Shown: one piece after another, positions 1 through 64,000 of the stretch
How positions within the stretch are numbered: the first letter of the stretch is position 1
Layout of the letters: each line of letters opens with the position of its first letter
Source: Parcubacteria group bacterium
GTDB taxonomy: Bacteria; Patescibacteriota; Minisyncoccia; Moranbacterales; UBA2206
Direction: 5' to 3'
Length of the DNA: 64,000 nt
Assembly (NCBI GenBank): GCA_041661275.1
Contig: JBAZUU010000002.1
Location: forward strand, 137,148 to 201,147
The notes under the pieces: generated by a model
Told to the model about the DNA's origin: nothing
Database searches by the model: none
What the model saw: only the letters and a program-made list of their open reading frames with translations
Translations under genes and position numbers: made by a program

Positions 1-770
1 GGCTCACGCCGCTTAAGATTATAAATTTCAGAAAGCGATTCGGACAGACAGCCGCTTTTGACGCCGGCATAAAAGAAGCCAAGGGCGAGATCATCATCAC
101 TATGGACGGTGATCTGCAAAATGATCCGGCAGACATAAAATTGCTGCTGCAAGAGATGGACAAGGGCTTTGATGTGGTTTCCGGTTGGCGGCAATCAAGA
201 AAAGATCCGATCATGAAAAAAGTTTTCTCGCGCACGGCCAATCTTCTTCGCAAGATTCTTATTCGGGATAATATACATGATTCCGGGTGTTCGCTCAAAG
301 CTTTTCGGCGCGCTTGTTTTCATGACGTCGATCTTTTTGGCGAGATGCACCGATTTATCCCGGCTATATTGGAGATGCAGGGCTATAAAGTTGGTGAGGT
401 TGTCGTGTCGCATCATCCGCGATTGCACGGCAAAACAAAATATAACTGGAAAAGGGGACTCAAGGGTTTTGTTGATATGATTTCTGTCTGGTTCTGGCGA
501 AAATATGCCAATCGGCCACTACACCTTTTTGGCGGTTCCGGAATAGTCGCAGCCATTCTAGGAATGGCCATACTCATTTGGATGGCTATTGAAAAAATAT
601 TCTATGGCGCGTCGCTGGCCGAAAAGATCTGGCCACTTATGGGTGTATTTTTCATTATGATCGGCATCCAACTTTTCATTTTTGGCCTTATGGCGGACAT
701 TATGATCAAAAATTATTACAAAGAAAGGAAGACGATGAATTACTCAATAAAGGAGATTGTGGAGCAGTAG
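1..770 (+). CDS. GT2 glycosyltransferase (dolichol-phosphate mannosyltransferase/ArnC-like), 5' end truncated by the window, C-terminal TM helices
   Basis: Reading frame is open back to position 3 (..IIITMDGDLQND). Conserved GT2 C-terminal region plus two hydrophobic helices. Confidence 0.75.
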   Translation, partial: LTPLKIINFRKRFGQTAAFDAGIKEAKGEIIITMDGDLQNDPADIKLLLQEMDKGFDVVSGWRQSRKDPIMKKVFSRTANLLRKILIRDNIHDSGCSLKAFRRACFHDVDLFGEMHRFIPAILEMQGYKVGEVVVSHHPRLHGKTKYNWKRGLKGFVDMISVWFWRKYANRPLHLFGGSGIVAAILGMAILIWMAIEKIFYGASLAEKIWPLMGVFFIMIGIQLFIFGLMADIMIKNYYKERKTMNYSIKEIVEQ

Positions 771-799
771 GTAAATATTTAACCGATTCGAATCAACGA

Positions 800-1198
800 A
801 TGTATTCGAATTCACGAATAATAAAAAAGAACATACAAGTTTTATATCCAGAACTATCCTATAAGCTAAACGGGATATGTTTTATTGTTCACAATAGAAT
901 TGGCAGATTTAGTAGGGAGAAACAATATGCAGACGAGCTAGAAAACGAATTTAAAAAAGAAAAAATAAAATATTGTCGAGAAATGAGGATTTATAGAGAT
1001 GAAAATTTCTCGGGGAATATAATAGATTTTATTATTGACGATCGTGTTATTTTAGAGATAAAGGCCAAGAGCGTTCTAACTAAGCAGGATTATTATCAGG
1101 CAAAAAGATATTTAATTTCATTGAAAAAGGACTTGTGTTTGTTGGTTAATTTCAGAGATACTTTTCTAAAACCAAAAAGAGTATTAAATAAAGTATAA
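800..1198 (+). CDS. GxxExxY-family PD-(D/E)XK nuclease-like protein
   Basis: IGRFSREKQY motif; IIDDRVILEIKAK matches the D..E.K core; ~130 aa, the typical size. Confidence 0.65.
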   Translation: MYSNSRIIKKNIQVLYPELSYKLNGICFIVHNRIGRFSREKQYADELENEFKKEKIKYCREMRIYRDENFSGNIIDFIIDDRVILEIKAKSVLTKQDYYQAKRYLISLKKDLCLLVNFRDTFLKPKRVLNKV

Positions 1199-1251
1199 AT
1201 TTTTTACGGGACATTCGTAGATTCGGATGATTCGTAGATTCGAATCGGCTT

Positions 1252-2559
1252 ATGAAAATAGCGATAATTGGTACTGGTTATGTCGGGCTAGTCAGCGGAA
1301 CTTGTTTTTCGGAATTTGGTCACACAGTCGTTTGTATTGATAAGGATAAAAATAAAATAGAAGCGCTCAAAAATGGGCAGATGCCTATTTATGAACAGGG
1401 ACTGGAAGAAATGGTGAAAAATAATGTGGAAGCGGGGAAGCTTTCTTTCACGCTTGATTTGGCAGAGGCTATGGCCGACGCGGAGGCTGTTTTTATCGCT
1501 GTTGGCACGCCGACATCACGCCGCGGAGATGGATATGCCGATCTGACCTATGTCTACGAAGCAGCCAAAGATATTGCGCCACACCTGAAAAACTATGCGG
1601 TCATCGTAGGCAAAAGCACAGTTCCAGTGGGGACGGCCAGGGAAGTCAAAAGAATTATAAAAGAAGAAAATCCCGAAGCTGATTTTGACGTGGCGTCCAA
1701 CCCGGAGTTTTTGAAAGAAGGAGTGGCCATCGCTGACTTTATGAACCCGGATAGAGTAGTTATTGGGGTGGAAACTCAAAGGGCGGAAGATGTTTTGCGC
1801 CATATTTATGAGCCATTGAATTCACAAAATACTCCGCTGGTGGTGACAAATCTGGAAACAGCCGAACTGATCAAATACGCTTCCAACGCATTTCTAGCAG
1901 TCAAGATCAGCTATATCAACGATATGGCCAACTTGTGCGAGAAAGTAGGAGCGGATGTAGTAACGCTGGCCGAAGGGATGGGACTGGATCCGCGGATCGG
2001 GGATAAATTTCTCAATGCCGGACCAGGCTACGGAGGCTCATGCTTTCCTAAAGACACCCTGGCGCTCAATAAAACGGCTCAGGAGCGCGGAGCGGCTCTC
2101 CGGATAGTAGAAGCAGCCATCGAGATAAATTCCGCCCAGAAAGCGCGTATGGTGAGGAAAATAAAAGAAGCGCTAGGCGGGTCGGAAGCTGGAAAAACCG
2201 TGGCTTGTCTTGGACTCACTTTCAAAGCGGAAACGGACGATATGCGCGACGCCCAATCATTGACCATTTTGCCGGCACTCACCGAAAAAGGGGCGAAAGT
2301 GCGGGCGCATGATCCACAAGGAGAAGAAGCGGCCAAAAAACTGATGCCGGAACTGGCCTATTGCGATGATATATATGAAACTTGTGAGGGCGCGGATGCC
2401 GTTATTATTATGACTGAATGGAACCAATACCGCGCGCTCGATCTCGACAAAATAAAATCCCTCATGAAAACCCCGGTATTCATAGATTTACGAAATCTTT
2501 ACGACCCGGTACACGTGAAAGAAAAAGGATTCAAGTATTTTGGGGTGGGGAGAAATTAA
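1252..2559 (+). CDS. ugd: UDP-glucose 6-dehydrogenase
   Basis: N-terminal Rossmann motif IAIIGTGYVGL; catalytic GGSCFPKD; 435 aa. Confidence 0.9.
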   Translation: MKIAIIGTGYVGLVSGTCFSEFGHTVVCIDKDKNKIEALKNGQMPIYEQGLEEMVKNNVEAGKLSFTLDLAEAMADAEAVFIAVGTPTSRRGDGYADLTYVYEAAKDIAPHLKNYAVIVGKSTVPVGTAREVKRIIKEENPEADFDVASNPEFLKEGVAIADFMNPDRVVIGVETQRAEDVLRHIYEPLNSQNTPLVVTNLETAELIKYASNAFLAVKISYINDMANLCEKVGADVVTLAEGMGLDPRIGDKFLNAGPGYGGSCFPKDTLALNKTAQERGAALRIVEAAIEINSAQKARMVRKIKEALGGSEAGKTVACLGLTFKAETDDMRDAQSLTILPALTEKGAKVRAHDPQGEEAAKKLMPELAYCDDIYETCEGADAVIIMTEWNQYRALDLDKIKSLMKTPVFIDLRNLYDPVHVKEKGFKYFGVGRN

Positions 2560-2615
2560 ATTTTGAATTTTTGTACCTTATTTTCAACTAATCCGCAGAA
2601 AAGGAGGCAACGGTT

Positions 2616-2732
2616 ATGTTATTACGAAGCTTTCGGGATTTCGCGAGAGAACCAATTTTTGTGAGAGCGGCCATAGTAGTATTTTTGGTTGTTGTAGTTG
2701 GAGCAATGGTTGCGGGCATTTTTTTGCCATAA
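2616..2732 (+). CDS. Small hydrophobic peptide (38 aa), hypothetical
   Basis: Strong SD AAGGAGG 7 nt upstream of the ATG; single TM-like segment; hairpin plus T-run downstream (~2790-2815). Confidence 0.3.
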   Translation: MLLRSFRDFAREPIFVRAAIVVFLVVVVGAMVAGIFLP

Positions 2733-3123
2733 ATCTTCAAGAAAGCATCTTGGTCGGAGTTTCTGCTCCTGAATCCCGCTTGTCGGGAAACAAAGCAGGG
2801 TTCCGACTTTTTTAAATCAAAAAGACCCCGGCGATAACGCTGGAGCCTTTTCTTTCCCTTAATAATCTGCCAATCATAAGTAATTTTGGAACTGAGTAAG
2901 TACTAGAAAAATTTGATGTACATGTTAATCAGGAACTAGTCATTGGCAAGTTGTTAAGGGAAAATCGTACTATCTTTTATTACGACTACCCATTATACAC
3001 CCAAATTAACAAAAAGTCAAGGGCATGTTTGCCGACTGCCAAATTGCGGCTTGTTTAAGGGGAAATATGGCAGGCGAAAAGTTGTACTATTTTAATTGAG
3101 AAATAAATATAGAATAGAAGGGG

Positions 3124-3333
3124 GTGATATATATGATGATGGCAAGTTGCAAGGATATGGGCGCAGATTGTGATTTTGTGGCCAAAGGCGAAACAGCATA
3201 TGATGTGAAAATGAAAATGATGGAGCACGCCAAGATGGATCACAAAGATATGATGGCCAAGATGGAAAGTATGTCTGATGACGAAAAGAAGAAGAATTGG
3301 GAGATGATGCTGAAAAATATGAAATGCGCTTAA
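3124..3333 (+). CDS. DUF1059-family small protein; true start probably one of the ATGs at 3133-3141
   Basis: SCKDMGADCDFVAKGETAYDVKMKMMEHAKMDH matches the DUF1059 pattern (C..G..C.F..R/K.ET..E....AH...H). GGGGGTG RBS precedes the ATG cluster. Confidence 0.55.
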   Translation: MIYMMMASCKDMGADCDFVAKGETAYDVKMKMMEHAKMDHKDMMAKMESMSDDEKKKNWEMMLKNMKCA

Positions 3334-3458
3334 TCTAGCTAGTACTATTTAAATAGTATTTACCAAAAACAACTTCCGCGAGGGGGTTGTTTTTGGTTGG
3401 GGGTGTACAGCTGCTTGGTTTTGTGGGATAATAGAGGTGTAAAAAATAAAATAAAAAA

Positions 3459-6400
3459 ATGAAACTAATCAAGAGAGGGTTAGTTAAAAAAATAGCGAGA
3501 TATTTTTTTGTATTAATATTCTCTTTTTTATTTTTTTCAATTTCTACAACTTTCGCTCAAGATACTGAAAATTCATTTCATATTCCTGGCACTCTTGAGG
3601 GAACGGGAAAACATTTTGAAATTACTGATAGCGAATATCTGAACATATCCTTAGACAGTAGTGAACGTATAGATGTCCGGATAGAATCGATGCCGGAGAT
3701 GATAATTTTACAGTTAAAATCTTCTCCTGACAATGATTCTGCCGAGATTAATATATCAGGGTTATCTTCTAAAACTACTTACCACAAATACGAAGATGAC
3801 TATCAAAATTACGCGCCACTTATAACTAATGAGTATGGCGCGTTTTCTTTTGAACAGGATTTGACCCAAGATCACATTATTTTCATCCAACCAAGAAAAA
3901 GCACAAAGATTATAAAGGATGATGCAACGGGATATGATTGCGGAGGAAGAAATGGCGTTGCCGGGATCGGTAATTGGAACGCATCTTCCAAAACATGCAC
4001 GCTAAACAAGGATGTACAAGAAACTATTCAAATCAATAGTGATGATATAACTCTGGATGGAAATGGGCACAATGTAACTGGATCAAATACGGGAAATGGC
4101 ATTTATGCTTTGGGCAAACGAAACATTATTAAAAATATTAACGTCAGCAATTTTTCATATGGAATTTATCTTCGCAACAGTGGTTCAGTGACTGCCAGTA
4201 CGGCAACAAATAATTATTACGGAATATATGTCTATGGCAATAGCGCAAATCCTCCTGGTGTTACCATTTCAAATAATTCCATTTTCAACAATCATAACTA
4301 TGGCATAAGTTTATTTTACACCAAAGATAATGAAATATCCGATAATATTGTTGGGCCAGGGCATTGGGTTGGTCTTTTTCAAACATCATCAGAGAATAGT
4401 ATCATCGAAAGAAATGATTTTTTTGAAAATCAATACGGGTTAAATCTCAATGGGGATTACAACAATCTCAACGGAAACACAATACGCAACAATAGCACAT
4501 CAAATTTTTATCTTGAAAGTAGTGATATGTCGACAAACAGTATAGGAACAGACAATACAATCGATGGAATGCCAATTTATTATGAAAAAAATGTTTCAAA
4601 TGAAACATATGATTCAATCAATATGGGAGCATTCTATTGCGCTAATTGCCAGAATATCACACTTAAAAATATTTCCTTTTCGGGAAAAGAAGCGCAAATG
4701 TTCTTTTGGCATACTGACAATTCTTTTGTAGAAGAAATAAGTTCTGCGGATAAAAGTATTGATGCCAGGCTGTATTATTCATCCAACAATACAATTGCAA
4801 AAAACACAATTGGCTCCATAAGGATTTATAAATCAAGCAACGAAAACAAGATATATAATAACAATATAATGACCGATGATTCCGGATATACGATAGCAAA
4901 TTCCTCTTTTGGTAATTTATTCAACGAGCCTTTACCGACAGGTGGAAATTATTGGAAGGCAAATGAATCTACTTGCAGGGATTTGAACAATGACAAAATT
5001 TGCGATACTCCGTTCTATTTTGATACCGGCGAAGACGATTATCCCTGGATCCAAGAGAATGATTTCAGTATGCCTTCAGGCAACTCTAACGTAATGTTTT
5101 TGCCGGGGATAAAGGCCAGCCGGCTTTATAAAAAAGATTCCGGCGGAGGCGAAGACCAGCTTTGGGAGCCGAACTATTTTGGAAATGATCTGGAAGATCT
5201 GACTTTGGATGAGAATGGGGAAAGTGTGAATAGCGTCTATACGCGTGATGTGATTGATGAGATAGGAACATCGTGGCTGGGACTCGGACCGAATATCTAT
5301 AAAACATTTATCAATCAACTCGCGTTGTTGAAAAATGACGGTACGATTAATGATTATAATATTTTCGCTTACGACTGGCGGCAAAGTGTGGAAGATATTG
5401 CCGAAAATGGAACGCCGTATAATGGAGAAATAAAATCAGCTATCGCGGAATTAGAAAGTCTGGCGGGAAGTTCCAAGAGCAAAAAAGTGACTTTGGTTGC
5501 CCATTCCAACGGCGGGCTCTTGGCCAAAGCTATAATGTTGGAGCTCGAAAAAACAGGAAAAGCTGACAAAGTGGACAAAATTGTTTTTGTCGGAACGCCG
5601 CAAATGGGCACGCCAAAGGCGATATTATCGATGCTCTATGGCTATGACGAGTCAGCGATTTTTGGAACACTCATTTCGGAGTCAGCTTCCCGTAAACTGG
5701 TCGAGAATATGCCAGGCGCTTATGGTCTTTTGCCGTCAGAAAAATATTTCGAGCGGACGGAGGAACCGTTTATTAATTTTTTGTCGGAGAATACAAAATA
5801 TAAAAGTTTTATGGATGCCTATCAAAGTGGTATTGATAGCTTCGGAGAATTCAGAGAATTTTTGACAGGATCTGGAGATGGCCGGGAAAAGCCGGATGAA
5901 AATGATGTGGAATCGGAGAACAAACTCAGTGGAAATCTTTTTGATCAGGCAGGCGAGTTGCATGATAATTTAGATGGCTGGACGGCACCGGAAAATATTC
6001 AGATAATTGAAATTGCCGGGTGGGGATTGGATACAATAACTGGCGTAGATTATACGGAAAAAGAAAAAGCCGAATGTTATTCTTATTTGGGTTATATCGT
6101 GCCATCCTGCGCCGGAACGGGGAAATATGAACCGGTTTATGAACCAAAATTTACTGTGGATGGAGACAAGGTGGTGACAGCGCCCAGCGCTTTGATGCTT
6201 CCGGAAGGAAGTAATGTGAAGAGGTATTGGGTGGATTTGTATAGGTATAACCACGATCCAATAGTTAATAAAAATCAAAATCATAGTAGTATTTTTGAAG
6301 TTAGTTCTATTCAACAATTTCTTTCAGATATTATTAAAAACACAAGTAATCCTCCCTTACCTGAATATATAAAAACAGCTCGTCCAAATGATTATAATAA

Positions 6401-7724
6401 CGCAAAGCCACGCATTCGCATGTCTCTCTATTCTCCACTGGATATCCATCTCTATGATGAAAATGGAAATCATACTGGACCAAAAAAAGTTACTGATGAA
6501 AATGGAAAAGAGGGAATAATTTTTGAAGAGAATATTCCCAACAGCTACTATTATCAATTCGGTGATCGTAAATATGTTGGTGTGCCAGGTGAAGAAAACA
6601 TCCATATGACTATGGATGGATACGATAATGGAGCTTATACATTGAAGATGGAAGAAGTCATGGAAACTGTCGGCGGCGAAGAAATAATATCTCATACTAC
6701 CTTTGCCGATCTTCCAGTATCGCCTGAAACATCTGTAGCAGTAGATATTCCAGAATCAGGACTTGACAGCTTGTCCAATCTGGAAGCGGATTTTGATGGA
6801 AATGGAGAGGGTGACTATGAAGTTATCCCAATTCCTAATGGTGAAGCTACTCTTCCTGATATGATTCCCCCGCAAACCGCGATTGAGTTATCAGGGACGG
6901 AGGGTGATAATAATTGGTATGCCAGCGATGTCGCGGTGAAGCTTACTGCTGTGGACAATGAAGGAGGATCGGGAGTGAATACAATTTCTTATTCTTTTGA
7001 CAATGGTGCGTCATGGCAAGAATATTTTAATTCGGTGAACATCTCCGGAGAAGGAATATTTAGTTTTCAATATTTTTCCACTGATAAAAAGGGGAACAAG
7101 GAAGAGATAAAAACAGAAAGCATAAAAATAGACAGGACTGCCCCGGAAGCAAAATTTACATTTGATCAAAACAATCAGAAATTTAATATTATTGGGATGG
7201 ATAATTTGTCGCAAAATATTGCGGTTGAGACAGAAGAGCAGGCAGTCAATTCAAAGCCGGAAACCAAAAGGGGGATATTTTTCTGGATTTTTGATATAAT
7301 CAAGAACAGAAAGAAAGAAAAAAACATCATTGCGACTTTGCGTGATGAAGCCGGGAATGAAACGAAAATCAATTTTACGAAGAAAGAAAATAATGATCAT
7401 TTTATCAATATTTTCCCGGAGTCTATTTCGTATAATGGCGTAAAAACGGATTTTTCCAAATCATCGTTGCAATATAAATGGCTTCTGAATTGGAGAAAGA
7501 AAAACTATGTTCTTTTCGGATCGCACATTATGGCAGGAGATGAGCTTTTGGAATCGCACTATCTCCCCAAAAGAAATGAAACGTGGATAATGCAAAGGCC
7601 AAGAGAGCTTGATGACGATGATAATGACGATGACGCGGAGAGGCGTCCAGTCTGGAAAAAGCTTTCTGGAATGGTTGTGCCCTTCATCCAAACGGAACAA
7701 GGAAAAATTGAAATAAAATATTAA
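3459..7724 (+). CDS. Giant secreted/surface protein: signal anchor, parallel beta-helix repeats (~aa 150-480), LCAT/PGAP1-like alpha/beta-hydrolase (lipase/acyltransferase) domain (~aa 540-760), Ig-like domain (~aa 1148-1230), acidic C-terminus
   Basis: N-terminal hydrophobic segment. Repeated NNxxYGI / NxxxGIxL beta-helix units. YDWR motif and AHSNGG (GxSxG) nucleophile elbow. WYASDVAVKL..SGV..ISYSFDNGASW..IDRTAPEA Ig-like motif. Confidence 0.8.
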   Translation: MKLIKRGLVKKIARYFFVLIFSFLFFSISTTFAQDTENSFHIPGTLEGTGKHFEITDSEYLNISLDSSERIDVRIESMPEMIILQLKSSPDNDSAEINISGLSSKTTYHKYEDDYQNYAPLITNEYGAFSFEQDLTQDHIIFIQPRKSTKIIKDDATGYDCGGRNGVAGIGNWNASSKTCTLNKDVQETIQINSDDITLDGNGHNVTGSNTGNGIYALGKRNIIKNINVSNFSYGIYLRNSGSVTASTATNNYYGIYVYGNSANPPGVTISNNSIFNNHNYGISLFYTKDNEISDNIVGPGHWVGLFQTSSENSIIERNDFFENQYGLNLNGDYNNLNGNTIRNNSTSNFYLESSDMSTNSIGTDNTIDGMPIYYEKNVSNETYDSINMGAFYCANCQNITLKNISFSGKEAQMFFWHTDNSFVEEISSADKSIDARLYYSSNNTIAKNTIGSIRIYKSSNENKIYNNNIMTDDSGYTIANSSFGNLFNEPLPTGGNYWKANESTCRDLNNDKICDTPFYFDTGEDDYPWIQENDFSMPSGNSNVMFLPGIKASRLYKKDSGGGEDQLWEPNYFGNDLEDLTLDENGESVNSVYTRDVIDEIGTSWLGLGPNIYKTFINQLALLKNDGTINDYNIFAYDWRQSVEDIAENGTPYNGEIKSAIAELESLAGSSKSKKVTLVAHSNGGLLAKAIMLELEKTGKADKVDKIVFVGTPQMGTPKAILSMLYGYDESAIFGTLISESASRKLVENMPGAYGLLPSEKYFERTEEPFINFLSENTKYKSFMDAYQSGIDSFGEFREFLTGSGDGREKPDENDVESENKLSGNLFDQAGELHDNLDGWTAPENIQIIEIAGWGLDTITGVDYTEKEKAECYSYLGYIVPSCAGTGKYEPVYEPKFTVDGDKVVTAPSALMLPEGSNVKRYWVDLYRYNHDPIVNKNQNHSSIFEVSSIQQFLSDIIKNTSNPPLPEYIKTARPNDYNNAKPRIRMSLYSPLDIHLYDENGNHTGPKKVTDENGKEGIIFEENIPNSYYYQFGDRKYVGVPGEENIHMTMDGYDNGAYTLKMEEVMETVGGEEIISHTTFADLPVSPETSVAVDIPESGLDSLSNLEADFDGNGEGDYEVIPIPNGEATLPDMIPPQTAIELSGTEGDNNWYASDVAVKLTAVDNEGGSGVNTISYSFDNGASWQEYFNSVNISGEGIFSFQYFSTDKKGNKEEIKTESIKIDRTAPEAKFTFDQNNQKFNIIGMDNLSQNIAVETEEQAVNSKPETKRGIFFWIFDIIKNRKKEKNIIATLRDEAGNETKINFTKKENNDHFINIFPESISYNGVKTDFSKSSLQYKWLLNWRKKNYVLFGSHIMAGDELLESHYLPKRNETWIMQRPRELDDDDNDDDAERRPVWKKLSGMVVPFIQTEQGKIEIKY

Positions 7725-7747
7725 TAATTAATAAAGAAAATAAATTT

Positions 7748-8125
7748 ATGGAAAAGACATATCTGTGGAGAATTTTAACAATTTTACTTAGCCTTGTGCT
7801 ATTAGGTGCAGCGTATCTTATGAATGGACGAAATATTCTTTATTTGGAATCAATTAGTAGCCCATTGTTTGTTTTGAGTATGGCCATGTTGTTAGTTTCT
7901 ATCATCCTTCTTTTTATCAACGACAGAATTTTTCTCAAATGGCTTCGGTTTGCCATAGTTTGGGTTATTTTGTCAATAATTCTAATCGCGCTTACTCCCG
8001 AATATTCCGGCGGTTGGGTTCCTATGAATCCTGATCGGGAGTCGGTTTCCATTTGGATGGGTTCGCTTTTTGTTGTTTTGAGCCTGGCTAAAATTATTTG
8101 GGATTCATGGAAAGAGAAAAAATAA
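7748..8125 (+). CDS. Small polytopic membrane protein, hypothetical
   Basis: About four hydrophobic helices; no recognisable family. Confidence 0.5.
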   Translation: MEKTYLWRILTILLSLVLLGAAYLMNGRNILYLESISSPLFVLSMAMLLVSIILLFINDRIFLKWLRFAIVWVILSIILIALTPEYSGGWVPMNPDRESVSIWMGSLFVVLSLAKIIWDSWKEKK

Positions 8126-8320
8126 TAGGAAAAAAACACTGGGTATTCAGTCTAGTAGTGCTCGTGGTTGTTATAATCGCGGTATTAATTATTGTAGACA
8201 TGTTTTCAATTGGAACAATTTATTAATTTTGAAAAAAATATTTGGGACACATGGAAAGAAAAAAATAATCCCCAATCTTAAATTAAGGTTGAATCCTTGA
8301 GCGACGCTCAAGGACTGCTC

Positions 8321-8351
8321 ATAAAAACATAAAAAGGAGCGCGAACTCCTT
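8321..8351 (-). terminator. Candidate rho-independent terminator for the HNH gene
   Basis: Hairpin AAGGAG-CGCGAA-CTCCTT at 8334-8351, followed on the minus strand by TTTTATGTTTTTAT. Confidence 0.4.
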
Positions 8352-8384
8352 CCTATGCTTGCTACAGGTTAGACTTAGATAAAT

Positions 8385-8633
8385 CTAAACGCCGTAACTA
8401 CGTGTTTTTTCATGACAGGGAACGCATAATATTCGACAATTATCAACGGTATCAGAACCGCCAGCTTCTTGTGAAATAATATGGTGCGCATGCCATTTCC
8501 GATCCTCAATTTTATTTTGAGGATCAAGCATCTTGTTGCATCGACCATTATGATTGCAGGCGCCTAAGGTGCATTCACACTTTCCGCCCGCTCTACGCCA
8601 CGCTTGGTTGATGACTTCTTGAGAAAAAGCCAT
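8385..8633 (-). CDS. HNH endonuclease (small, stand-alone)
   Basis: C.C..C.HNGRC ... HAHHII..GGSD..DNCRILCVPCH zinc-finger/HNH signature. Confidence 0.8.
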   Translation of the reverse strand: MAFSQEVINQAWRRAGGKCECTLGACNHNGRCNKMLDPQNKIEDRKWHAHHIISQEAGGSDTVDNCRILCVPCHEKTRSYGV

Positions 8634-8799
8634 TGCGTTACATTATGGCCTTACCCCTAGAATAAAGTCTTGTTGGTTATCCGACTTCTAGGGAATCGGA
8701 AAGACGTCTTCAATTTAATATTATAGCAGCTGTATTATTTTAGTCAAGTGCATTTATGCACAACTATAAAGTTATCCACAATCACTATAATAAAGGTAG

Positions 8800-8836
8800 T
8801 TGACGTGTACAAACAGTCATATATAATGTATATATG
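8800..8836 (+). promoter_or_regulatory. Sigma70-like promoter of the lexA-like gene (TTGACG-N16-TATAAT), apparently leaderless, overlapped by palindrome CATATATA-ATG-TATATATG
   Basis: -35 at 8800-8805 and -10 at 8822-8827. The ATG at 8834 is ~7 nt after the -10. Perfect 8+3+8 palindrome at 8818-8836. Confidence 0.45.
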
Positions 8837-9472
8837 AGTATAAAACTAACGCCAAAACAAAGGAACGTTTTAGAATTTATTTACACATTTTTAGAAAATT
8901 CTGGCTTTCCGCCGTCAATTTCCGAGCTAAAAGAAGAGCTCAATGTTTCCTCCAACCAATCAGTTCTGAATTTTTTGGATACGCTTGAAAAAAAGGGCTA
9001 TATAAAAAGAGAAAAGGATCAAGCAAGAGGGCTAAAAATTTTACCGATGGGAGCCAGGGAAATTGGCAAAGACGTTTTAATAAAAGTAGTTGGAACAAGT
9101 GCGGCTGGACCATATATAGAATCCTACGCAAATGCATTTTCGTTTTATCCAGTACAAAAAGGAATTTTGGAAAAAGAAAATATTGCTGATTCCCAGGAGA
9201 AAGTTTTTGTTATTCAGGTTCAGGGTGATTCAATGACAAATATTGGAATAGAAAATGATGATATGCTTTTGGTGAAAGAAGCTAAGGAATTTAAAAGCGG
9301 TGATATTGTGGTGGCGGAAACTGATGAGGGTGCGACTGTCAAAAGATTTATTGCTGAAGGTGGAAAAAGATATTTGAAGCCTGAAAATCCAAACTACGAA
9401 AATATTCTAATAATACCTGGCGAAGTGAGATTTAGAGGAAGAGTAATTTTAAATTTAAGTAAAATAAAATAA
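8834..9472 (+). CDS. lexA: LexA-family repressor (winged-helix DNA-binding domain + S24 peptidase)
   Basis: N-terminus matches the LexA DNA-binding domain (LTPKQRNVLEFI..SGFPPSISEL). QVQGDSM Ser nucleophile and a downstream Lys form the S24 dyad. Confidence 0.85.
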   Translation: MSIKLTPKQRNVLEFIYTFLENSGFPPSISELKEELNVSSNQSVLNFLDTLEKKGYIKREKDQARGLKILPMGAREIGKDVLIKVVGTSAAGPYIESYANAFSFYPVQKGILEKENIADSQEKVFVIQVQGDSMTNIGIENDDMLLVKEAKEFKSGDIVVAETDEGATVKRFIAEGGKRYLKPENPNYENILIIPGEVRFRGRVILNLSKIK

Positions 9473-9476
9473 CAAG

Positions 9477-11435
9477 ATGCTCGAAAAAAATTTGCCTGTC
9501 GAAATAATCAACAAAGTATTCCGTGATCCGGATATGCAATTTGGTTTGGCAAATTTTAGCGATGTGAAGCTGGACCAGGTTTTGAAAATTTTTGAAGGCA
9601 AGGAAGATAAGGGAAAATTCTATGCCAAATGCTTAAAGCGAGGGAAAGACATTTTGATCTATAATGAAGAAAAAAAATTAGGAAAACCTGAGGAGATAAT
9701 CCGCCAGCTCATGGTCTATAAGCTGGTTAATTTTTATAAATACCCTATCGACCGCATCGATGTTGAAGTCGACGTGCAATTCGGACGTGAAATTGGAAAA
9801 AAAAGAGCAGACATTGTGGTTTATCGGGAAGACTTGAAAACTCCCTATTTACTGGTTGAGGTTAAAAAGCCGGATGTGAAAGATGGATTGGGACAACTCA
9901 AAAGCTACGCCAATGCCACTGGCGCGCCGATCCTGATTCTGACCGACGGAAAAATACAAAATAATATTCTTAGAACGGATCCAAATCTTTTTGAAGACCT
10001 GCCGGAGATTCCAAAATTTAACGAAACAGTTGATGACGTACGCAAGGAAAAAATTTCTTACGCAGATTTAAAAGAAGTTGAAAACTTAAAACAGCTTATT
10101 TATGATCTTCAAGAAGTGGTGTTGGCAAACAGTGGCGTCGATTCATTCGACGAAATTTTTAAACTAGTTTACGCCAAACTTTATGATGAGCTGGAAACTC
10201 CAAGAAGTGATAATAGAAGATTTAGGGTTATCGCTGGCGTAACCAATAAGGAAAATCTAGCTAATATCTGTCGTCTATTCGAAGACGCTAAAAAAGAATG
10301 GAAAGATGTTTTCAAGCCTAACGATGAAATAGAAATTCCGGAAAATGTTATTGTTCCGGCAGTTTCACTTCTTCAGAAATTCCGACTTTTTGGTTCTAAC
10401 CTCCAAGTTATTGATGACGCCTTTGAATATCTCATAAACTTGGATGCCAAAGGAGAAAAGGGGCAATATTTTACTCCCCGTCATGTTATCGATATGGCGG
10501 TCAAAATGCTGGCGCCTACTCCCAAGGATTCCATAATTGACACAGCTGCCGGATCTTGCGGGTTTTTACTTCATGCTATGCAATATGTTTGGGACAAAGA
10601 GATTAACAAAGAAAAATACGGTGATGATTATAAAACCAGACAGAAAAATTATGCCGAAAAGCAATTATTTGGAATTGATTTTGATCCTCGCAGCGTAAAA
10701 ATTGGAAAAGCGATGATGCTCATTGCAGGGGACGGAAAAACCAATGTTACATTTGCAAATTCTCTTGATAGCGAAAATTGGAGCGATGACGCTCGGACGA
10801 GATTCCGCCCGTTTCTTGCTAACTCTAAGGACAGTGAAGAAAACCGAAAAAACCAGGAACGAATGACTGATTTTAATTTTGATATTGTTATGACCAATCC
10901 GCCCTTTGCCGGAGAGATAAAGGGCGTGCTTCTCAATCGCTATGACTTGGGTTTCAAATGGGATAAGGAATTTCAAAAAACATCGAAGCATCAAAACAAG
11001 GTTTCTAGGGATATTCTTTTCATTGAGCGAAATTTGAATTTCCTAAAGCCTGGCGGACGAATGGCAATTGTTTTGCCGCAAGGGGTTTTCAATAATACCA
11101 ATTCCGAATATGTCCGGCGGTTTATTATGAATAAAGCGAAAATCTTAGCAGTGGTCGGACTTCATGGAAATACTTTTAAGCCGCACACCGGAACAAAAAC
11201 ATCGGTTTTGTTTTTGGAAAAGTGGGCCGGAAAACCACTTGAAGATTGTCCAATTTTTATGGCTGTTTCGAAACGCGGCGGAAAAGACACGTCAGGAGAT
11301 TATGTTTATAGGAAAGATAGAGAGGGGAATGTGATGTATGATGCAAGTGGGAAGAAAATCATTGATCATGATTTGGATGAGATTGCGGAGGAGTTTTTGA
11401 AATTCACAAATGAAAGCTATCTTAAATTGCAATAA
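9477..11435 (+). CDS. Bifunctional restriction endonuclease-N6-adenine DNA methyltransferase, BcgI subunit A-like (Type IIB/IIG-like): N-terminal HsdR_N-type PD-(D/E)XK domain + gamma-class MTase
   Basis: ADIVVY..LLVEVKK nuclease core (~aa 110-135). AdoMet motif I DTAAGSCGFLL precedes motif IV NPPFAG. 652 aa. No helicase/HsdR gene nearby. Confidence 0.75.
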   Translation: MLEKNLPVEIINKVFRDPDMQFGLANFSDVKLDQVLKIFEGKEDKGKFYAKCLKRGKDILIYNEEKKLGKPEEIIRQLMVYKLVNFYKYPIDRIDVEVDVQFGREIGKKRADIVVYREDLKTPYLLVEVKKPDVKDGLGQLKSYANATGAPILILTDGKIQNNILRTDPNLFEDLPEIPKFNETVDDVRKEKISYADLKEVENLKQLIYDLQEVVLANSGVDSFDEIFKLVYAKLYDELETPRSDNRRFRVIAGVTNKENLANICRLFEDAKKEWKDVFKPNDEIEIPENVIVPAVSLLQKFRLFGSNLQVIDDAFEYLINLDAKGEKGQYFTPRHVIDMAVKMLAPTPKDSIIDTAAGSCGFLLHAMQYVWDKEINKEKYGDDYKTRQKNYAEKQLFGIDFDPRSVKIGKAMMLIAGDGKTNVTFANSLDSENWSDDARTRFRPFLANSKDSEENRKNQERMTDFNFDIVMTNPPFAGEIKGVLLNRYDLGFKWDKEFQKTSKHQNKVSRDILFIERNLNFLKPGGRMAIVLPQGVFNNTNSEYVRRFIMNKAKILAVVGLHGNTFKPHTGTKTSVLFLEKWAGKPLEDCPIFMAVSKRGGKDTSGDYVYRKDREGNVMYDASGKKIIDHDLDEIAEEFLKFTNESYLKLQ

Positions 11436-12264
11436 ATATATGAATAACCCAAAAAGTACCTTGGGTCAGAAATGGATAAATTTTTTAAATGCTGTTTTTA
11501 GTCCAGTTCCAATTTTTTCATTATTAGGCGGATTAGGGCTTCTTTATTTGTCGGTGCACTATAAAGATGATGGCAGATTTTCAATCCTAATTAATTTGGC
11601 GGGCTCTCTTTTGATTGGTATCGGCGGTGCCTTTATTAAAGACAGATATGTTGAACTATCAAATGAATCAATTCTTATAAAAAAAGGTCAATCGGCAGTA
11701 AGAAATTTAGAATCTATCGCAAAACAAATAGAACAAATAAGATCTTGGCTTAAGTTTTTTATTTCTAGTAAAACATCAGATAAAAGAGATCTTGAAGAAA
11801 TCAATCGTCATTTAAGCACTACCGAAATGAACATTGCATCTGGGTTAGCAGATTGGATTGATATTGTTCCAGAGTTAAATAAAAAGGCGGAAGAAATGGC
11901 TGAAAAAGCAAAAAGCTATGAAGAAGTTGTTAAAACCTATGTTGAGGAATTATTTAAAAATAAAAAGAAGCTTTTAGAAGTGGGAGAGAATAAAAAACTT
12001 AAAGAACGATTACAAGAAAGCATAAAAAACCTGGAAAAAGAAGTAAGAGATTTAAAAAAATATAGGCCAGAATTTACTGCGAGTGGAATAATTAGTAGCT
12101 CATCCTTTGGTTCAAATGGAAACGGTCTTTCTTATTTAAATCGAAACTCTCTTGCACGTGGCCTATCAAAAACTTGTTCAAATTGCGGCAGAGTATTCGA
12201 AGATGATATAAATAGGCTTACCATCGGTCCGGATTTGTGCGAGGAATGCAGAAAAACAATATGA
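11410..12264 (+). CDS. Membrane-anchored coiled-coil protein with C-terminal CxxC..CxxC zinc ribbon, unknown function; alternative start at 11439
   Basis: Two N-terminal TM helices, a long K/E-rich predicted coiled coil, and CSNCGRVF..CEEC. Overlaps both flanking RM genes by 26-28 nt (translational coupling). Confidence 0.5.
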   Translation: MKAILNCNKYMNNPKSTLGQKWINFLNAVFSPVPIFSLLGGLGLLYLSVHYKDDGRFSILINLAGSLLIGIGGAFIKDRYVELSNESILIKKGQSAVRNLESIAKQIEQIRSWLKFFISSKTSDKRDLEEINRHLSTTEMNIASGLADWIDIVPELNKKAEEMAEKAKSYEEVVKTYVEELFKNKKKLLEVGENKKLKERLQESIKNLEKEVRDLKKYRPEFTASGIISSSSFGSNGNGLSYLNRNSLARGLSKTCSNCGRVFEDDINRLTIGPDLCEECRKTI

Positions 12265-13598
12265 TAAACTGTTCAATAATCCAAAAATCCCATCTTGAAG
12301 GCGCGATGCGATTAGATGCTGAATATTATTGTAGCGATTCATTAATCGGGTCTAATTTTCATCTAGGCAAAGACGTTGTTTCTTTTGTTCAGTATGGTAC
12401 ATCAAAAGAATTAAACGAGGAAAATAGAGGCTATCCGGTTTTGCGGCTCAATGAATTTGAGGATTGGTTCGCGGGACAACCGACGAAATATTGCAATAAG
12501 ATTAGTGAACAAACTTTTAATGGTTTAAAGCTCAAAAAAGGGGATGTATTAATTTGCAGAACCAATGGGAATCCTAAGCTTGTAGGAAAAGCTGCTCTCG
12601 TTGCGGAAAATACCAACATTGCTTTTGCTTCGTATTTATTTAGAGTTCAAGCTGATTCTTTAAAAATTAATTCCGCCACACTTACTGCGTTTTTAAATTC
12701 TAAAATCGGCAGAGCAGAGATTGAAAAATTTATTATGCCTAGCATTCAATCTAACTTCAGCCCTGCTCAATTTAGACAAATTAAAATACCTATTTTTCCA
12801 CCAGCCTTACAAAAAGAAATTGAAACGCGTTTATTTGACTCATATGAACTTTTAGCCGATTCGAAATCTTCTTATCAGCAAGCTGAAGATTTACTATTAG
12901 AAGAGCTGGGATTAAAAAATTTTGATTTTGAAAAAATATTGTCATCAGTTGTTAATTATTCCGATGTTCTAGAAGCTGAAAGAATAGACGCAGAATATTT
13001 TCAGCCGAAATATGAAAAACTGATTTCGAAAATAAAGGAAAGAAATTATAAAACCTTGCCGGAAATTATAGAAAATGTGCCTGCTGTTTTTAACGCCGCT
13101 TCAAAACCGTCAGAAAATTTCAAATACGTAGAGTTATCAAATATTAATCCTTCCGTTGGAATAATTGATGGTTTTTCAGAAGTATCAGGAAGAGAAGCGC
13201 CAGGAAGAGCGAAAAGAATATTAAAGTCTGGCGATGTAATAGTTTCAAGTGTAGAAGGATCGCTGGAAAAAGTTGCGCTGGTTGATAAAGAGCAAGATGG
13301 ACATCTTGCATCAACAGGATTTTTTCAATTGCGAAGTGATAAAATTTTGCCAGAAGTTTTACTTGTTATAGCCAGGAGTTTGGTTTTTCAAATGCAACTC
13401 GAAAAGCAATGTGCTGGAACAATTCTTACTGCCGTGCCAAAAGAGGCGATAAAAAATATTGTTGTACCAATCTTACCGAAAGAAACGCAGCAAAAAATCG
13501 CTGATCTTGTGCGACAGTCGCACAAAGCGCGGAAAAAGGCGAAAGAGCTTTTAGAAGAAGCGAAAAGGAAAGTTGAAGGGATGATAGAGAATAAATAA
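12237..13598 (+). CDS. hsdS: Restriction-modification specificity subunit (HsdS/BcgI-B-like, two target-recognition domains)
   Basis: Duplicated halves (RLDAEYY.. / RIDAEYFQP..). Central and C-terminal conserved helical spacers (IPIFPPALQKEIETRL..; ILPKETQQKIADLVR..). Confidence 0.85.
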   Translation: MRGMQKNNMINCSIIQKSHLEGAMRLDAEYYCSDSLIGSNFHLGKDVVSFVQYGTSKELNEENRGYPVLRLNEFEDWFAGQPTKYCNKISEQTFNGLKLKKGDVLICRTNGNPKLVGKAALVAENTNIAFASYLFRVQADSLKINSATLTAFLNSKIGRAEIEKFIMPSIQSNFSPAQFRQIKIPIFPPALQKEIETRLFDSYELLADSKSSYQQAEDLLLEELGLKNFDFEKILSSVVNYSDVLEAERIDAEYFQPKYEKLISKIKERNYKTLPEIIENVPAVFNAASKPSENFKYVELSNINPSVGIIDGFSEVSGREAPGRAKRILKSGDVIVSSVEGSLEKVALVDKEQDGHLASTGFFQLRSDKILPEVLLVIARSLVFQMQLEKQCAGTILTAVPKEAIKNIVVPILPKETQQKIADLVRQSHKARKKAKELLEEAKRKVEGMIENK

Positions 13599-13851
13599 TT
13601 CTATGGAACAAAAAGAATTTGAGAAATTTATATTGTACGTATTGATTGTAGTGTTTTTTACCGAGCAACTTCCTTTTGACATGAATAATGAGAAAAAACA
13701 CCAAAGCCCGCATATACCAGAGGAAAATCGGACTTCTGCAGTCTTGGGTGTTCCCACATATTCTATGTCTATCACAGCCTCTCCCTCACAAGCGCCAGAT
13801 GAGTAAGAATAGTCGAAAAGAAAAAGAAAAGAAAAAGGGGTCAAGAAAAGA

Positions 13852-13898
13852 AAAAGGGGTCAAGTACCTTTAATTACGTAATTAATTACTTACAAAAA
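13852..13898. repeat. Island gene-terminal motif, copy 1 (GGGTCAAGTACCTTTAATTACGTAATTAATTACTTACA)
   Basis: Near-identical to the 5' parts of copies at 14891.. and 18261... Contains the palindrome TTAATTACGTAATTAA. Confidence 0.6.
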
Positions 13899-14210
13899 AA
13901 TAAAAATTATCTTCTTGCTGTTTTGATGTTCCTTCTTGGCATCGGCATTGGGCTTTGGATGGGGAAAATAAAATACTCCCAAAATAAAAGCATAGTTTCG
14001 ACAAGTTAGCAGTTGTCAACTGATGCTCTACGTATGTAAGCAATATTTAGGCTTGCCATAGCCAAAAAATCAAGCTTAGGTACATATCCTACTCCAGAGT
14101 ATACTACTTATGAGTACGATAAATCAATCGAGGACCGTTCTCGATTAGTTGTTAAAAAAATGTATGCACGTTTATGACAGACAAAGAATTGATGGGAATG
14201 AAAAATTTTT

Positions 14211-14861
14211 ATGCGCATAATTGCTAAAGCGATACAATATCTGATGCTGAAGATTATGAAAAGGCTTGGTCCTTCGGATGATGACAGGCCGGCTGTTGCT
14301 GCGGCGGACCAGTTGTTGGATAAATTGCTTCCGTCTGCTTTCGCGGTTTTTCGCGATGAGAGGTTTAGGGAAGTGTGTAATTTTGGGAAAATCAGCCAGG
14401 TCGAGCATGATAGGATCTTTAACGAGCTGGAAGTGTCCGCTATCATCCTTTGTCAGTTTTGTATTGATGATCGTATGGCGATTATCGGAAATCGCGATTT
14501 TCATTTTTGGGAAACCGTCCGCGAGAATATGCCAAAAGTTTTTGTGGATAAGCTTCTGGAATATGGCGTGAAAAAAAGCGATGCTGACTTATATTTCGAC
14601 CTTATCAAGATGAGACATGACCAATATTCGAAAATCGCCGATGGCAACCGCGATCATATGGAAAATGACAAGCTATTTTCAGAATATAAAGATAGCCAGG
14701 CAGCTATGGATACGCTAAATAGGGTGCAGGCGATAATTGTGGGTACGGCGGATCATATTCGCCGGGGAAAATTAAAAAAAGGGGACGAATTGATGCGGCT
14801 GCTCAGGTCATGGCTGTTTCCCCTTGATATGGAAATTTCAAAATTTATTCGGAAACTATAA
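14211..14861 (+). CDS. Hypothetical protein (216 aa), no recognisable family; locally GC-richer
   Basis: Longest ORF in the region with a coding-like profile. Overlapping minus-strand ORFs are judged spurious. Confidence 0.45.
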   Translation: MRIIAKAIQYLMLKIMKRLGPSDDDRPAVAAADQLLDKLLPSAFAVFRDERFREVCNFGKISQVEHDRIFNELEVSAIILCQFCIDDRMAIIGNRDFHFWETVRENMPKVFVDKLLEYGVKKSDADLYFDLIKMRHDQYSKIADGNRDHMENDKLFSEYKDSQAAMDTLNRVQAIIVGTADHIRRGKLKKGDELMRLLRSWLFPLDMEISKFIRKL

Positions 14862-14890
14862 TCGGGATCATACAGAAATGATTCAAAAAA

Positions 14891-15017
14891 GGCCAAGTAC
14901 CTTTAATTACGTCCCGGTTAATTAAAAATTAACCACAGTAGTATAATAAATTAACTACGTGGCAGGCGGGATAAATAATTAACTACTTACATAATAAAAA
15001 ACCAAAAGTTATCCACA
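14891..15017. repeat. Island gene-terminal motif, copy 2 (extended), ending in AAGTTATCCACAGACGG (DnaA-box-like TTATCCACA at 15009-15017)
   Basis: GGCCAAGTACCTTTAATTACGT ... AATTAACTACTTACA ... ACCAAAAGTTATCCACAGACGGATGACCATTTTA is shared with the copy at 18261-18345. Confidence 0.6.
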
Positions 15018-15019
15018 GA

Positions 15020-15220
15020 CGGATGACCATTTTACTGTCTCCGGTAAGATGGTCAAAAACATCAATAATAAAGATCAATTTATCGGAGCCGGTAAAATGA
15101 TGAAAATAACTAAAAATAGAAATCATAAGACAAAAGACCATTTTCGTTATATCAAGAAAATGGTCAAAAAGAGCAATTGGGAAACAGAGGATCATTTTGT
15201 CAGTGCCGACAAAATGATAA
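15020..15220. repeat. Tandem array of four palindromes GA(C/T)CATTTT-N6..10-AAAATG(G/A)TC spaced ~55 nt apart
   Basis: Arms at 15025-35/15045-55, ~15073-15100 (degenerate), 15136-45/15156-65 (perfect 10 bp) and 15189-15200/15207-17 (perfect 11 bp). Confidence 0.6.
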
Positions 15221-15300
15221 AAATCGATCCATGAGACCTGGGAAAGTCTTTCTTGTTAGAAATAACGGGGAGAGTTATCCACAGGCGATAATATTGCCAT

Positions 15301-15344
15301 AAGCTGGTTATAGTGATATGATATCACTGTAAGCAGCTTTTTTA
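15301..15344 (+). terminator. Terminator/attenuator-like hairpin with nested perfect palindrome AGTGATAT-G-ATATCACT, followed by TTTTTT, 5 nt upstream of the recQ start
   Basis: Outer stem AAGCTG/CAGCTT, inner palindrome 15312-15328, T-run 15338-15343. Confidence 0.45.
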
Positions 15345-15348
15345 AATC

Positions 15349-16950
15349 ATGCTTGAAAAACAATTAGAAAAATATTTTAACTTTACCGAATTTCGTCCCG
15401 GTCAAAGGGAAATCGTGGAAACTATTATGTCCGGTCGTGATGTGGTGGCTCTTATGCCGACTGGCGGGGGAAAATCTCTTTGCTATCAATTGCCGGCGAT
15501 CATGAGTGACAAAATTTCGGTCGTCATTTCTCCGCTTATCGCGCTTATGAAAGATCAGGTAGACAGTCTCAACGCGCGCGGAATTCCGGCCACTTTTATA
15601 AACAGCAGTTTAACTTCAGATGAAATAGGAAAACGAATCGAAGACATTAAAAATAACCGGACAAAAATAATTTATGTGGCGCCGGAAAGATTTGGAAACG
15701 CCTCCTGGCAAAAATTGTTTTCCGAACTCGATGTTTTTTTGTTCGCGGTTGATGAAGCTCATTGTGTGTCGCAATGGGGTCATGATTTTCGTCCGGACTA
15801 TCTGGCCATAAAAAAATATATTGCCAACTTGAAGAATCGTCCGGTGGTGGCTGCCTTTACGGCGACGGCCACGCCGGAAGTTAAAAATGATATCATCGAA
15901 CGCCTGGAACTGCAAAATCCCGAAGTTTTTATCCGTGGTTTTGATCGGCCAAATTTGAAATTTTTTGTGGAAAGCAACTTGAAACCGAAGGAAAAATACG
16001 CGGAAGTTTTGCGGATAATTAAGGCTATGGCCGGATCGGGGATAGTTTACGCTTTGACGCGAAAAGACACTGAATTTATCGCCGAATTTTTGCGTCAAAA
16101 TAATATAGTAGCCGCGGCTTATCACGCGGGAATGGAGGCGGAGAAGCGAAAACGGATCCAGGAGGAATTTATGGACAATAAATTCAAGGTAATTGTGGCA
16201 ACCATTGCTTTTGGCATGGGAGTGGACAAAGCGGATATCAGATTTGTGATCCACAGCGGTATGCCCGGAAGCATAGAAGGCTATTATCAGGAAGCCGGAA
16301 GAGCGGGACGCGATGGCGAACAAGCCTTTTGTATCTTGCTTCATGGCAAAAAAGACGTCAGTACCCACAAGTTTTTTATTCGTATGAGTCAGGACGAAAT
16401 GTTTCTGCAAAATAAGACATGGGAAGAGATAAAAAGGGTAGTTGGCATAAAATATGACCGGCTGGAAAAAATGATCGAATATGCTACTCGCCCCAATTGC
16501 CGCCGAAAGATGATCTTGAAATATTTTAGCGATCCGGATTACGAAAGACATAAGGAAAATTGCCGAGGGTGTGATTTTTGCCTGGATTGGAAAAAATCAG
16601 CCGGAGATGCCCAGAAAAGAAAGGAGGCTATCCGTGGTAACAAAAGTTTTCTATCTTCCACTGTTAAAATATCAGCCGATTATTATGAGAAAGGAACGTC
16701 TCTTGAAAATATAGCCAGGATAAGGGGACTTGGTTTAAGGACAATCATTGATCATCTGATCGACTGGTACGCCACCGGAGGAAATCTGCGAGTGGAAGAT
16801 CTTATCAACGCGGAAGAAGAAGGGCTGATAATTTCTGCTATTGAAAAGATCGGAAGCCGAGACAGGCTAAAGCCGATAAAAGATATTCTGCCGGAAGAGA
16901 TCGGTTATGAAAAGATAAAGCTGGTGATAGTTAAGTGGGAAAGAAAGTAG
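15349..16950 (+). CDS. recQ: ATP-dependent DNA helicase RecQ (short form with zinc-binding RQC and C-terminal HTH-like region)
   Basis: FRPGQREIVETIMSGRDVVALMPTGGGKSLCYQLPA; DEAHCVSQWGHDFRPDY; C..C..C.C zinc motif. Confidence 0.9.
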   Translation: MLEKQLEKYFNFTEFRPGQREIVETIMSGRDVVALMPTGGGKSLCYQLPAIMSDKISVVISPLIALMKDQVDSLNARGIPATFINSSLTSDEIGKRIEDIKNNRTKIIYVAPERFGNASWQKLFSELDVFLFAVDEAHCVSQWGHDFRPDYLAIKKYIANLKNRPVVAAFTATATPEVKNDIIERLELQNPEVFIRGFDRPNLKFFVESNLKPKEKYAEVLRIIKAMAGSGIVYALTRKDTEFIAEFLRQNNIVAAAYHAGMEAEKRKRIQEEFMDNKFKVIVATIAFGMGVDKADIRFVIHSGMPGSIEGYYQEAGRAGRDGEQAFCILLHGKKDVSTHKFFIRMSQDEMFLQNKTWEEIKRVVGIKYDRLEKMIEYATRPNCRRKMILKYFSDPDYERHKENCRGCDFCLDWKKSAGDAQKRKEAIRGNKSFLSSTVKISADYYEKGTSLENIARIRGLGLRTIIDHLIDWYATGGNLRVEDLINAEEEGLIISAIEKIGSRDRLKPIKDILPEEIGYEKIKLVIVKWERK

Positions 16951-16990
16951 ATATTTTTTGACAGAGACGCCAAAAAACGGGAGAATAGAG

Positions 16991-17014
16991 AAGTAAGTAA
17001 CTAATTACTTATGC
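16991..17014. repeat. Partial copy of the island gene-terminal motif after recQ (AAGTAAGTAACTAATTACTTATG)
   Basis: Resembles the TAATTAATTACTTACA core of the other copies and sits ~45 nt after the recQ stop. Confidence 0.35.
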
Positions 17015-17222
17015 GCAGATTTGTGAAATTGGAAGAGGAAAGATAGAATATAATTTGGGGGAAGATTGAGGAAAAACTAAAGACGACGCTGAAAGAAAAA
17101 TGTTAAAAAAATTAGTATTTTAGGAACAAGTGATAATGGTCTTGTTGATGACAAATTCAAGAAAACATCAGGTTTAACAAAAGATTTTTTATTAAGCATA
17201 AGAAAGTGGAAAAATAAAAATT

Positions 17223-18242
17223 ATGAAAAATAATATATTAAATAACAATAATTCCGGCGAAATAATTATATATGAAGGCGCGGATGGGGCGCCTAGCATT
17301 GAAGTGCGCGTTGAGGGTGAGACGGTGTGGCTGTCACAATCACAACTCGTTGAGCTTTTTCACTCAAGCAAGGCAAATGTGAGCGAGCATATCAAGCACA
17401 TATTTAAAGAGGCTGAATTAAGCCAAGATGCAGTTGTTCGGAATTTCCGAACAACTGCGAGTGATGGAAAAAATTACAACATTGAGCACTACAATCTCGA
17501 CATGATTATCTCTTTGGGTTATAGAATAAAGTCGGATATTGCCACACATTTTCGCCAGTGGGCGACTTCGCGACTTCGTGAATACCTCGTTCAAGGATTC
17601 ACAATGAATGATGAGTTTTTGAAAAACAATGGCGGTGGCTTATATTGGAAGAAACTCTTGTCTCGCATCCGTGATATTCGATCCAGTGAAAAGATGCTGT
17701 ATAGACAAGTCCTGGATCTCTATGCCACAAGCGCGGATTATGATCCTAAATCTCTACATTCAATTAAGTTTTTCAAAATTGTGCAAAACAAATTGCACTA
17801 CGCCGCGCATAAACAGACAGCATCAGAAGTTATTTATAATCGCGCCGATAGTGATAAAAAATTTATGGGTTTGACGGTTTTTGCAGGAGATTTGCCAGTA
17901 CTCGAAGAAGTGAGAATTGCTAAAAATTATTTGTCCGCGCAAGAGTTGGAAAGATTGAACAGACTTGTCTCGGCATATTTCGAATTGGCGGAATTGCGCG
18001 CTATGGATCAGCAAGTAATGCATATGGCGGATCATATTGCATCTTTAGATAAATTACTTTCTGATTACGGCGAAGGTGTTTTGATTGATGCTGGAAAAGT
18101 AACGCATAAAAAAGCCATAGAAAAAGCAGAAAGTGAATACAAAAAATATCAAACTAAAACACTTTCGCCCGCAGAAGGAGCGTATTTGGAAAGCATTAAA
18201 ACTTTAGAGAAAAAGGTTAAAAATAATAAACCAAAGAAATAA
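17223..18242 (+). CDS. RhuM-family (virulence-associated) protein
   Basis: ETVWLSQSQLVELF..HIKHIFKE..KNYNIEHYNLDMIISLGYRIKS matches the RhuM family signature block. Confidence 0.8.
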   Translation: MKNNILNNNNSGEIIIYEGADGAPSIEVRVEGETVWLSQSQLVELFHSSKANVSEHIKHIFKEAELSQDAVVRNFRTTASDGKNYNIEHYNLDMIISLGYRIKSDIATHFRQWATSRLREYLVQGFTMNDEFLKNNGGGLYWKKLLSRIRDIRSSEKMLYRQVLDLYATSADYDPKSLHSIKFFKIVQNKLHYAAHKQTASEVIYNRADSDKKFMGLTVFAGDLPVLEEVRIAKNYLSAQELERLNRLVSAYFELAELRAMDQQVMHMADHIASLDKLLSDYGEGVLIDAGKVTHKKAIEKAESEYKKYQTKTLSPAEGAYLESIKTLEKKVKNNKPKK

Positions 18243-18260
18243 TATGAGGAGGGAGAAAAA

Positions 18261-18363
18261 GGGTCAAGTACCTTTGGTTTTGTAATTAATTACTTGCATA
18301 TACGAAAGACCAAAAAGTTATCCACAGACGGATGACCATTTTAACCGGTTGGTTAAAATGGTC
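18261..18363. repeat. Island gene-terminal motif, copy 3, with DnaA-box-like TTATCCACA (18318-18326) and perfect palindrome GACCATTTTAACC-GGTT-GGTTAAAATGGTC (18334-18363)
   Basis: GGGTCAAGTACCTTTGG..TAATTAATTACTTGCA..ACCAAAAAGTTATCCACAGACGGATGACCATTTTA. Confidence 0.6.
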
Positions 18364-18435
18364 TGACAGGTTTGTTTTTAGGCGGAAAATGTGCTAAAAA
18401 TAATATATAGCGAACGTTAATTTTCCAGGACTTTT

Positions 18436-19602
18436 ATGAAAGTTTTATTTTTTAATTACGAATATCCGCCACTTGGCGGGGGAGCGGCTTATGCTTCACA
18501 GAATATTTTGAGAGAATATGCCAAACTCACTGATGTTGAAGTGGATTTTGTGACGTCGTCACTGGACAATCAATATCACCTGGAAAAAATGGGCGAAAAT
18601 ATCAGAGTCCATCGGCTTCCCATCGGCAAGAATAAAAATAATCTGACATATCAATCGCAAAAAGATCTCCTGGTCTATGCCTGGAAGTCCTATTTTTTTT
18701 CCAAAAAACTGATCAGCGAGGCTAATAAGAATAAAAAACCATATAATCTGACCCATTCCTTTTTTTCCGTCCCTTGCGGATTTGTTTCTATGATACTAAA
18801 GAAAAAATATAGATTGCCTTACATTGTTTCTCTTCGCGGATCCGATGTTCCGGGCTATTCGGAAAGGTTTTCTTTCATCTACTGTTTTTTGAAACCTCTG
18901 ATAATTCGTATTTGGAAAAAAGCCGGAGCAGTTGTGGCTAACAGTTCGATGCTTCGCGATCTGGCTTTGAAAAGTAATAACCAACAAAAGGTTGATGTTA
19001 TCTATAATGGGATAAATATTGAACATTTTAGGCCTGGAGCTATTTCAAGAGAAAATAAAAATTTCACTATTCTTTGCGCTTCCCGTCTTTCTAGAAGAAA
19101 GGGGTTTGATTATGTTATTGACGCCTTCAATAAAATTCACGAAAAATATCCAGAAGCACGCTTGGTGATTGCCGGTGGGGAGGGGAATGCCGAAGAAGAA
19201 TTAAAAAACCAGACGAAAGAATTAAAATTAGAAAATAAAATAACTTTTACCGGTTTTGTGACACCTAACACCCAATTTTTGAAATATTACAATGCCGCTG
19301 ATGTTTTTGTCCTGCCGTCGCTCAATGAAGGAATGAGCAACAATATGCTGGAAGCGATGGCCAGCGGCCTCCCGATAATTATGACGCCGACCGGCGGGGC
19401 GGAAGAGCTGATAAAAGACGGCGTCAATGGGTGTATCGTCAGATTCAAAGATAGCGCGGACATTGCGGAAAAATTGGAAAAGTTGATAAACAATCCAGAA
19501 CTTTGCAAAAAAATGGGCATTGAAAGCCGTAAGATCGCTGAAAAAATGAGTTGGAAAAGCGTGGCGGAGAAATATTATGAATTATATAAAAACATAGCAT
19601 GA
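18436..19602 (+). CDS. GT4 glycosyltransferase
   Basis: C-terminal EGMSNNMLEAMASGLPII..GG..E (E-x7-E) motif. Confidence 0.85.
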   Translation: MKVLFFNYEYPPLGGGAAYASQNILREYAKLTDVEVDFVTSSLDNQYHLEKMGENIRVHRLPIGKNKNNLTYQSQKDLLVYAWKSYFFSKKLISEANKNKKPYNLTHSFFSVPCGFVSMILKKKYRLPYIVSLRGSDVPGYSERFSFIYCFLKPLIIRIWKKAGAVVANSSMLRDLALKSNNQQKVDVIYNGINIEHFRPGAISRENKNFTILCASRLSRRKGFDYVIDAFNKIHEKYPEARLVIAGGEGNAEEELKNQTKELKLENKITFTGFVTPNTQFLKYYNAADVFVLPSLNEGMSNNMLEAMASGLPIIMTPTGGAEELIKDGVNGCIVRFKDSADIAEKLEKLINNPELCKKMGIESRKIAEKMSWKSVAEKYYELYKNIA

Positions 19603-20528
19603 GTAAAAAAGCAATAAAAATAATTCTAAAAATAACTGTCAGTCTTTTTTTTGTGATTCTCGTTGTCTACAAAACCAATTGGCCGGAGGTGCTTTTTTAT
19701 CTCAAAAAAATACAACTCTGGCAGATCTTTCTTTATATTTTAGTTTACGTTATTAGCATCGCTATCTCATCATATAAGTGGAAAATACTTTCCGAATTTA
19801 AAAATATCAGACATTCTTTCAACACTTATTTTAAGCTCTATCTGACCGGAACATTTATCAATAATTTCATGCCGTCTTTTGTGGCAGGGGATGCCTATAA
19901 AGCCTATGAAATTGCGAAACCCCATAATCGTTATATGGAAGCGTCATCCACTGTTATCATGGACAGAATAACCGGACTCATCGGCGCGATGGTTCTGGCT
20001 CTGGTTTTTTCGGCCATAAATTACAAAACGCTCCTGGCCAATGACCTTTTGATGTTTATCGATGCCCTGATTGTCCTTTCTCTTTGTACGGATGTAATTA
20101 TCGCCAAGTTGAAAACAATTCCGGCTATGCGAAATTTTGTGATGCGGATCTTACCGGAAAAAGCGGTTGATTTTTTGCAGCAAATATACAACTATAGCAA
20201 CAACACTGCCATAATAAAAAAGGCCGTCCTTTGGGGGATGGCGTTCTCTATTATCGGAGTGGCGTTTTTGAATTACATTCTTTTTTGGGGACTGGGAATC
20301 GACGTCAATTTTTTTGATTACATGTCGGTCATTTTTATTATCAGTATTGTTTCCGCTCTGCCCATTACGGTCAATAATATCGGACTCAAGGAATGGGCAT
20401 ATATCACCTTTTTTGGAATTTTTGGTATCAGCTCCGGCGCGGTGGTAGCCATTTCGGTCATTAGTCGTTTTTTGCAGATGGCGATCAGTTTCACGGCATT
20501 ACCGGCATATTTACGGAGTCGAAAATAA
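19599..20528 (+). CDS. Flippase-like / lysylphosphatidylglycerol-synthase-TM-like (UPF0104) membrane protein
   Basis: About eight TM helices; FMPSFVAGDAYKAYE segment typical of the family; 4-nt overlap with the upstream GT4. Confidence 0.65.
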   Translation: MSKKAIKIILKITVSLFFVILVVYKTNWPEVLFYLKKIQLWQIFLYILVYVISIAISSYKWKILSEFKNIRHSFNTYFKLYLTGTFINNFMPSFVAGDAYKAYEIAKPHNRYMEASSTVIMDRITGLIGAMVLALVFSAINYKTLLANDLLMFIDALIVLSLCTDVIIAKLKTIPAMRNFVMRILPEKAVDFLQQIYNYSNNTAIIKKAVLWGMAFSIIGVAFLNYILFWGLGIDVNFFDYMSVIFIISIVSALPITVNNIGLKEWAYITFFGIFGISSGAVVAISVISRFLQMAISFTALPAYLRSRK

Positions 20529-22292
20529 TTTATTCCAGGTAAGAAGTTGTGAGATTTGAAATTCCTCGATGGGAATTTTTTTATCTTCCGGGTCTTGTCT
20601 TTGGGCGGTGATGATTTCATTTTTCGGTTTCAGATAAAAAGCAGTCAGGATGCCAAAATTCTTTTCTTGAATTATATCGTAAGTCGCAAGTATACTGCTA
20701 AGGCCTTTTTTGCCATTTAGGACGGATTCTTGTTCTATGTAAAAATAATTTCCCTGGTCATAAGCTTTGTCGGCGGAAAAGATGTCATAATAATCAATAC
20801 CTCTTTTTTCCAGATAATACCAATAAACCGGCTCATACTCATGGGTTGTCCTTATGCATATCGGATAACCGTTTGCTTTGTATTTTGATTCGATATAGTC
20901 GACGATAGGCAATTGCTGGCTCAGGGTGACGCGGGTATTGTCCGGAAAAATGTCTTCCGTTTGAGCTCTGAATGTTTCGTTTTGAGCTCGGGAAAGTTGG
21001 TTAAAACTGTCTTTTATTCTCGATATGTTGGAATAAGACAAGACTGCGACAATAATGACGGGAATGACAAAGGTTAATTTTTTTCGGGGAAAATACAATT
21101 TTTCCAGCAAGAAACCGAAAAAGATTATGGCCAGAGGCGCGACCGGCAGGAAAAAACGCGGGTAGACATAGAGTCCGTCATAAAGAACCAGAAAGTAACA
21201 GGCGAATGAAAAAATTATCCACAGAAGGATAAGTAGGAGGAGATCTCTGCGTCTCTGGTCGCGTTCTGTTTTTAGGTTAAGTAACAGGATAAAAAAAGAA
21301 GCAATGAAAAGGACAAAGGGCAAAAAAGTTACAGCTAACTTTTTCTGGCAGGATTTGCACAAAATCCCCCAGGAACTTCCGGTGAGATGCGAGCCGTTTA
21401 TGTTGTCAATGCCGCTGTTGATCAAAAAATAGTTACCGACATTATAGCGAATATCCTGGACAACTTTTTCCCATGATTTTTTGTCTTTTGATTCTGTTTT
21501 TTCCGTTTCATTGCCGGAATGGAAGGGCAGTCTTTCCAAAAAATAGCTCAAATTTTGTCCTCCGGTTTTTACATCGCTGATGACGACAGGAGAATAAACC
21601 GCTAAAAATATTGCTATCGCCGCAAGCCATATTTTCCACCGGAAACGCGGGCGCTTGATAAGGAGGAAGAAAAAAGTGACAGCGGGGACTATAAAAAAGG
21701 CGTTAAAATGAATTTGTGAAGTAAGGGCGACAAAAAAAGCGGCCAAAAGAAACCAATATTCTTTTTTTTCTTCTTTTTCCGAAACGCTTTTCAAAAGCGC
21801 GTAAAAGCAAAAAAGAACCAAAAAAGGCAGAACATCGGGACTCCAGGAAAAGCGGGAATATAAAACGAGGTACGAGGAAAAAGAAAAGATGGCCAAAAGC
21901 GCCAGAGATAAATTTTTCGAAAAATATCTCCGGCAGAAAAAATAAAAAAGTGGCATGGCCAGAATTCCCAAAATCAACACTTGGGCGGCGTGCCCGGCCG
22001 GAGTGTTGCCAAAAATGAGGGCGCTCAAATATTCCATATAGTAGAAAGCCGGACCGAGGCGCAAGGATCTTCCGCCGCCGGCTGTTGGTCCCAAAAGCGG
22101 CAAATTTCCCGGACCGTTTTGGACGGCATTGGAAACGATATTGATGTCATAAGTCTGATCAATCTCAAAATGGAGCCAGTCACTGAAATGGTATGAACGC
22201 AAAAAAATCCCTGTTAAAAAAATAACAAGGAAGATGGCCAATGTCAGTTTGTTTTGTTTGGCTTTTTCAAATGAAGATCGAAAAAATTTCAT
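20511..22292 (-). CDS. GT-C fold glycosyltransferase, PMT/ArnT-like (GT39/GT83-type), paralog 1
   Basis: N-terminal block IFLRSYHFSDWLHFEIDQ..NLPLLGP..LRLGPAFYY shared with three paralogs; polytopic. Confidence 0.8.
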   Translation of the reverse strand: MKFFRSSFEKAKQNKLTLAIFLVIFLTGIFLRSYHFSDWLHFEIDQTYDINIVSNAVQNGPGNLPLLGPTAGGGRSLRLGPAFYYMEYLSALIFGNTPAGHAAQVLILGILAMPLFYFFCRRYFSKNLSLALLAIFSFSSYLVLYSRFSWSPDVLPFLVLFCFYALLKSVSEKEEKKEYWFLLAAFFVALTSQIHFNAFFIVPAVTFFFLLIKRPRFRWKIWLAAIAIFLAVYSPVVISDVKTGGQNLSYFLERLPFHSGNETEKTESKDKKSWEKVVQDIRYNVGNYFLINSGIDNINGSHLTGSSWGILCKSCQKKLAVTFLPFVLFIASFFILLLNLKTERDQRRRDLLLLILLWIIFSFACYFLVLYDGLYVYPRFFLPVAPLAIIFFGFLLEKLYFPRKKLTFVIPVIIVAVLSYSNISRIKDSFNQLSRAQNETFRAQTEDIFPDNTRVTLSQQLPIVDYIESKYKANGYPICIRTTHEYEPVYWYYLEKRGIDYYDIFSADKAYDQGNYFYIEQESVLNGKKGLSSILATYDIIQEKNFGILTAFYLKPKNEIITAQRQDPEDKKIPIEEFQISQLLTWNKLFSTP

Positions 22293-22999
22293 AGGCGTTC
22301 AAGAGCTTCATATTCAGGGGCTAGTTCCGGGTGGAAGATGACTTCTACTTCAGAGTTATCTTGAGTATTTTGAAGGCAGGAGTCCAGGTTATGACTCCAG
22401 TCAAAACTGATCATATAATCAGAAGTAACTACGGAAGATTTTTTCATCTGTCCAAAATCCAATTTTTTCAACAAATTCAAAATGGCGCAGACCTTATTTT
22501 TATGACTGTATGGTTTTTTTCCGAAACGTATATAGCTTATGCCATATTTTTTAGAGAGCTTCAGAAATCTCCGAAAATAGGGCGGGAAAAAATGGATATG
22601 CTCATGCGAACTGGCGCCGTCAGGAAATTTTCCGAACAGATTTTTAAAATCCATAATTTGCCGTTCCCATTCCTGTTCAACGATGGCCGGACGGTTGTGG
22701 CCGAAAAAGAAGTTGTAGAGAAAAAGAAAGATCCTTTTTATCGCGCCTTTTTCGATAACTCGAGGGTTATTTTGCCAAAAATCAAGCTTGTCCTTGGCCA
22801 AGTGGAAATGGATATCGAGCTTCACGCCTGAGGCGAGAAGGCGTGAGGCGTGCTCCGGTGAGATATTTTTGCTGACCATTATTTCTACCCGATCGAGCTT
22901 TCCGCTTTCTGCCAACGTCAAAATATTGGCATTGGCTCTCTGGCTGATGCCAAAATCATCCGCAGAAACGATTATCATTTTTCCGCCCAGTTTTATCAT
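22289..22999 (-). CDS. ChbG/HpnK (YdjC) family carbohydrate deacetylase
   Basis: MIIVSADDFGISQRANANIL N-terminal signature; His-rich metal site. Confidence 0.7.
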   Translation of the reverse strand: MIKLGGKMIIVSADDFGISQRANANILTLAESGKLDRVEIMVSKNISPEHASRLLASGVKLDIHFHLAKDKLDFWQNNPRVIEKGAIKRIFLFLYNFFFGHNRPAIVEQEWERQIMDFKNLFGKFPDGASSHEHIHFFPPYFRRFLKLSKKYGISYIRFGKKPYSHKNKVCAILNLLKKLDFGQMKKSSVVTSDYMISFDWSHNLDSCLQNTQDNSEVEVIFHPELAPEYEALERL

Positions 23000-23058
23000 A
23001 ATTTAATTGTAATATATAAATCGAAATAAGGAAAATTAAAAATTTTCAATAGTCAGAC

Positions 23059-24735
23059 TTACAAAGAAGCATTACAAGTCTCGTCTTCTCCCGGCTGGCC
23101 CCCGGGATTTTTCGCTTCCGCGTCTATCACCAGAAGATTTCCGGTTTTTTTCTGGTCGCGGATAAAAAATTGCTCCTCAAGATCTTTTGGCATTTTCTGA
23201 TTGACACTCAATCGATAGACCAGAAAATAATCCAGTTTTCCGGAGGGGTGGAAAGCGCTGGTCTTGACGTAGCAGGCGGGGATATTCTCCTGATAACGGA
23301 GAAGATAGAAAATGGCTCGAGCGAAAGAATTGTCAGCCGCGATTCTTACCATATCGTCCGATCGTCTGTGTTTTTTGATGTATTCAACCGTGTTTTCCAG
23401 CTGTTCCAGGGTTATTTTTTTGTCATTAAAAAATTCTCTCCCGACAGTATTTTCCACCTCGCCTTTGGCCATAGCCGTGTGCTCTTTGAAATAAATGGAA
23501 TCACTCCTTAAATTAAATAGCATGACGGCGACGGACAAGAGGATTATGACTATTTTTCCGTGTTTTCCAGCAAAACATTCTATTTTTTTCAAGGTCATTC
23601 CCAAAAAAACAAGAAGAGGAGCTACGGCCGGCAGATAATAGCGCGGGCTCATGTTATAAATAATCGGTATGGAAATTGCAAACATCGATCCCAGCCACAA
23701 CCAAGCCGAGAAAATATATTTTTTTCTGTCCCGGTCGCGCTCGCGGCGAAAAAAATAAAAACTGGACCAGAGGCCAAAAACAAAAAGAAGAGTTTGCAGA
23801 AAAAGAAAGGGCAGGTCTTGCCGACATTGCCGGTCGCAAACCGGAAGAAATTTTTTCGATAGCGCTACCGAGCTTCCGTGCTCGTCAGAAGTTATCATTT
23901 GCCAGCTGATTATCTCCAGTTTTTGGAAAGCATAAAAAGATTTGTCAACTACATTATGTTTGCTTTCGCCCGACATTCCTCTTTCAAAAGTATTTTTGAT
24001 AAGCAGTTTGGTGTTATTGGCGTTATTTTCCATTTCACTGATGATCATAGGTGAATAGACAGCTAAAACAATCAGCAGTCCCGCTATATAATTTTTTATC
24101 TTTAATCTCGGTCTCCAGGCAATGATGTAAATCAATATCAAAACAGGCGCCATAAAAAAATAAACGTAATGAAGCTGGGTGGCGATAGAGGCGCTGAAAA
24201 TTGCCGCATAAAACCAGCCTGGACGGACAGTGTCTTTCCAGTCGGCCTTCAGAAGCCCGAAAAGCGTCAGGAGCGTAAAAAAGGGCAGAGGATTGGGATT
24301 GGAGGCAAACCGTCCATAGATGACCAAAAAAAGCGAAACGGCGGTGATGGCCGAAAGAGCCAAGGAAATATTTTTAGAAAAATAAAGACGCAAAAAATAA
24401 TACAGGAGAGGGACAAAAAGGATAGAAAAGAGCCAGTCAGGCATGGCGAAAATTTCCGGGCGGGTTCCCAGAAAAAAAGCGGGAACGGCCTGGAGATAAT
24501 AGTATGCCGGACCCAATTGCAAAGTACTGCCGCTGGTATGCGGTCCGAGAAGCGGAATTTTCGAGAGTCCATCGCGGACAAAATCACCGACAATAATAGC
24601 GTCTCGGGATTGATCCAAATGAAAGCCTAAAAATGGCACAAAATGATACGACCGCAAAAAAATTGCCAGAAGAACTATAGTTGTCAGGATTAGATATTCA
24701 GTTCTGACGAGTTTTTTGATATTTGCAAATAGCAT
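23059..24735 (-). CDS. GT-C fold glycosyltransferase, PMT/ArnT-like, paralog 2
   Basis: IFLRSYHF..HLDQSRDA..IPLLGP..LQLGPAYYY block; polytopic. Confidence 0.8.
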   Translation of the reverse strand: MLFANIKKLVRTEYLILTTIVLLAIFLRSYHFVPFLGFHLDQSRDAIIVGDFVRDGLSKIPLLGPHTSGSTLQLGPAYYYLQAVPAFFLGTRPEIFAMPDWLFSILFVPLLYYFLRLYFSKNISLALSAITAVSLFLVIYGRFASNPNPLPFFTLLTLFGLLKADWKDTVRPGWFYAAIFSASIATQLHYVYFFMAPVLILIYIIAWRPRLKIKNYIAGLLIVLAVYSPMIISEMENNANNTKLLIKNTFERGMSGESKHNVVDKSFYAFQKLEIISWQMITSDEHGSSVALSKKFLPVCDRQCRQDLPFLFLQTLLFVFGLWSSFYFFRRERDRDRKKYIFSAWLWLGSMFAISIPIIYNMSPRYYLPAVAPLLVFLGMTLKKIECFAGKHGKIVIILLSVAVMLFNLRSDSIYFKEHTAMAKGEVENTVGREFFNDKKITLEQLENTVEYIKKHRRSDDMVRIAADNSFARAIFYLLRYQENIPACYVKTSAFHPSGKLDYFLVYRLSVNQKMPKDLEEQFFIRDQKKTGNLLVIDAEAKNPGGQPGEDETCNASL

Positions 24736-24737
24736 TT

Positions 24738-25523
24738 CTAATTCAAGATTAGATTCATAAAATATTTTGGATACGCGTCTCCGGAAACGGAAGGCAGGAT
24801 GTAATAATGCACCCCATTATACTCTTTGTCCCAAAGCCGGCTGTGGAGATGTCCCATAAAAACATATTTTACGTTGCCGGAGGAAGAAATGACTTTTTCC
24901 ACTTCGGTATATTGCGGAAGAAGCGTATTTTCATCGCGACTGGGAGAAAAGAAGGGAACGTGAGTGGCAATCAGTACTTTTTTGTTTGTTTTTAATGCCT
25001 CTTTGAGCCAGCTGAGTTCGCCTTGATCAATATCAATATCATGATCCAACATTATGATTCGCCAGCCGGCATTATTGTAGTCATGATAATAATAAGCTTG
25101 ACTGGAAAATGCCGGGAAACAATCCTTGTCGTGATTACCCTTTCCCCACAGGACGTTAAATTTGGATAAAAGAGTTTTCAAGTTGTCGGCGTATGGTTGG
25201 CATTTGGCATTATCATTGACATTATCCCCTAAAGTTATTATCAAATCCGGTCTTGAATCCAGGAGTGGTTTCAGGTTATTTTTGTATGCGCCGGGATGAA
25301 CCACGGCATCCTCATTGCTGATTTCATTATGTCCGTTTTTTCCCGATCCGGCATGAATGTCGGTAACAATATCCACATTGAGTGTTTTTTTATTTTCAAT
25401 ATTGGGCTTTGCCAGCCAAATCAATTCATAATACAAAAAACTGACAGCTACCAACAAAACAGCGGAAATAATTATTCTTTCCTTCTTTTTTGAAAGAATG
25501 ATAAATTTCAACTTTTTAATCAT
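24738..25523 (-). CDS. Membrane-anchored calcineurin-like metallophosphoesterase
   Basis: VTDIHAG, GDNVND, GNHD and GHLH motifs; N-terminal TM helix. Confidence 0.8.
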   Translation of the reverse strand: MIKKLKFIILSKKKERIIISAVLLVAVSFLYYELIWLAKPNIENKKTLNVDIVTDIHAGSGKNGHNEISNEDAVVHPGAYKNNLKPLLDSRPDLIITLGDNVNDNAKCQPYADNLKTLLSKFNVLWGKGNHDKDCFPAFSSQAYYYHDYNNAGWRIIMLDHDIDIDQGELSWLKEALKTNKKVLIATHVPFFSPSRDENTLLPQYTEVEKVISSSGNVKYVFMGHLHSRLWDKEYNGVHYYILPSVSGDAYPKYFMNLILN

Positions 25524-25535
25524 AAATTTAATCCG

Positions 25536-27170
25536 TTAATTTTTTAGGATTAGGACGGTTAGTCCGGTAAATTTTTTTCCAGTGATTATTTCGCGATCCC
25601 AGACTTTTTGGCCGACCGGAATTTCGCCCGACTCATTTTCCCTGAGGTAAAAAACCGGACTTTCCGGAGGAACTTCATCCAGACCGTCATATTTTAGAAG
25701 GTCGGTTCCGATGCCGCGTTTTTTGGTAAAATAATTGACCGGACGGAAAAATCTTTCAGCGAGGCCATTTTGGCCGCCAAGATATGCTTTTGGGAATATG
25801 CCGGACATATTGGCCAATTCATATTGATAGATATGTTCTACTTCAGAAAGGGTGCTATTTTTGGAATTATTTTCCAATCCGGCCATATAGTTTTGAGCTG
25901 TTTTTGCGTCTCTGGCAAGACAAAGGATAATAAGAGTGACAACGACGGCCGCGGCCAAACCTTTTCCCCATAGACCGAATATTTTTTCCGTCTCCAAAAT
26001 TACAAGTCCCAAAAGCACCAGAGGAACCATATAGAGATTGATAAAATAACCGACAAATATAATCTTAGCGATAGGAATCAGTATCACGAAAGATAGGAAA
26101 TTAAAAAGAATAATGATTCCCAAAAAGCGCTTTTTTTTGATTTCTTTTTCCCGAAAAAAATATCTGAATAACAAATAATAGCCGATGACGGAGAAAATGA
26201 CGCTTAAGGTTATGCCGAAATAATATTTATAATTTTCCGCGCTTGTGCCTTGCGGGTCACGAAAAATAATATTGCACGGGTCGTCCGAACTAAAAGCGGA
26301 GATAGTGTGCGAATTGGCCTGGATCTGGCAGGCAAAGATGTGAAAAGTGTCCCTCCCGAGATGGCTGCCGGAACCGGAGCTGGAAGTGAAGCCTTTTAAA
26401 AAATATTGCGTGTTTTTCCAATGGGAATCAAATTCTGACATTATCTGCGTAGTGTTGAGGACGAGAGTGGCGGCCAGAATAACCAGGGAAATCTTCCAGA
26501 TGTCGGGCGTTTTTTTCCGCCAAAGATAGAAAAAAATCACCAAAGACATCGGCGGCAAAACGATGAGCAAGGTAGTATGAAGCTGGACGCAAATCCCCGT
26601 GCCGATTCCGATCAAGATGCCCCAAAAGTAGGCCATTTTTCCGCTTGAATCCATCAATTTTAGCAGAGAATATAAATAGACAAGAATAAAAAAAGGAATA
26701 AGGTTGGGATTAGATGAGAAGCGAGCGTTTATTATCATAAAATAAGAAACACTCATAATGGCAGTGAGCGCAAGTGACACATTTTTTCCAAAATACTCTC
26801 GCAAAAAGAAAAAGAGAAGCGGGATGGCCAGGATAGAAAAAAAGACGCTCGGGTAGGCCATCTTGTCCGGATAATTGCCGAATATTTCTTCTGATATATA
26901 GGAAAACTGATAATATACCGGGCCGAGCCTGAATCTGGTGACGCCGGCATTGGGTCCCAGGTACGGCAAATGGTCATTCTTGTTTTCCAGGGCATTGCTG
27001 ATGAGTGACGCGTCTCTCACTTGATCGCGGCTGAACCGCAACCAGTCGTGGAAGTTATAAGTTCTGAGAAATATTCCTGCCAGAACGATAAGAGACAAAA
27101 TGATGACGGTTTTTTTGTTTTTTTTTAATGTGTCATAAAAGATATGCATTGTTTTGTTTTGAAATACCAT
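25536..27170 (-). CDS. GT-C fold glycosyltransferase, PMT/ArnT-like, paralog 3
   Basis: IFLRTYNFHDWLRFSRDQVRDA..LPYLGP..FRLGPVYYQ block. Confidence 0.8.
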   Translation of the reverse strand: MVFQNKTMHIFYDTLKKNKKTVIILSLIVLAGIFLRTYNFHDWLRFSRDQVRDASLISNALENKNDHLPYLGPNAGVTRFRLGPVYYQFSYISEEIFGNYPDKMAYPSVFFSILAIPLLFFFLREYFGKNVSLALTAIMSVSYFMIINARFSSNPNLIPFFILVYLYSLLKLMDSSGKMAYFWGILIGIGTGICVQLHTTLLIVLPPMSLVIFFYLWRKKTPDIWKISLVILAATLVLNTTQIMSEFDSHWKNTQYFLKGFTSSSGSGSHLGRDTFHIFACQIQANSHTISAFSSDDPCNIIFRDPQGTSAENYKYYFGITLSVIFSVIGYYLLFRYFFREKEIKKKRFLGIIILFNFLSFVILIPIAKIIFVGYFINLYMVPLVLLGLVILETEKIFGLWGKGLAAAVVVTLIILCLARDAKTAQNYMAGLENNSKNSTLSEVEHIYQYELANMSGIFPKAYLGGQNGLAERFFRPVNYFTKKRGIGTDLLKYDGLDEVPPESPVFYLRENESGEIPVGQKVWDREIITGKKFTGLTVLILKN

Positions 27171-29519
27171 TTAATTTTGCAATATTTTCTCACTGGAAAC
27201 AATTTTTACGAAATTATTCGGCCGGCCTCCGATTTCCAACTTATAATCATAAGAGTCTTGCGAATAAATATTATTCACTGCTTCTGACATTTTGTCTCCG
27301 GAAACTATCTTTCCGGCAGTCATTTTTGACGTTCTTGATTCCCGTCCCGAAGAGACGACGAAGAAGTCTATTTTTTCCGGCTGGCTGAAATCAAACCCGC
27401 TCGTGCAAGCTCCCGCGAAAAAAGAGCAAACACCTTTCTTGTCGGTCCATACGACCAAATTTTTTGCATCAGGCAATTTATTGAGATAATCAGCCGCTTC
27501 ATAGCTTCCGTCTCCCATATCTTTCAAATTCAAGACATATTGATTGGGCAGGAAGTCTGACGCGTAGCTGAAATAGAACGGTCTGATCGAATTAAGACTA
27601 TATATACTGATAATAAGAACGCCCAAATAGACAAAGCCGGGAATGAGGTATTTTTTGATCTGCTCGATGTTTATGAATTGGCTGATTCCGATGGCCGAAA
27701 GAATCATGGCCAAAGGATAAAGAATAATCTGGTATCTGACGGTAGCGCTTACGCCTTCGACCGTTGAAGCCAGATAATAAAAAAGGATAAAAAGTGTGAT
27801 ATAGGTGAACCAGATGGTTGCTTCTTTATTTTTTTTCCCGGGAAAAATATTGGACAGGCTGGAAAAAAACATTGCCAAAAAAGCGAGAGGCGTGAGGCCA
27901 AAAACCAGAGAATAGAAATTGGCCAGCATAAGACCTAAAAATCCTCCAAAATCTTTGGAAGATTTGGGAGAGGCCAGGATTGATTCCAAATCATAAAACT
28001 TCATTCCCGAATAAGTATTGATGATGGTCAGAATAATCAGGGCGGCGAATGACAGATTGAAAATTATGATAAACACCAGTCTGTATCTGGACAAAAAATC
28101 AGTGGCGGTTGATATAAATTTATTTTTGAAAATGAATATGTGCGCCATTATCAAACCGATGATTCCGAGGAAGGCCGGCCAAATAGAAATAAAAGCTTTG
28201 GACATAATGGTTCCTTCCAGGACCCTATTGATATCGACCCAGGCGGCCGGAAGAAGCAGAAAAAAAGTCATGAGAGATAAAAAGATCAGTATAAAATAGT
28301 CGGCAAAAGCTTTTTTAAAATAATTCGCGGCGCTTGAATTTTCGTATTTTGACCGGTTTATGACGTATTCAAGAAAAATAAGCCCGAAGAAGAAAACATA
28401 CATAATATTGGCCACGTATTTCGTGAGGACGGCCAGCCCTAAAAATATTCCCGTGAGATACAAATATCTATTTTCTTGATCTTTAAGATAGGCCAGATAG
28501 GCAAGAAGAGATAGCGGGGCGAATATCCAAAGAAGGCTGTCCGGATTGACGATGGTGGAAATGCCCAAAAGCAGGGGGGAAAGCCCGATCAAAACAAGAG
28601 AAACGAGCGCGACGGTTTTTCCCAGCAATTTTTTAATAAAGGAATAAAAAACCAAAAGCATCAGGCAATTGAAAAGAAGGATGGGAAACCGCAGATCAAA
28701 ATTAAGATTTCCTATGCCTATATATTCTCTCAGGGAATCTTCATTCCAACTTGCGCTTTTATAATATACCGGACTTATCCAATGCATGCCGACTCCTGAA
28801 ATTATGGCGGTGGTTATGCCCGGTTTGTCGCTGACCATAGTTTTCCAGAATTCTCCGTCGGCCACATTAGTCCAAAATTTAGGGATGCGGTCATGAGTCC
28901 AAAGCGGCTCATCAACAGCGGCAAATTCGGCCAAATGATAGCTTCCGAATCCCAAATTGACGATTATCACAGAAAGTATTATCAGTGTAGTCAGAGTTTT
29001 CCTCTTTTTGAGCCAAAGCGACATTTTTTCAAAAAAAGAAGGGCTTTTGGGCGCGGGCAGTTCTTTTCCGTTTTTTTCTTTTCCAAAATCTCTGAAAAAG
29101 TCTCCCGGTTTTTTATATTTTTTATATTTGAATAAAAAGTAAAAGCAAACCAATATGAGATATAGCCCTATAAAAGGGCGAAGTGTGTAGGTGAAAACGC
29201 TTTTGTCATAGCCAATCTTGTTGAAAACATATCCATAAAAAAGAACCAGCTCCATAGGAAGAAGAGTCAAAAATATTCTTTTTAGTAGGTAACTTGAACC
29301 GATCGGATTTCTAAGGATATAAACCAAAATGGCCATGGAACCAAAGATAGCGAAAAAATATATATAGCCGATTTTTCCTACACCTATCACTTGAAAAAAG
29401 TTGGCGCGATGAAGCTTTAGATACATATAGAGGAAAGTGTTTGCGGCAAAAACGAGAGAGATGAAAATCAGCAAGCAATTTTCCAGATTGAAGAATTTTT
29501 TAATCTTCGAATAATCCAT
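27171..29519 (-). CDS. Large polytopic membrane protein, GT-C-like (putative carrier-dependent glycosyltransferase)
   Basis: 782 aa, more than 12 TM helices, AVDEPLW acidic motif in the first periplasmic loop; no other family match. Confidence 0.55.
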   Translation of the reverse strand: MDYSKIKKFFNLENCLLIFISLVFAANTFLYMYLKLHRANFFQVIGVGKIGYIYFFAIFGSMAILVYILRNPIGSSYLLKRIFLTLLPMELVLFYGYVFNKIGYDKSVFTYTLRPFIGLYLILVCFYFLFKYKKYKKPGDFFRDFGKEKNGKELPAPKSPSFFEKMSLWLKKRKTLTTLIILSVIIVNLGFGSYHLAEFAAVDEPLWTHDRIPKFWTNVADGEFWKTMVSDKPGITTAIISGVGMHWISPVYYKSASWNEDSLREYIGIGNLNFDLRFPILLFNCLMLLVFYSFIKKLLGKTVALVSLVLIGLSPLLLGISTIVNPDSLLWIFAPLSLLAYLAYLKDQENRYLYLTGIFLGLAVLTKYVANIMYVFFFGLIFLEYVINRSKYENSSAANYFKKAFADYFILIFLSLMTFFLLLPAAWVDINRVLEGTIMSKAFISIWPAFLGIIGLIMAHIFIFKNKFISTATDFLSRYRLVFIIIFNLSFAALIILTIINTYSGMKFYDLESILASPKSSKDFGGFLGLMLANFYSLVFGLTPLAFLAMFFSSLSNIFPGKKNKEATIWFTYITLFILFYYLASTVEGVSATVRYQIILYPLAMILSAIGISQFINIEQIKKYLIPGFVYLGVLIISIYSLNSIRPFYFSYASDFLPNQYVLNLKDMGDGSYEAADYLNKLPDAKNLVVWTDKKGVCSFFAGACTSGFDFSQPEKIDFFVVSSGRESRTSKMTAGKIVSGDKMSEAVNNIYSQDSYDYKLEIGGRPNNFVKIVSSEKILQN

Positions 29520-29611
29520 AGTTTTAGTCCATTACGTTTAGTTATTGCTAAAATACTCAAAATACCCTAAAATTTAAAATAGCCTACAGAATATATTGTA
29601 CAGGCAAACTT

Positions 29612-31402
29612 ATGAAAAATAAAGCCTTGGGTTTCATCAGGCAAAATCGATTGCCTATCATTTTTCTAGCAATATTTCTTTTGGGCGCTTTTCTGCGCGC
29701 CTACCATTTCTCCGACTGGTTGCATTTTGAGCTGGATCAGTCGCGAGACGCTAAGGTCATCGACCTGGCTATAGTCGAAGGGCCGTCCAATTTGCCGCTT
29801 CTCGGACCCAAGGCGGCCGGAACATTTTTGCGCTTGGGACCGGCTTTTTATTATTTCAAATATTTAAGCGCTTTGGTTTTCGGCGATACTCCGGCGGGAG
29901 TGGCGATGATAGTTATGCTTTTTGGAGTTTTGGCTATCCCGATCTTCTATCTTTTCGCGAAAAGGTATTTTGGCAGTAAACTTTCGCTCGGTATTACTTT
30001 TATTTTTTCCGTTTCCCTGTATCTTGTGATGTATTCCCGTTTTTCCTGGAATCCCAATCCTTTGCCGCTCTTCACTTTGCTCACTTTCTATTCTCTTTTG
30101 AGAACGGTGGATAAAAATGAAAAAAGACAAGGTCTTTGGCTGATGGCCACGGCGTTGTTTTTAGCTATCGCCACCCAGATGCATTTTTTGGCTTTTGTGG
30201 CAGTGCCGGCCATAACATTTCTTTTTTTAGTCTATAAAAGGCCGCGGATAAAACTAAAGTATTGGCTTGGAGCGGTAGCGATAGCAGTCTTTTTGTATGT
30301 TCCGGCCATAATCAACGATATTGAAACCGGCGGTGATAATATTGGCCAATTTTTGGAAGTAGCCCAGGGTAAGTCGGGGAAAAGCGACCATGACCTGATA
30401 GAGAAGAGCATAAAAAGCTATAACGAAAATGCCTTGGGATACGCGACAGTAATATTCGGCCTGGAAAAAAGAGAACTTCCCCGGGTCATTTTTGAAAAAA
30501 GCAAATTGTTTAGTTCTATTTGTGATGATGGCTGTAAGAACGAATTAGGAGGGGGAATTTTTGCGCTTTTGTTTTTCACTCTGGGAATAATACTGCTTAT
30601 CATAAACATCAAAAAAGAAAAAGACCCTCAAAAAAAAGATTTTTTGGTTCTGACTTCTTTCTGGTTTTTTGTAGTTTTGGGACTTTATGTCCCTATATCT
30701 TATGACATTTCGCCCCGCTTTTTCCTCTTGGTGGCGGCCATTCCGTTTATTTTTTTGGGATTAATGCTGAAATCTCTGAAAAGTCTTATGAAAAACAAAA
30801 AAATAAACATGGTCATCGTATCGGTTGTAATTTTGGCGGTTGCCGGATATAATTTACAGAAAATAAAACAGCGCTTCTGGCAACTGGGAAATGCGTCTGG
30901 CGCGTCATTTAAAGTGGAAACAGACAGAATTCTCAAAGAAAAAACAAGAGTGACTCTGGAACAGCAGGAAAAAATAATCAGCTATGTATTATTCACCCAG
31001 AAAAAAAACGGTTTTCCGGTCTATCTCAATAGCGATCCGGAATACAGAAGATCGTTTCTATTCCATCTGGATCAGAATAATATCCCAAGAGACGATTTTC
31101 GCAACGCGACCAATAGCGGGAAAGTTTATGAACATGGGAATTATTTTTTGATCTATCCGACCCTTTCCAACTGGAAGAAAGATTTGAAAAAATATTCGGC
31201 CAATTTTGACCTGCAAAACCAAAAAGAATTCGGGACGCTAACTCTTTTTGAACTCAAGCCAAAGCCGGAAGCTATAAACGCGACAGAACAAGATTTTGCT
31301 CCAAAGGGAAAAGCAAAGAACCAATCCGGCACGCCGGTGAGATACAAATGGGAAGAGATTTTCAATGATAGCGCCAGCGATGAAAACGCCACGAATAATT
31401 AA
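29612..31402 (+). CDS. GT-C fold glycosyltransferase, PMT/ArnT-like, paralog 4
   Basis: AFLRAYHFSDWLHFELDQSRDA..NLPLLGP..LRLGPAFYY block. Confidence 0.8.
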   Translation: MKNKALGFIRQNRLPIIFLAIFLLGAFLRAYHFSDWLHFELDQSRDAKVIDLAIVEGPSNLPLLGPKAAGTFLRLGPAFYYFKYLSALVFGDTPAGVAMIVMLFGVLAIPIFYLFAKRYFGSKLSLGITFIFSVSLYLVMYSRFSWNPNPLPLFTLLTFYSLLRTVDKNEKRQGLWLMATALFLAIATQMHFLAFVAVPAITFLFLVYKRPRIKLKYWLGAVAIAVFLYVPAIINDIETGGDNIGQFLEVAQGKSGKSDHDLIEKSIKSYNENALGYATVIFGLEKRELPRVIFEKSKLFSSICDDGCKNELGGGIFALLFFTLGIILLIINIKKEKDPQKKDFLVLTSFWFFVVLGLYVPISYDISPRFFLLVAAIPFIFLGLMLKSLKSLMKNKKINMVIVSVVILAVAGYNLQKIKQRFWQLGNASGASFKVETDRILKEKTRVTLEQQEKIISYVLFTQKKNGFPVYLNSDPEYRRSFLFHLDQNNIPRDDFRNATNSGKVYEHGNYFLIYPTLSNWKKDLKKYSANFDLQNQKEFGTLTLFELKPKPEAINATEQDFAPKGKAKNQSGTPVRYKWEEIFNDSASDENATNN

Positions 31403-31415
31403 ATTTTTATAAAAT

Positions 31416-32948
31416 ATGAATTTAACAAAAAAGAATACGATATCAATACTGATAGCGATAGTATTAATCGGCGCTTTTCTTAGATTATATAATCTCGGCG
31501 CCACATCTTTTGTGGCTGATGAATTTTTGGACATCAACTCTTCCATGGCCTATGCCAAAACGGGGACATGGCAGAATTGGGATTTTAACTTCGGAAAAAT
31601 TAACACCGAGAATGAATTTGCCGCAAGAGATGAGCGAGCTTGGCCGTATAAATGGCAAGTAGCGCAAGTTTTGAAATTGTCCAAACCTGCGGAATCTACT
31701 GCTAGAACCGTGAGTGTCCTTTGGGGCATCATTTCCATAATTCTCATCTATTATGTCGCCACATATTTCACCAAAAAGAAAGAAATCGGACTCATAGCCG
31801 CCTTTCTTTTTGCTGTTTCTATGACGGGGATAATTTTTGATCGGCGACTGCGGATGTATTCCATGTTTTTTCCAATGTATTTGGCTTTTTCCTGGATGAC
31901 CTTCCGGTTTTTGGAAGAAGAATACAAGGGAAAAATAAAATTAGTAAAATTCTTCTATGACAAATGGAAAATCAATTTAATTTATGCGATCCCAGTCGTC
32001 GTTTTAGGAGCGATAAGCATTCTGACTCACCAGCTAACGGCTAATATTATTTTTGTTATTCTTTTTTATGCGGCTTTTCAACTCTATGGCGAGAAAAAGC
32101 GGTCCAGCCTGTATAATAAATATTTTCTGATTATTATTGCTCTAGTAGCCGGCTATATAGTCGCGGCTATATTTTTTTCCAAGAACTTGGCGGCCTATAC
32201 GGCTGGATTAGGAATGACTAATCACGCTACTTATATCATAAAAGTATTTGCCGATTATTCTCATTGGATTATTGCTGCTTTAATTTTAGGATATGGGATT
32301 TGGTGGTTATATAAAAAAGCTTCTTTACCCAAGGAATCTTTATGGTTGTCGGTATCTTTTTTGGGAGTATTGTTGTTGGCGTCTTTTTTTTGGAACAGGA
32401 ATGTTGGTGAACAATATATATTTTTTATAGAATCATTCGGAATAATTCTGATTGCTTCAGGGATTTATGCTACTTCTGAATTTTTTGGCCGGAATTTGAG
32501 TCAATATGGCAAACGCGCGCTATATGTGCCTATAATACTGGCACTTCTCATTCTTCCTAATTGGGCTTATTTTTTTGAAGATTCTAATACTTATAAACAA
32601 ACTTCCGATTCATCTTCTGCCAATTATAAAAAAATATTCTACTATTTTAATAAAGCTCGAAAGCCAGACGATGTCCTCATCACTCGCAATTTCCGCAATT
32701 TTTATTGGGCGGGAGATAAAGTAAGAGTTTATGATTTTGGCGGAGAACTTTCCAAAACTAAATTGTCTGTTGACGACATCAAAAAAATCCAATCTGAAAA
32801 TGTTTCCGGATGGCTTATTATTTCCGACAACGACACGGATTATATTGCCAACGACGCGATGGATTATGTTTCCAAAAATCTGGAAAAAGTAAGCAATACT
32901 TATGTTCGGGGGCAAGTAAGTGTGTATCGATGGGGGAATCAGCAGTAA
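31416..32948 (+). CDS. GT-C fold glycosyltransferase (ArnT/PMT_2-like)
   Basis: LIGAFLRLYNLG..FVADEF acidic loop motif; polytopic; 510 aa. Confidence 0.7.
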   Translation: MNLTKKNTISILIAIVLIGAFLRLYNLGATSFVADEFLDINSSMAYAKTGTWQNWDFNFGKINTENEFAARDERAWPYKWQVAQVLKLSKPAESTARTVSVLWGIISIILIYYVATYFTKKKEIGLIAAFLFAVSMTGIIFDRRLRMYSMFFPMYLAFSWMTFRFLEEEYKGKIKLVKFFYDKWKINLIYAIPVVVLGAISILTHQLTANIIFVILFYAAFQLYGEKKRSSLYNKYFLIIIALVAGYIVAAIFFSKNLAAYTAGLGMTNHATYIIKVFADYSHWIIAALILGYGIWWLYKKASLPKESLWLSVSFLGVLLLASFFWNRNVGEQYIFFIESFGIILIASGIYATSEFFGRNLSQYGKRALYVPIILALLILPNWAYFFEDSNTYKQTSDSSSANYKKIFYYFNKARKPDDVLITRNFRNFYWAGDKVRVYDFGGELSKTKLSVDDIKKIQSENVSGWLIISDNDTDYIANDAMDYVSKNLEKVSNTYVRGQVSVYRWGNQQ

Positions 32949-32957
32949 ATATTTTTT

Positions 32958-33569
32958 ATGCAGCACATATTCGATCTGGTTGCGTCAGCTTTTGTGGCTC
33001 TTGGGATATATAAATACGCCTTTCTTTTTGTGATGGCTTTGATTGAGGGCCCAATCATTATGACGGCTACCGGCTTTCTTCTTCATTTTGGCCAATTTGA
33101 TTTGCTCGGAGCCTATATGGCATTGACGCTCGGAGATCTGGCCGGGGATTTTTGCTGGTATGGTTTAGGATATATTGCCGGAAAAAGAATGGCTATAAAA
33201 TTCGGAAAATATTTTAGTCTTGATGAAAAAACAATAAACAGGATCGAAAAAATCTTTCACAGGCATCACGAAAAAATTATTTTCATATCAAAAATTACGA
33301 TGGGATTCGGATTTTCTCTGGCCACGCTCATTACTGCCGGAGTAGCCAGAGTTTCGCTCAAAAAATTCGGTTTCTATAATCTTTTGGGCGGTTTCATCTG
33401 GACTGGACTTATTATGGGATTGGGGTATGCTTTGGGAAGCGCGTACACGGTCATAAACGAGGGTTTTAGGGTGGTATTTGTCGTCGCCTCGATTATAACG
33501 ATTATGGCCGCGCTTTATGGCATACAAAGGTTTATCCGAGCTAAATTTTCTAATAACAATGGATTATGA
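32958..33569 (+). CDS. DedA/VTT-family membrane protein
   Basis: FVMALIEGPIIMTATGFLLHFG ... GDLAGDFCWYGLGYIAGKR matches the DedA consensus. Confidence 0.8.
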   Translation: MQHIFDLVASAFVALGIYKYAFLFVMALIEGPIIMTATGFLLHFGQFDLLGAYMALTLGDLAGDFCWYGLGYIAGKRMAIKFGKYFSLDEKTINRIEKIFHRHHEKIIFISKITMGFGFSLATLITAGVARVSLKKFGFYNLLGGFIWTGLIMGLGYALGSAYTVINEGFRVVFVVASIITIMAALYGIQRFIRAKFSNNNGL

Positions 33570-34291
33570 TATCAATTATCGTTCCCACACTCAATGAGGA
33601 AAAAATTATCGAAGACACTCTCAAAAATCTCAAAAAAATAACTGTTGTGCCAACGGAGCTCATAGTAACGGATGGAAAAAGTACGGACAGGACAGCAGAG
33701 ATTGCCAGAAAATATGCAGACGAGGTGATCGTGCATACCGGAGAAACCAGACAAAATATTCCGAAAGGAAAAAACGCGGGAGCAGCCGCAGCCCAGGGAA
33801 AATACCTGATGTTTTTTGACGCCGATTGTTCCATTCCCGATCCGAATGCTTTTGTGAAAAGAGTATTTGACGAATTTGAACGTAATGAAAAATTGCTGGG
33901 AGCCACCGCGAAATTGAAAATTCTCAAAGAAAATGAAACGCTGACTGACAAAATATTTTCCGCGCTATTCATCAATTGGCCGCACTATCTTTTTAACAAC
34001 ATATTAAGTCATGGCAGTTCCTCGGGGGAGTTCCAGTTTATAAGGCGCGAGTATTTTGAAAAACTCAATGGTTATGACGAAAACTTGTCACTCGGGGAAG
34101 ACAATGAATTCTTTTGGAGACTGGCGAAACTCGGTAAAACTAAGTTTTTTAATGATCTCACCGTTTTTCATACCGGTCGAAGATTCCACAGCGTAGGTTG
34201 GGCTAAAATTCTTTGGAAATGGACAGTCAATTTGGTTTATATGAAATTTTTCAAAAAATCCAATCATGAAGAATGGACGCCCATAAGATAA
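33566..34291 (+). CDS. GT2 glycosyltransferase
   Basis: ISIIVPTLNEE ... FFDADC (DxD). Confidence 0.85.
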   Translation: MISIIVPTLNEEKIIEDTLKNLKKITVVPTELIVTDGKSTDRTAEIARKYADEVIVHTGETRQNIPKGKNAGAAAAQGKYLMFFDADCSIPDPNAFVKRVFDEFERNEKLLGATAKLKILKENETLTDKIFSALFINWPHYLFNNILSHGSSSGEFQFIRREYFEKLNGYDENLSLGEDNEFFWRLAKLGKTKFFNDLTVFHTGRRFHSVGWAKILWKWTVNLVYMKFFKKSNHEEWTPIR

Positions 34292-34295
34292 TTAT

Positions 34296-35054
34296 ATGAA
34301 AATATCCTTTGTCATTCCGGCCTGGAATGAAGAAAAATATATAGCCCAATCTCTTGAATCGATAATAGAGCGGGCAAAATATACATCGCATGAGGTGGAG
34401 ATTATTGCTGTCAACAATGCCAGCGTGGATAAGACTCGAGATATAATCCTTCAGTATTCCGAGGTGATATTGGTAGATGAACCCAAAAAAGGCTTGCCGC
34501 AAGCCAGGCAGGCCGGGTTTTTGGCGTCTACTGGCGATATTATCGCCAATATGGATGCCGATTCAATTCTGCCTCCGAAATGGATCGGAAGAGCGGTATA
34601 TGAATTTTCGAAAGATGAAAAGCTGGTGGCACTTTCGGGGCCTTATAGATTTTATGATATGCCGGGAATTATTAATTTTTCGGCCAACATTTTTTATTTC
34701 CCTGGATATCTCATTCATCTTTTCAATCACCATATTCTAGGCAAAGGCGCTATGCTTCAAGGAGGGAACTTTGTGCTCAGACGCTCGGCACTGGAGTCAA
34801 TCGGCGGATTTGATGTCAATATAAAATTTTATGGGGAAGATACGGATATTGCCCGGCGTATTTCCAAAGCGGGAAAGGTTAAATTTTCTCACAATTTTAT
34901 CATGACTACTTCCGGAAGACGGCTAAAAAAAGAAGGATTGTTTACTACGTTGGGAAGATATGTCATCAATCATTTGTGGATACTGCTATTCAAAAAGCCT
35001 CTCACAAAAAACTATGCCTATGTAGGCGATGAAAAAGCGGAGAATAGAAAATAA
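34296..35054 (+). CDS. GT2 glycosyltransferase
   Basis: ISFVIPAWNEE ... MDADS (DxD). Confidence 0.85.
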   Translation: MKISFVIPAWNEEKYIAQSLESIIERAKYTSHEVEIIAVNNASVDKTRDIILQYSEVILVDEPKKGLPQARQAGFLASTGDIIANMDADSILPPKWIGRAVYEFSKDEKLVALSGPYRFYDMPGIINFSANIFYFPGYLIHLFNHHILGKGAMLQGGNFVLRRSALESIGGFDVNIKFYGEDTDIARRISKAGKVKFSHNFIMTTSGRRLKKEGLFTTLGRYVINHLWILLFKKPLTKNYAYVGDEKAENRK

Positions 35055-35062
35055 TATAATTT

Positions 35063-36595
35063 CTAGGCCGCCGGTTCATTACCGGAAAATTCTTCTTCGA
35101 TTTCTTCTGTTTTTTTACGGCTGACAAGTTTTTGGATGACAGCGATGTCATCCTTTTTGATTTCTTTCAAAAGATAAAGGATGAAAAGATATAGAGCGAA
35201 TAATATCGCTGACCAGAGGATAAAAATGAGCTCGCCGCGATTGAAAAGAAATGACGCGGCGTACATGATGGCGCCGGCAGCCGCCATTTTCAGAAAGCTT
35301 TTTATTTTTATCGTGACACCAAAATCCTTCCAAATATAGTAGAGCATAATAAAAGTGATAAATGCGGAAGTGATGGAGGTGGCGATGGCGGAACCGGTAA
35401 TGCCGTAACGTTTGATGAATATATAATTTAAGATCGTGTTTATAACAAGGCCAACGGATGACAAAACCATGGGAATTTTTACTTTTCCTGCGCCGCTCAT
35501 GACAAAACAGAAGACATAATAGATGGTCAAGAATCCGACGCCCCAGACCAAAATAGACATAGGGGTTGCCGCATCGATATAGATGTGGCTATAAAATAAT
35601 CTGATCAAGGGTCTTGCGAAGACACTCATTAGAATTACCGAGGGAATCAGAAGCATCAGCATCAATCTTAGGGATTGCTCAATAATTTTGGAGGTTTCTT
35701 TGTGGTTGTTTTCTGATGTTGTTTTGGAAACAACAGGAAGAAGAACCACGGTGAGAGCGTAGAAAATATAATAGGGGATGCGGCCGATAGTGAGTGAAGC
35801 ATTATATATTCCTGTTAGATAGTCATCGCGCAGGATTCCTTTAACTAAATACAGATCGATACTGATAAGAAGTTCATAGGCTAAAAAGAATATGACAATC
35901 TGCCAGGCGTAGTTAACTAGTTTTCGCCAGTCAAATGTCGGCTCCGGTAGAGATGCAAAATTTTGCGTCTCTACGTTTGCCTGTAATTTTTTTGAGATTT
36001 TAAATTTATCAATGCCGACAGCGACAAGGAAGACCAAAAAAGCAGCGGCGGAATACCCCATTACTGATCCGGGAACGCGGAAAAAATATGCCAGGCCGAT
36101 TATGGTAATAATTTTAAAGATAGAGCGTAGTGTTTTCAGGACGGACTGGATATTGAACTCGTGAAGTCCGGTGTAATAGGAGAAATAGAACGAAGCGGCG
36201 GCAAAGGCCGGAATGATAAGTGAGGAGAGCTGGAATAGGGGAGTGAGCGTTGGATCGTTCAAAATTCTGGCGATGAGCGGCGCGGACAGGAAAAAGATGA
36301 CAGTTATTGCGCCGATGACGATGCTTTGAAGAATAATAGCTTGCCTTTTAATGACGCCAACCAATCTTGGATTACATTCAAAACATTCACTCAAATATTT
36401 ACTCATGGCGGTCGGAATGCCATTGCCAATCAGGATGATGACCATTGTTGTCATGGTGATAACGAGGCCATACCGTCCATAATCAGAGGGACCCAACATC
36501 CGTCCGACGACAGAGTGGATAACAAAACCGGAGACATTGAAAATTATCTCCGAAACCGTAACCCAGAATGTTGATTTAGCGAGACTAGGCGACAT
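35063..36595 (-). CDS. Polysaccharide/oligosaccharide flippase (MOP superfamily, Wzx-like)
   Basis: 510 aa, ~14 TM helices, characteristic N-terminal half. Confidence 0.75.
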   Translation of the reverse strand: MSPSLAKSTFWVTVSEIIFNVSGFVIHSVVGRMLGPSDYGRYGLVITMTTMVIILIGNGIPTAMSKYLSECFECNPRLVGVIKRQAIILQSIVIGAITVIFFLSAPLIARILNDPTLTPLFQLSSLIIPAFAAASFYFSYYTGLHEFNIQSVLKTLRSIFKIITIIGLAYFFRVPGSVMGYSAAAFLVFLVAVGIDKFKISKKLQANVETQNFASLPEPTFDWRKLVNYAWQIVIFFLAYELLISIDLYLVKGILRDDYLTGIYNASLTIGRIPYYIFYALTVVLLPVVSKTTSENNHKETSKIIEQSLRLMLMLLIPSVILMSVFARPLIRLFYSHIYIDAATPMSILVWGVGFLTIYYVFCFVMSGAGKVKIPMVLSSVGLVINTILNYIFIKRYGITGSAIATSITSAFITFIMLYYIWKDFGVTIKIKSFLKMAAAGAIMYAASFLFNRGELIFILWSAILFALYLFILYLLKEIKKDDIAVIQKLVSRKKTEEIEEEFSGNEPAA

Positions 36596-37154
36596 AATTT
36601 TTTATCTCTTCAAAAATAACATCTTTATTTCTGTTCCCGTTGATCATCTTCCAATTCCAATCAGTTATTTTTTCATCGTATAGTTTCTTTTTCTTTTTCA
36701 AATATTCCATTCCCTGATCAGGGGTTCTCTCGCGTTGCATTATCATCTTGGGAGAAATTTGGAGATAAATGGATAGATCTGGTTTAGGAATAGCCCTGTT
36801 ATTATGATAGTCATCTGATAGAAATTCGATATTAACAACAGTGTCATAAAAATAGCGGTCTGATACTAGATAGTCATAGCCTTCCGATTCTAGTCTTTTT
36901 AGCAATGTCTTAAAACGTCCAATATCAATTTTCAGAAACAATTTTCGTAGTTGAATGGAAATTGTTCCGGCTCTAGCGACACTTTTTGGTGCGTCTTCTT
37001 TTTTGGCAGTTTTGGCAATCTTATTAGCCATACTAAACTCCACTGCGTGGAAATAAAAAACTTTCTTGCCTTGGGACTCAAGATAATTCTTTAGTAGTTC
37101 TATTTGAGTTGATTTTCCCGAGCCATCGAGGCCGGAAATGGTGATGATTTTCAT
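36585..37154 (-). CDS. tmk: Thymidylate kinase-like P-loop kinase
   Basis: ITISGLDGSGKSTQ P-loop, VSDRYFYD (DRY) motif, and PDLSIYLQISP resembling the Tmk PDLT.YLD region. Confidence 0.55.
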   Translation of the reverse strand: MKIITISGLDGSGKSTQIELLKNYLESQGKKVFYFHAVEFSMANKIAKTAKKEDAPKSVARAGTISIQLRKLFLKIDIGRFKTLLKRLESEGYDYLVSDRYFYDTVVNIEFLSDDYHNNRAIPKPDLSIYLQISPKMIMQRERTPDQGMEYLKKKKKLYDEKITDWNWKMINGNRNKDVIFEEIKNYVA

Positions 37155-37172
37155 GATTTATAGCGATTCCTT

Positions 37173-37239
37173 CCTCTCCCTTCGAGAGAGGATGTCAGCC
37201 AGAATTTTAAGAAAAATTCAGGCTGACAGGGGAGGGCTC
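37173..37239. repeat. MITE/REP-like element family 2, type A (CCTCTCCC-TTCG-AGAGAGG + GTCAGCC..GGCTGAC + GGGAGGG)
   Basis: Nested hairpins; near-identical to 57848-57913 and related to 62425-62481. Confidence 0.6.
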
Positions 37240-37285
37240 TTAATTAAATTCACTAAAATATATATTTTTTCCGTTTTCTATAGTA

Positions 37286-37340
37286 CTCTCTCTGTCACTA
37301 TAAGAATCGTGACATCTCTCCCAAAGGGAGAGAGGGACAC
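37286..37340. repeat. MITE/REP-like element family 2, type B
   Basis: CTCTCTC-TGTCAC..GTGACA-TCTCTCCC-AAAG-GGAGAGAGGG; same architecture as 62525-62573 and 41760-41808. Confidence 0.55.
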
Positions 37341-37348
37341 TTTAAATC

Positions 37349-38866
37349 CTAATACATCAAAACAGCGACAGGCTCCATTTTAGCCACGACATGGGCGATG
37401 CCGTTGGCTTCTACTCCTTCAATCACTTTATCAATGTTTTTATATCGTGCAGAATCTTGGTTTATAACGATTGAGGACTGCGCGTTATACAGTTTTACGC
37501 CCTTGATTTCCATTTTTTCAAACAATTCTTTCTTATTAGTAATAGATTTTTCATTTTGATTAGCGCCTTTGCCGGTTCCGTGCGGAGCGGAAAAGAAACT
37601 TTCCTCATTTCGGTCTGTGCCAACACAAAGATAGGCGTCAGTGCTCATGGAAGAGGGGATGAAAACAGGTTCGCCGGTTTCTCGATAAATCGGATGATGA
37701 GACATTTTGCTTGGACCATATGCGCGAGAGGTGTTGCTGCGGTGCACATATACATCAGATCCAAAATGATTTTCTCCGGATATCGAAATGTGGGGCATGT
37801 CATAGATCAAATCCATTTCCGGATCTTTACCCAAGACTTTTTTTATCGTTTCCGAGATATTATGAGTGATAACGGCACGATTAGCAGTGCCGAAATTAGA
37901 AGCAGCCGCTCGGGCATCCATATACAGCTTCCCATCTTCTCCTTTGGCGTCATATTTCAAAAGTGTCTCGTCTCCGGACATATGTTTTTTTATTCTTTCC
38001 TGCATTTTTCTATAAATATCATTTTTGCGCGTGCTGAAAATTAGTTTTCCCAGATTTACCATGAGGGATTGAGACAGATGTTCACGTTTTTTAGCCGTGT
38101 GGGTGTACATCGTATATTGGCCAAGGATTCCTGATCCGGTGTGAACGAGGAAAAGATATTGGCCTTTTTTGACGCCTAATTTTTCGGCTATCACTGGGTC
38201 AAGAATATCGTTCACTTTCATAAGATCCAAAAAGTGGTTTCCTGCGGCTCCCAAGATTCCCAAGCGGAATTTGGCGAAGAATAAATATAATTTCGGAATA
38301 ACATCAAAAATATTTTTTTTTGTCATTTCGCGAGGGAAAAAATTTCCGCCATTCTGGGTATTTTCTAGCTCATTTTTGGTTTTTATTCCAAGATGTTCAA
38401 TTGCGGCCTGAGTACCTTTCCGGCAAATATCCACTACAACATCAATTGGAACCTTGGTGCCAACAAATTTTTTAGTAGGGACGACTCTGACCAATTTTTT
38501 GAAAAGTTTATCAATTTCTTCTGGGGATAGATTTTCTTCCGTCAGGCTTGTTTTGACTAATCTCATTCCGCAATTTGGATCAGAATCATTAACTTGAGGC
38601 AAAATATAGTTTTCAGAAACAACAGTGGTTCCTGACGCATTTTTCCGTCCAGGTTTTGAGCAAACATCGGGCATAGCTACAAGACTGTGAAAAAGAGTGT
38701 TTTCATTAGAAGCAACATCTTCCAATTTAGAAAAAGTATCATCCTCGGGAAGCAGGTCTTCACTCATAAAGAAAACCGCCGGCACTTTCATTTGGTCAGT
38801 GTTTAGTTCTTTTTTATGGGGGGATATGTTTTTTAATATGTAATTGGGCATAATCCATGTTGTCAT
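37349..38866 (-). CDS. rtcB: RtcB-family RNA ligase (divergent)
   Basis: PDV..G..SGTTV, DSDPNCGMRL (D..CG), VHRSNTSRA and SAPHGTGKG blocks in RtcB order. Confidence 0.6.
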   Translation of the reverse strand: MTTWIMPNYILKNISPHKKELNTDQMKVPAVFFMSEDLLPEDDTFSKLEDVASNENTLFHSLVAMPDVCSKPGRKNASGTTVVSENYILPQVNDSDPNCGMRLVKTSLTEENLSPEEIDKLFKKLVRVVPTKKFVGTKVPIDVVVDICRKGTQAAIEHLGIKTKNELENTQNGGNFFPREMTKKNIFDVIPKLYLFFAKFRLGILGAAGNHFLDLMKVNDILDPVIAEKLGVKKGQYLFLVHTGSGILGQYTMYTHTAKKREHLSQSLMVNLGKLIFSTRKNDIYRKMQERIKKHMSGDETLLKYDAKGEDGKLYMDARAAASNFGTANRAVITHNISETIKKVLGKDPEMDLIYDMPHISISGENHFGSDVYVHRSNTSRAYGPSKMSHHPIYRETGEPVFIPSSMSTDAYLCVGTDRNEESFFSAPHGTGKGANQNEKSITNKKELFEKMEIKGVKLYNAQSSIVINQDSARYKNIDKVIEGVEANGIAHVVAKMEPVAVLMY

Positions 38867-38872
38867 TCCCGC

Positions 38873-38935
38873 GAAAGCGGGAATCTAGTGTATAAATTTA
38901 ATTTTTAAGATTGGATCCCGGGTCAAGCCCGGGAT
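38873..38935. repeat. Pair of GC-rich perfect hairpins in inverted orientation (GTCATTCCCGC-GAAA-GCGGGAATC and GGATCCCGGG-TCAAG-CCCGGGATGAC)
   Basis: Both begin with GTCATYCC, like the TIRs of MITE family 1. They lie between two minus-strand genes. Confidence 0.5.
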
Positions 38936-38940
38936 GACAT

Positions 38941-40107
38941 CTAAAGTTTGTCATAAATCTTTCTATAAATCTCCGCAATATTTTTTATATCAAAATTTTC
39001 TTCCGCAAATTTTCTAGCCTCTTTTCCGATACTTGTGCATTTTTCGCTATTCTCATATAGATCCAGTATTGCTTGATAGAGAGCATCGACATCGTCCTGT
39101 GGGATTATAACAGAGTTATGCTCATTGGTCAGTTCCTTGAGGATCGGCAGATCGGAAATAATCACTGGTTTTTCACAGGCCATAGCTTCTGGAACGAATA
39201 GGGGAATGTCGAACTTTCCTTTCATATTTTTTACTGGAAAAAGAACAGCATCGCAAGTATTATTTACCTTGCTCATCCAATCCGGTCCGCGTGACTGAAG
39301 ACTGGCCTGGGCTTCAATTTCATCGGAATATCTGACGATATCTTCAGCTCCAGCTTCTTTTATTATTTTCTTGACCTCGGCTTTTTTCTCAAAATCTTTT
39401 TCGTCTTTCATCCTTCCGGGAAAACAAATAATGATCTTTCTTTTTCTTAGTTCCGTAGAGAATTTTGTTATCAGGGAAACGATATTATCCATTGCTCCCA
39501 GACGGGCATACTCTCCGCCGATGTATTGGAAGACAAAATCATCATCGCTTATGTTGAACAGTTTTTGTATCTCTCTATCTTTAGGTGTTTTTTTATACAG
39601 ATCAAGATCAATTCCTGGGTAAACTCGTTTGATGTTATTAAAGCCGATAGCATTAAGTTTATTCTTAGCATAGTCAGAGTAGGTGATGATAAGATCAGCG
39701 AAAAGAATATCTTTAAAATCTTTGTCTTTGAATAAATCCTCTCGCAATGTCGCGATAGTTTGAATAGTGCGAGCCCTCTTTTTGTTTATAAAAGTCTTAA
39801 ATGAAAAAGCATTGAGCTTGGTCGGGGTAAGCATATAATGAATAACATCAAAATCTTCCCGAAGAATATGACGCAATTTTAATAATCTTATTCGCTGCAT
39901 GTATGTCAACTTGTTAGAGGTGTAAATAGCTTTTTGATGGATGTGTGGCGGGAGATCAGGGAGAAAACCGTTAGTCAGAAGATAGAAATCGTGCATATCG
40001 AGCGTTTTAGCCAGATAATACGCAAAATTCTTGGAAGCTTCATCCCAAGGCGGAGCGATCGGACGTGTGACCAGTAATATTTTTTTTCTTGGATTTTCTT
40101 CGGTCAT
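38941..40107 (-). CDS. GT4 glycosyltransferase
   Basis: C-terminal EAMACEKPVIISD block (E-x7-E). Confidence 0.8.
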   Translation of the reverse strand: MTEENPRKKILLVTRPIAPPWDEASKNFAYYLAKTLDMHDFYLLTNGFLPDLPPHIHQKAIYTSNKLTYMQRIRLLKLRHILREDFDVIHYMLTPTKLNAFSFKTFINKKRARTIQTIATLREDLFKDKDFKDILFADLIITYSDYAKNKLNAIGFNNIKRVYPGIDLDLYKKTPKDREIQKLFNISDDDFVFQYIGGEYARLGAMDNIVSLITKFSTELRKRKIIICFPGRMKDEKDFEKKAEVKKIIKEAGAEDIVRYSDEIEAQASLQSRGPDWMSKVNNTCDAVLFPVKNMKGKFDIPLFVPEAMACEKPVIISDLPILKELTNEHNSVIIPQDDVDALYQAILDLYENSEKCTSIGKEARKFAEENFDIKNIAEIYRKIYDKL

Positions 40108-40282
40108 ATTTTGGCTTTATTGAGCCAATAGTTTGATTTTAGGCAATCAGCTATTGACAAATTTATAAAATAGGAGTACAATGTATGCAATTATTATTCG
40201 GGTCGTTTGTGGAAGCGTTCGAAAGATGGAGTGACGATTCTCCTCCTATAAACTTTCGAAACACACAACCGGCCCATTTTTT

Positions 40283-40654
40283 TTAAAAATTCTTATAAAT
40301 CTCTTTTTTCTCATCACCAGTTGAAACTTCAATGGTGATTTTTTTGTTTTCTAAATTCCTAGAGTTCAACTCTTGGAAATTCCTAGAGCTAAACTCTAGG
40401 AGGCCATCTTTTCTAATATTTTCATCAGCTTCTTTTATTCTTTCTTTGTCAATTAAAATTACATAATGAAAATTAGTTTTGCCACTGTGATTTTCTATGA
40501 CAAAATTCAAGCTATTATCCTTGGGACTGACAAAATAAATAGACCACCAGTTTTTGCCAAAATTTAAAGTTTCAAATTTTGAGCCTACAGAAAGAAGATA
40601 AGCAGAGCTTAGGATGAATAACGCAACTATAAATATTATTAATTTTTTTTGCAT
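40283..40654 (-). CDS. Small exported/membrane-anchored protein, hypothetical
   Basis: N-terminal signal anchor; internal direct DNA repeats (TTCCTAGAG x2). Confidence 0.45.
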   Translation of the reverse strand: MQKKLIIFIVALFILSSAYLLSVGSKFETLNFGKNWWSIYFVSPKDNSLNFVIENHSGKTNFHYVILIDKERIKEADENIRKDGLLEFSSRNFQELNSRNLENKKITIEVSTGDEKKEIYKNF

Positions 40655-40657
40655 AAA

Positions 40658-42649
40658 TTATTTCCTATAATACACAGCAATATCGTTACTCATATAAACC
40701 TGATTGAATTCTGGCAGTTTTTGGAATTGGGGAGCGTCATACATTGGATTAATAACCAAAAAATCAGTTTTAGTGTCTGAAAAACATTGTTTTGCCTCAT
40801 CGGAACCGGGGCTGGAGATCATAACTAGCGTACAAATTTCGCCGCTGCGGCTGCCTTGCGCTTCATAGCGGCTAAAAAATCCACGTGATTGGGGATATTT
40901 ATACCCGCGCATAAAAAACAATTTCATCCAGGAATCGGCAGTGATATAGTTGTGATCTTTGAGGATCTGGTCGTTGGCGTTTGTATTATCGGCCAGATAT
41001 TTTGAAACATCAAAAGTCTGATTGAGTTGGGTGAGTTCCGCTTGTTTTTTGAAAGCTTGGGCGGAGTCATTGAGTCCTGTAACCAAAACAAAAGCTAAAA
41101 GGATGAGAAATGCTGATTTCAGAAGTTTGTCCATCACATACGGTTTTTCGCATAATTTCTTGCCCCAAAGTGTTTCGTATGATTCCGGACGAAAAACAGT
41201 ATAAAAAGCAAAGGCGGAGAGAATGGCCAGGGGATAGCTTAGATAATTTCCAATGCGGCTTGATGGCAAATCAACAAATAGCAAATTAGGAAAAGATGAC
41301 ATAATAAAAAGCATAAAAGTCCAAGAGGCAAGAAGCGCATATCCGAAATTTTTTCTTCGGAAAGTCAAGATCAGTAATAGAAATCCCAAAAATCCAAGTG
41401 CAAGACGCGGCTCACCGACTGTTTGTTTGATGTTGGTGATGGTGAGGCCGACCCGCGTTGATTTTGTGGCTGCTCCGACAGCGGTGTCAACGGCTTTAGT
41501 GTTGACATAAGTCGGAGTAAAGACAAAAAAGAAAAATATGAGGCCAAGGACAAAAATTCCCAAAACTTGCGGCGAAAAAATAATTTTAGCGGATTTTTTG
41601 AGAACAACTTCTACGTCTTTATAGTTAACGATCAAAAATAGGGGAATGAGCAAGAGGAATATGAACAAAAATATAAAAGACGTGAGGTGGTGGGTGTAGA
41701 AAAGGCCAAAGGTGGTGAAGACGGCGAGGGAAAGGAAAGTCTTACTATTTTTAATAAGAGCCCTCTCCTGTCGCGAAGACGCGACATCCTCTCCCAGAAG
41801 GAGAGGAGGATATTGATTTTTCGAATTAAGAAATTCGAAAGTTCTGTAGTAGAAATAAAATGCCAGTGGCATAAGGAAATTACCGAAAATATTTCCCATG
41901 ACACCACCACTGACATATTTGGCTTGGGGGGATGCGACTGCAAAAAGAACGCCCAAAAAAAGTAATGTTAAAATAGCAATTAATTTATTCTTAAAAATTC
42001 GCAAAGTTAAAATGAAAACAGTCAGGATCCCTAGTAAATTTATTAAGAATAAAACAACAACGGGCCAGCCGGTAAGAAAATTTAATCCGGTCAAAATGTT
42101 AATGCTGGCAAACATGGTGTGTTCGCCAATAATGAAATCAGGCATTCCTTCATAACTGGTCAGTTGATGAGTTTCGGCAATAGTTTTGGCCCAATAGAGA
42201 TGATGGCCAAAATCAGTGGCTGTCGGCGCTATGGCGGTGGAAAGATAGGCAGTCTTAATGAAAATGGTCAGAAATAGCAAAAGTAAAATTAATATAAATT
42301 GGTTTTTGGAGAAAGAAAATAATTTATCTTCGGGCTCGTTTTGGACACGGAGTGTCCAATTGGACACTCCGTGTCCAAGGAATTTATAAATGGAAAAACA
42401 AACCGCTGAAAAAAATAAAACTCCTAAAATTATAGATATTCGTGTAATGCCTATATTTAACTTCGAATAAGTAAAAAGAATAAAATCAACAACAATTATA
42501 CTTAGGCCAAAAGAAATAATAAATCTTTCCAATGTGCTTAGTGCTGCGCTTTTTCTAAACACAGCCAAAAGCAAACAAAATCCCGGCAAAAACATCAAAA
42601 ATCCCACGGCCAGGAAAAATAATATTTGGTTTTGGATAATATTAAGCAT
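40658..42649 (-). CDS. Large polytopic membrane protein, GT-C-like (putative glycosyltransferase); contains in-frame palindromic inserts
   Basis: 663 aa, more than 12 TM helices. Insert-encoded peptide PPLLLGEDVASSRQERAL from the family-2 element (41760-41808). A 38-nt perfect palindrome at 42341-42378 encodes GHGVSNWTLRV. Confidence 0.55.
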   Translation of the reverse strand: MLNIIQNQILFFLAVGFLMFLPGFCLLLAVFRKSAALSTLERFIISFGLSIIVVDFILFTYSKLNIGITRISIILGVLFFSAVCFSIYKFLGHGVSNWTLRVQNEPEDKLFSFSKNQFILILLLLFLTIFIKTAYLSTAIAPTATDFGHHLYWAKTIAETHQLTSYEGMPDFIIGEHTMFASINILTGLNFLTGWPVVVLFLINLLGILTVFILTLRIFKNKLIAILTLLFLGVLFAVASPQAKYVSGGVMGNIFGNFLMPLAFYFYYRTFEFLNSKNQYPPLLLGEDVASSRQERALIKNSKTFLSLAVFTTFGLFYTHHLTSFIFLFIFLLLIPLFLIVNYKDVEVVLKKSAKIIFSPQVLGIFVLGLIFFFFVFTPTYVNTKAVDTAVGAATKSTRVGLTITNIKQTVGEPRLALGFLGFLLLILTFRRKNFGYALLASWTFMLFIMSSFPNLLFVDLPSSRIGNYLSYPLAILSAFAFYTVFRPESYETLWGKKLCEKPYVMDKLLKSAFLILLAFVLVTGLNDSAQAFKKQAELTQLNQTFDVSKYLADNTNANDQILKDHNYITADSWMKLFFMRGYKYPQSRGFFSRYEAQGSRSGEICTLVMISSPGSDEAKQCFSDTKTDFLVINPMYDAPQFQKLPEFNQVYMSNDIAVYYRK
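41760..41808. mobile_element. MITE family 2 (type B) copy inserted in-frame within a CDS
   Basis: CCCTCTCCTGTCGCGAAGACGCGACATCCTCTCCCAGAAGGAGAGGAGG, ~92% identical to the intergenic copy at 62525-62573. Confidence 0.6.
42341..42378. repeat. 38-nt perfect palindrome inside a CDS (TTGGACACGGAGTGTCCAATTGGACACTCCGTGTCCAA)
   Basis: Two self-complementary 15-mers (GGACAC-NNN-GTGTCC) in inverted arrangement around AATT. Confidence 0.6.
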
Positions 42650-43760
42650 TGATAGTTTTTTCTATCTCTTCTAAATATTTTTTAGAAATTTTGTCCCAAG
42701 TAAAATTATCCAGCACATATTGCCGGGCTTTTTCACCGAAAGATTTTCTGAATTCATCATCGGCCAGCACTTCATTTATTTTTTTCACCCAGGCATCAGC
42801 ATCTCCCCAGGGAAGCAAAAATCCATTTTCTCCGTCTTTTATAGCGTCTTTTAGACCTTCAATTCCTGAAGCCAGGATAACTCTTTTACAAACAGCACTT
42901 TCAATGGCTGTGATACCAAAACCTTCCATAGACCCAGGGACTTTTATGTTAGGTGAAACTGAAAGGTCACAAGTGTTAAAAATAATATTCATTTCCGATT
43001 GAGGTAAGTTTGGTAATAGTTTAACCCGTTTTTCCAACCCAAGATCCATTACTGCTTTTTCGCATTTCGGAAAATAATTTTCATCACCAGCGGAATTGGG
43101 CATACCGCCGGCACAGACAAGGATATAATTTTCTTGGAGTTTTGACATTATATTTTTAATAAACCATTCCGTTCCTTTATGTGGTGTAAATCTTCCAGCG
43201 CGAAAAATTACTTTTTTTCCTTCAAGGTCTATGCCTAATACTTTTTCAAGATCTTTTTTAGTCGCGTCAGTATGCGTTCTCTCTAAAATGAGTCCATTGG
43301 GAATAAATACGCATTGTTCCCGTGGTATACCGATTTTTACCGCTTGTTCAATGGATTCATTTCCTACCATAAACAATTTATCCATTTTTTTAAGCGCGGG
43401 GATATTCACTTCTCTATAAATTTTTCCAAAAAGTGATTTTTTGTAGGCGAAAGTAATGTCGAGTCCATGGACGATGGAAATATATTTTTTTCGATTGTAG
43501 AAAAATTTCCAAAGCCGACAAATAGGTGTCAAGACGCCGTCTCCTACAAGAACGACATCATAACGCGGGACAATAAAAAATCCTTTAAACATTAGCCAGG
43601 GTAAAAAAACAGGCAAGAACCTTTTGCCACGTTTATTGGCGATGATTTTTGTAGTAGTAATTTTAGTCAGAGCCTGTGCGATTCCGTAATTCTGATTTTC
43701 GATGCCACCAAGCACTGGCGGATAGGCGCGGGATATAAAAAGTATTTTAGGATTCTTCAT
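42642..43760 (-). CDS. GT4 glycosyltransferase
   Basis: FISRAYPPVLGGIENQNYGIAQAL N-terminal domain plus C-terminal GT1 domain. Confidence 0.85.
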   Translation of the reverse strand: MKNPKILFISRAYPPVLGGIENQNYGIAQALTKITTTKIIANKRGKRFLPVFLPWLMFKGFFIVPRYDVVLVGDGVLTPICRLWKFFYNRKKYISIVHGLDITFAYKKSLFGKIYREVNIPALKKMDKLFMVGNESIEQAVKIGIPREQCVFIPNGLILERTHTDATKKDLEKVLGIDLEGKKVIFRAGRFTPHKGTEWFIKNIMSKLQENYILVCAGGMPNSAGDENYFPKCEKAVMDLGLEKRVKLLPNLPQSEMNIIFNTCDLSVSPNIKVPGSMEGFGITAIESAVCKRVILASGIEGLKDAIKDGENGFLLPWGDADAWVKKINEVLADDEFRKSFGEKARQYVLDNFTWDKISKKYLEEIEKTINA

Positions 43761-43795
43761 AATAAACTTACTTAGACATCAAATGTCTAAGTGGA

Positions 43796-44779
43796 TTATT
43801 TCTTGTCGTATTTGTCTTTTTTCCATTGGTAGAACTGTTCCTCGGTCAGTTGGCGGTTAGATTTGATCATATCGGCGATGAGGGCGAAGATAAGAAGCTG
43901 AATGCCGAGAAAAATTAGGATGGCTGAAAAAAGAATGTAGTTTATGTAGGGAGTAATCTTAAAACTAATAAAATAGTTGATCAAGAAAATTAGGAAGAAA
44001 ACAAGGCCGATGGAAATCATAAACAATCCCGGCCAACCAAAAAATTTCATGGGACGGACATCTCTGATGGCCTTAAGGATAACTTTAAAGGAATTACTGA
44101 CAAATTTATATATCGACTTGGCCATCTTGGATTTCCGATCATGGTAATAAGTGACAGTTAGCGGAACCCAAATTGGTTTCAAGTTTTTTCCTATAGCATC
44201 GATAATTGTTTCGGCGGTATAGGTGAAATGAGTATTTACTAAATTTAAACGTAGCATGGCTTCGCGGCTATACACTCGGAATCCGCAAGTTAAATCATCG
44301 GTTTTGCAACCCAAAAAGAATCCTATAATATTGGAAGCTAGTCTGTTTCCAAAGTTTTTAATCCAGGGAATATCTTTGGCTTTTTTTTCGCCGAAACGAC
44401 TGGCGACAGATATATCGGTTTGTTTGTTCAGTATTGGCAATAAGAGTTTTGGGATATCATTCGGATTGAATTGTCCATCGGCATCGATGTTTACCATAAT
44501 ATCGGCGCCATTAGCCAGTGAATTTTCCACAGCTTGTTTGAAAGCATAAGCCAGACGACGGTTTGGTTTATATGACACAATCAAATTAACGCCGTGGGCC
44601 TTGGCAATTTCTACGGACCGGTCAGAGGAACCGTCATCTACGATCTGGATCAACTTTTCAGTTATTTTTGATCCATCTTGTGAATAAAATGGAAGATTAA
44701 AACTTTTCTTGATCCTTTCTATGGTTTCGCCCAATTTTTCTTCTTCATTGAAAACGGGCATATTGACTACGAGTTTCAT
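43796..44779 (-). CDS. GT2 glycosyltransferase (DPM1/GtrB-like) with C-terminal TM helices
   Basis: VVNMPVFNEEE ... DDGSSD ... DADGQ; two C-terminal TM helices. Confidence 0.85.
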   Translation of the reverse strand: MKLVVNMPVFNEEEKLGETIERIKKSFNLPFYSQDGSKITEKLIQIVDDGSSDRSVEIAKAHGVNLIVSYKPNRRLAYAFKQAVENSLANGADIMVNIDADGQFNPNDIPKLLLPILNKQTDISVASRFGEKKAKDIPWIKNFGNRLASNIIGFFLGCKTDDLTCGFRVYSREAMLRLNLVNTHFTYTAETIIDAIGKNLKPIWVPLTVTYYHDRKSKMAKSIYKFVSNSFKVILKAIRDVRPMKFFGWPGLFMISIGLVFFLIFLINYFISFKITPYINYILFSAILIFLGIQLLIFALIADMIKSNRQLTEEQFYQWKKDKYDKK

Positions 44780-45012
44780 TATCGTTTCTTCTTAATGATT
44801 AGTTGCGGGTCAACGCATTTGAAATCGCATTTAGCGTTATTTGTTCCTTCAGTTACCAGATTTTTTCCACATTCGTTCAGTTTTTGCTCACATCCAGCTT
44901 TACTTTCTTTGAAATAGTTGAGATTTGGTTCATAACCAAAATAGCCCAGGACAAACCAGGCGACTACCAGGAGTCCGGCAAGCCATATTATTGATTTTAT
45001 TAGTGAAAACAT
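44779..45012 (-). CDS. Small Cys-rich membrane-anchored protein, hypothetical
   Basis: N-terminal TM helix; CEQKLNECGK..CDFKC. Confidence 0.4.
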   Translation of the reverse strand: MFSLIKSIIWLAGLLVVAWFVLGYFGYEPNLNYFKESKAGCEQKLNECGKNLVTEGTNNAKCDFKCVDPQLIIKKKR

Positions 45013-45037
45013 ATGTTGATTTTATGCCCCTAATAAG

Positions 45038-45078
45038 CCAAAAATTAACAACAAAAGCAGCTTATCCGAGCTGCTTTT
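45038..45078 (-). terminator. Rho-independent terminator for the dehydrogenase gene
   Basis: Hairpin AAAGCAGCT-TATCCG-AGCTGCTTT (45054-45077), followed on the minus strand by TTTTGTTGTTAATTTTT. Confidence 0.55.
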
Positions 45079-45097
45079 ATTATAGCTTAAATTCAAT

Positions 45098-46378
45098 CTA
45101 ACGTCCAATACCTTTGTAGATAACTCCGGACCTTCTAATAGCGTCTTTGTCGAGGCAATTCTTGCCGTCGATCACTACTTTTATGCCATATTTCTTCCAA
45201 GTCTTGGGTTCAATGGATTTGAATTCGTCATGATCAGTGACCAGGATTATGGCTTGTGATTTTTTGAGAATTGATTCCAGTTTTTTCTCGGTGGACTTTT
45301 CCAAGATATGCGGATCGTATGTCAAAACATTGGCGCCATAGTTTTTGGCCAGCTCGATTATTTTTTTAGAAGGTGATTCGCGGATATCATCAACATTAGC
45401 CTTATAGGCAATTCCCAGGATTCCGACTGTTGTTCCTTTCATCGGCATCTTGATCTCATTTAAGGAATCCTGCAATAGTTCCACAGTATAAGCCGGCATA
45501 GAATTATTAATTTCTCTGGCAGTGCGCAAAAATTTATGATCAAAACCATTTTCTTTGGCGCGTTCGATAAGATAATACGGATCAACCGGTATGCAATGGC
45601 CACCAACGCCGCAACTAGGCCAGTGCGGCATAAAAGCAAAAGGTTTATTAGAAGCGCCTTCGATGACATCTTTGACATCAATGCCAAATTTGTCAAAAGA
45701 CTTGGCTAGTTCGTTGACGAAAGCTATGTTAATATCTCGGAAAGAATTTTCCACGATTTTTACTGCTTCGGCCGCTCGGATGGATTTCATCTTGCGAACT
45801 TCTCCAGTCGTTATGCTGGTGTAATAGTCATAAGCCATATCAAGGCCATTTTTATCGAATGACCCGACTACTCGAGGTAAATTAGCCACTGTCCATTTGA
45901 TGTCGCCTGGGTTGACTCGTTCCGGACAATGAGCGATGAACACATCTTTTCCGATCTTACATCCGGCTTTTTTGAATATCGGCGCGATAATCTCTTCTGA
46001 AACTCCGGGATTGACGGTCGATTCAAGAATGACAAGCGCCCCTTTTTTCAAATTTCTAGCGGCTATCTCTGAAGCTGTGATGACCGGAGTGTAGTCTGGA
46101 AAGAATTTTTCATCGACTGGAGTGGGAACGCAAATGAGGATTATATCCGCTTGCTTCAATATTTTTTCGTTTGTCGTCGCCTTTGGTTTAAAGCGAGACA
46201 AATTATCTATCAGATACTTCTCTTCTATCGGACTTTTCCCGGAATTAATGAGATCAACTTTTTTCTTGACATTATCCAATCCATAAACTTTATATCCGAC
46301 TTCGACGCTTCGAACAGCCATCGGCAAACCGACATAACCAAGGCCGATGACGCAGACAGTTTGATTTTTCTTTTCCAT
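45098..46378 (-). CDS. Nucleotide-sugar dehydrogenase (UDP-ManNAc/UDP-GlcNAc/UDP-Glc dehydrogenase family)
   Basis: VCVIGLGYVGLPMAV Rossmann motif and catalytic Cys region; 426 aa. Confidence 0.85.
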   Translation of the reverse strand: MEKKNQTVCVIGLGYVGLPMAVRSVEVGYKVYGLDNVKKKVDLINSGKSPIEEKYLIDNLSRFKPKATTNEKILKQADIILICVPTPVDEKFFPDYTPVITASEIAARNLKKGALVILESTVNPGVSEEIIAPIFKKAGCKIGKDVFIAHCPERVNPGDIKWTVANLPRVVGSFDKNGLDMAYDYYTSITTGEVRKMKSIRAAEAVKIVENSFRDINIAFVNELAKSFDKFGIDVKDVIEGASNKPFAFMPHWPSCGVGGHCIPVDPYYLIERAKENGFDHKFLRTAREINNSMPAYTVELLQDSLNEIKMPMKGTTVGILGIAYKANVDDIRESPSKKIIELAKNYGANVLTYDPHILEKSTEKKLESILKKSQAIILVTDHDEFKSIEPKTWKKYGIKVVIDGKNCLDKDAIRRSGVIYKGIGR

Positions 46379-46457
46379 TATATTTCCAGTTAAAAATTAA
46401 TGCCTATCTATTTTAGGTAAGTTTGGAAAAAAAGACAAATTGGTTTAAAATATAGCT

Positions 46458-47639
46458 ATGAAAACAATTGGCATTAATGCGTCGTTTATCAGAAAGCCTA
46501 ATACTGGTATTGGGCAGGTTACAATTAATTTTTTAAGGAAATTAATTGAGTTAAAAGTTCAAAGTGAAAAATTAAAAGTTATTTTGTACCTGGAAGAGGA
46601 TTTGCCTAAAAACTTTAAATTACCTGATAATTTTGAATGTCGAGTTTTTTTGCCGATATGGAAACGGGATGATCTTATTCGCAAAATTTGGTGGGAAAAA
46701 TGTTTGTTACCACGGCAAGTAAAAAAAGATAATTGTGATGTATTTTTCAGCGTTTACCAATGCCCGACAGCGATAGAAAACATCAAGCATATAATGTTGG
46801 TGCATGACATAATTCCAAAATTATTTCCCGAATATCTTAATAATTTTAGAAAAAAACATTATCAAAAATTGACGGAAAAAGCCATCAGATCAGCGGATAA
46901 GATTTTGGCCGTTTCTAGAAGAACAGAAAAGGATCTGATTCAGCATTTGGGGGTTGAGCCGGAAAAAATTACGGTAAACTACATTGATATTGATGAAATT
47001 TATAAAAATAAACCGGACGAAAAGAAAATTGCCAAGGTTTTGAAAAAATATTCCGCCTATGGCGGAAGATTAAAGCCGGGATATATTTTGGCTGGCGGGG
47101 GATTGGAAGTGCGGAAAAATGTGGAAGGAGTGATCCGGGCTTATGATTATTTATATAAACGAAACAAACAAGAACATTTTATTGGCGAAATGCCAAAATT
47201 GGTGGTTTATGGCAAGCTTTTGCCCCAACTGGCACCGCTTGTCACTGATGGGGAAAAATTGGCACGCGAATTAAATCTGACCAAGCAAATACGATTTCTT
47301 GATATGACGCCACAAGATGATATGCCGGCGATATTTTCTGAAAGTTTAATGTTCGTCTACCCGTCGCATTATGAAGGATTTGGCATGCCTCCGCTCGAAG
47401 CGATGAATATAGGCGTGCCTACGATAATTTCTAAATCATCTTCTCTCCCGGAAGTAGGCGGCGACGGTGCTTTATATTGCAAGGACGATGATATTCATGA
47501 TATAGCTATGGTGATGCGAAATGTGCTGCTCAATAAAAATTTACGTGAGACCTTGAAGGTACGCGCCAAAATGCAAGCCCAAAAATTTTCGTGGGATAAG
47601 TTTGTGGAGAAGTTTTTGAATATAATTGAAAATGTTTGA
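46458..47639 (+). CDS. GT4 glycosyltransferase
   Basis: PSHYEGFGMPPLEAMNIGVPTIIS..E motif. Confidence 0.85.
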   Translation: MKTIGINASFIRKPNTGIGQVTINFLRKLIELKVQSEKLKVILYLEEDLPKNFKLPDNFECRVFLPIWKRDDLIRKIWWEKCLLPRQVKKDNCDVFFSVYQCPTAIENIKHIMLVHDIIPKLFPEYLNNFRKKHYQKLTEKAIRSADKILAVSRRTEKDLIQHLGVEPEKITVNYIDIDEIYKNKPDEKKIAKVLKKYSAYGGRLKPGYILAGGGLEVRKNVEGVIRAYDYLYKRNKQEHFIGEMPKLVVYGKLLPQLAPLVTDGEKLARELNLTKQIRFLDMTPQDDMPAIFSESLMFVYPSHYEGFGMPPLEAMNIGVPTIISKSSSLPEVGGDGALYCKDDDIHDIAMVMRNVLLNKNLRETLKVRAKMQAQKFSWDKFVEKFLNIIENV

Positions 47640-49260
47640 ATTTTTAAACAAACCCAAAACCTATCTTCTTCTTGGCAATGTTTTACTTGTTTTCTTTTTG
47701 ATATTGCTAAATAACTTGAAAATTTTGCCGCTGGCATTTGGTGACTTTTTGTTTTTTGCATTTTTGGCATTGGCAGTTGCGCTATATCGTCCCGGCTGGT
47801 GTTTTTTGCTTTTTGTCGGAATGATACCGCTGGAAAACATCAATTTGGCGCCGGCAGAATTAGGAATTGCCATTCGTCCATATCAATTTATCGGCGCCAT
47901 CATAATTTTGGCGCTTCTGATTCGTCTGGCGACAAAAAGATTATCGTTTAAACTGATAAAGCCGGAATGGTACGATTGGCTGGTCTTGATTTTTGTGGCG
48001 TCAGGATTTTTGAGTATTATTGGCGCGCCGGATAAAATAGCAAGCTTTAAATTATCGATAATTATCGCTACTTTCGTGGCGCTATATTATTTAGTCAGAA
48101 ATTATATCCAAAACAGTGAAGACTTGAAAAGAGTGATCCCGTTTTTCGTTAGTTCATCAGTTATTGTGGTTTTTTATGGTATTTGGCAAAATTGGCGTTT
48201 TTTGCATAGCTTGTCTAATTTTGAAGCGATGCCGGGAAGGCCGAACGCGACATTCACGGAAGCGGATTGGTTGGGTATGTTTCTAGTGTTATTAATAAGT
48301 GCAATATTTATCCTCATCCGTCATTCTGAGCGGAATGAGGCCTTTGGCCGAATGCAGTCGAAGAATCTACCAAACAATATTACTAGTTATAATCAAGAGC
48401 AGATCCCTCGACTACGTTCGGATAAAATCCTCACTTCGCTCGGGATGACGGGTTACTATATTTTTCTTATTTTAACTTTTATCTTACTAGCTCTCACTGT
48501 CTCTCGCAGCGCATGGCTGGCGGCGCTTGTTGTTTATGTTGTATTTGTGACTGTATTTTTTACTGATTTACGCCTAAAAGATTGGAAATGGCGTGAAACG
48601 AGCTGGCTTAAATTTAAAATAATAGCGTCTTTAGCTGTTGCCATCGCCATTGTTTACATTTTTCATTTGACTAATTTCCAACTTTTTAACCGTGTGCAAA
48701 GCACCGGAACGGGGCAACAAAAAATTACTGTCAGCTGTGAGGAGAACAAGGAATTGCCGGAGTATATTGATGTAGTTGGTGAACTGGAAGAATTCAGTTG
48801 TCGGCATATCAACCTGGAAGAAATTGAAAGTGAAAAGGCGGTTGGTCATTTTGTAAAAGAAGTATTTCGAAAAGATCCAAATGTAAGCACTCGAAATGAA
48901 ATATATAAGAAATCGTGGGTGGAAATAAAAAAACATCCAATCCTGGGCATTGGATGGGGAAATATTAACCAAATTTTAGGCAAAGATGGTCGAGGAACAC
49001 CATTGAATTCTAGCAATATTTTCCTGGAAACTTGGCTCGGAGCGGGGATGTTCGGACTGTTGTCTCTAGTAATCTTGCTTGGGTATATTTTACTGAAATC
49101 CGTCAAAAATTATTATCAAGCTCAAAATGATGTACAAAAGGTCGTAAATCTGTTTATATTGATCAGCTGGCTTGGATTAGTCACGACAAACCTATTTAAC
49201 GCCGGAATATTTTTAGGAATACTTTGGGTGTGGCTGGCGATAGCTCAAATTAAGGAATAG
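47626..49260 (+). CDS. O-antigen ligase-like (Wzy_C) polytopic membrane protein, carrying an in-frame MITE insertion
   Basis: LTVSRSAWLAALVVYVV Wzy_C signature; ~12 TM helices. The hydrophilic insert ..HSERNEAFGRMQSKNLPNNITSYNQEQIPRLRSDKILTSLGMTG is encoded by the element at 48318-48451. Confidence 0.7.
   Translation: MKMFEFLNKPKTYLLLGNVLLVFFLILLNNLKILPLAFGDFLFFAFLALAVALYRPGWCFLLFVGMIPLENINLAPAELGIAIRPYQFIGAIIILALLIRLATKRLSFKLIKPEWYDWLVLIFVASGFLSIIGAPDKIASFKLSIIIATFVALYYLVRNYIQNSEDLKRVIPFFVSSSVIVVFYGIWQNWRFLHSLSNFEAMPGRPNATFTEADWLGMFLVLLISAIFILIRHSERNEAFGRMQSKNLPNNITSYNQEQIPRLRSDKILTSLGMTGYYIFLILTFILLALTVSRSAWLAALVVYVVFVTVFFTDLRLKDWKWRETSWLKFKIIASLAVAIAIVYIFHLTNFQLFNRVQSTGTGQQKITVSCEENKELPEYIDVVGELEEFSCRHINLEEIESEKAVGHFVKEVFRKDPNVSTRNEIYKKSWVEIKKHPILGIGWGNINQILGKDGRGTPLNSSNIFLETWLGAGMFGLLSLVILLGYILLKSVKNYYQAQNDVQKVVNLFILISWLGLVTTNLFNAGIFLGILWVWLAIAQIKE
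48318..48451. mobile_element. MITE family 1 copy (~134 nt, 23-nt hairpin-forming TIRs CCGTCATTCTGAGCGGAATGAGG / CCTCACTTCGCTCGGGATGACGG) inside the O-antigen ligase ORF
   Basis: TIRs and internal GCAGTCGA.G..ATCT / AGCAGATCC.TCGACT.CGTTCGGATAAA blocks are shared with the intergenic copy at 60261-60425. Confidence 0.65.
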
Positions 49261-49337
49261 AAAAAGCCCAGGTTGATACCTCGGGCTTGGTCGGCGAGCG
49301 TGAACGATGAAGTTTCATCGAATCATGCCGCCTTTCT

Positions 49338-49358
49338 GGAACGTTTCCGTTCCTTTTT
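49338..49358 (+). terminator. Weak candidate terminator after the O-antigen ligase gene
   Basis: GGAACG-TTTC-CGTTCC followed by TTTTT. Confidence 0.3.
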
Positions 49359-49554
49359 GGAAATAATTTTGTCAGAGTAGCAGGGCTTGGGATTGCCCCT
49401 GCAAACAAATGGAAAGCATTTTCCGTGAAAAAGAACAAAAAATAAGCAGTTCTGTCTCATCTCTTCGGTGATGGTTGGCGACATTAATCACTCCTTCCTT
49501 AGTGTTGCCGGGATTTTTACACACGAAAACCAATTATAACTCACATATCAATTT

Positions 49555-50691
49555 ATGTCAAATATCGGAATAGATATTCGTAATATCGGGAAATATAGAA
49601 CTGGTGATGAAGTGGTGTTTTTTAATTTGGTAAAGAATTTGGCTGTTATTGATGCGAATAATGATTACAAATTATTTACCGACATTGCAGATGCTGAAAC
49701 GCTCAAAAGTATCAAAAAAAGCTTGGAAATAGAAAATAAGAGCAATTTTGAAATTATTTCTCTCCCGGCTGCCAACAAATTCACTTGGAATTTTTGGACG
49801 CTTCCGCGATATCTTCAAAAAAATGAAGTAGACACATATTTGACGCAATATATCACGCCATTTTTTGTGCCAAAGCGCATCAAGATAATAACAATTATCC
49901 ACGATGTTTCTTTCAAGGTGTATAAACAATTCATCAAATTTAGCGATCTATTTTTTCTAAATATTCTGATCCCGAGAAGTTTAAAAAGAGCGGACAAGAT
50001 CATCGCTGTTTCGCAGTTTACCAGGGATGAGATTATAAAATTATATAAAATTGATGCAGATAAGGTAGAATGGATTCATAATGCTGTTGCTGGTGATTTT
50101 TTGAGTGCTGATTTGTCCGAAGAAAAATTGAAAAAAGTTCGAGAAAAATATAAATTGCCAGACAAGTATATTTTGTATCTCGGAACGCTTCAGCCGAGAA
50201 AAAATATCCCGATGCTAATCGAAGCTTTTTCTGTTTCCAAGGTTGAACCTTGGAAGTTGGTCATTGCTGGCGGAAAAAGCCATAATTTTGATCCAAAAAT
50301 CGACGAAATGGTGGAAAAATATAATTTGCAAGACAAAGTAGTTTTTCCAGGGTTTATTGATGAAGAAGACAAAGCGGCGGTTATGAAGGCAGCAAATATA
50401 TTTTGCTTTCCTTCATTTTATGAAGGCTTTGGCATTCCAATTTTGGAAGCGATGTCGGTTGGCACTCCGGTTATCGCGTCCAATATCGCGCCACACAAAG
50501 AAATAGCGGAATACGCAATATTATATTTTGATCCAGAAAGTTCGCAAGAGCTGGCCGATAGAATTAATTCACTGGTGGGTAATGACAATTTACGGCGAGA
50601 ACTGATCCAAAAAGGACTGGAACAGGTAAAAAAATTCTCCTGGGAAAAAACAGCCAGAAAGATGATAGGTATTTTTGAAGGGATGAAATAA
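49555..50691 (+). CDS. GT4 glycosyltransferase
   Basis: PSFYEGFGIPILEAMSVGTPVIAS..E motif. Confidence 0.85.
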   Translation: MSNIGIDIRNIGKYRTGDEVVFFNLVKNLAVIDANNDYKLFTDIADAETLKSIKKSLEIENKSNFEIISLPAANKFTWNFWTLPRYLQKNEVDTYLTQYITPFFVPKRIKIITIIHDVSFKVYKQFIKFSDLFFLNILIPRSLKRADKIIAVSQFTRDEIIKLYKIDADKVEWIHNAVAGDFLSADLSEEKLKKVREKYKLPDKYILYLGTLQPRKNIPMLIEAFSVSKVEPWKLVIAGGKSHNFDPKIDEMVEKYNLQDKVVFPGFIDEEDKAAVMKAANIFCFPSFYEGFGIPILEAMSVGTPVIASNIAPHKEIAEYAILYFDPESSQELADRINSLVGNDNLRRELIQKGLEQVKKFSWEKTARKMIGIFEGMK

Positions 50692-50696
50692 TCTTG

Positions 50697-50755
50697 CCCC
50701 GTAAGAAATCGGTATAATATTTTTGTCTGATTTCTGTACGGGGTTGCTTTTTATC
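50697..50755 (+). terminator. Terminator-like long hairpin (family 3 inverted repeat CCCCGTA.AGAAATC / GATTTCTGTACGGGG) plus T-run after the GT4 gene
   Basis: ~14-bp stem, 18-nt loop, then TTGCTTTTTATC. Confidence 0.5.
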
Positions 50756-50875
50756 AGCAATTAAGATAGTTTTTATATAGTTTTGTAAGGAGGCCGAGCG
50801 TAGGTTTCGAGTTTTTTGTATCTTGAAAACGAAATAAATCATTTTTTCCAAACATATTTCTATAGGGGGAGGAAA

Positions 50876-51178
50876 ATGAAAAGTGAATGCAAGAGATCTT
50901 TGTACTGGCATCAGGTTCCTGGATATACGGGAACTCTCAGTGAAAATCCTGAATCTGACGGCGTGAAGGGGAAATTAGTATTTGAGGAGGGGAAGAAATA
51001 CAAAATTATTGCTCTTCCCTATCGAGACACGAACACACTGGAGTATGTTTCCATTTATGCCGTCGGTGAAGATGGGAGTATGTACTGTGTTATGCACCAA
51101 GAATTGCACTATGGCGCAACTAAGTTGATATTGGGAAGTTTCGATTTTACTGCAATAAAAACAAAGAAACCGGAATGA
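50876..51178 (+). CDS. Hypothetical protein (ATG at 50876 preferred over the 50816 start in the track)
   Basis: GGGGGAGG RBS-like sequence 6 nt before the 50876 ATG; no family match. Confidence 0.45.
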   Translation: MKSECKRSLYWHQVPGYTGTLSENPESDGVKGKLVFEEGKKYKIIALPYRDTNTLEYVSIYAVGEDGSMYCVMHQELHYGATKLILGSFDFTAIKTKKPE

Positions 51179-51190
51179 AAGGAGAAAACT

Positions 51191-51715
51191 ATGACAGAGC
51201 TTCAGATTTTGGTTGGAATTATCATGGGGAGTTTTTCTGATAGAAGGCTCATGTACGGCGCCAAGGCTGTTCTGGAAAAATTTCTCATTCCGTACGACTA
51301 CCACATCTGTTCAGCCCACAGAACTCCCGATGACATTCCACCAATCATCAATGAGTGGAAAGGAAGGGGTTGTAAAGTACTTATTGTTGGAGCTGGTTGG
51401 GCTGCGCATCTAGCTGGTGCGGTTGCTGCTCAAACTATTTTGCCGGTCATTGGAGTGCCACTTTCTTCCTCTGTTCTTAAGGGTTTGGATTCGCTCTTAG
51501 CTACTGTTCAGATGCCACCTGGTATTCCAGTAGCAACAGTTGCTATTGATTGTTCGGAGAATGCGGCTCACTTGGCGATTCAAATGTTGGCGATCAGCAA
51601 CGATAAATTAGCAATGGAACTTCGGGCTCATCGCATAGCAACGATGGGTGAGGATGTCCGAGATAAAGACAGAAAGCTGCGGGCATCTGGTTGGCCCGAC
51701 GAAACAAAAAGTTAA
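51191..51715 (+). CDS. purE: N5-carboxyaminoimidazole ribonucleotide mutase / AIR carboxylase PurE
   Basis: GIIMGSFSD, SAHRTP and GAGWAAHLAG motifs; 174 aa. Confidence 0.85.
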   Translation: MTELQILVGIIMGSFSDRRLMYGAKAVLEKFLIPYDYHICSAHRTPDDIPPIINEWKGRGCKVLIVGAGWAAHLAGAVAAQTILPVIGVPLSSSVLKGLDSLLATVQMPPGIPVATVAIDCSENAAHLAIQMLAISNDKLAMELRAHRIATMGEDVRDKDRKLRASGWPDETKS

Positions 51716-51763
51716 TAATTGACATGAAAAAAGAAAGAAGAAAAGGAAATAAACATTTTCACC

Positions 51764-51809
51764 CCCGCCGGGCGTGCCAATTGTGGTGCCCGGCGGTTTT
51801 TTATTTTTA
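51764..51809 (+). terminator. Rho-independent terminator after purE
   Basis: CCGCCGGGC..GCCCGGCGG stem followed by TTTTTTATTTTT. Confidence 0.7.
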
Positions 51810-51850
51810 CGAAATACGAAATTAAGTACGAAATACGAAGGTACGAAAAT
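51808..51850. repeat. TACGAAA repeat element (TTTTACGAAATACGAAATTAAGTACGAAATACGAAGGTACGAAAATCG)
   Basis: Near-identical to the 45-nt in-frame insert in iscS at 63147-63192; weaker relative at 55807-55840. Confidence 0.6.
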
Positions 51851-51966
51851 CGTGTCAAAAATTTAACCCGAATCGTATAAAGTTATAGATTGACGAAAAG
51901 ACTGATTATATGTAAAATGATAATATTGCAAAAAGACTAAAAATCTTAATTATTTTTTATTTTTTT

Positions 51967-53187
51967 ATGACGTATTTCCGAAATAATAACTTGAGCAATA
52001 AAAATACAAGAGCAGGCAATTATCAGACACCAAAAGTGAAATTTTATAAAAAACGTTGGTTCAAGATTGTGGGAGTAATTCTCATCTTGCTGGTTATCGG
52101 TGGCGGTGCTTTTGCCTGGAAAACCGGAAGCGTGCTCACAAAAATTTCCAATGGCGGACTGCTTTCAAGCATCGCTCACAATATCCCCGGCGTGAAAGAC
52201 GAGCTAAAAGGAGAAAAAGACGGGCGGATAAATATATTAGTATTAGGAATGAGAGGCGCTGACCTTCCCGGGGGAGGACTTTTGGCGGATACCATTATGG
52301 TGGTGAGCGTAAAACCGGCTGAAAACAAAGCGTCTATTATTTCTATTCCCAGAGATTTGTATGTCACGGTTCCGGGAACGCAAGACAGGCAGAAGATCAA
52401 TGCTGTCCACGCTTATGGCGAAGAGAATGGAAAAGAGCAAGGACTGGAACAGATGAAAAAGGCCGTAACTGAAGTGACCGGACTGCCTATCCATTATGCC
52501 GCCAGCATTAATTTTACCGGATTTAAACAGTTGGTAGATGCCATCGGCGGAGTGGACGTGACTCTCGACAAACCTTTCGAAGAAACTATGCAGTTTAACG
52601 AAGCCAAGGTTTGCGATCCTAATGTTTTTACTGTTCCGACTGGAAAATATGAAACTAAAAAGGACACAACCAAAACAGGAAAGATAAAAATTGTAGCGCA
52701 ATACCCGCTTTGTACTAATCCTAAAACGGAGTGCGGAGGCGATTTCAAGTTGCCTGCCGGAAAAAATACACTAAATGGTGATCAGGCATTGTGTTTTGCA
52801 AGATCGAGAGTAACTTCCAGTGATTTTGAAAGAGCTAAGCGCCAACAACTGGTTATGCAACTAGTCAAAGATAAAATGTTGAGCATTGGAACACTGGCTG
52901 ACTTTTCCAAAGTGAACGGTGTTTTAGACTCTTTGGGTGACAATGTCCGCACAGATATGCAGCTTTGGGAAATGCAAAAACTGTACGATATCTATAAAAA
53001 AGTTCCCAATCCGGAAATTCATCAAAGGGTATTAGAAGACAGTGAAGAGGGATTGCTTTACGCGCCAACCGAAGGAGTGTCTGGATATATTCTTCTTCCG
53101 AGAGGCGACAACTATGACAAAATTCATGATATGGCACAGAATATTTTCACTATGCCAGAGCAAAAAGATATAAAGCCGAAGATATAA
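51967..53187 (+). CDS. LCP (LytR-CpsA-Psr) family cell-envelope glycopolymer ligase
   Basis: N-terminal TM helix; INILVLGMRGADLPGGGLLADTIMVVSV..ISIPRDLYV signature. Confidence 0.85.
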   Translation: MTYFRNNNLSNKNTRAGNYQTPKVKFYKKRWFKIVGVILILLVIGGGAFAWKTGSVLTKISNGGLLSSIAHNIPGVKDELKGEKDGRINILVLGMRGADLPGGGLLADTIMVVSVKPAENKASIISIPRDLYVTVPGTQDRQKINAVHAYGEENGKEQGLEQMKKAVTEVTGLPIHYAASINFTGFKQLVDAIGGVDVTLDKPFEETMQFNEAKVCDPNVFTVPTGKYETKKDTTKTGKIKIVAQYPLCTNPKTECGGDFKLPAGKNTLNGDQALCFARSRVTSSDFERAKRQQLVMQLVKDKMLSIGTLADFSKVNGVLDSLGDNVRTDMQLWEMQKLYDIYKKVPNPEIHQRVLEDSEEGLLYAPTEGVSGYILLPRGDNYDKIHDMAQNIFTMPEQKDIKPKI

Positions 53188-53199
53188 AACCTAAGTAAT

Positions 53200-54009
53200 A
53201 TGGAGTTATCCATCATTATTACCAGCTATAAAAATCCTGAACTTTTGAAGGTTTGTATTGATTCGATAAAAAAGAATATCACTCTGACCGATTATGAAAT
53301 GATTGAAATAGATTGCGAGTCGGAAGAGGCTACCCAACTAATGATGAGAGAGGATTATCCGGAAATAAAATTTTATGCGTTCAAAGAAAATGTTGGCTAT
53401 CAGGCTCTTTTAAAAAAAGGATTCGAGATGGCAGAGGGTAAATATATCCTGATTATGAATGGGGATGCGGTCGTCAAAAAAGGATCGATCGAAAAATTAT
53501 TGGAATATGTGAGAAGCAATAAACAAGTGGGTCTTGTCGGCCCACAACTCCTCGGATTTAACGAAGAATTGCAATATTCATGCTTCCGGTTTTATACGCC
53601 GATGACCATAGTTTATCGGCGGACATTTTTAGGAAGATTAAAGTTCGCCCAAAAGAAATTAGACCTGTTTCTAATGAAAGATTTTGACCATAAGAGCGAA
53701 AAAGAGGTAGACTGGTTGATGGGTTCGGCGCTGATGACTTCGCGCGAAGTTATTAAAAAGGTAGGACTGATGGATCCGCGGTTCAAGATGTATTTTGAAG
53801 ACGTGGACTGGTGCCGAAGATTTTGGGAAGCTGGATACAAAGTCATATATTATCCGAGTTCCCGGATGTACCATTACCACGGTAAAGGTTCGTCCGGAAA
53901 AAGCATAATAAAAACCTTAATATTCAACCGTTTAGCCTGGCTGCATATTATTAGCGCGGTCAAATATTTCCTTAAATACTGGGGCAAACCGTTGCCTCAA
54001 CATAATTAA
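53200..54009 (+). CDS. GT2 glycosyltransferase
   Basis: SIIITSYKNPELL..MNGDAV..DVDWCRR family-2 blocks. Confidence 0.85.
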   Translation: MELSIIITSYKNPELLKVCIDSIKKNITLTDYEMIEIDCESEEATQLMMREDYPEIKFYAFKENVGYQALLKKGFEMAEGKYILIMNGDAVVKKGSIEKLLEYVRSNKQVGLVGPQLLGFNEELQYSCFRFYTPMTIVYRRTFLGRLKFAQKKLDLFLMKDFDHKSEKEVDWLMGSALMTSREVIKKVGLMDPRFKMYFEDVDWCRRFWEAGYKVIYYPSSRMYHYHGKGSSGKSIIKTLIFNRLAWLHIISAVKYFLKYWGKPLPQHN

Positions 54010-55286
54010 TGATGGAACTGAATAAAATATTAGAGGAATCCGCCAATCTGGAAAAAAACAGAAAGCTTTTCAAGAAGTACGTCACTTTTTTTGTGGTTAT
54101 TTTTCTTGTCGCTGGCAGTTATTTTTTGGGCGTGAACCAAGGGAAAAAGCAAACAACTGAACAGAAAGTCATTCCACTAAGCCAGTCGTTGATTGAGAAT
54201 AAATTGCCAAGCTCGGATGAAAAAGTTGATTTTTCTCTTTTCTGGAAAGTATGGGATTTGGTCAAGGACAAACATATCGATAAGGACAAACTGGACGCGC
54301 AAAAAATGGTATACGGCGCGATAAATGGATTTTTGAAAGCCACCGGTGATCCATATTCCACTTTTTTTGATCCCACTGAATCAAAATCATTTACCGAAGA
54401 GATTGGAGGATCTTTTGAAGGGATCGGCGCGGAATTGGGCGTGAAAGATGATGTTTTGACCGTCATTGCTCCTCTTGACAGTTCGCCGGCGCAAAAAGCC
54501 GGATTGCGCGCAGGTGACAAGATTTTAAAGATTGACGGAAAAATCACCACCGATTTTAATGTTTATCAAGCCGTAGATCTTATTCGCGGGAAAAAAGGCA
54601 CTACGGTAACATTGACCATTCTTCATCAGGGCGAACAAGAAACCAGGGATGTGGTGGTAACGCGAGATACGATTGAGGTAAAAAGCGTCAAAATGGAATT
54701 TAAGGACGACAAGATTGCTTATATAAAAATTACCAAATTTGGTGATAATACGGGAAAGGAATTTAGTGATGCACTGAGTAAGATTACGTCCCAAAATACC
54801 AAGGGAGTTATTATTGATCTTCGCAATAATCCGGGCGGGCTTCTGGACAAGGCGGTGGAAATTGCCAGCAAGATGATCCCCAATGGAAAAGTGGTGGTGA
54901 CAGAAGAGGATAGCGCTGGAAATAAAGAAAGCCTGAAGACAGCTGGCGGAGACAGATTGAGCTCTATTCCAACAGTGATTCTTATTAACGAAGGAAGCGC
55001 CAGCGCCTCGGAAATTCTGGCCGGGGCTCTTCGAGATGACCAGGGGCTGACGCTTATTGGCAAAAAAACTTTTGGGAAAGGGTGTGTCCAACAGCTTATT
55101 GATCTTCCGGGCGGGTCAAGCGTAAAAATTACCATTGCCAAATGGCTGACGCCAAACGGTGATTATATAATGGAAAGGGGAATCAATCCTGATATTGAAG
55201 TGGATTTGAGCCTTGATGATTTCAATAATAATCGTGATCCGCAACTGGATAAGGCGATAGAAGTGATAAAGGAGAAAATTAAGTAG
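54009..55286 (+). CDS. ctpA: S41 C-terminal processing protease (Ctp/Prc-like) with PDZ domain
   Basis: PDZ GLRAGDKILKIDG; IDLRNNPGG; INEGSASASEILAGAL. Confidence 0.85.
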   Translation: MMELNKILEESANLEKNRKLFKKYVTFFVVIFLVAGSYFLGVNQGKKQTTEQKVIPLSQSLIENKLPSSDEKVDFSLFWKVWDLVKDKHIDKDKLDAQKMVYGAINGFLKATGDPYSTFFDPTESKSFTEEIGGSFEGIGAELGVKDDVLTVIAPLDSSPAQKAGLRAGDKILKIDGKITTDFNVYQAVDLIRGKKGTTVTLTILHQGEQETRDVVVTRDTIEVKSVKMEFKDDKIAYIKITKFGDNTGKEFSDALSKITSQNTKGVIIDLRNNPGGLLDKAVEIASKMIPNGKVVVTEEDSAGNKESLKTAGGDRLSSIPTVILINEGSASASEILAGALRDDQGLTLIGKKTFGKGCVQQLIDLPGGSSVKITIAKWLTPNGDYIMERGINPDIEVDLSLDDFNNNRDPQLDKAIEVIKEKIK

Positions 55287-55298
55287 CTTAGGAAACTT

Positions 55299-55739
55299 AT
55301 GAAGGTTATTTTTCTTCAGGATGTGAAAAGTGTTGCTCGAAAAGGCGACATCAAAGACGTGGCCGAGGGCTATGCCCGAAATTTTTTGTTTCCCAAAAAG
55401 ATGGCTGAAATGGCGACTGACGAGGCGATAAAAAATGTCACCGCTCAAAAAGAAAAAGAAAGAGTTGAGGAAGCAAAAAATACTGAAAAAATGAGGCAAT
55501 TGGCGGGCGTTTTGAGAGATATGGAAATTGTGCTAAAATCAAAAGAGAAGAATGGAAAACTTTTTGGTTCGATTTCTAAAAAAGACATTGCCGAAAACTT
55601 GAAAAGAGAAGGATCCGAAATTACGGAAGAAAAAATAATTCTAGAAAATCCTATCAAAAAAATAGGAGAATACAAAATAGAAATAAAATTAACATCCGAC
55701 ATAGTATCGTATATTAAGTTGAAGGTTGAGGGAGTGTAG
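55299..55739 (+). CDS. rplI: 50S ribosomal protein L9
   Basis: [28 protein letters not shown]. Confidence 0.9.
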
Positions 55740-55848
55740 CTGATCTTATAAATATTTATTTTTTCTAAAGTCGCAGGGGAAGGCGGCTTTTTATCTATAA
55801 AAGTATGCGAACGCGCGCTACGAACGCGCACATACGAATATTAAAAAT

Positions 55849-57480
55849 ATGAAAAACCGAAAGTACATCTTTGTTGTCGGGGGAGTGATGAGTGGTGTGG
55901 GAAAAGGGATAACCACATCTTCCATTGGGGCGATTCTGAAAGCGCGCGGATTCAATATTACGGCGCTAAAGATTGATCCTTATATCAATGTTGACGCGGG
56001 AACGATGAATCCGACCGAACACGGAGAAGTATTTGTTTTGGATGATGGCGATGAAACCGACCAGGATATGGGGAATTATGAGAGATTTTTGGATATAACT
56101 TTGACTCGCGATAATTATATGACCACTGGCCGAGTCTATGAAACAGTAATCCACAAAGAAAGAAATTTGGAATATAAAGGAAGATGTGTGGAAGTAGTTC
56201 CGCATATTCCTATGGAAGTCATTGAGCGGATCGAAAAAGCTTCTCGCAAAGCCAAATCAGACATCACTCTCGTGGAAATAGGCGGAACAGTCGGGGAATA
56301 TCAGAATATACTTTTTCTGGAAGCGGCCAGGATGATGAAAATAAAATATCCGGACGACGTGATGTTTGTTATGGTAAGCTATGTTCCTATTCCATCGAAG
56401 GTCGGCGAAATGAAAACAAAACCGACGCAATATGCTGTCCGAACGCTAAATGGTGCCGGAATTTTGCCGGACGTTATCATTGCCAGAAGTGAAACCTATC
56501 TTGACCAGAAAAGAAAAGAAAAGATCGCTATGTTTTGCAATATTCCGGAGCGCTATGTCATTTCCGCGCCTGACGTGGAAAGTATTTACGAAGTGCTTAT
56601 CAACTTTGAGCGCGATGATTTGAGCCGGTTAATTTTGAAAAAATTAGACCTACCATACAAAAAAACCAATCTTAATGATTGGTATAATTTGATGGACAAT
56701 ATTAAAAATGCCAAAGAGAAAGTAAAAATTGGGGTGGTGGGAAAATATTTCGGTACCGGTGATTTTATCCTTTCCGACGCGTATATTTCGGTTTTGGAAG
56801 CTATCAAGCATGCAGCGTATAAGCTAAAAGTAAAGCCGGAGATCAGCTGGATAAATAGTGAACTTTTTGAGCGTGAACCGGAAAAACTGGAGGAGCTTAA
56901 AAATTATGACGGTGTTATCATTCCGGGCGGGTTTGGTTCTCGTGGAGTAGAAGGAAAAATTGCTGCCATAAAATATCTTCGTGAAAACAAAATTCCATTT
57001 TTTGGACTTTGTTATGGAATGCAGTTAGCAGTGATTGAATATACCAGAAATGTTTTAGGCTGCAAAGATGCTAATACCACGGAAATAAATAGAAATACAA
57101 GTTGCCCAGTGATTGACATTATGCGGGAACAAAAGAAAAATCTGAAGGATTCTAACTATGGCGCCACAATGCGACTTGGAGCTTATCCGGCGATTTTGAA
57201 AAAGGGAACAACTGCATATCGAGCTTATGGGAAAGGGAAAATTTCCGAACGTCACAGGCACAGGTGGGAAGTTAATCCTGAATATATCGAGAAACTGGAA
57301 AAAGCCGGGCTAGTTTTTTCCGGAATTTCTCCTGACCGAAAACTGATGGAAATTACAGAACTGCCGAAAACTATCCACCCATTCTTTCTTGGCACGCAAT
57401 TTCATCCGGAGTTGAAATCAAAACCATTGAATGCTCACCCACTTTTTTATGAATTTGTGAAAGTAGCCAGCAAAAAATAG
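55849..57480 (+). CDS. pyrG: CTP synthase
   Basis: KYIFVVGGVMSGVGKGI..; GATase domain GLCYGMQ; 543 aa. Confidence 0.95.
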   Translation: MKNRKYIFVVGGVMSGVGKGITTSSIGAILKARGFNITALKIDPYINVDAGTMNPTEHGEVFVLDDGDETDQDMGNYERFLDITLTRDNYMTTGRVYETVIHKERNLEYKGRCVEVVPHIPMEVIERIEKASRKAKSDITLVEIGGTVGEYQNILFLEAARMMKIKYPDDVMFVMVSYVPIPSKVGEMKTKPTQYAVRTLNGAGILPDVIIARSETYLDQKRKEKIAMFCNIPERYVISAPDVESIYEVLINFERDDLSRLILKKLDLPYKKTNLNDWYNLMDNIKNAKEKVKIGVVGKYFGTGDFILSDAYISVLEAIKHAAYKLKVKPEISWINSELFEREPEKLEELKNYDGVIIPGGFGSRGVEGKIAAIKYLRENKIPFFGLCYGMQLAVIEYTRNVLGCKDANTTEINRNTSCPVIDIMREQKKNLKDSNYGATMRLGAYPAILKKGTTAYRAYGKGKISERHRHRWEVNPEYIEKLEKAGLVFSGISPDRKLMEITELPKTIHPFFLGTQFHPELKSKPLNAHPLFYEFVKVASKK

Positions 57481-57554
57481 GAATTAATCCGAGATTTTGA
57501 AGTCAAAAAGCCCCGCTCAAGCAGGACTTTTGATATTTTCAATTTTAATACGAC

Positions 57555-57827
57555 CTACTCTACCGAAACCAATCTTCGCATGGTCAATTTTCCTGTGAAT
57601 GAGGGCATTTTTCTGGTAGAAAATTTTACCACACCGTCTTTCATCGCAAAAAGAGTATCATCTTCGCCACGCTTAACATTTTTTCCGGGATGAAATTTGG
57701 TTCCGCGCTGACGGATGATAATTTGTCCGATTTTTACTTTTTCTCCACCAAAAAGCTTCACTCCTAATCTTTTAGAAATGGAATCTCGTCCTAGTTGGGT
57801 AGAGCCGCCGGCTTTTCTGTGCGCCAT
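57555..57827 (-). CDS. rpmA: 50S ribosomal protein L27
   Basis: [29 protein letters not shown]. Confidence 0.9.
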
Positions 57828-57847
57828 ATAATTAGTAACTTACATTA

Positions 57848-57913
57848 TCCTCCTCTCCCTTTGGGAGAGGATGTCAGCCTGAATTTTCTTAAATTCTGGC
57901 TGACAGGAGAGGG
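57848..57913. repeat. MITE/REP-like element family 2, type A copy
   Basis: CCTCTCCCTTTGGGAGAGGATGTCAGCCTGAATTTTCTTAAATTCTGGCTGACAGGAGAGGGA, ~90% identical to 37173-37239. Confidence 0.6.
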
Positions 57914-57981
57914 ACAATATAGCTAAAAAGATAAACTTTATTTACAGAACGTAGTTTATCAAGTATATGATATAATGTCAA

Positions 57982-58082
57982 CCCCGTATAGAAATCAGAC
58001 AACTTTAATGGTATATTATATATAGTCTTAATCTATAATAAAATATTGGTTAAGAAAATAACTCGTCTGATTTCTAACGGGG
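57982..58082. repeat. Family 3 inverted-repeat element (arms CCCCGTATAGAAATCAGAC / GTCTGATTTCTAACGGGG, ~60-nt AT-rich loop)
   Basis: Arm sequence shared with the 50697-50743 hairpin. The right arm overlaps the annotated TTG start region of the next gene. Confidence 0.5.
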
Positions 58083-58087
58083 TAAAT

Positions 58088-58498
58088 ATGCTGGTTAAAA
58101 TAAAAGAAATACTAAAAAATAATGAATATAAGATCATTCTTGTTTTTGGCTTTATCTTGGTAGCTGTTCTATCGTTTGAGGCGGGAATGATGAAAGGTCA
58201 AGCTATAAAACAAAATCAAGTGGTTGTCAATAGCAACAGTGCTGAAACTGTTTGTGGGGCGAGTTCCGGCCAGGCTACCGAAGCCTCAAATTTGACCTCT
58301 GAGGACGCCAAACCCGGAGATAATAAAAATATACCACCCCAAAACTGTGCCTTTGTTGGTTCTAAAAATTCCAATAAATATCATCTTCCAACCTGCCAAT
58401 ATGCCAAGAGGATTAAGCCGGAAAATACCACTTGCTTTAAGGATAAAAATGAGGCAGAATTAAGAGGGTATCAGCCCGATAAGAGTTGCATCAAATAA
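58088..58498 (+). CDS. Membrane-anchored protein with C-terminal Ada-type zinc-binding-like domain; ATG at 58088 preferred over the TTG at 58046
   Basis: TM helix ILVFGFILVAVLSF. KYHLPTCQYAKRIKPENTTCFKDKNEAELRGYQPDKSC resembles the Ada metal-binding motif (YH.P.C...I...N..F....EA...GY.PC). Confidence 0.5.
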   Translation: MLVKIKEILKNNEYKIILVFGFILVAVLSFEAGMMKGQAIKQNQVVVNSNSAETVCGASSGQATEASNLTSEDAKPGDNKNIPPQNCAFVGSKNSNKYHLPTCQYAKRIKPENTTCFKDKNEAELRGYQPDKSCIK

Positions 58499-58502
58499 AC
58501 TT

Positions 58503-59219
58503 TTGCATATACATAATCTTATGAAAAACGGCAAAAAAATAATTGTCATATCTTTGGGTGGGTCGCTTATCGTTCCAAAGCATATTGACTGGCGTTTTTT
58601 GAAAAAATTCAGGGAACTGATATTAAAACAGATAAAGAAAGGAAAAAAATTTATTATTATCACCGGCGGAGGTTATGCCGCCCGTGAATACCAGAATGAT
58701 GCCTGCAAAGTGACAGAACTGACGACTAATGATCGCGACTGGCTGGGAATCCACGCCACCCGCATGAACGCGCATCTTGTTCGCACTATTTTCAGAGATT
58801 TCTCCCACCCCAGAATCAACAAAAATCCCAATGATCTTGAGGATTTTTTTAATTTCAAGGAAAGCATCCTGGTAGCGGCCGGATGGCGTCCTGGATTTTC
58901 CACCGATTTTGACGCAGTGACTTTGGGAAAATATTTTGGCGTGAAAAATGTTGTCAATTTGTCTAATATAGATTATGTTTATAATAAGGATCCAAAAAAA
59001 TTCAAAAGTGCCAAAAAGATTCGAGAAATTTCCTGGACAGAATTTAGGAAGATAGTAGGGGATAAGTGGGATCCGGGACTTAATGCTCCTTTTGACCCGA
59101 TTGCTTCCAAAATTGCGCAGGAGGCTCAAATGGAAGTAGTCATCATGAATGGAAAAAAATTGAAAAATTTGGAAAGTTACTTGGAAGGAAAAAAATTCAC
59201 CGGGACGGTGATAAAATAA
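58503..59219 (+). CDS. pyrH: Amino-acid-kinase family protein, probably archaeal-type UMP kinase
   Basis: KIIVISLGGSLI and ITGGGYAAREY motifs; 238 aa. Confidence 0.55.
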   Translation: MHIHNLMKNGKKIIVISLGGSLIVPKHIDWRFLKKFRELILKQIKKGKKFIIITGGGYAAREYQNDACKVTELTTNDRDWLGIHATRMNAHLVRTIFRDFSHPRINKNPNDLEDFFNFKESILVAAGWRPGFSTDFDAVTLGKYFGVKNVVNLSNIDYVYNKDPKKFKSAKKIREISWTEFRKIVGDKWDPGLNAPFDPIASKIAQEAQMEVVIMNGKKLKNLESYLEGKKFTGTVIK

Positions 59220-59242
59220 ATCAAACCATAAATTTCTATGCT

Positions 59243-59707
59243 TTGAACAAAGCGAATAGGGAGGGGTTTATGAAACGATTTACGGCTGGTGATGCAAGGT
59301 TAGTAACTAAAAAGAACGGAAAAGAAGTCCTGTCGGCTAGCGACGACCCAGACGAGAGCATTAAACAGCGAATTATAGAGGTGATGCGCAAGAAAGCCGT
59401 TGGTGATGAAAAAAAAGCGCATGTTTATTTCGATCCGGATGGCGCGCCTGGGTCTCATCTCTATTTTGATCCAAGGGACGAATCCTTGCTGGATCAGCTC
59501 CGGTATCTGGATAAGAAAAGAAGATGGATCGTCAAAGAACTGGTCGCGGTTGGATATCGCGTCATTGTTTCGAAGGAGATGGTTTGTCGTATATGTACTG
59601 GCTTGCCCAGTAATCCGTGCGATGAGTGCAATGGCAAAAAACCTGTTGGCATCTCATTTGAACGTCAGGATTGGATTTCCTACAGTTACATAGAAGTACG
59701 CTGGTAA
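59243..59707 (+). CDS. Hypothetical protein with C-terminal CxxC..CxxC zinc ribbon
   Basis: CRICTGLPSNPCDECNGK; no family match. Confidence 0.45.
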   Translation: MNKANREGFMKRFTAGDARLVTKKNGKEVLSASDDPDESIKQRIIEVMRKKAVGDEKKAHVYFDPDGAPGSHLYFDPRDESLLDQLRYLDKKRRWIVKELVAVGYRVIVSKEMVCRICTGLPSNPCDECNGKKPVGISFERQDWISYSYIEVRW

Positions 59708-59796
59708 AAGCAACGTGGGTCGGGGAGAACTCTCTCCGACCCAAGAAATATAAAAACAAAACCCCGAAAGGGATTTTTTTGTTTGTGAAAAAATAT

Positions 59797-60267
59797 TTAT
59801 TTGAATCTGATCTTGTGATATTTGAGCAAAAAATAAAGAAGAAAATAAAAGACCAGGGAAATAGCAAGAGAGACAATTATAAATCCGGTGATAAGTGGCA
59901 GGAGCAAGTTAGTGAAAATTGTTTCTGTAAAAAAATATTTCCAGCCCAAATTATGAGTGGCTTTAAAGTTATTTATAAGAGTTTCGGAATTAGTATGAAA
60001 TAAAAATCCGCCCACTGTTGCGGCCAGAGACATAATGAGAAAGGTCGTCCACATGTTGACGGCTAAAACGCCAGCAGTAGCCGAGAGGCGGTTAAAACGC
60101 AAAATAGAAGCCGTAATCAGCGTTGTGGCCACGCCTTCCCCGGGCATAATGCCCCAAAAAATACCCAAAGCCGCTCCGGCTGCGACTTTATGGGGAGAAT
60201 CGTCAATGAGGAAGAATTTTTTGATGAAGTTTTTGATTTTTTGAAGCATATAATAATGCGCCGTCAT
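59797..60267 (-). CDS. DUF2062-family membrane protein
   Basis: DDSPHKVAAGAALGIFWGIMPGEGVATTLITASILR matches the DUF2062 core. Confidence 0.6.
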   Translation of the reverse strand: MTAHYYMLQKIKNFIKKFFLIDDSPHKVAAGAALGIFWGIMPGEGVATTLITASILRFNRLSATAGVLAVNMWTTFLIMSLAATVGGFLFHTNSETLINNFKATHNLGWKYFFTETIFTNLLLPLITGFIIVSLAISLVFYFLLYFLLKYHKIRFK

Positions 60268-60425
60268 CCCGAGCGTAGTGATGTCGCATAGCGACAGAAC
60301 GCAGTCGAGGGATCTGCTTTACATTATTTCTGGCTATAATTTCTGCCAGTAATAAAACTAGAAGTAGTCATTAGCAGATCCTTCGACTTCGTTCGGATAA
60401 ATCCTCACTCCGCTCAGAATGACGG
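60261..60425. mobile_element. MITE family 1 copy (~165 nt), intergenic
   Basis: TIRs CCGTCATCCCGAGCGTAGTGATG / CCTCACTCCGCTCAGAATGACGG and internal blocks matching 48318-48451. Confidence 0.65.
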
Positions 60426-60434
60426 GAAACGGGG

Positions 60435-61559
60435 TTATTTCTTTTTTACTATTAAACTGGCACTTTCCTTATCCACTACTTTGGCTTTTTCCACTCCTTG
60501 TCTGGCTTCCAGCGGCAAAACACCCAAAATATTTCTAAGCGCGATACCGTCAACTTTTCTGATGTCGTCCCACTTTCCAAGCGGTTCCAAAATTTCTTTT
60601 AATTTTTTATCATCATATTTATATGTCTTGCGCAAAGTTCTGGCGATTATCCCACCTTCGGAAAAAACCCGTTCCACGCCTTCCTGGTTCATATAATTGA
60701 CAATATCTTCCTGCAACTTTCCAATTCTTTCTTTGGTTATATTCATGGCCGAGCGTAGTTCGATAAATTCAGAAATCAGATTATTAACTTCTTCTGTATC
60801 AATTTTTCGCAGCTCCTTAAATTTATGTTTCCACATCGGGCATTGATTTTGATATCCGCACCAGTCGCAAAGAGGGGATACTTGCGGCTCAAATTTGCTT
60901 TCTTTTATTTTGGCGATAGTTTCCAGAAATTGTTTGCGGCTTGATTCCAATTGTTCTTCGGTTCTTGTGGCCGAAAGTTTTACGCCGTGCTTTAGAAAAT
61001 ATAAACTGACTTTTATTTTATCCAAATTATTTTTTTCGTTGGGGTATTGAGAAAGAAAAGCGTTCAGATATACCGAAAGCTGGATGTCGTTTTCCACTCG
61101 CTCTTGCGTCGGCATCTTTTTGGTCGTTTTATAATCAATAATTTCATATCCATCATCCGTCCGGTCAATGCGGTCAATGATGCCAGAGATGATATGATTC
61201 TCGTCCTCGCCTGGCAGTTCGATTTGAAAGCGCGATTCCAAGTTCACGATATTAAAATCAACCGGATTATTCCGCTTGAAATAGTCCTGGATAATTTTCA
61301 CGCCCTGGGTAAAAGCAGCCCGTTCTTCGTCCGGATTTTCGAAAATTACCGGATTCCAGGAATTAGAAAAATGTTCCATGGCCTGGTCTAGGTTGGGGGA
61401 TATGATACCCGGAGTATGGATAAATTTCATAACATCATGCAAGGTCGAGCCAAAAACCGCCTCTTTGGATTTGGGCGTCCTGATCTTGTCAATTTCCTGA
61501 AACTTATATTTCAGGGGGCAAGTTCTGTATGTGTCAAAAGCACTGTATGAAATACGCAT
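60435..61559 (-). CDS. PD-(D/E)XK nuclease superfamily protein (RecB/Cas4-like domain) with C-terminal Cys cluster
   Basis: IDRIDRTDDGYEIIDYKT (D..E.DYK) motif; C-terminal CDWCGYQNQCPMW cysteines. Confidence 0.65.
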   Translation of the reverse strand: MRISYSAFDTYRTCPLKYKFQEIDKIRTPKSKEAVFGSTLHDVMKFIHTPGIISPNLDQAMEHFSNSWNPVIFENPDEERAAFTQGVKIIQDYFKRNNPVDFNIVNLESRFQIELPGEDENHIISGIIDRIDRTDDGYEIIDYKTTKKMPTQERVENDIQLSVYLNAFLSQYPNEKNNLDKIKVSLYFLKHGVKLSATRTEEQLESSRKQFLETIAKIKESKFEPQVSPLCDWCGYQNQCPMWKHKFKELRKIDTEEVNNLISEFIELRSAMNITKERIGKLQEDIVNYMNQEGVERVFSEGGIIARTLRKTYKYDDKKLKEILEPLGKWDDIRKVDGIALRNILGVLPLEARQGVEKAKVVDKESASLIVKKK

Positions 61560-61729
61560 AAAAATGGTATAAAGTATACGGTATTTAGTAGCTAGTATGG
61601 GAATTATAGCATAAATATCGAGGCTGTGGATAACTTTCTTTGACTTAATTTTTAATCAATGAAAGAATAAAAATAACAGTTCTTTCTTCGAATATGATTG
61701 GTGAGGCGTGGAATTAGCCCAAACTCTAG

Positions 61730-61972
61730 CCTATACGAGTGGAGGGTTGCAGGATTGCTGTCTGTCAATAACGGACCGACAGAGACAAAAAGGATAGGAG
61801 ATATACACAATATGGCTCTTTCCTTGCATATCCTGAGTAGGATCATAGATCCGAAGCAGGGAGTTACCTCCCAAGGCTAAACCCTCGCCAATTATCTTTT
61901 CATCACATTTCATCACATTTTTTCTCTTTCCGGCACTATCTTATCTCTATCAGATAGTGCTTTTTCTTTTTG
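61730..61972 (+). ncRNA. Candidate structured non-coding RNA (unknown class) with its own terminator, upstream of iscR
   Basis: Enclosing helix TGGAGGGTT/AACCCTCGCCA around four local hairpins. Terminator CACTATCT-N10-AGATAGTG plus CTTTTTCTTTTTG (61934-61972) on the plus strand, although the upstream gene is on the minus strand. Confidence 0.3.
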
Positions 61973-62001
61973 TTGACAAAATTTGATACGCTTAGTATTA
62001 T
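61973..62001 (+). promoter_or_regulatory. Sigma70-like promoter of iscR (TTGACA-N17-TATTAT)
   Basis: Consensus -35 (61973-61978) and near-consensus -10 (61996-62001), ~30 nt upstream of the start codon. Confidence 0.55.
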
Positions 62002-62032
62002 TAACATATACTAATATAGTAGGAATAAGAAA

Positions 62033-62419
62033 ATGAAATTTTCAACTAGAGCTGAATATGGGTTAAAAGCTATGGTCAATTTGGCCAGATGTTATCCGGA
62101 ACAAAAAAATATCAAGGCTATAAGTCGCGATGAAAATATCTCGGTGAAATATCTGGAACGACTAGTAGGGGAATTGAGAAAAAATAATCTAGTCACCAGC
62201 CAGATCGGAAAAAGTGGGGGATATACCCTGGCTAAAAAACCAGCTCTCATAAAAGTCGGAGAAATTATTGAAATTGTTGAAGGGCCGATCGCGCCGATGG
62301 GATGCGTGGGAAAGAAATGTGCTATGGAAAAGAAATGTACATCTTCTATTGTATGGAATAAGGTAGGAGTGCAAATAAAAAAGACTTTGTATGGGATAAA
62401 ATTAAGTGAATTAATATAA
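62033..62419 (+). CDS. iscR: Rrf2-family transcriptional regulator (IscR-like)
   Basis: MKFSTRAEYGLKAMVNLA.. wHTH plus three Cys (C92, C97, C103-like); directly upstream of iscS. Confidence 0.85.
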   Translation: MKFSTRAEYGLKAMVNLARCYPEQKNIKAISRDENISVKYLERLVGELRKNNLVTSQIGKSGGYTLAKKPALIKVGEIIEIVEGPIAPMGCVGKKCAMEKKCTSSIVWNKVGVQIKKTLYGIKLSELI

Positions 62420-62424
62420 GCGAG

Positions 62425-62481
62425 CTCTCCTTCTCTCCCTTTGGGAGAGAAGTCCTGATTCTTATCAGGACAGAGAGGGAA
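62425..62481. repeat. MITE/REP-like element family 2, type A variant
   Basis: TCTCTCCC-TTTG-GGAGAGA + AGTCCTGAT-TCT-TATCAGGAC + AGAGAGGGA. Confidence 0.55.
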
Positions 62482-62524
62482 CTTAGTAAGGCAAAATATA
62501 TAATTTAGTGAATTTAACATAAAA

Positions 62525-62573
62525 CCCTCTCCTGTCGCGAAGACGCGACCTCCTCTCCCGAAGGGAGAGGAGG
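62525..62573. repeat. MITE/REP-like element family 2, type B copy
   Basis: CCCTCTCCTGTCGCGAAGACGCGACCTCCTCTCCCGAAGGGAGAGGAGG; paralog of the intragenic 41760-41808 copy. Confidence 0.6.
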
Positions 62574-62594
62574 AAGAGGAATAAATAATTTTTT

Positions 62595-63860
62595 ATGAGA
62601 AAAATTTATTTAGATCACGGAGCAACAACGCCAGTTGATAAAAAAGTATTAGCGGCCATGATGCCGTATTTTTCCGATAAGTTTGGCAATGCTATGTCTA
62701 TCCATAATTTTGGCTCTGTTGCCAATGAAGCGGTGGAAAAATCAAGGAAGCAAACTGCGGATTTTTTTGGCGCGCAGCCAGAAGAAATGATTTTTACCAG
62801 TGGCGCGACAGAATCAAATAATTTAGTGGTAAAGGGCGTATTAAATGCATATTATTTTACTCCTAAGGCACTCGGTGCCCAACACGAAGGAATAGAGAGG
62901 CACCGAGTGCCTTCAAGGCCTCATATAATCACCACTGCCTTTGAGCATCATTGCGTCCTGGATTCTTGTAAAGAAGTAGAAAAAGAAGGACTGGCTGAGG
63001 TGACTTATATTAAGCCAAATAAAGACGGGATTATAAAAGTGGAAGATATCAAAAAAGCCATCAAGTCTAACACCATTTTAGTGTCTGTTATGTATGTTAA
63101 CAACGAAATTGGAACAGTTCAGTCTATTGCCGAAATTGGAAATCTTTTACGAAATACGAAAAAAATACGAAATACGAAAGTACGAACGAAATATCCCATA
63201 TTTCACACTGACGCGACACAAGCAATTAATTATTTTGACTGTAATGTTGATAAGTTCGGTGTAGACTTATTGTCTATGTCCGCGCACAAAATTTATGGAC
63301 CGAAAGGAATCGGCGCTTTGTATATTAGAAAAGGTACGCCAATAAAAAGAGTCCAGGACGGCGGGGGACAGGAAAATAATAAACGAGCCGGGACGCATAA
63401 TGTTCCAGGTATTGTGGGCTTGGGCGCGGCCATGGAATTAGTTAAAAAGGAAAAAGTAAAAGGTAAAAGTATTTTAGAAATAAGAAATTATCTTATAGAA
63501 AGAGTATTAAAAGAAATTCCGCAGGCGAAACTGAATGGATCAAAAATAAAACGTTCTCCGAACAATGCTAATTTTTCTTTTAAAAACGTAGAAGGGGAGA
63601 GTCTTCTTATGATGCTTGATATGGAAGGTATTGCCGCTTCAACTGGCAGCGCTTGTACCTCTGGTAATCTTGAACCGTCGCACGTTCTTATGTCTCTTGG
63701 CATGAAACACGAAGACGCTCATGGGTCGCTCAGATTAACGCTTGGAAAAAGCACAACAAAAAAAGAAATTGACTATACGGTAAATAAATTAAAAAAAATC
63801 GTGGAAAAGATCAGGAAAGTCTCGGGGAAAGTTTTGGAAGAATATTATTCGAAAAAATAA
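62595..63860 (+). CDS. iscS: Cysteine desulfurase IscS/NifS, with two in-frame repeat-derived insertions
   Basis: YLDHGATTP, SAHKIYGPKG (PLP Lys) and STGSACTSG (active Cys). Insert peptides TPKALGAQHEGIERHRVPSRP and RNTKKIRNTKVRTKY come from 62865-62913 and 63147-63192. Confidence 0.9.
   Translation: MRKIYLDHGATTPVDKKVLAAMMPYFSDKFGNAMSIHNFGSVANEAVEKSRKQTADFFGAQPEEMIFTSGATESNNLVVKGVLNAYYFTPKALGAQHEGIERHRVPSRPHIITTAFEHHCVLDSCKEVEKEGLAEVTYIKPNKDGIIKVEDIKKAIKSNTILVSVMYVNNEIGTVQSIAEIGNLLRNTKKIRNTKVRTKYPIFHTDATQAINYFDCNVDKFGVDLLSMSAHKIYGPKGIGALYIRKGTPIKRVQDGGGQENNKRAGTHNVPGIVGLGAAMELVKKEKVKGKSILEIRNYLIERVLKEIPQAKLNGSKIKRSPNNANFSFKNVEGESLLMMLDMEGIAASTGSACTSGNLEPSHVLMSLGMKHEDAHGSLRLTLGKSTTKKEIDYTVNKLKKIVEKIRKVSGKVLEEYYSKK
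62865..62913. mobile_element. Perfect 15-bp-arm palindrome (AAGGCACTCGGTGCC-N19-GGCACCGAGTGCCTT) in-frame inside iscS
   Basis: Seen directly; falls between conserved IscS blocks where homologs have no extra residues. Confidence 0.6.
63147..63192. mobile_element. TACGAAA-repeat element copy, in-frame inside iscS
   Basis: TTTTACGAAATACGAAAAAAATACGAAATACGAAAGTACGAACGAAAT is almost identical to the intergenic copy at 51808-51850. Confidence 0.6.
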
Positions 63861-63883
63861 TTATTAAGATACATCTACCTATA

Positions 63884-64000
63884 TGCAATACTCGAAAAAA
63901 GTGCTGGAACATTTTACCCGCCCCCATAACCAAGGTGTTTTGAAAAATGCCGATGGTGTTGGTAGTGTCGGCAATCCTCAATGCGGAGATATAATGAAAA
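63884..64000 (+). CDS. iscU: Fe-S cluster assembly scaffold IscU/NifU, 3' end truncated by the window
   Basis: MQYSKKVLEHFTRPHNQGVLKNADGVGSVGNPQCGDIMK matches the IscU N-terminus including the first conserved Cys. Confidence 0.8.

Follow-up and report, generated by a model that had tools for sequence, protein, structure and literature searches.

The window, by which we mean the whole 64-kb stretch of the Parcubacteria group contig analysed here, includes rtcB and tmk, a gene for a DUF1616 membrane protein, rpmA (L27) and the iscR–iscS pair, with short structured repeats lying beside or inside them (Table 1). Scanning for hairpins whose 5' arm is all pyrimidine and whose complementary arm is all purine (stem of 7 bp or more, loop of 3–7 nt) returned six in the window, exactly the six sites given in an earlier note on this DNA, whereas fifty shuffled versions gave 0.36 on average and never more than 2. 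The core CTCTCC-N-GGAGAG is exact at five of the six and degenerate at 37173. Five copies are intergenic, as the note had it, but they occupy only three intergenic regions, forming two inverted pairs and one single copy, and the paired clustering that had been likened to REP doublets was thereby recovered. The sixth copy lies within the DUF1616 gene, and the family extends beyond the window with a seventh (c7), found in priA ~6.4 kb outside. The seven probably constitute one family of short non-coding repeats.

Table 1. Repeat copies, composite spacers and the host gene of the intragenic copy (positions of the window; Y, pyrimidine; R, purine).
Feature	Positions	Strand	Parts	Remarks
c1	37172–37236	+ (G-rich, class II reading)	Y arm 37172–37180; R arm 37184–37192; hairpin 2 37193–37227; mirror third block 37228–37236	most decayed copy of the set; 18 nt upstream of the tmk start codon (37154, − strand)
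Spacer, 37.2-kb composite	37237–37285			AT-rich; contains TTTAGTGAATTTAATTAAGAG on − strand
c2	37286–37333	− (class II reading)	third block 37286–37293; hairpin 2 37294–37314; R arm 37315–37322; Y arm 37326–37333	R-arm subfamily GGGAGAGA; 15 nt past the RtcB stop codon
Host gene of c3	40658–42649	−		663-aa DUF1616 membrane protein
c3	41761–41808	− (class II on coding strand)	third block 41761–41769; hairpin 2 41770–41786; R arm 41787–41795	within the DUF1616 ORF
c4	57851–57913	+ (class II)	Y arm 57851–57859; R arm 57863–57871; hairpin 2 57872–57904; third block 57905–57913	9/9 triplets; long hairpin 2; 23 nt upstream of the rpmA start codon (57827, − strand)
c5	62431–62479	+ (class II)	Y arm 62431–62439; R arm 62443–62451; hairpin 2 62452–62471; third block 62472–62479	11 nt past the iscR (Rrf2) stop codon
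Spacer, 62.4-kb composite	62480–62524			contains TTTAGTGAATTTAACATAAAA
c6	62525–62573	− (class II)	third block 62525–62533; hairpin 2 62534–62549; R arm from 62550	end 21 nt upstream of the iscS start codon (62595)

The repeats had been described as nested hairpins with a G-rich closing arm, in two subtypes, A and B. They are indeed dispersed structured repeats with two hairpins, but the supposed closing arm has no consistent complementary partner and instead repeats the purine arm in mirror order. The elements are not nested hairpins; they present a homopyrimidine, homopurine and mirror-homopurine motif, a known layout for intrastrand triplexes (PMC4666352). Types A and B are reverse complements and so represent one element in two orientations. 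The order of parts is pyrimidine arm, loop, purine arm, variable hairpin and mirror purine block, and with DNA parameters all seven copies fold into two abutting hairpins followed by an unpaired purine tail (z-scores −4.6 to −7.2). The tail matches the purine arm in mirror triplets at 9/9 positions in c4 and c6, 8–9 in c3, 8/8 in c5, 7/8 in c2 and 7/9 in c1, which also has one C·A mismatch in its first hairpin. The core CCTCTCC reads the same in both directions, and within the window the evidence for a mirror relation is confined to the outer one or two positions and to one variant common to c2 and c5.

The strong support for the mirror reading is found in other genomes, where the third block stands in mirror register with the purine arm at ~200 loci spread over many phyla; because the collection of these loci was seeded with a pattern fixing CTCTCCC-N4-GGAGAG, its commonest family is over-represented. 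For hairpin sides with non-symmetric purine arms, a perfect copy within 60 nt was mirrored in 61 cases and direct in 12, and the mirror match was better than the direct one in 132 and worse in 50. In a set of 73, picked without regard to the third block and outside the search pattern, 24 reached a mirror match of at least 7/8 and five a direct one. At least eight different purine arms have their own mirror block (GGGAGAGGA, GGGAGAGA, GGGAGAAGG, GGAGGGAG, GGGGAGG, AAGGGAAG, AGGGGAG and AAGAGGG), and T opposite A is tolerated in the third block (GGGAGTGGG for GGGAGAGGG), which is consistent with a purine motif on DNA and not with a pyrimidine motif on RNA. The second hairpin, 16–35 nt long and variable in sequence, takes the place of the usual 3-nt second loop. 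A perfect stem of at least 5 bp spans 70 of the 122 long linkers, compared with 2.6 in shuffles, and it is kept across 44 different stem sequences in these 70, of which 30 have C-GNA-G loops; the second hairpins of c5 and c2 are two compensatory pair changes apart.

Neighbouring elements across the loci form 47 inverted and 8 tandem pairs. The two pairs of the window are copies of one ~165-bp composite (79% identity over the aligned flanked segments) whose spacer is conserved between them, and each of the three composites seen has TTTAGTGAATTTAATTAAGAG conserved beside its C-rich copy. Comparison of orthologous sites for presence and absence, which the earlier note had proposed as a check, supports gain and loss between relatives and a patchy distribution: among 80 iscS loci of relatives only 3 have any such element, two relatives with the same gene order lack one in the rtcB–tmk spacer, and a close relative has a composite between wecG and ligT. 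At the wecG–ligT site of the present genome a different palindrome stands in place of the composite, and this site and that in DUF1616 also gather other repeat families. Three sites, namely the DUF1616 loop, the priA linker and the iscR–iscS spacer, are shared with distant relatives.

Two of the seven copies are translated in frame, and both occupy variable loops. As previously stated, the copy at 41760–41808 is read through in the 663-aa ORF as PPLLLGEDVASSRQERAL; the insert corresponds to residues 281–298 of the DUF1616 protein and begins in a loop that lies between predicted helices and is modelled with low confidence (pLDDT < 50 at residues 278–288), while c7 lies in the linker ahead of the PriA helicase core. 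The ~92% identity between 41760–41808 and 62525–62573 holds (45 of 49 positions), but it is no proof of the recent mobility deduced from it, because homologues 57–75% identical to the DUF1616 protein carry the element at the same site; closer homologues are without it. The in-frame copy is real but not demonstrably recent. Survival in frame where extra residues are tolerated is also a property of the Rickettsia palindromic elements (RPEs), short palindromic repeats in protein-coding genes that Ogata et al. reportedly described in 2000, with a length of ~100–150 bp. RPEs differ from the window family in sequence, size and host, and we know of no triplex layout for them.

The succession on one strand of a pyrimidine arm, a complementary purine arm and a mirroring purine block, with class II on one strand and class IV on the other, recalls BoxC/PIT/TMECO, an intrastrand triplex motif present in E. 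coli and further Proteobacteria (Holder et al., NAR 2015; PMC4666352; earlier work by Hoyne and Maher is cited therein). TMECO is defined as CCCTCNCCC-N3-6-GGGNGAGGG-N3-GGGNGAGGG, forms a stable class II triplex by CD and NMR, and occurs in inverted pairs in E. coli (PMC4666352). Its arms (CCCTCTCCC/GGGAGAGGG) are nearly the same as those of the window family (TCCTCTCCC/GGGAGAGGA), and both are multi-copy, arranged in inverted pairs of two subtypes, patchy between close relatives and without a transposase nearby. They differ in the second loop (3 nt in TMECO, up to 6 nt in the ITxF search, vs. the stable variable hairpin here), in the stems (8–9 triplets here, with an all-purine third block where TMECO usually has T at one position) and in the host, here a low-GC genome of the Patescibacteria (Moranbacteria); moreover, TMECO is always intergenic in E. 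coli. The same order of parts is found in Whalefall-1 (Rfam RF01762), with a UCUCUCC/GGAGAGA hairpin, a variable hairpin and a conserved unpaired purine tail (GgGuGAGGA) that, read from the consensus, mirrors the purine arm at 6/7 positions. Whalefall-1 is listed as a small RNA whose only source is whale-fall metagenomes (Weinberg et al., 2010; PMC2864571), and no triplex reading of it was found in the passages of that article consulted. The Whalefall-1 model aligns with c2 and c5 end to end; at 18.4 bits, below the gathering score of 37, membership of the copies in this Rfam family was rejected.

We therefore regard the repeats, on the evidence of their sequence, as probably a hairpin-capped variant of the BoxC/PIT/TMECO triplex motifs, selfish or at most structurally acting DNA, whose conserved property would be the ability of one single-stranded DNA strand to fold into an intrastrand triple helix. 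On the G-rich strand, TCCTCTCCC would pair with GGGAGAGGA over a 3–5-nt loop, the variable hairpin (GTC...GAC), directly adjoining the purine arm, would reverse the chain direction, and the final block, AGGAGAGGG, which mirrors the purine arm, would lie antiparallel in the major groove with G·G-C and A·A-T triplets, giving a triplex of the class II purine motif; the matching layout on the complementary strand would be the class IV pyrimidine one. In the cell such a triplex may be transient, arising while DNA is single-stranded during replication, repair or transfer, and the fold may drive copying through a trans-acting enzyme or template switching. Footprinting with DMS in living E. coli did not reveal the TMECO triplex, and in vitro duplex DNA prevails once the complement is present (PMC4666352). 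Selfish-like behaviour is suggested by the inverted pairs with a conserved spacer, by subfamilies within one genome, by gain and loss between relatives, and by survival in genes only in frame within a tolerant loop or linker. No target-site duplication was found for the elements, nor, in the 74 kb examined, a mobilising enzyme, so that 'mobile' here describes their distribution; searches for a promoter, terminator, ribosome-binding or transposase role likewise found none.

It is unlikely that the elements are REP/REPIN palindromic doublets copied by a single-copy RAYT (IS200-like Y1) encoded elsewhere, with the purine and pyrimidine blocks as the recognition sequence of the enzyme. The predominance of inverted pairs with a spacer, which in REPINs form the replicative unit, the single copies resembling remnants, the subfamilies behaving as populations in one genome and the variable presence among relatives all recall REPINs (Bertels and Rainey, 2011; PMC3116915), and a faint Y1_Tnp-like gene occurs in a related Moranbacteria contig (L123, 3906–4400). 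However, no elements adjoin that gene, and tblastn with its product gave no homologue in the window or in other CPR loci. The REP hallmarks were also not found, as the elements lack the conserved GTAG head and no RAYT gene was found in the 74 kb examined (Pfam labels for 30.6–64 kb of the window and ~10 kb beyond showed no transposase; 1–30.6 kb was covered by tblastn only); transposase remnants were not found near E. coli TMECO sites either (PMC4666352). Finally, a third block that co-varies in mirror symmetry with the purine arm in at least eight families would not be expected of simple palindromes. This alternative concerns the copying enzyme only, and the triplex layout is compatible with it. 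Action as RNA, whether as Whalefall-1-like small non-coding RNAs or as 5'-leader elements, is very improbable. In a leader, the C-rich reading (third block, hairpin, pyrimidine arm, purine arm) could form a pyrimidine-motif RNA triple helix, or a GGAGG ribosome-binding site could be hidden upstream of tmk, rpmA and iscS. Three copies do lie 18–23 nt upstream of start codons, and the part of each that is closest to the gene is the purine arm GGAGAGGAGG; a promoter-like site precedes c4 at rpmA, and Whalefall-1, which matches two copies over their length, is considered a likely RNA by its authors (PMC2864571). Yet the orientation beside start codons follows from inverted-pair geometry regardless of gene strand, and both orientations relative to transcription occur (c2, c3 and c5 vs. 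c1, c4, c6 and c7). The Shine-Dalgarno motif is absent upstream of the genes of this genome (41 starts listed), and the purine arm is 12–21 nt from the ATG. The pyrimidine motif would need protonated cytosine in 6/9 triplets, and this RNA-compatible motif is broken by the T-for-A change that is widespread in the third block (C-rich strand, CCCTCACC), a change that fits the DNA purine motif, which does not form in RNA (PMC4666352). The composites contain no promoter or terminator consensus, and PIT elements showed neither activity in E. coli.

Retention for a host role at the DNA level, as replication pauses, hot spots of recombination and genome plasticity, or binding sites of a nucleoid or repair protein that would recognise the triplex or hairpin, seems to us unlikely. 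The element structure stays intact in coding sequence while the surrounding protein has diverged to ~60% identity, and intact intragenic copies across homologues 57–75% identical could reflect selection for host function instead of selfishness; E. coli TMECO loci are, in addition, flanked by unusually variable DNA (PMC4666352). An essential role is not indicated by the 77 of 80 iscS loci of relatives without elements, and no partner protein was identified. Leading-strand bias is absent, as GC skew is positive over nearly the whole window and the copies divide 3:3 between the strands, or 3:4 with c7. The occurrence of elements at the same three sites in distant relatives, and of other repeat families at DUF1616 and wecG–ligT, would also suit a host role, but tolerance of these sites accounts equally well for their repeated use.

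The six sites singled out in the earlier note are real, with the same building blocks found at each on direct reading, and a regular-expression search located the core CTCTCC-N-GGAGAG at five of them and a degenerate form at 37173. Hairpins of at least 7 bp that join an all-pyrimidine 5' arm to its all-purine complement occur at exactly six places in the 64 kb, whereas 50 shuffles of the window averaged 0.36 and never exceeded 2, a count that confirms the repeats as beyond chance. The "type A" and "type B" subtypes distinguished there proved to be reverse complements of one element which, on its G-rich strand, consists of a pyrimidine arm (Y), a first loop, a purine arm (R), a second hairpin and a third, purine block. 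Copies c1 to c6 lie in the window, and a seventh, c7, was found about 6.4 kb past its end in the extended stretch of the same contig (L208), which comes from a Parcubacteria/Moranbacteria metagenome-assembled genome. The Y/R stems of the seven copies measure 8-11 bp and their loops 3-5 nt, c1 having one mismatch, and both the window copies and c7 contain the homopyrimidine/homopurine hairpin (loop 3-6 nt) that characterizes the intrastrand triplex motif.

Positions and composition of the elements and of other features discussed in the text (window coordinates unless a locus is named: L208, extended stretch of the same contig; L123 and L125, Moranbacteria relatives; L210, a close relative)
Feature	Position	Strand (G-rich reading)	Setting or composition	Mirror triplets
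c1	37172-37236	+	between rtcB and tmk, with c2	7/9 (decayed)
c2	37286-37333	-	between rtcB and tmk, with c1	7/8
c3	41761-41808	-	inside DUF1616 membrane-protein gene	8-9
c4	57851-57913	+	upstream of rpmA	9/9
c5	62431-62479	+	between iscR and iscS, with c6	8/8
c6	62525-62573	-	between iscR and iscS, with c5	9/9
c7	L208 17796-17868		priA
Y arm			first on G-rich strand, TCCTCTCCC
First loop			between Y and R, 3-5 nt
R arm			G-rich strand, GGGAGAGGA
Second hairpin			after R, (T)GTC...GAC, 16-35 nt
Third block			last, purine, AGGAGAGGG
Second hairpin of c1	37193-37227
Second hairpin of c4	57872-57904
Second hairpin of c7	L208 17808-17845
AT-rich hairpin core, other subfamily	L210 16566-16640
Mixed inverted pairs	L125 1493-1597 and 9604-9710
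Gene with Y1_Tnp-like match	L123 3906-4400
GTAG...CTAC-headed palindromic repeat	35947-35974		GTAGAGATGCAAAATTTTGCGTCTCTAC, inside MurJ-like ORF 35063-36595(-)
Related GTAG...CTAC pair	L208 16650-16700		GTAGAGACGCAATTTATTGCGTC..., fills the wecG-ligT spacer
Strong palindrome	42341-42378		TTGGACACGGAGTGTCCAA, inside DUF1616 ORF
Strong palindrome	40357-40401		TCCTAGAGTT...AACTCTAGGA, inside ORF 40283-40654(-)

Folded with DNA parameters, every copy gives two adjoining hairpins and leaves the last block unpaired (z-scores -4.6 to -7.2), the folding tools covering Watson-Crick and G-U pairs only. This last block had been described as a closing arm; it is not complementary to nearby sequence and is the mirror image of R. 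Third blocks were assessed as mirror repeats 3' of R built of G.G-C, A.A-T or T.A-T triplets, at least 6-8 in number with no more than one mismatch, and those of the copies are of this kind. As a general feature, a closing arm forming a three-way junction was rejected over 104 elements, in which the longest Watson-Crick helix between 5' flank and 3' tail averaged 3.5 bp, against 3.1 bp with shuffled flanks.

A full-text literature search with the purine arm GGGAGAGGG pointed to Holder et al. (2015; PMC4666352), where the E. coli repeat called BoxC, PIT or TMECO is given as CCCTCNCCC-N3-6-GGGNGAGGG-N3-GGGNGAGGG and described as a class II purine-motif intrastrand triplex, stable in vitro by CD and NMR. 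In E. coli TMECO is always intergenic, is without promoter or terminator activity, has no transposase nearby, is frequently arranged in inverted pairs that join two subtypes and is associated with locally variable DNA (PMC4666352). The window elements resemble it in their three-block layout and nearly the same arms, TCCTCTCCC and GGGAGAGGA agreeing with the TMECO consensus at 8/9 positions, but the spacing does not fit: the second loop is a hairpin of 16-35 nt in the window copies, as compared to 3 nt in the TMECO consensus and 1-6 nt in ITxF, and the copies match neither the short-second-loop definition nor the full TMECO consensus. Since loops longer than 6 nt (ITxF) or 10 nt lay outside the published searches (PMC4666352), a form of this kind would have been missed. 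Among the known intrastrand triplex repeats the window elements thus make up a hairpin-capped variant. Their layout, covariation, pairing, turnover and survival in frame are shown by the data, while formation of the triplex in the cell and the mechanism of copying are inferred. In another Moranbacteria genome (L125) BoxC-like copies with a short loop (CCCTCTCCC...GGGAGAGGG-CTG-GGGAGAGGG) are joined to hairpin-capped ones in inverted pairs, the pair spacer being ATATTTGCAA; the two forms thus coexist and pair with each other.

The mirror relation between R and the third block extends well beyond this contig. A scan of 185,579 species genomes, with a pattern that constrained nothing but the Y/R core and the hairpin 2 base, matched at least 119 loci in many phyla, those among the matches listed including Moraniibacteriota, Uhrbacteria, Saccharibacteria, Firmicutes, Ignavibacteriales, Planctomycetota and Proteobacteria; together with the window, the matches listed hold at least 223 elements in which 7 or more mirror triplets follow one another without a break. 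For non-symmetric R arms among these matches, a perfect copy no more than 60 nt away was in mirror orientation in 61 cases and direct in 12, and, counted over hairpin sides, the mirror register beat the direct one in 132 cases and lost in 50. A further set was drawn by requiring that a second hairpin of whatever kind follow the Y/R hairpin, the third block being ignored and the scanned core excluded, and here a mirror match of at least 7/8 was found in 24 of the 73 elements among the matches listed, as compared to 5 direct matches. At least 8 different R sequences are each accompanied by their own mirror block, e.g., GGGAGAAGG by GGATGAGGG, GGAGGGAG by GAGGGAGG, AAGGGAAG by GAAGGGAT and GGGGAGG by GGAGGGG; Y, R and third block show three-way covariation. 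For R = GGGAGAGGG, the commonest third block among the matches listed carries a T opposite one A (GGGAGTGGG read in mirror), and the complement of this variant, CCCTCACC, breaks the pyrimidine motif. T.A-T triplets are permitted in the DNA purine motif, RNA being limited to the pyrimidine motif (PMC4666352).

The second hairpin varies in sequence and keeps its pairing. Among the matches listed, a perfect stem of at least 5 bp spans the linker in 70 of the 122 distinct elements whose linker reaches 10 nt, the same test on shuffled linkers giving 2.6 on average and 7 at most, and the 70 stems comprise 44 different sequences; the stem is thus kept by compensatory change. A compensatory difference also separates hairpin 2 of c2 from that of c5 (GTCAC...GTGAC vs. 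GTCCT...AGGAC). Loops of the form C-GNA-G, which are unusually stable DNA triloops, were found in 30 of the 70 (among the matches listed), while copies from candidate-phyla-radiation (CPR) bacteria have G-TNNT-C tetraloops instead, TCTT in the window. When the elements are aligned in one orientation, hairpin 2 of c1 reads as the reverse complement of that of c4 and c7, with loop TCTTA vs. TAAGA and bulge T/T vs. A/A, and the hairpin module has apparently been inverted; an AT-rich hairpin core resembling it occurs in an element of another subfamily in the close relative L210.

No Rfam match was found in the window at gathering threshold, and among known RNA families the sole meaningful match below it was Whalefall-1 (RF01762), those to mir-2545, Phe-leader and others being palindrome artefacts. 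Copies c2 and c5 align with Whalefall-1 over the full model length at 18.4 bits (E ~0.01), the gathering score being 37, and none of 18 related loci reached that score; by the Rfam criterion the window copies are not Whalefall-1 members. The Whalefall-1 consensus nevertheless has the layout of the elements, with a variable hairpin after the Y/R one and a conserved tail, GgGuGAGGA, that stays unpaired and mirrors the purine arm at 6/7 positions (consensus read by eye), and this suggests that it falls in the same structural class. In PMC2864571 Whalefall-1 is presented as a likely non-coding RNA from whale-fall metagenomes only; this "small RNA" of Rfam may be a DNA element. A G-quadruplex was also considered, and in the window copies the GG/GGG tracts are interrupted by hairpins and would allow two tetrads at best; for TMECO, NMR favoured the triplex over the quadruplex (PMC4666352).

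Masking of ribosome-binding sites was rejected: the regions upstream of 41 long ORFs in the window are AT-rich and lack a Shine-Dalgarno motif, so that the GGAGG of the purine arm, which lies 12-21 nt from the ATG, is unlikely to be a ribosome-binding site. Consensus scans for promoters or terminators in the elements and spacers of the composites remained at shuffle background, with no T-run after the hairpins, and the only promoter-like site, that of rpmA, lies upstream of c4. The window has a positive GC skew over nearly its whole length and the G-rich reading falls three times on each strand (3 to 4 with c7), without replication-strand bias. Carriage by phages was rejected on finding only 6 matching stretches among 2.9 million viral contigs.

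That the elements cluster in pairs was borne out: the window holds two inverted doublets with a shared spacer, each ordered as G-rich-strand copy, spacer with TTTAGTGAATTTAA and C-rich-strand copy. Both pairs represent a single composite and share 79% identity across their aligned segments with flanks, and a third composite copy stands between wecG and ligT in the close relative (L210; PriA 86% identical), a site occupied in this genome by a different GTAG...CTAC palindrome. Across loci, neighbouring elements among the matches listed are inverted in 47 cases and tandem in 8, and neighbour pairs often join two subfamilies, as reported for E. coli. The surroundings of iscS were surveyed in 80 metagenomic relatives (44-70% identity; 598 kb in total), and only 3 of the 80 loci contained elements, shuffles giving none; in one of the three, L155 (68% identity), an element pair lies directly upstream of iscS, as in the window. 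The rtcB-tmk spacer has no element in two relatives that keep the gene order. The iscR-iscS region is the same in the three other assemblies of this species, and a metagenome scan with IscS returned relatives of no more than 70% identity.

Two copies are translated. Copy c3 is read in frame in the DUF1616 gene, and in an alignment of 26 homologues element-derived peptides (PPLPLGEDV..., PLLLSQGEGG...) stand at its position in proteins of 57-75% identity, the closest homologues (79-81%) and several others being without insert. At the DNA level, three insert-bearing homologues have an element that agrees with c3 in site and orientation: those of L125 and of a further related genome, L126, have intact triplex blocks and a different hairpin 2, which in L126 is identical to one common in other Moranbacteria loci, and that of L123 belongs to another subfamily and is decayed. 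Further homologues carry other repeat-derived peptides at the c3 site; three from other lineages (P0003, P0036 and P0046) have peptides typical of another repeat family, IASEAKQS...PRND, which points to the loop as a general landing or tolerance site for repeats. An AlphaFold model from the alignment (mean pLDDT 68.8; residues 278-288 below 50) places the beginning of the c3 insert in a predicted, low-confidence loop between helices. Copy c7, in frame in priA and opposite in orientation to c3, encodes EPSPVSHKFSEKFELTSSPKGRGG; it is common to a 73%-identical PriA homologue, at about 90% nucleotide identity (read by eye), and missing from closer homologues of 78-86% identity. The 92% identity of c3 and c6 had been taken as a sign of recent mobility, but since the c3 and c7 sites are occupied also in distant homologues it is no evidence of a recent jump: both sites are either of long standing or used repeatedly, and the copies could also owe their similarity to structural constraint or to gene conversion.

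As regards a mobilizing enzyme, tblastn over the whole window returned no RAYT, the Y1 transposase whose gene REP elements usually flank, Pfam labels gave no transposase between 30.6 and 64 kb and about 10 kb beyond, and the GTAG-type head of REP/REPIN is missing from both ends of every copy. The flanks of c1-c7 show no direct duplication of a target site, and the sole orthologous "empty" site, wecG-ligT, contains a different repeat. Of the marks of a MITE (terminal inverted repeats, target-site duplication and a related autonomous insertion sequence), the composite shows inverted ends; no parent insertion sequence was seen. In the syntenic polysaccharide cluster of the related contig L123, a 164-aa gene between GT4 and Wzy genes gives a faint Y1_Tnp (IS200-like) Pfam match; it is missing at the same position in the window and has no adjoining triplex elements.

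Few non-B DNA structures are abundant in bacteria; intrastrand triplex motifs belong to them, and have no established function or copying mechanism. The present elements extend the family to reduced Patescibacteria genomes in a form that published search rules would miss, and the covariation of three strands is natural-history evidence that triplex geometry is conserved. They can persist in frame in essential-looking genes, e.g., priA, and explain odd low-complexity peptides in CPR proteins (PPLPLGE..., SSPKGRGG), a point of use for annotation; Whalefall-1 will probably have to be reinterpreted as a DNA element. A broader and, in our judgement, improbable view would hold the triplex fold itself to be under selection even in genes: it would be preserved in the DUF1616 loop and the priA linker of proteins that have diverged to ~60-73% identity, and it co-varies in three strands in many phyla. 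The elements would on this view be a pan-bacterial, structure-defined class of DNA, copied by an enzyme that recognises a triplex on single-stranded DNA or used by the host at replication forks; the hairpin-capped form would then be a previously unrecognised major branch, spanning CPR, Firmicutes and Ignavibacteria, with Whalefall-1 reread as DNA.

Two further strong palindromes, inside the DUF1616 ORF and inside ORF 40283-40654(-), are unrelated in sequence to the triplex family. The GTAG...CTAC repeat of the MurJ-like ORF, to which the pair in the wecG-ligT spacer is related, looks like a classical REP-type family and is possibly the "family 1" of the earlier note.

What the first reader, a model, noticed from the sequence alone, without database searches (positions are those of the whole stretch)
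48318..48451. MITE (family 1) inserted in-frame inside the O-antigen ligase gene; sister copy intergenic at 60261-60425
A ~134-nt element bounded by 23-nt hairpin-forming TIRs (CCGTCATTCTGAGCGGAATGAGG ... CCTCACTTCGCTCGGGATGACGG) interrupts the Wzy_C-like ORF without breaking the frame. It adds a ~45-residue hydrophilic loop (..ERNEAFGRMQSKNLPNNITSYNQEQIPRLRSDKILTSLGMTG..). A 165-nt copy with matching TIRs and internal blocks lies in an intergenic region. In-frame tolerance of palindromic mobile elements is the hallmark of Rickettsia palindromic elements. Finding the same behaviour here would be a notable parallel, and it means the ligase periplasmic loop was remodelled by a transposable element.
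Basis: seen in the sequence. Interest (0 to 1): 0.7.

Follow-up and report, generated by a model that had tools for sequence, protein, structure and literature searches.

The report
In-frame palindromic repeat in glycan-ligase loop
A 138-base hairpin-forming repeat sits in-frame in a cytoplasmic loop of a surface-sugar enzyme of a Moranbacteria (CPR) bacterium, and in related species that same loop holds at least six other unrelated repeats, so it tolerates, and perhaps attracts, repeat DNA.

Summary
Window 48316-48453 is a near full-length palindrome (RNA MFE -62 kcal/mol, z -8). It is read through in-frame (46 codons, no stop) by an intact Wzy_C/WaaL-like gene, and a sister copy is intergenic at 60261-60425.

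- The loop is cytoplasmic, not periplasmic.
- No target-site duplication or transposase was found, so "MITE" is unproven.
- The element belongs to a cross-phylum palindrome class (GTCATTCTGAGCG...CGAAGAATCT) that is almost always intergenic elsewhere.
- Orthologs are not shorter. In 81 Moranbacteria species the TM8-TM9 loop is hypervariable (33-171 nt) and always in frame. It holds strong hairpins in 12 species (at least 6 unrelated families) and 7-nt tandem arrays in many others.
- The closest relatives (62-71% identity) each carry a different filling, so the window's copy is lineage-specific.

Other in-frame copies occur in a DUF1616 membrane protein in this window (41746-41815) and in the neighbouring GT4 gene of relatives.

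Best reading: selfish palindromic DNA, translated and tolerated in dispensable loops, as with Rickettsia palindromic elements. The difference is recurrent multi-family turnover at one site. This is a new variant of a known kind, of moderate interest.

The parts
48316..48453 (+). Family-1 nested palindromic repeat, read in-frame as 46 codons (IRHSERNEAFGRMQSKNLPNNITSYNQEQIPRLRSDKILTSLGMTG). Outer arms are 48318-48340 and 48429-48451. The conserved inner boxes are GTCGAAGAATCTAC (48357-48370) and GCAGATCCCTCGAC (48399-48412).
   Evidence: MFE -62 kcal/mol, z -8.0; nhmmer 96.9 bits.
47626..49260 (+). Intact Wzy_C / WaaL-like polytopic membrane protein (544 aa, about 14 TM helices) that hosts the element in its TM8-TM9 cytoplasmic loop (aa 230-275).
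   Evidence: PF04932, E 3e-18; topology; AF2 pLDDT 78.9; WaaL 7TPG, prob 1.00.
60261..60425 (-). Intergenic sister copy of family 1 (165 nt), between the stop of a PD-(D/E)XK nuclease gene (60435-61559, minus strand) and the start of a DUF2062 gene (59797-60267, minus strand).
   Evidence: (MFE -80.8 kcal/mol, z -8.2).
41746..41815 (-). Family-2 double hairpin (TCCTCTCC..GGAGAGGA plus GTCGCG..CGCGAC), in-frame in the 663-aa DUF1616 membrane protein (ORF 40658-42649, minus strand). It encodes ..QYPPLLLGEDVASSRQERALIKNS... The syntenic relative L202 has a shorter, unrelated small hairpin at this position.
   Evidence: (z -4.7).
37172..37345 (.). Intergenic family-2 copies: a pair of related hairpin modules between the thymidylate kinase and RtcB genes.
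   Evidence: (D15, I2, I3, I20).
57840..57887 (.). Intergenic family-2 copy.
   Evidence: (D15, I8, I14).
62428..62574 (.). Two intergenic family-2 modules (62428-62483 and 62525-62574), upstream of the aminotransferase gene.
   Evidence: (D8, I2, I3, I14).
46549..46581 (+). 7-nt tandem array (AGTTAAA x4.7) inside the upstream GT4 gene (aa ~31-41, ELKVQSEKLKV). This position carries heptamer arrays or mini-hairpin inserts in many orthologs.

Best explanation
The segment is a copy of a non-coding, hairpin-forming dispersed repeat (family 1: YGTCATTCTGAGCG - variable sub-hairpin - GTCGAAGAATCT - AT-rich loop - AGATCCYTCGAC - variable sub-hairpin - CGCTCRGGATGACR). It now occupies the whole short cytoplasmic linker between TM8 and TM9 of a Wzy_C/WaaL-like surface-glycan enzyme in a Candidatus Moranbacteria (CPR) genome. 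It is transcribed and translated as part of the protein. Copies survive there only when their length keeps the frame and the frame used has no stop; one of the three frames at each end of the element contains TGA. The linker is structurally dispensable: AF2 models the encoded arms as low-confidence helical extensions of TM8 and TM9 with a disordered tip pointing into the cytoplasm. The gene therefore stays functional. Across Moranbacteria the same linker is continually refilled by other palindromic families, by 21-nt mini-hairpins and by 7-nt tandem arrays, and short recombination tracts move such fillings between lineages. Shown: the repeat nature, in-frame status, lineage specificity, cytoplasmic location, recurrence and multi-family turnover. 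Inferred: actual translation, selective neutrality, and the mobilisation mechanism. For mobilisation the likeliest route is a hairpin-recognising, TSD-free mechanism, or spread by recombination.
For: Repeat nature: 2 window copies against 0 expected, and 13 distinct family-1 copies in about 1.3 Mb of Moranbacteria loci with a clear consensus. Hairpin: z -8. Intact host gene: single ORF with all family-invariant residues aligned, and 81 of 81 orthologs intact in one frame. Translation constraint: all 81 loop lengths are multiples of 3 and stop-free, including the 12 strong hairpins of 63-138 nt. Lineage specificity: the closest relatives L201, L202 and L203 carry a heptamer-type filling, the Fb palindrome (z -7.8) and a third palindrome, while L202 has family-1 copies at other, intergenic sites. 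Hotspot: 12/81 loops have z<=-4 against 5/324 control segments of the same genes, and at least 6 unrelated families each have dispersed copies elsewhere. Families are interleaved on the gene tree. Cytoplasmic, dispensable loop: K+R alternation, AF2 pLDDT <50 at 251-266, and a minimal natural loop of about 6-11 aa in L064 and L075. Same behaviour in other genes: the window's DUF1616 protein, and L008 GT4 filled where L002 and L009 are empty. Recombination: for L001 vs L008, the element plus flanks is 93-99% identical against 76-80% for the rest of the gene.
Against: No close relative with a truly empty ligase loop was found, so the insertion event and its exact boundaries are not seen directly for this copy. 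No TSD, no cognate transposase and no evidence of recent activity were found. The stems are almost invariant, with only one covarying pair, so structure-based selection cannot be separated from shared descent. There are no transcript or peptide data. The roughly 10-fold concentration of hairpins and roughly 40-fold concentration of 7-nt arrays in this one loop is more than simple tolerance obviously predicts. Other cytoplasmic loops of the same protein are hit far less often.
Confidence: 0.75

Rival explanations
1. The loop is a preferred target or is positively selected, not merely tolerant. Either palindromic elements and mini-hairpins integrate preferentially into pre-existing hairpins or heptamer arrays (structure-targeted insertion, as IS elements target REP sequences), or a hairpin/repeat at this point of the mRNA or DNA is useful. 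Possible uses are a translational pause between TM8 and TM9, attenuation, or slipped-strand on/off switching of surface-glycan genes through the 7-nt arrays.
For: Strong site concentration: 12/81 loops against 5/324 controls, and 37 period-7 arrays in 62 loops against 95 in all other coding DNA of 1.3 Mb. Mini-hairpins are nested inside heptamer arrays (L025, L063, L067, L070) and inside family-1 arms (L013). The same GT4 and DUF1616 sites are occupied by different hairpins in different species. There is a weak terminator-like match at the element's right end followed by a T-rich tract.
Against: All 81 genes are in the ON frame, so no frameshifted alleles were seen. The arrays are short (3-5 units) and imperfect. 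The terminator-like count is not above shuffles (4 against 2.2). There is no orientation bias of intergenic family-1 copies relative to transcription. Loop content has no conserved sequence or length, as expected for neutral filler.
Confidence: 0.2
2. The window's copy did not transpose into this gene. It arrived by homologous recombination (a short gene-conversion tract) from another Moranbacteria lineage that already carried family 1 in its ligase loop.
For: L001 and L008 are not sisters on the gene tree, yet they share a roughly 250-nt tract (element plus TM-coding flanks) at 93-99% identity inside genes that are 76-80% identical. Family 1 sits in the same frame with a similar right boundary (..RMTG/S followed by TM9) in the window, L001, L008 and L013.
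Against: The window's element is only 61-78% identical to those of L001 and L013, which is no better than the flanking gene for L013. The left boundary differs by 2 codons. The best match to the window's arm is an intergenic copy in L202 (91% over 54 nt).
Confidence: 0.15
3. It is not an insertion at all: an ancestral loop sequence that happens to be palindromic and is shared with orthologs.
For: Orthologs are about the same length and all have a loop here.
Against: The loop sequence is unrelated in the nearest relatives. The same 130-170-nt consensus occurs in intergenic DNA of this and other genomes and, as a class, in contigs of 34-68% GC.
Confidence: 0.02
4. The gene is a pseudogene, or the element is not translated (RNA excision or ribosomal bypass, as for mitochondrial 'byp' elements or T4 gene 60).
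For: A -62 kcal/mol hairpin inside a coding region is a plausible obstacle to ribosomes.
Against: The frame and stop-free status are preserved in 81/81 loops, including 12 strong hairpins. That would be unnecessary if the segment were skipped. The flanking sequence keeps every invariant residue of the family. There was no Rfam match.
Confidence: 0.03

Closest known systems
Rickettsia palindromic elements (RPEs; Ogata et al. 2000, as summarised in PMC10969869)
   Same: Palindromic repeats of about 100-150 nt with no coding capacity of their own. They are found both between genes and in-frame inside functional genes, adding a peptide segment at a position compatible with the fold. No target-site duplication is evident here; that RPEs also lack one is my own recollection, not checked. 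The host has a small, reduced genome.
   Different: The host is from a different phylum (CPR/Moranbacteria) and no sequence relationship was established. Here the class is overwhelmingly intergenic outside this lineage. In-frame copies concentrate in a few loops of envelope-glycan genes. The same orthologous site is occupied by at least 6 unrelated families in different species, a pattern I do not know to have been described for RPEs.
Bacterial MITEs with in-frame fusions (ERIC, Anabaena MITEs, Coxiella QMITE1, Correia; review PMC10969869)
   Same: Small, multi-copy, terminal inverted repeats, no transposase, occasional in-frame fusion with host ORFs.
   Different: No TSD and no parent IS were identified. 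The whole element is a nested palindrome rather than unique DNA flanked by TIRs.
REP/BIME elements and IS200/IS605-type palindrome-associated elements (my own knowledge)
   Same: Hairpin-defined, TSD-free repeats. Hairpins serve as targets for further insertions, which would explain nesting and site re-use.
   Different: REPs are 20-40 nt and extragenic by definition. No RAYT or TnpA (Y1) gene was seen in the window.
Simple-sequence-repeat contingency loci in surface-glycan genes (e.g. Haemophilus SSRs, PMC2651432)
   Same: Tandem repeats with a unit length not divisible by 3, here 7 nt, inside glycosyltransferase and ligase genes.
   Different: This applies to the orthologs' heptamer arrays and the window's GT4 array, not to the palindrome itself. 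The arrays are short and no OFF alleles were seen.

Membership tests
MITE | Terminal inverted repeats | tested here: met
   23-nt arms: 19 Watson-Crick pairs, 3 G-U wobbles and 1 mismatch. The termini YGTCAT...ATGACR are conserved in 12 copies.
MITE | Target-site duplication flanking the element | tested here: not met
   No direct repeat flanks any of 7 aligned family-1 copies. None is seen at the filled GT4 sites of L008 and L005 compared with the empty sites of L002 and L009.
MITE | Small, non-coding, multi-copy | tested here: met
   100-170 nt. There are 13 copies in about 1.3 Mb of related loci, 2 in the window and 2-3 in L202.
MITE | Cognate autonomous IS with matching ends | tested here: inconclusive
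   No transposase domain was found in any window ORF of 120 aa or more. The rest of the genome is not available.
Rickettsia palindromic elements (behavioural class) | Palindromic repeat found in-frame within functional ORFs as well as intergenically | tested here: met
   In-frame in the ligase, the DUF1616 protein and the GT4 of L008.
Rickettsia palindromic elements (behavioural class) | Insert lies at a structurally permissive surface position | tested here: met
   Cytoplasmic TM8-TM9 linker. AF2 pLDDT is <50 at the tip, and the element is modelled as helical extensions outside the core.
Rickettsia palindromic elements (sequence family) | Sequence homology to RPE-1..10 of Rickettsia | not tested
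Given the cross-phylum GTCATTCTGAGCG class found here, homology is not expected.
Wzy_C / O-antigen ligase family (host gene) | Pfam PF04932 match above the gathering score | tested here: met
   66.4 bits against a cutoff of 31.7.
Wzy_C / O-antigen ligase family (host gene) | WaaL-like fold | tested here: met
   The top Foldseek hit is 7TPG_B (WaaL), E 2e-4, prob 1.00, TM-score 0.56 on the target. A sequence-only PDB search found nothing.
Wzy_C / O-antigen ligase family (host gene) | Ligates O-antigen to lipid A-core | not testable with these tools
   As far as I know, CPR bacteria lack an outer membrane. The neighbours (GT2, GT4, UDP-Glc dehydrogenase, flippase, LytR-CpsA-Psr) suggest a cell-wall glycopolymer polymerase or ligase instead.

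The most novel reading that the evidence does not exclude
The TM8-TM9 linker of this Moranbacteria glycan enzyme, together with matching sites in the neighbouring GT4 and DUF1616 genes, is an evolutionarily persistent landing pad. Pre-existing hairpins or heptamer arrays attract further palindromic elements and 21-nt mini-hairpins through structure-targeted, TSD-free integration, which gives continual in-frame loop replacement. The 7-nt arrays at the same sites may also act as slipped-strand on/off switches for surface-glycan synthesis in CPR bacteria.
Probability: 0.2. Interest if true: 0.75.

Novelty: new variant of a known kind. Interest (0 to 1): 0.55.

Why it matters
In-frame selfish palindromes are textbook only for Rickettsia. 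This finding shows the same behaviour in an unrelated, reduced-genome CPR lineage, so it may be a general outcome when hairpin repeats meet compact, gene-dense genomes. The 81-species series also gives a natural experiment in one fixed protein position. It holds at least six unrelated palindromes, mini-hairpins and heptamer arrays, always in frame. That series can be used to ask what makes a membrane-protein loop permissive, whether hairpin repeats target one another, and how repeat DNA creates new peptide sequence. There is a practical point too. These loops inflate apparent protein divergence, and the same repeat class spawns many spurious 'hypothetical proteins' in metagenome annotations.

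Tried and rejected
1. Rfam scans of the whole window (gathering threshold) and of 49200-49600 (E<=1) found nothing.
2. A strict right-end regex on the metagenome hits missed most copies. I replaced it with a fuzzy match.
3. A 100-nt sliding MFE scan of the window failed to flag even the 138-nt element and mostly picked GC-rich coding DNA, so I abandoned it as a detector.
4. The idea that the conserved G-U/A-C asymmetry of the arms marks a transcribed functional strand was rejected. Intergenic copies are 3 sense and 2 antisense.
5. An intrinsic-terminator role was not supported: there is only a weak match at 48438-48453 and the count is not above shuffles.
6. Phase-variation OFF alleles were not found: 81/81 genes are intact.
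7. A word-indexed protein search with the element peptide profile failed technically, with only 6 candidates. The exhaustive profile search gave 49 hits, mostly short or repeat-array ORFs without Pfam domains, plus one possible real embedding in the glycerate-kinase-like P0122.
8. A sequence search of the PDB with the ligase profile gave no hit. The fold search was needed.
9. No DNA was available for P0006, whose loop peptide is closest to the window's.
10. Literature searches found no report of such elements in CPR/Patescibacteria and no paper containing the motif strings in a relevant context.
Full report
OBSERVATION.
The 23-nt arms at 48318-48340 and 48429-48451 pair with 19 Watson-Crick pairs, 3 G-U wobbles and 1 mismatch. 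The arm motif occurs twice in the window (48318+, 60403-), where 0.00 matches are expected by chance. The whole element is a nested palindrome, not just its ends. As RNA it folds at -62 kcal/mol (z -8.0, 0 of 200 shuffles as good), and the sister copy at 60261-60425 folds at -80.8 kcal/mol (z -8.2). Pairing extends to 48316-48453, which is 138 nt or 46 codons starting on a codon boundary of ORF 47626-49260. That ORF is uninterrupted (544 aa) and matches Pfam Wzy_C (E 3e-18). An identical protein is on record from a 262-kb 'Parcubacteria group bacterium' contig, and the homologs are named Candidatus Moranbacteria / Moraniibacteriota.

WHAT THE ELEMENT IS.
An alignment of seven copies gives a clear consensus: YGTCATTCTGAGCG - variable sub-hairpin - GTCGAAGAATCT(A/G)C - AT-rich loop - GCAGATCCYTCGAC - variable sub-hairpin - CGCTCRGGATGACR. 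Iterated nhmmer finds 13 distinct copies in about 1.3 Mb (80 orthologous Moranbacteria loci plus the window). Four are in the ligase loop (window, L001, L008, L013), seven are intergenic and two are unclear. The stems are nearly invariant. Only the outermost pair covaries (U-A in 8 copies, C-G in 3), and each arm carries its own variable mini-hairpin. No direct repeats flank the copies, and no transposase domain occurs in any window ORF.

Family 1 is therefore the local form of a very widespread cross-phylum palindrome class. In that sample, 43 of 44 assessable copies are not read through by any long ORF. An exhaustive profile search of 1.84 billion protein representatives with the encoded peptide returned 49 hits. 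These are mostly short or repeat-array ORFs without Pfam domains, with one possible true embedding. I found no literature on this motif or on such elements in CPR bacteria. In-frame MITE/RPE fusions are well described elsewhere (PMC10969869).

THE ORTHOLOG TEST.
Contrary to expectation, orthologs are not shorter (515-590 aa). The alignment shows that the element occupies a position that is hypervariable in every ortholog, between the conserved ...LVLLISxIYxLIY and LYxxLTxSFILLILTVSRSAW blocks. I extracted this loop from 81 species.
- All 81 genes are intact in one frame.
- Loop length is 33-171 nt, median 90, and always a multiple of 3.
- Twelve loops are strong hairpins (z<=-4), against 5 of 324 size-matched control segments from the same genes.

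These hairpins belong to at least six unrelated families:
- family 1 (HSERS...LRMT);
- 'VIARE...ARNDM';
- a family matching the window's family 2 (in L006);
- 'RLRGDD';
- 'SGAPE';
- the palindrome in L030.

L203 adds a seventh candidate, 'VGVIRELP...HEPPLR', with a weaker hairpin (z -2.9). Each of the six has dispersed copies elsewhere in the loci.

Many other loops instead hold 3-5 units of 7-nt tandem repeats (AATTTCC, ATTTACG, ARATACG, AAGAAAC, AATTATG), which read as 'ISNFKFQISN'-type peptides. Some have CCTGCC...GGCAGG mini-hairpins nested inside. On a gene tree built with the loop masked, the families are interleaved. One tight clade (L001, L002, L005, L006, L008, L009, L010) contains four families plus a heptamer-only loop. 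The window's closest relatives differ completely:
- L201 (71% identity) has a heptamer-type filling;
- L202 (66%, fully syntenic) has the VIA.. palindrome (z -7.8);
- L203 (62%) has another palindrome.

L202 does carry family-1 copies, but in intergenic DNA (2429-2496 and 9647-9701; up to 91% identical to the window's arm). The window's copy is therefore lineage-specific, and the site is a recurrent sink for repeats.

Recombination also contributes. L001 and L008 are not sisters, yet they share the element plus about 100 nt of flank on each side at 93-99% identity, within genes that are 76-80% identical overall.

WHERE IN THE PROTEIN.
Hydropathy and K+R counts over 33 orthologs give a clean alternation. 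Loops 100-121, 153-175, 230-274, 311-331 and 489-511 are K/R-rich, and the insertion loop averages 5.0 K+R. Loops 68-91, 182-216, 295-300 and the large loop 345-471 with its invariant Cys pair are not. The insertion loop is therefore cytoplasmic, not periplasmic. AF2 (pLDDT 78.9, pTM 0.74) models the element-encoded arms as extensions of TM8 and TM9 with a disordered tip (residues 251-266, pLDDT <50). The best structural match is WaaL 7TPG (prob 1.00). The shortest natural loops are about 6-11 residues (L064 'QNKKNK'), so the linker is dispensable.

IS IT TRANSLATED?
There are no expression data. However, all 81 loops, including twelve hairpins of 63-138 nt, keep the frame and lack stops. That would be unnecessary if the segment were excised or bypassed. 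At each end of family 1, one frame of three contains TGA. This explains why the in-frame copies all use the 'RHSER...LRMT' reading or the '...AQDD' alternative.

GENERALITY.
The behaviour is not confined to the ligase.
- In this window, a family-2 double hairpin (41746-41815, z -4.7) is in-frame in a 663-aa DUF1616 membrane protein. The roughly 85%-identical L202 ortholog has a shorter, different small hairpin there.
- In the upstream GT4, L008 carries a 99-nt palindrome ('YQCPT-VIARESRDDRGNLVLNKFVLNIARLLRYARNDK-NIKHIM') where L002 and L009 are empty ('YQCPT-SIQPYKE-VKHIM'). L005 has an exact 21-nt mini-hairpin ('LPRRQAG') at that site. No TSD is visible at either insert.
- A further GT4 site shows 'SAKGAVPAGRQGSASGG' in L202, 'SAYGG' in the window and nothing in L201 or L008.
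- Of the 35 places matched by the loop-hairpin families (and the intergenic sister-copy query) in the loci, 13 are in ligase loops, 5 are in-frame in other long ORFs and 17 are not read through by a long ORF.

INTERPRETATION.
The best-supported account is selfish palindromic DNA that is translated and tolerated in dispensable loops, which is RPE-like in behaviour. Turnover at this site comes from new insertions, internal deletions (for example the L003 remnant 'HSEWSDRMTE') and short recombination tracts. The degree of site concentration leaves real room for structure-targeted insertion into pre-existing repeats, or for a selected role of repeats at these positions. That concentration is about 10-fold for hairpins and about 40-fold for 7-nt arrays relative to other coding DNA. 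I could not test either idea directly. 'MITE' should be avoided as a label until a TSD or a parent IS is found. 'O-antigen ligase' should be read as 'Wzy_C/WaaL-like glycopolymer ligase or polymerase', given the CPR host and the neighbouring genes (GT2, GT4, UDP-Glc dehydrogenase, flippase, LytR-CpsA-Psr).

VERDICT.
This is a new variant of a known kind: in-frame palindromic repeats in CPR, with multi-family turnover at one orthologous loop. Interest 0.55.

Noticed in passing
window 41746-41815 (ORF 40658-42649, minus strand): A second in-frame palindromic repeat (family 2) lies in a DUF1616 polytopic membrane protein. The syntenic relative L202 has a different small hairpin (GGAAGTTCAACTTCC / GGAAGTTGAACTTCC) at the same position.
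   Followed up: yes
window 46549-46581; L012 8772, L017 8814, L063 8855, L077 8857, L056 8863 and others: A 7-nt tandem array (AGTTAAA x4.7 in the window) lies near residue 30-41 of the upstream GT4 glycosyltransferase. The same position carries other heptamer arrays, some perfect x4.3, or a mini-hairpin insert (L008) in many orthologs. A one-unit slip would frameshift the gene, so this may be a contingency locus.
   Followed up: partly
window 1213-1242, 51808-51848, 63131-63197; also L002 16993, L008 16979-17055, L009 3764 and 8949, L076 4798: Intergenic tandem arrays of TACGAAA(T) 7/8-mers recur across many Moranbacteria loci. Period 7 is the commonest tandem-repeat period in these genomes (212 of 1060 arrays). 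Function unknown.
   Followed up: no
window 49261-49554: The 294-nt spacer after the ligase stop is unusually structured (MFE -97 kcal/mol, z -4.9). It has a perfect TTGACA-17-TATAAT promoter on the minus strand (49561-49533) reading into it. There is no Rfam match and no conservation in the 80 loci, so this may be a lineage-specific small RNA.
   Followed up: partly
window 8772, 14543(-), 15009, 15275, 18318, 21215, 61625(-): There are seven perfect TTATCCACA (DnaA-box consensus) sites where 0.6 are expected. Several lie within larger repeats (D3, D16) just upstream of lexA (8834), recQ (15349), a GT4 gene (18436) and the PD-(D/E)XK nuclease gene (start 61559, minus strand). This could be a regulatory box shared by DNA-repair genes rather than an origin of replication.
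   Followed up: no
L005 9077-9148; L010, L008 and L202 (ligase second cytoplasmic loop and GT4): 21-nt mini-hairpins (CCTGCC-N-GGCAGG type) add exactly 7 residues (LPRRQAG, LPAGEAG, LSADEAG, VPAGRQG). They appear in-frame at several sites and nested inside larger palindromes (L013 right arm) and heptamer arrays.
   Followed up: partly
L001 vs L008, ligase gene alignment columns ~800-1000: A mosaic tract: the element plus about 100 nt of flanks is 93-99% identical between two non-sister species whose genes are otherwise 76-80% identical. This indicates short-patch recombination between Moranbacteria lineages.
   Followed up: partly
window 60247-60267: The terminal ...ATGAC of the intergenic sister copy supplies an in-frame upstream ATG for the DUF2062 gene (alternative start 60267 versus 60249 on the minus strand).
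   Followed up: no
window 20511-31402: Five paralogous PMT_2/GT-C-type membrane glycosyltransferase genes are clustered with YdjC and a phosphoesterase. Together with the GT2, GT4, flippase, Wzy_C and LCP genes, most of the window is devoted to envelope glycans. A type I R-M system (9477-13598) and a RhuM-family gene (17223-18242) are also present.
   Followed up: no
P0122 (461 aa, from the representative library): A glycerate-kinase-like protein from another organism contains three tandem 'PACHSERSEAESKNLSMH' units. This may be an independent in-frame embedding of the same palindrome class outside Moranbacteria.
   Followed up: no

Follow-up and report, generated by a model that had tools for sequence, protein, structure and literature searches.

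How does the gene for an essential cysteine desulfurase of a bacterium of the Parcubacteria/Moranbacteria, within the CPR, come to carry two stretches of repeat-like DNA inside its reading frame, and what are these stretches? The gene, iscS, occupies positions 62595–63860 on the forward strand of the window, as we call the whole 64-kb stretch of DNA analysed here. Open reading frame analysis and a Pfam match to Aminotran_5 (PF00266, 255.6 bits) identified its 421-aa product as an IscS/NifS-type cysteine desulfurase, a class V aminotransferase. It has the SAHK motif of the PLP-binding lysine and the catalytic cysteine loop SACTSG, in agreement with an earlier note on this DNA, which had described the open reading frame as otherwise canonical. 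The best PDB sequence matches of the product were cysteine desulfurases (E = 1e-103), and an AlphaFold (AF2) model with a pTM of 0.87 matched NFS1, E. coli IscS and A. fulgidus IscS with target-normalised TM scores of 0.90–0.95, the core fold being intact. An Rrf2 regulator gene lies upstream of iscS and a NifU_N gene downstream, giving the operon order Rrf2–iscS–nifU. Domain, motifs, fold and isc operon context place the product among IscS/NifS class I cysteine desulfurases, and its gene is the host of both repeat elements, here termed site 1 and site 2.

The site 1 element (62865–62913, forward strand) was examined by inverted-repeat search, RNA folding and codon phase. Its arms, 62865–62879 and 62899–62913, are 15 nt each and 100% complementary with 19 nt between them, confirming the perfect palindrome that had been reported there. 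The element is a double hairpin, built from two inverted copies of the quasi-palindrome AAGGCAC-TCG-GTGCC(TT), a unit of about 17 nt. It is 49 nt long, lies in frame from phase 0 and encodes residues 91–107 (KALGAQHEGIERHRVPS). The predicted RNA fold is very stable (−30.9 kcal/mol, z = −6.2), and none of 200 shuffled sequences folded equally well. Perfect stems of at least 11 nt were found nine times in the window compared with 0–2 times in Markov shuffles; a search of the same 64 kb for the site 1 arm, allowing up to 3 mismatches, returned no copies beyond the element itself.

The site 2 element is of a different kind. Tandem Repeats Finder (TRF), motif counting and alignment defined a 45-nt, in-frame array of TACGAAA heptamers (63148–63192, forward strand) consisting of two units, AAAA, two units, G and one and a half units, which encodes LRNTKKIRNTKVRTKY (residues 185–200). 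TRF reported it as a period-7 array of 5.9 copies at 63148–63186 and found a second period-7 array at 51808–51848. The latter is intergenic (full extent 51808–51850, forward strand), following the terminator of purE (AIRC) and lying about 115 nt upstream of a LytR-family gene. The two arrays agree in 39 of 43 aligned columns, with three mismatches and one gap, which bears out the claim that the coding block is nearly identical to an intergenic copy after purE. With up to two mismatches allowed, TACGAAATACGAAA occurs seven times in the window, compared with 0.89 occurrences expected. Neither array showed RNA structure (z = +1.8 and −0.35). A looser relative had also been proposed ahead of pyrG (CTP_synth_N), the gene after 55840. 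TRF did find a repeat in this L9–pyrG spacer (55808–55838, forward strand; (T/G)NCGAACGCGC, 2.3 copies), and a (T/G)NCGAA core is common to both, but its period is 13 nt and only the core is shared. The 64-kb window holds two TACGAAA arrays and one degenerate relative.

Both segments fall in flexible loops of the predicted enzyme. In the IscS model, pLDDT dropped below 50 only at residues 92–104 (site 1) and in the catalytic cysteine loop, and averaged 56 over residues 191–200 (site 2). Both sites are coil joining a helix to a strand, and sequence alignment to the solved desulfurase structure 9wep placed gaps at exactly these two positions. The location in flexible loops is in keeping with the expectation of the earlier note that the insertions would map to surface loops, but its further proposal that the loops had been co-opted was not: we found no evidence for co-option, and the peptides differ completely between lineages.

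These loops are hypervariable across the clade. In 120 Moranbacteria-like orthologues, site 1 ranged from 11 to 32 aa and site 2 from 10 to 32 aa, and a third variable site was found in the long helix after residue 280. Non-CPR NifS/IscS sequences among the matches listed, mostly distant NifS and used only as a baseline without inserts, were unextended at site 1 and had 10 aa at site 2. Extra peptides recur in recognisable families, including KNTRANSREM.PGAQ, SKF[HY]PVKSA..GVKQFN.V, SQF.TNYES..N.R.TKN and FWTSDVQ..GHPMS. Because most Moranbacteria orthologues already have 12–21 aa at site 2, the 21 aa of the window is longer, by about 9 aa, only in comparison with its nearest relatives. That orthologues would carry unrelated segments of equivalent length at these positions had been named as grounds against the insertion reading, and at site 2 this was partly the case, many orthologues having comparably long segments made of other 7-nt repeats in place of TACGAAA.

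Palindromic DNA at site 1 proved widespread. We compared 43 distinct site 1 DNAs, of which the 14 long ones had best perfect stems of 6–25 nt (at least 10 nt in nine) and the 29 short ones best perfect stems of 3–6 nt (Mann–Whitney p = 1e-7). All 14 long segments, and every site 2 segment seen, were in frame and lacked stop codons. With extra segments at site 1 in about a third of the 120 orthologues, and stems of 10–25 nt in nine of the 14 long DNAs, the tolerance of such loops by a housekeeping enzyme, which had been called unusual, is not so within this clade. The alleles themselves are diverse. The closest relative (L164, 82% amino acid identity) carries a single 23-nt hairpin and L163 is empty; L162 has a 25-nt-arm palindrome of the window's own unit (AAGGCAC-nnn-GTGCCTT) in the same codon phase; L161, L165 and L168 have doublets of TGGACAyCsGATGTCCA; L081 carries TTGGAGACTAAGTCTCCAATTGGAGACTTAGTCTCCAA; and L083 carries ACCCTGTTAAAT...ATTTAACAGGGT. 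Several of these palindromes are perfect with zero-length loops. Sites 2 and 3 elsewhere are occupied by unrelated tandem repeats of 7 or 14 nt, for example TACTAAA in L163, GCTAAAA in L162 and L004, and AAAGCGC in L109.

The distribution of the elements is patchy. An approximate neighbour-joining tree of IscS, computed with the loops masked, gave P0011, P0017, P0003 and P0008 as the nearest neighbours of the window, all with an empty site 1 and a short site 2, whereas its two elements recurred in P0010 and P0015, which fell in other clades. The nearest relatives lack both elements, their sites being empty or different. To explain the pattern on this tree, the same loops would have had to gain elements repeatedly or to lose them precisely many times.

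Arrays of the TACGAAA type (TACGAAW) followed a similar course. In L161, iscS site 2 is occupied by an array that matches the window's in both position and frame. The two arrays are identical at 38 of 42 nt, compared with a gene average of 0.72 in windows of that size, 0.70 over the gene as a whole and 0.49 at third codon positions, and the array is thus, in this pairwise comparison, more conserved at the nucleotide level than its host gene. L166 has an array at iscS site 1; L089, L090, L104 and L165 have one directly 3′ of the iscS stop codon; and further arrays lie in other spacers of L099, L144 and L162. The orthologous L9–pyrG spacer holds a complete inverted-array TACGAAW element in L162 and is empty in L165. 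L089, L144 and L162 each have a forward array with a reverse array after it, so that the full element is an inverted-repeat structure (forward array, spacer, reverse array) and the window holds half-elements. The L162 element carries the same TTAAG spacer, and the arrays have internal interruptions in common. We also considered the arrays as IscR/Rrf2 operators and set this idea aside, as copies lie after purE, before pyrG and elsewhere, with none upstream of the Rrf2 gene.

Members of the same families also occur at non-homologous places, in genes and spacers alike. An intergenic 23-nt hairpin of the window, ACTTAGACAT-CAA-ATGTCTAAGT (43770–43792, forward strand; found by stem search, fold z = −4.5), is identical over 23 of 23 nt to the in-frame site 1 element of L164 (family A). 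Family B, the site 1 unit of the window, is present in iscS of the window and L162 and in a GT1 glycosyltransferase gene of L162. Family C (CCCyGTTAAAT...ATTTAACrGGG) has placements in four genomes: L083 (iscS site 1), L165 (iscS site 3), L007 (an open reading frame) and L166 (a spacer). Family E was found at site 1 of L161, L165 and L168 and in an L168 spacer. A second gene of the window is similarly affected: a double hairpin (TTGGACACGGAGTGTCCAATTGGACACTCCGTGTCCAA; 42341–42378, reverse strand; fold z = −9.0) lies within the DUF1616 gene at 40658–42649, encodes the in-frame peptide LGHGVSNWTLRVQ and is built like the site 1 elements of L081, L161, L165 and L168. The loop of this membrane protein was hypervariable in 120 homologues, with the element present in P0122 and missing from P0124, P0127, P0129 and P0130. 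Spacers vary in the same manner. The Rrf2–iscS spacer (four hairpins within 62430–62573, forward strand: 62430–62452, 62453–62470, 62534–62549 and 62549–62573) is 175 nt long in the window compared with 8–13 nt in L162, L167 and L168, and two of its hairpins belong to a CTCTCCC-N3-GGGAGAG family also found at 37316–37332 and 57853–57869. The iscS–nifU and L9–pyrG spacers contain different elements, or none, depending on the genome.

The observations to be accounted for are repeat identity, in-frame position, loop location, patchy distribution and the presence of the same families at non-homologous sites. We favour, at roughly 70%, the reading that the segments are copies of short repeats, hairpins or arrays, which spread to dispersed places in the genome and within genes survive only in frame and in tolerant loops. 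Site 1 would then be a REPIN-like double hairpin and site 2 one half of a TACGAAW heptamer-array element; the occurrence of the same families at non-homologous sites supports a repeat-derived origin of both segments, from two unrelated kinds of element, as had been proposed. Such repeats would be copied to many places, spacers and genes alike, and a copy in an essential gene would persist only if its length were a multiple of three, it contained no stop codon and it lay in a loop able to accommodate extra residues; in IscS, the tolerant places would be the two helix-to-strand loops and the third variable site. If only tolerant loops keep insertions, different families in different lineages would end up time and again in the same IscS loops. 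Judging from the open reading frames, the added residues are probably translated as disordered surface loops, and they may be neutral passengers. The idea that the elements target coding DNA was not supported: the same families are common in spacers, and tolerance explains recurrence in these loops just as well, since copies would be retained only in frame and at permissive positions.

An unlikely alternative, although the strongest of those considered, is that the segments arose in place and never moved, hairpins by fold-back or template switching and arrays by slippage, in loops that happen to be tolerant, with similarity to sequences elsewhere being convergent. The perfect palindromes with zero-length loops, the great diversity of the hairpin sequences and the unrelated 7-nt and 14-nt tandem repeats at sites 2 and 3 of other orthologues are consistent with such an origin, and one study documents short templated inverted duplications at DNA breaks in yeast (PMC11724301). 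However, convergence does not readily produce identical or near-identical units at non-homologous sites, such as the 23-nt hairpin shared without a mismatch by L164 iscS and a window spacer, nor the four placements of family C in four genomes, nor TACGAAW arrays that share their internal interruptions (39 of 43 columns agree within the window, and the TTAAG spacer recurs in L162). Template switching or slippage may nevertheless have produced some segments, especially the unrelated 7-nt repeats at sites 2 and 3.

Somewhat less probable still is that the elements are functional cis-elements selected in the isc operon, the hairpin tuning mRNA translation or stability and the TACGAAW array binding a protein. 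Conservation of the array above that of its host gene would fit this idea, as would the clustering of arrays at iscS (inside the gene in the window, L161 and L166, and after the stop codon in L089, L090, L104 and L165) and the very stable site 1 hairpin. A census of 21 neighbouring orthologue clusters points the same way, as all strongly palindromic insertions (stems of at least 11 nt) fell in iscS site 1. Because the census palindromes were confined to this site, iscS is hit more often than tolerance alone obviously predicts, which counts against the favoured reading. The loci used for the census and for TACGAAW clustering were, however, all centred on iscS, so that the clustering is biased. 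Moreover, the nearest relatives do without both elements, other lineages have unrelated sequences at the same site, and the same families lie in unrelated genes and spacers. The array lacked RNA structure (z = +1.8), and an Rfam scan of the whole window returned no family at gathering score.

It is very improbable that the segments are left untranslated, through ribosomal bypassing or excision from the mRNA. The known bypass elements of T4 gene 60 and yeast mitochondrial genes are similar in size and hairpin form to the 45–49-nt segments studied here. Inserts that are skipped would break the frame in about two-thirds of cases, yet the frame is kept, and stop codons are absent, in the 14 long site 1 segments and in all site 2 segments; among the genes examined no iscS was frame-broken except those cut by contig ends. 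Equally improbable is that the features are errors of assembly or sequencing, or plain indels without a specific origin. This is a metagenome-assembled genome, and chimeric assembly can give rise to palindromes. Nevertheless, five contigs from JGI, NCBI, ENA and Logan encode exactly this 421-aa protein, and two independent assemblies (ENA and Logan) match the window with 100% identity over 11.4 kb and 5.2 kb, so that the elements are not artefactual. Related elements occur in many other samples, and the palindromy and repeat identity are far beyond chance.

If the repeats are indeed copied from place to place, the leading candidate mechanism, though a tentative one that we consider doubtful, is transposition of single-stranded hairpins by a Y1/HUH transposase (RAYT or IS200-like) acting in trans. 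L165 encodes a Y1_Tnp (IS200-like) protein scoring 27.6 bits against a Pfam cut-off of 23, with GTAG-ending hairpins at its flanks. Among its 88 relatives, the handful with organism names are mostly from Patescibacteria, and one is annotated as RayT by JGI. Trans transposition is only a leading candidate because neither an enzyme, nor its tag, nor a target duplication was found with the window's elements in the sequence examined. By tblastn, an L165-type transposase had no match in the window and the following 10 kb (74 kb in total), and across all fetched loci the search recovered only the L165 gene itself. The GTAG/CGTC tag was absent from the window elements and from families A–E, and occurred solely on the hairpins next to the L165 gene. 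Codon alignment of filled and empty sites revealed no evident target-site duplication, the precise limits of the insertions being uncertain. In the sequence examined, every family has few copies, the site 1 arm being single-copy in 64 kb.

The closest known phenomenon is the Rickettsia palindromic elements (RPEs; Ogata et al. 2000, 2002), which a later source describes as being about 100–150 bp long and inserted in frame in housekeeping genes (PMC10969869). Both are dispersed palindromic repeats of small genomes, found in spacers and in frame in unrelated genes, and both add a peptide at positions compatible with the fold, its translation being predicted here from open reading frames. In contrast to RPEs, which comprise few families each with a conserved peptide of 30–50 aa, the iscS elements are 49 and 45 nt long (16–17 aa; related families, 23–55 nt), belong to many families that are often inverted doublets of a unit of about 17 nt or heptamer arrays, reside in a CPR host and include different families striking the same loop repeatedly. 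From their phylum and sizes, the iscS elements are not expected to belong to RPE-1 to RPE-10, RPEs being compared here by description. The iscS elements would thus be RPE-like in CPR, and much shorter.

Their architecture resembles that of REPs and REPINs, which are also short imperfect palindromic units (20–40 nt in REPs; AAGGCAC-TCG-GTGCCTT in the present case) whose inverted doublets form one long hairpin; the doublet build recurs at 42341 and in L081, L161, L162 and L168, and a Y1_Tnp gene with GTAG-tagged hairpins exists in the related L165. REPs, however, are extragenic, high-copy, GTAG/CGTC-tagged and cognate to a RAYT, whereas the iscS elements lie within a gene, carry no tag and have few copies in the sequence examined, and no RAYT was found in the 74 kb of this genome that were covered. 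Hairpin elements of organelles are occasionally found inside genes. Like the elements described here, fungal double-hairpin elements, GC clusters and sponge elements are very short hairpin repeats that invade AT-rich compact genomes, the sponge repeats being hairpin-forming elements of organelle genomes (PMC2800124). They are nevertheless organellar, and the likeness drawn here is one of description; some yeast in-gene inserts are bypassed by the ribosome, which the in-frame pattern here does not fit. Bacterial MITEs (ERIC, BOX and Correia) are non-autonomous repeats that sometimes form in-frame fusions with host open reading frames (PMC10969869), as the iscS elements do. Unlike MITEs, which usually exceed 100 bp and have terminal inverted repeats and target-site duplications, the elements here are much shorter, and no duplication is visible; in iscS the whole element is itself an inverted repeat, with no flanking direct repeat evident at its uncertain boundaries.

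Protein-coding palindromes, treated until now as a Rickettsia peculiarity, are thus seen in an unrelated small-genome lineage, in elements three times shorter. Across relatives, alleles with and without an element at corresponding loops of an essential enzyme form a natural series, which allows tests of how selfish DNA makes peptide loops, of the tolerance of a PLP enzyme for insertions and of what mobilises very short hairpins. Odd peptides and length variation in CPR proteins ('...HPVKSA..FNGV...', '...WTSDVQ..GHP...') become recognisable as repeat-derived and not as lineage-specific functional motifs. A literature search found no earlier account of such elements in CPR bacteria, which is not proof of absence. 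At a little under even odds, we think that Moranbacteria, and perhaps CPR bacteria more widely, harbour an undescribed class of ultra-short mobile repeats (hairpins, double hairpins and heptamer arrays of 23–100 nt) that enter essential genes in frame, have colonised the IscS and DUF1616 loops independently in at least 5–6 families and are moved in trans by sparse RAYT-like Y1 transposases or by some other mechanism. If this is true, such repeats would be a principal, still active source of differences in protein length in these reduced genomes.

Two further ideas were set aside. A palindrome at 17430–17458 was considered as an in-gene insertion, and it encodes the conserved start of a RhuM domain, so that nothing has been inserted there. 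The notion that all genes are hit equally is unsupported, strong perfect palindromes having been found only in iscS site 1 in the 21-cluster census. In the same census, smaller hairpins of 8–9 nt recurred at one site of the WecG family.

The spacer between Rrf2 and iscS is 175 nt long in the window and holds four hairpins (62430–62573), whereas in three relatives it measures 8–13 nt. Hairpins of the form CTCTCCC-N3-GGGAGAG occur four times in the window, with copies at 37316–37332 and 57853–57869 and others within 62430–62573. Because a second hairpin, GTCnnGAT-TCTT-ATnnnGAC, adjoins the CTCTCCC-type copies at both 37316 and 62433, the pairing suggests a composite element of around 60 nt. Hairpins continue beyond the window end in the same genome (locus L169), where priA contains a CTCTCCC-type hairpin and another with an 11-nt stem (L169 17842–17862 and 18435–18459, at distances of about 6.4 and 7 kb, respectively). 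The LigT–priA spacer carries a double hairpin with 15-nt arms, CGCGGACTGTCCGCT...AGCGGACAGTCCGCG (L169 17362–17405), and a relative of this element is present in another locus, L094 (8260–8315).

Related loci carry further elements. In L164, the closest relative, iscS is flanked by two copies of a MITE-like palindromic element of around 100 nt, GTCATTGCGAG...CTCGCAATGAC, one in each spacer (9813–9940 and 11149–11279). L165 encodes an IS200-like Y1 transposase (15436–16011, minus strand) between the gluRS and acetyltransferase genes, with pairs of short GC-rich hairpins on either side; the gene-proximal hairpin on each side ends in GTAG, for example GGGCAC-TTTA-GTGCCC-GTAG. This arrangement is the signature of a RAYT, the transposase associated with short palindromic REP repeats, together with its REPs. 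The other loci lack this transposase gene at the corresponding point in their gene order. In L163, a phage-type integrase and a series of unannotated genes replace the conserved neighbours directly 3′ of nifU (3629–12968), a region that is probably an integrated element.

Within IscS, the third variable region (site 3) is likewise made of short tandem repeats, in the window (63445–63471) and in other loci: the unit is AAAAGGAAAAAGT, present twice, in the window, AAAGCGC, present three times, in L109, and a 14-nt unit, present twice, in L161. Across this Moranbacteria clade, coding loops repeatedly show periods of 7 or 14 nt.

Palindromes lie within other coding sequences of the window. A perfect palindrome with 14-nt arms, GCAGTTGTTCGGAA-T-TTCCGAACAACTGC (17430–17458), within a RhuM-family gene (17223–18242) was considered as an inserted element and disfavoured: its peptide, AVVRNFRTTA, lies at the conserved beginning of the Pfam domain, and the palindrome therefore does not look like an insertion. 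An imperfect double hairpin centred on GGAA-A-TTCC (40357–40401) lies in frame within a 123-aa open reading frame (40283–40654, minus strand) for which Pfam gives no match; large palindromes of L161 (3064–3114) and L162 (7893–7947) share the hairpin's centre. Elsewhere in the window, AAGAAAAGAAAAAGGGGTC forms a perfect 19-nt tandem repeat of 2.2 copies (13824–13864), a period equal to that of the double-hairpin units.
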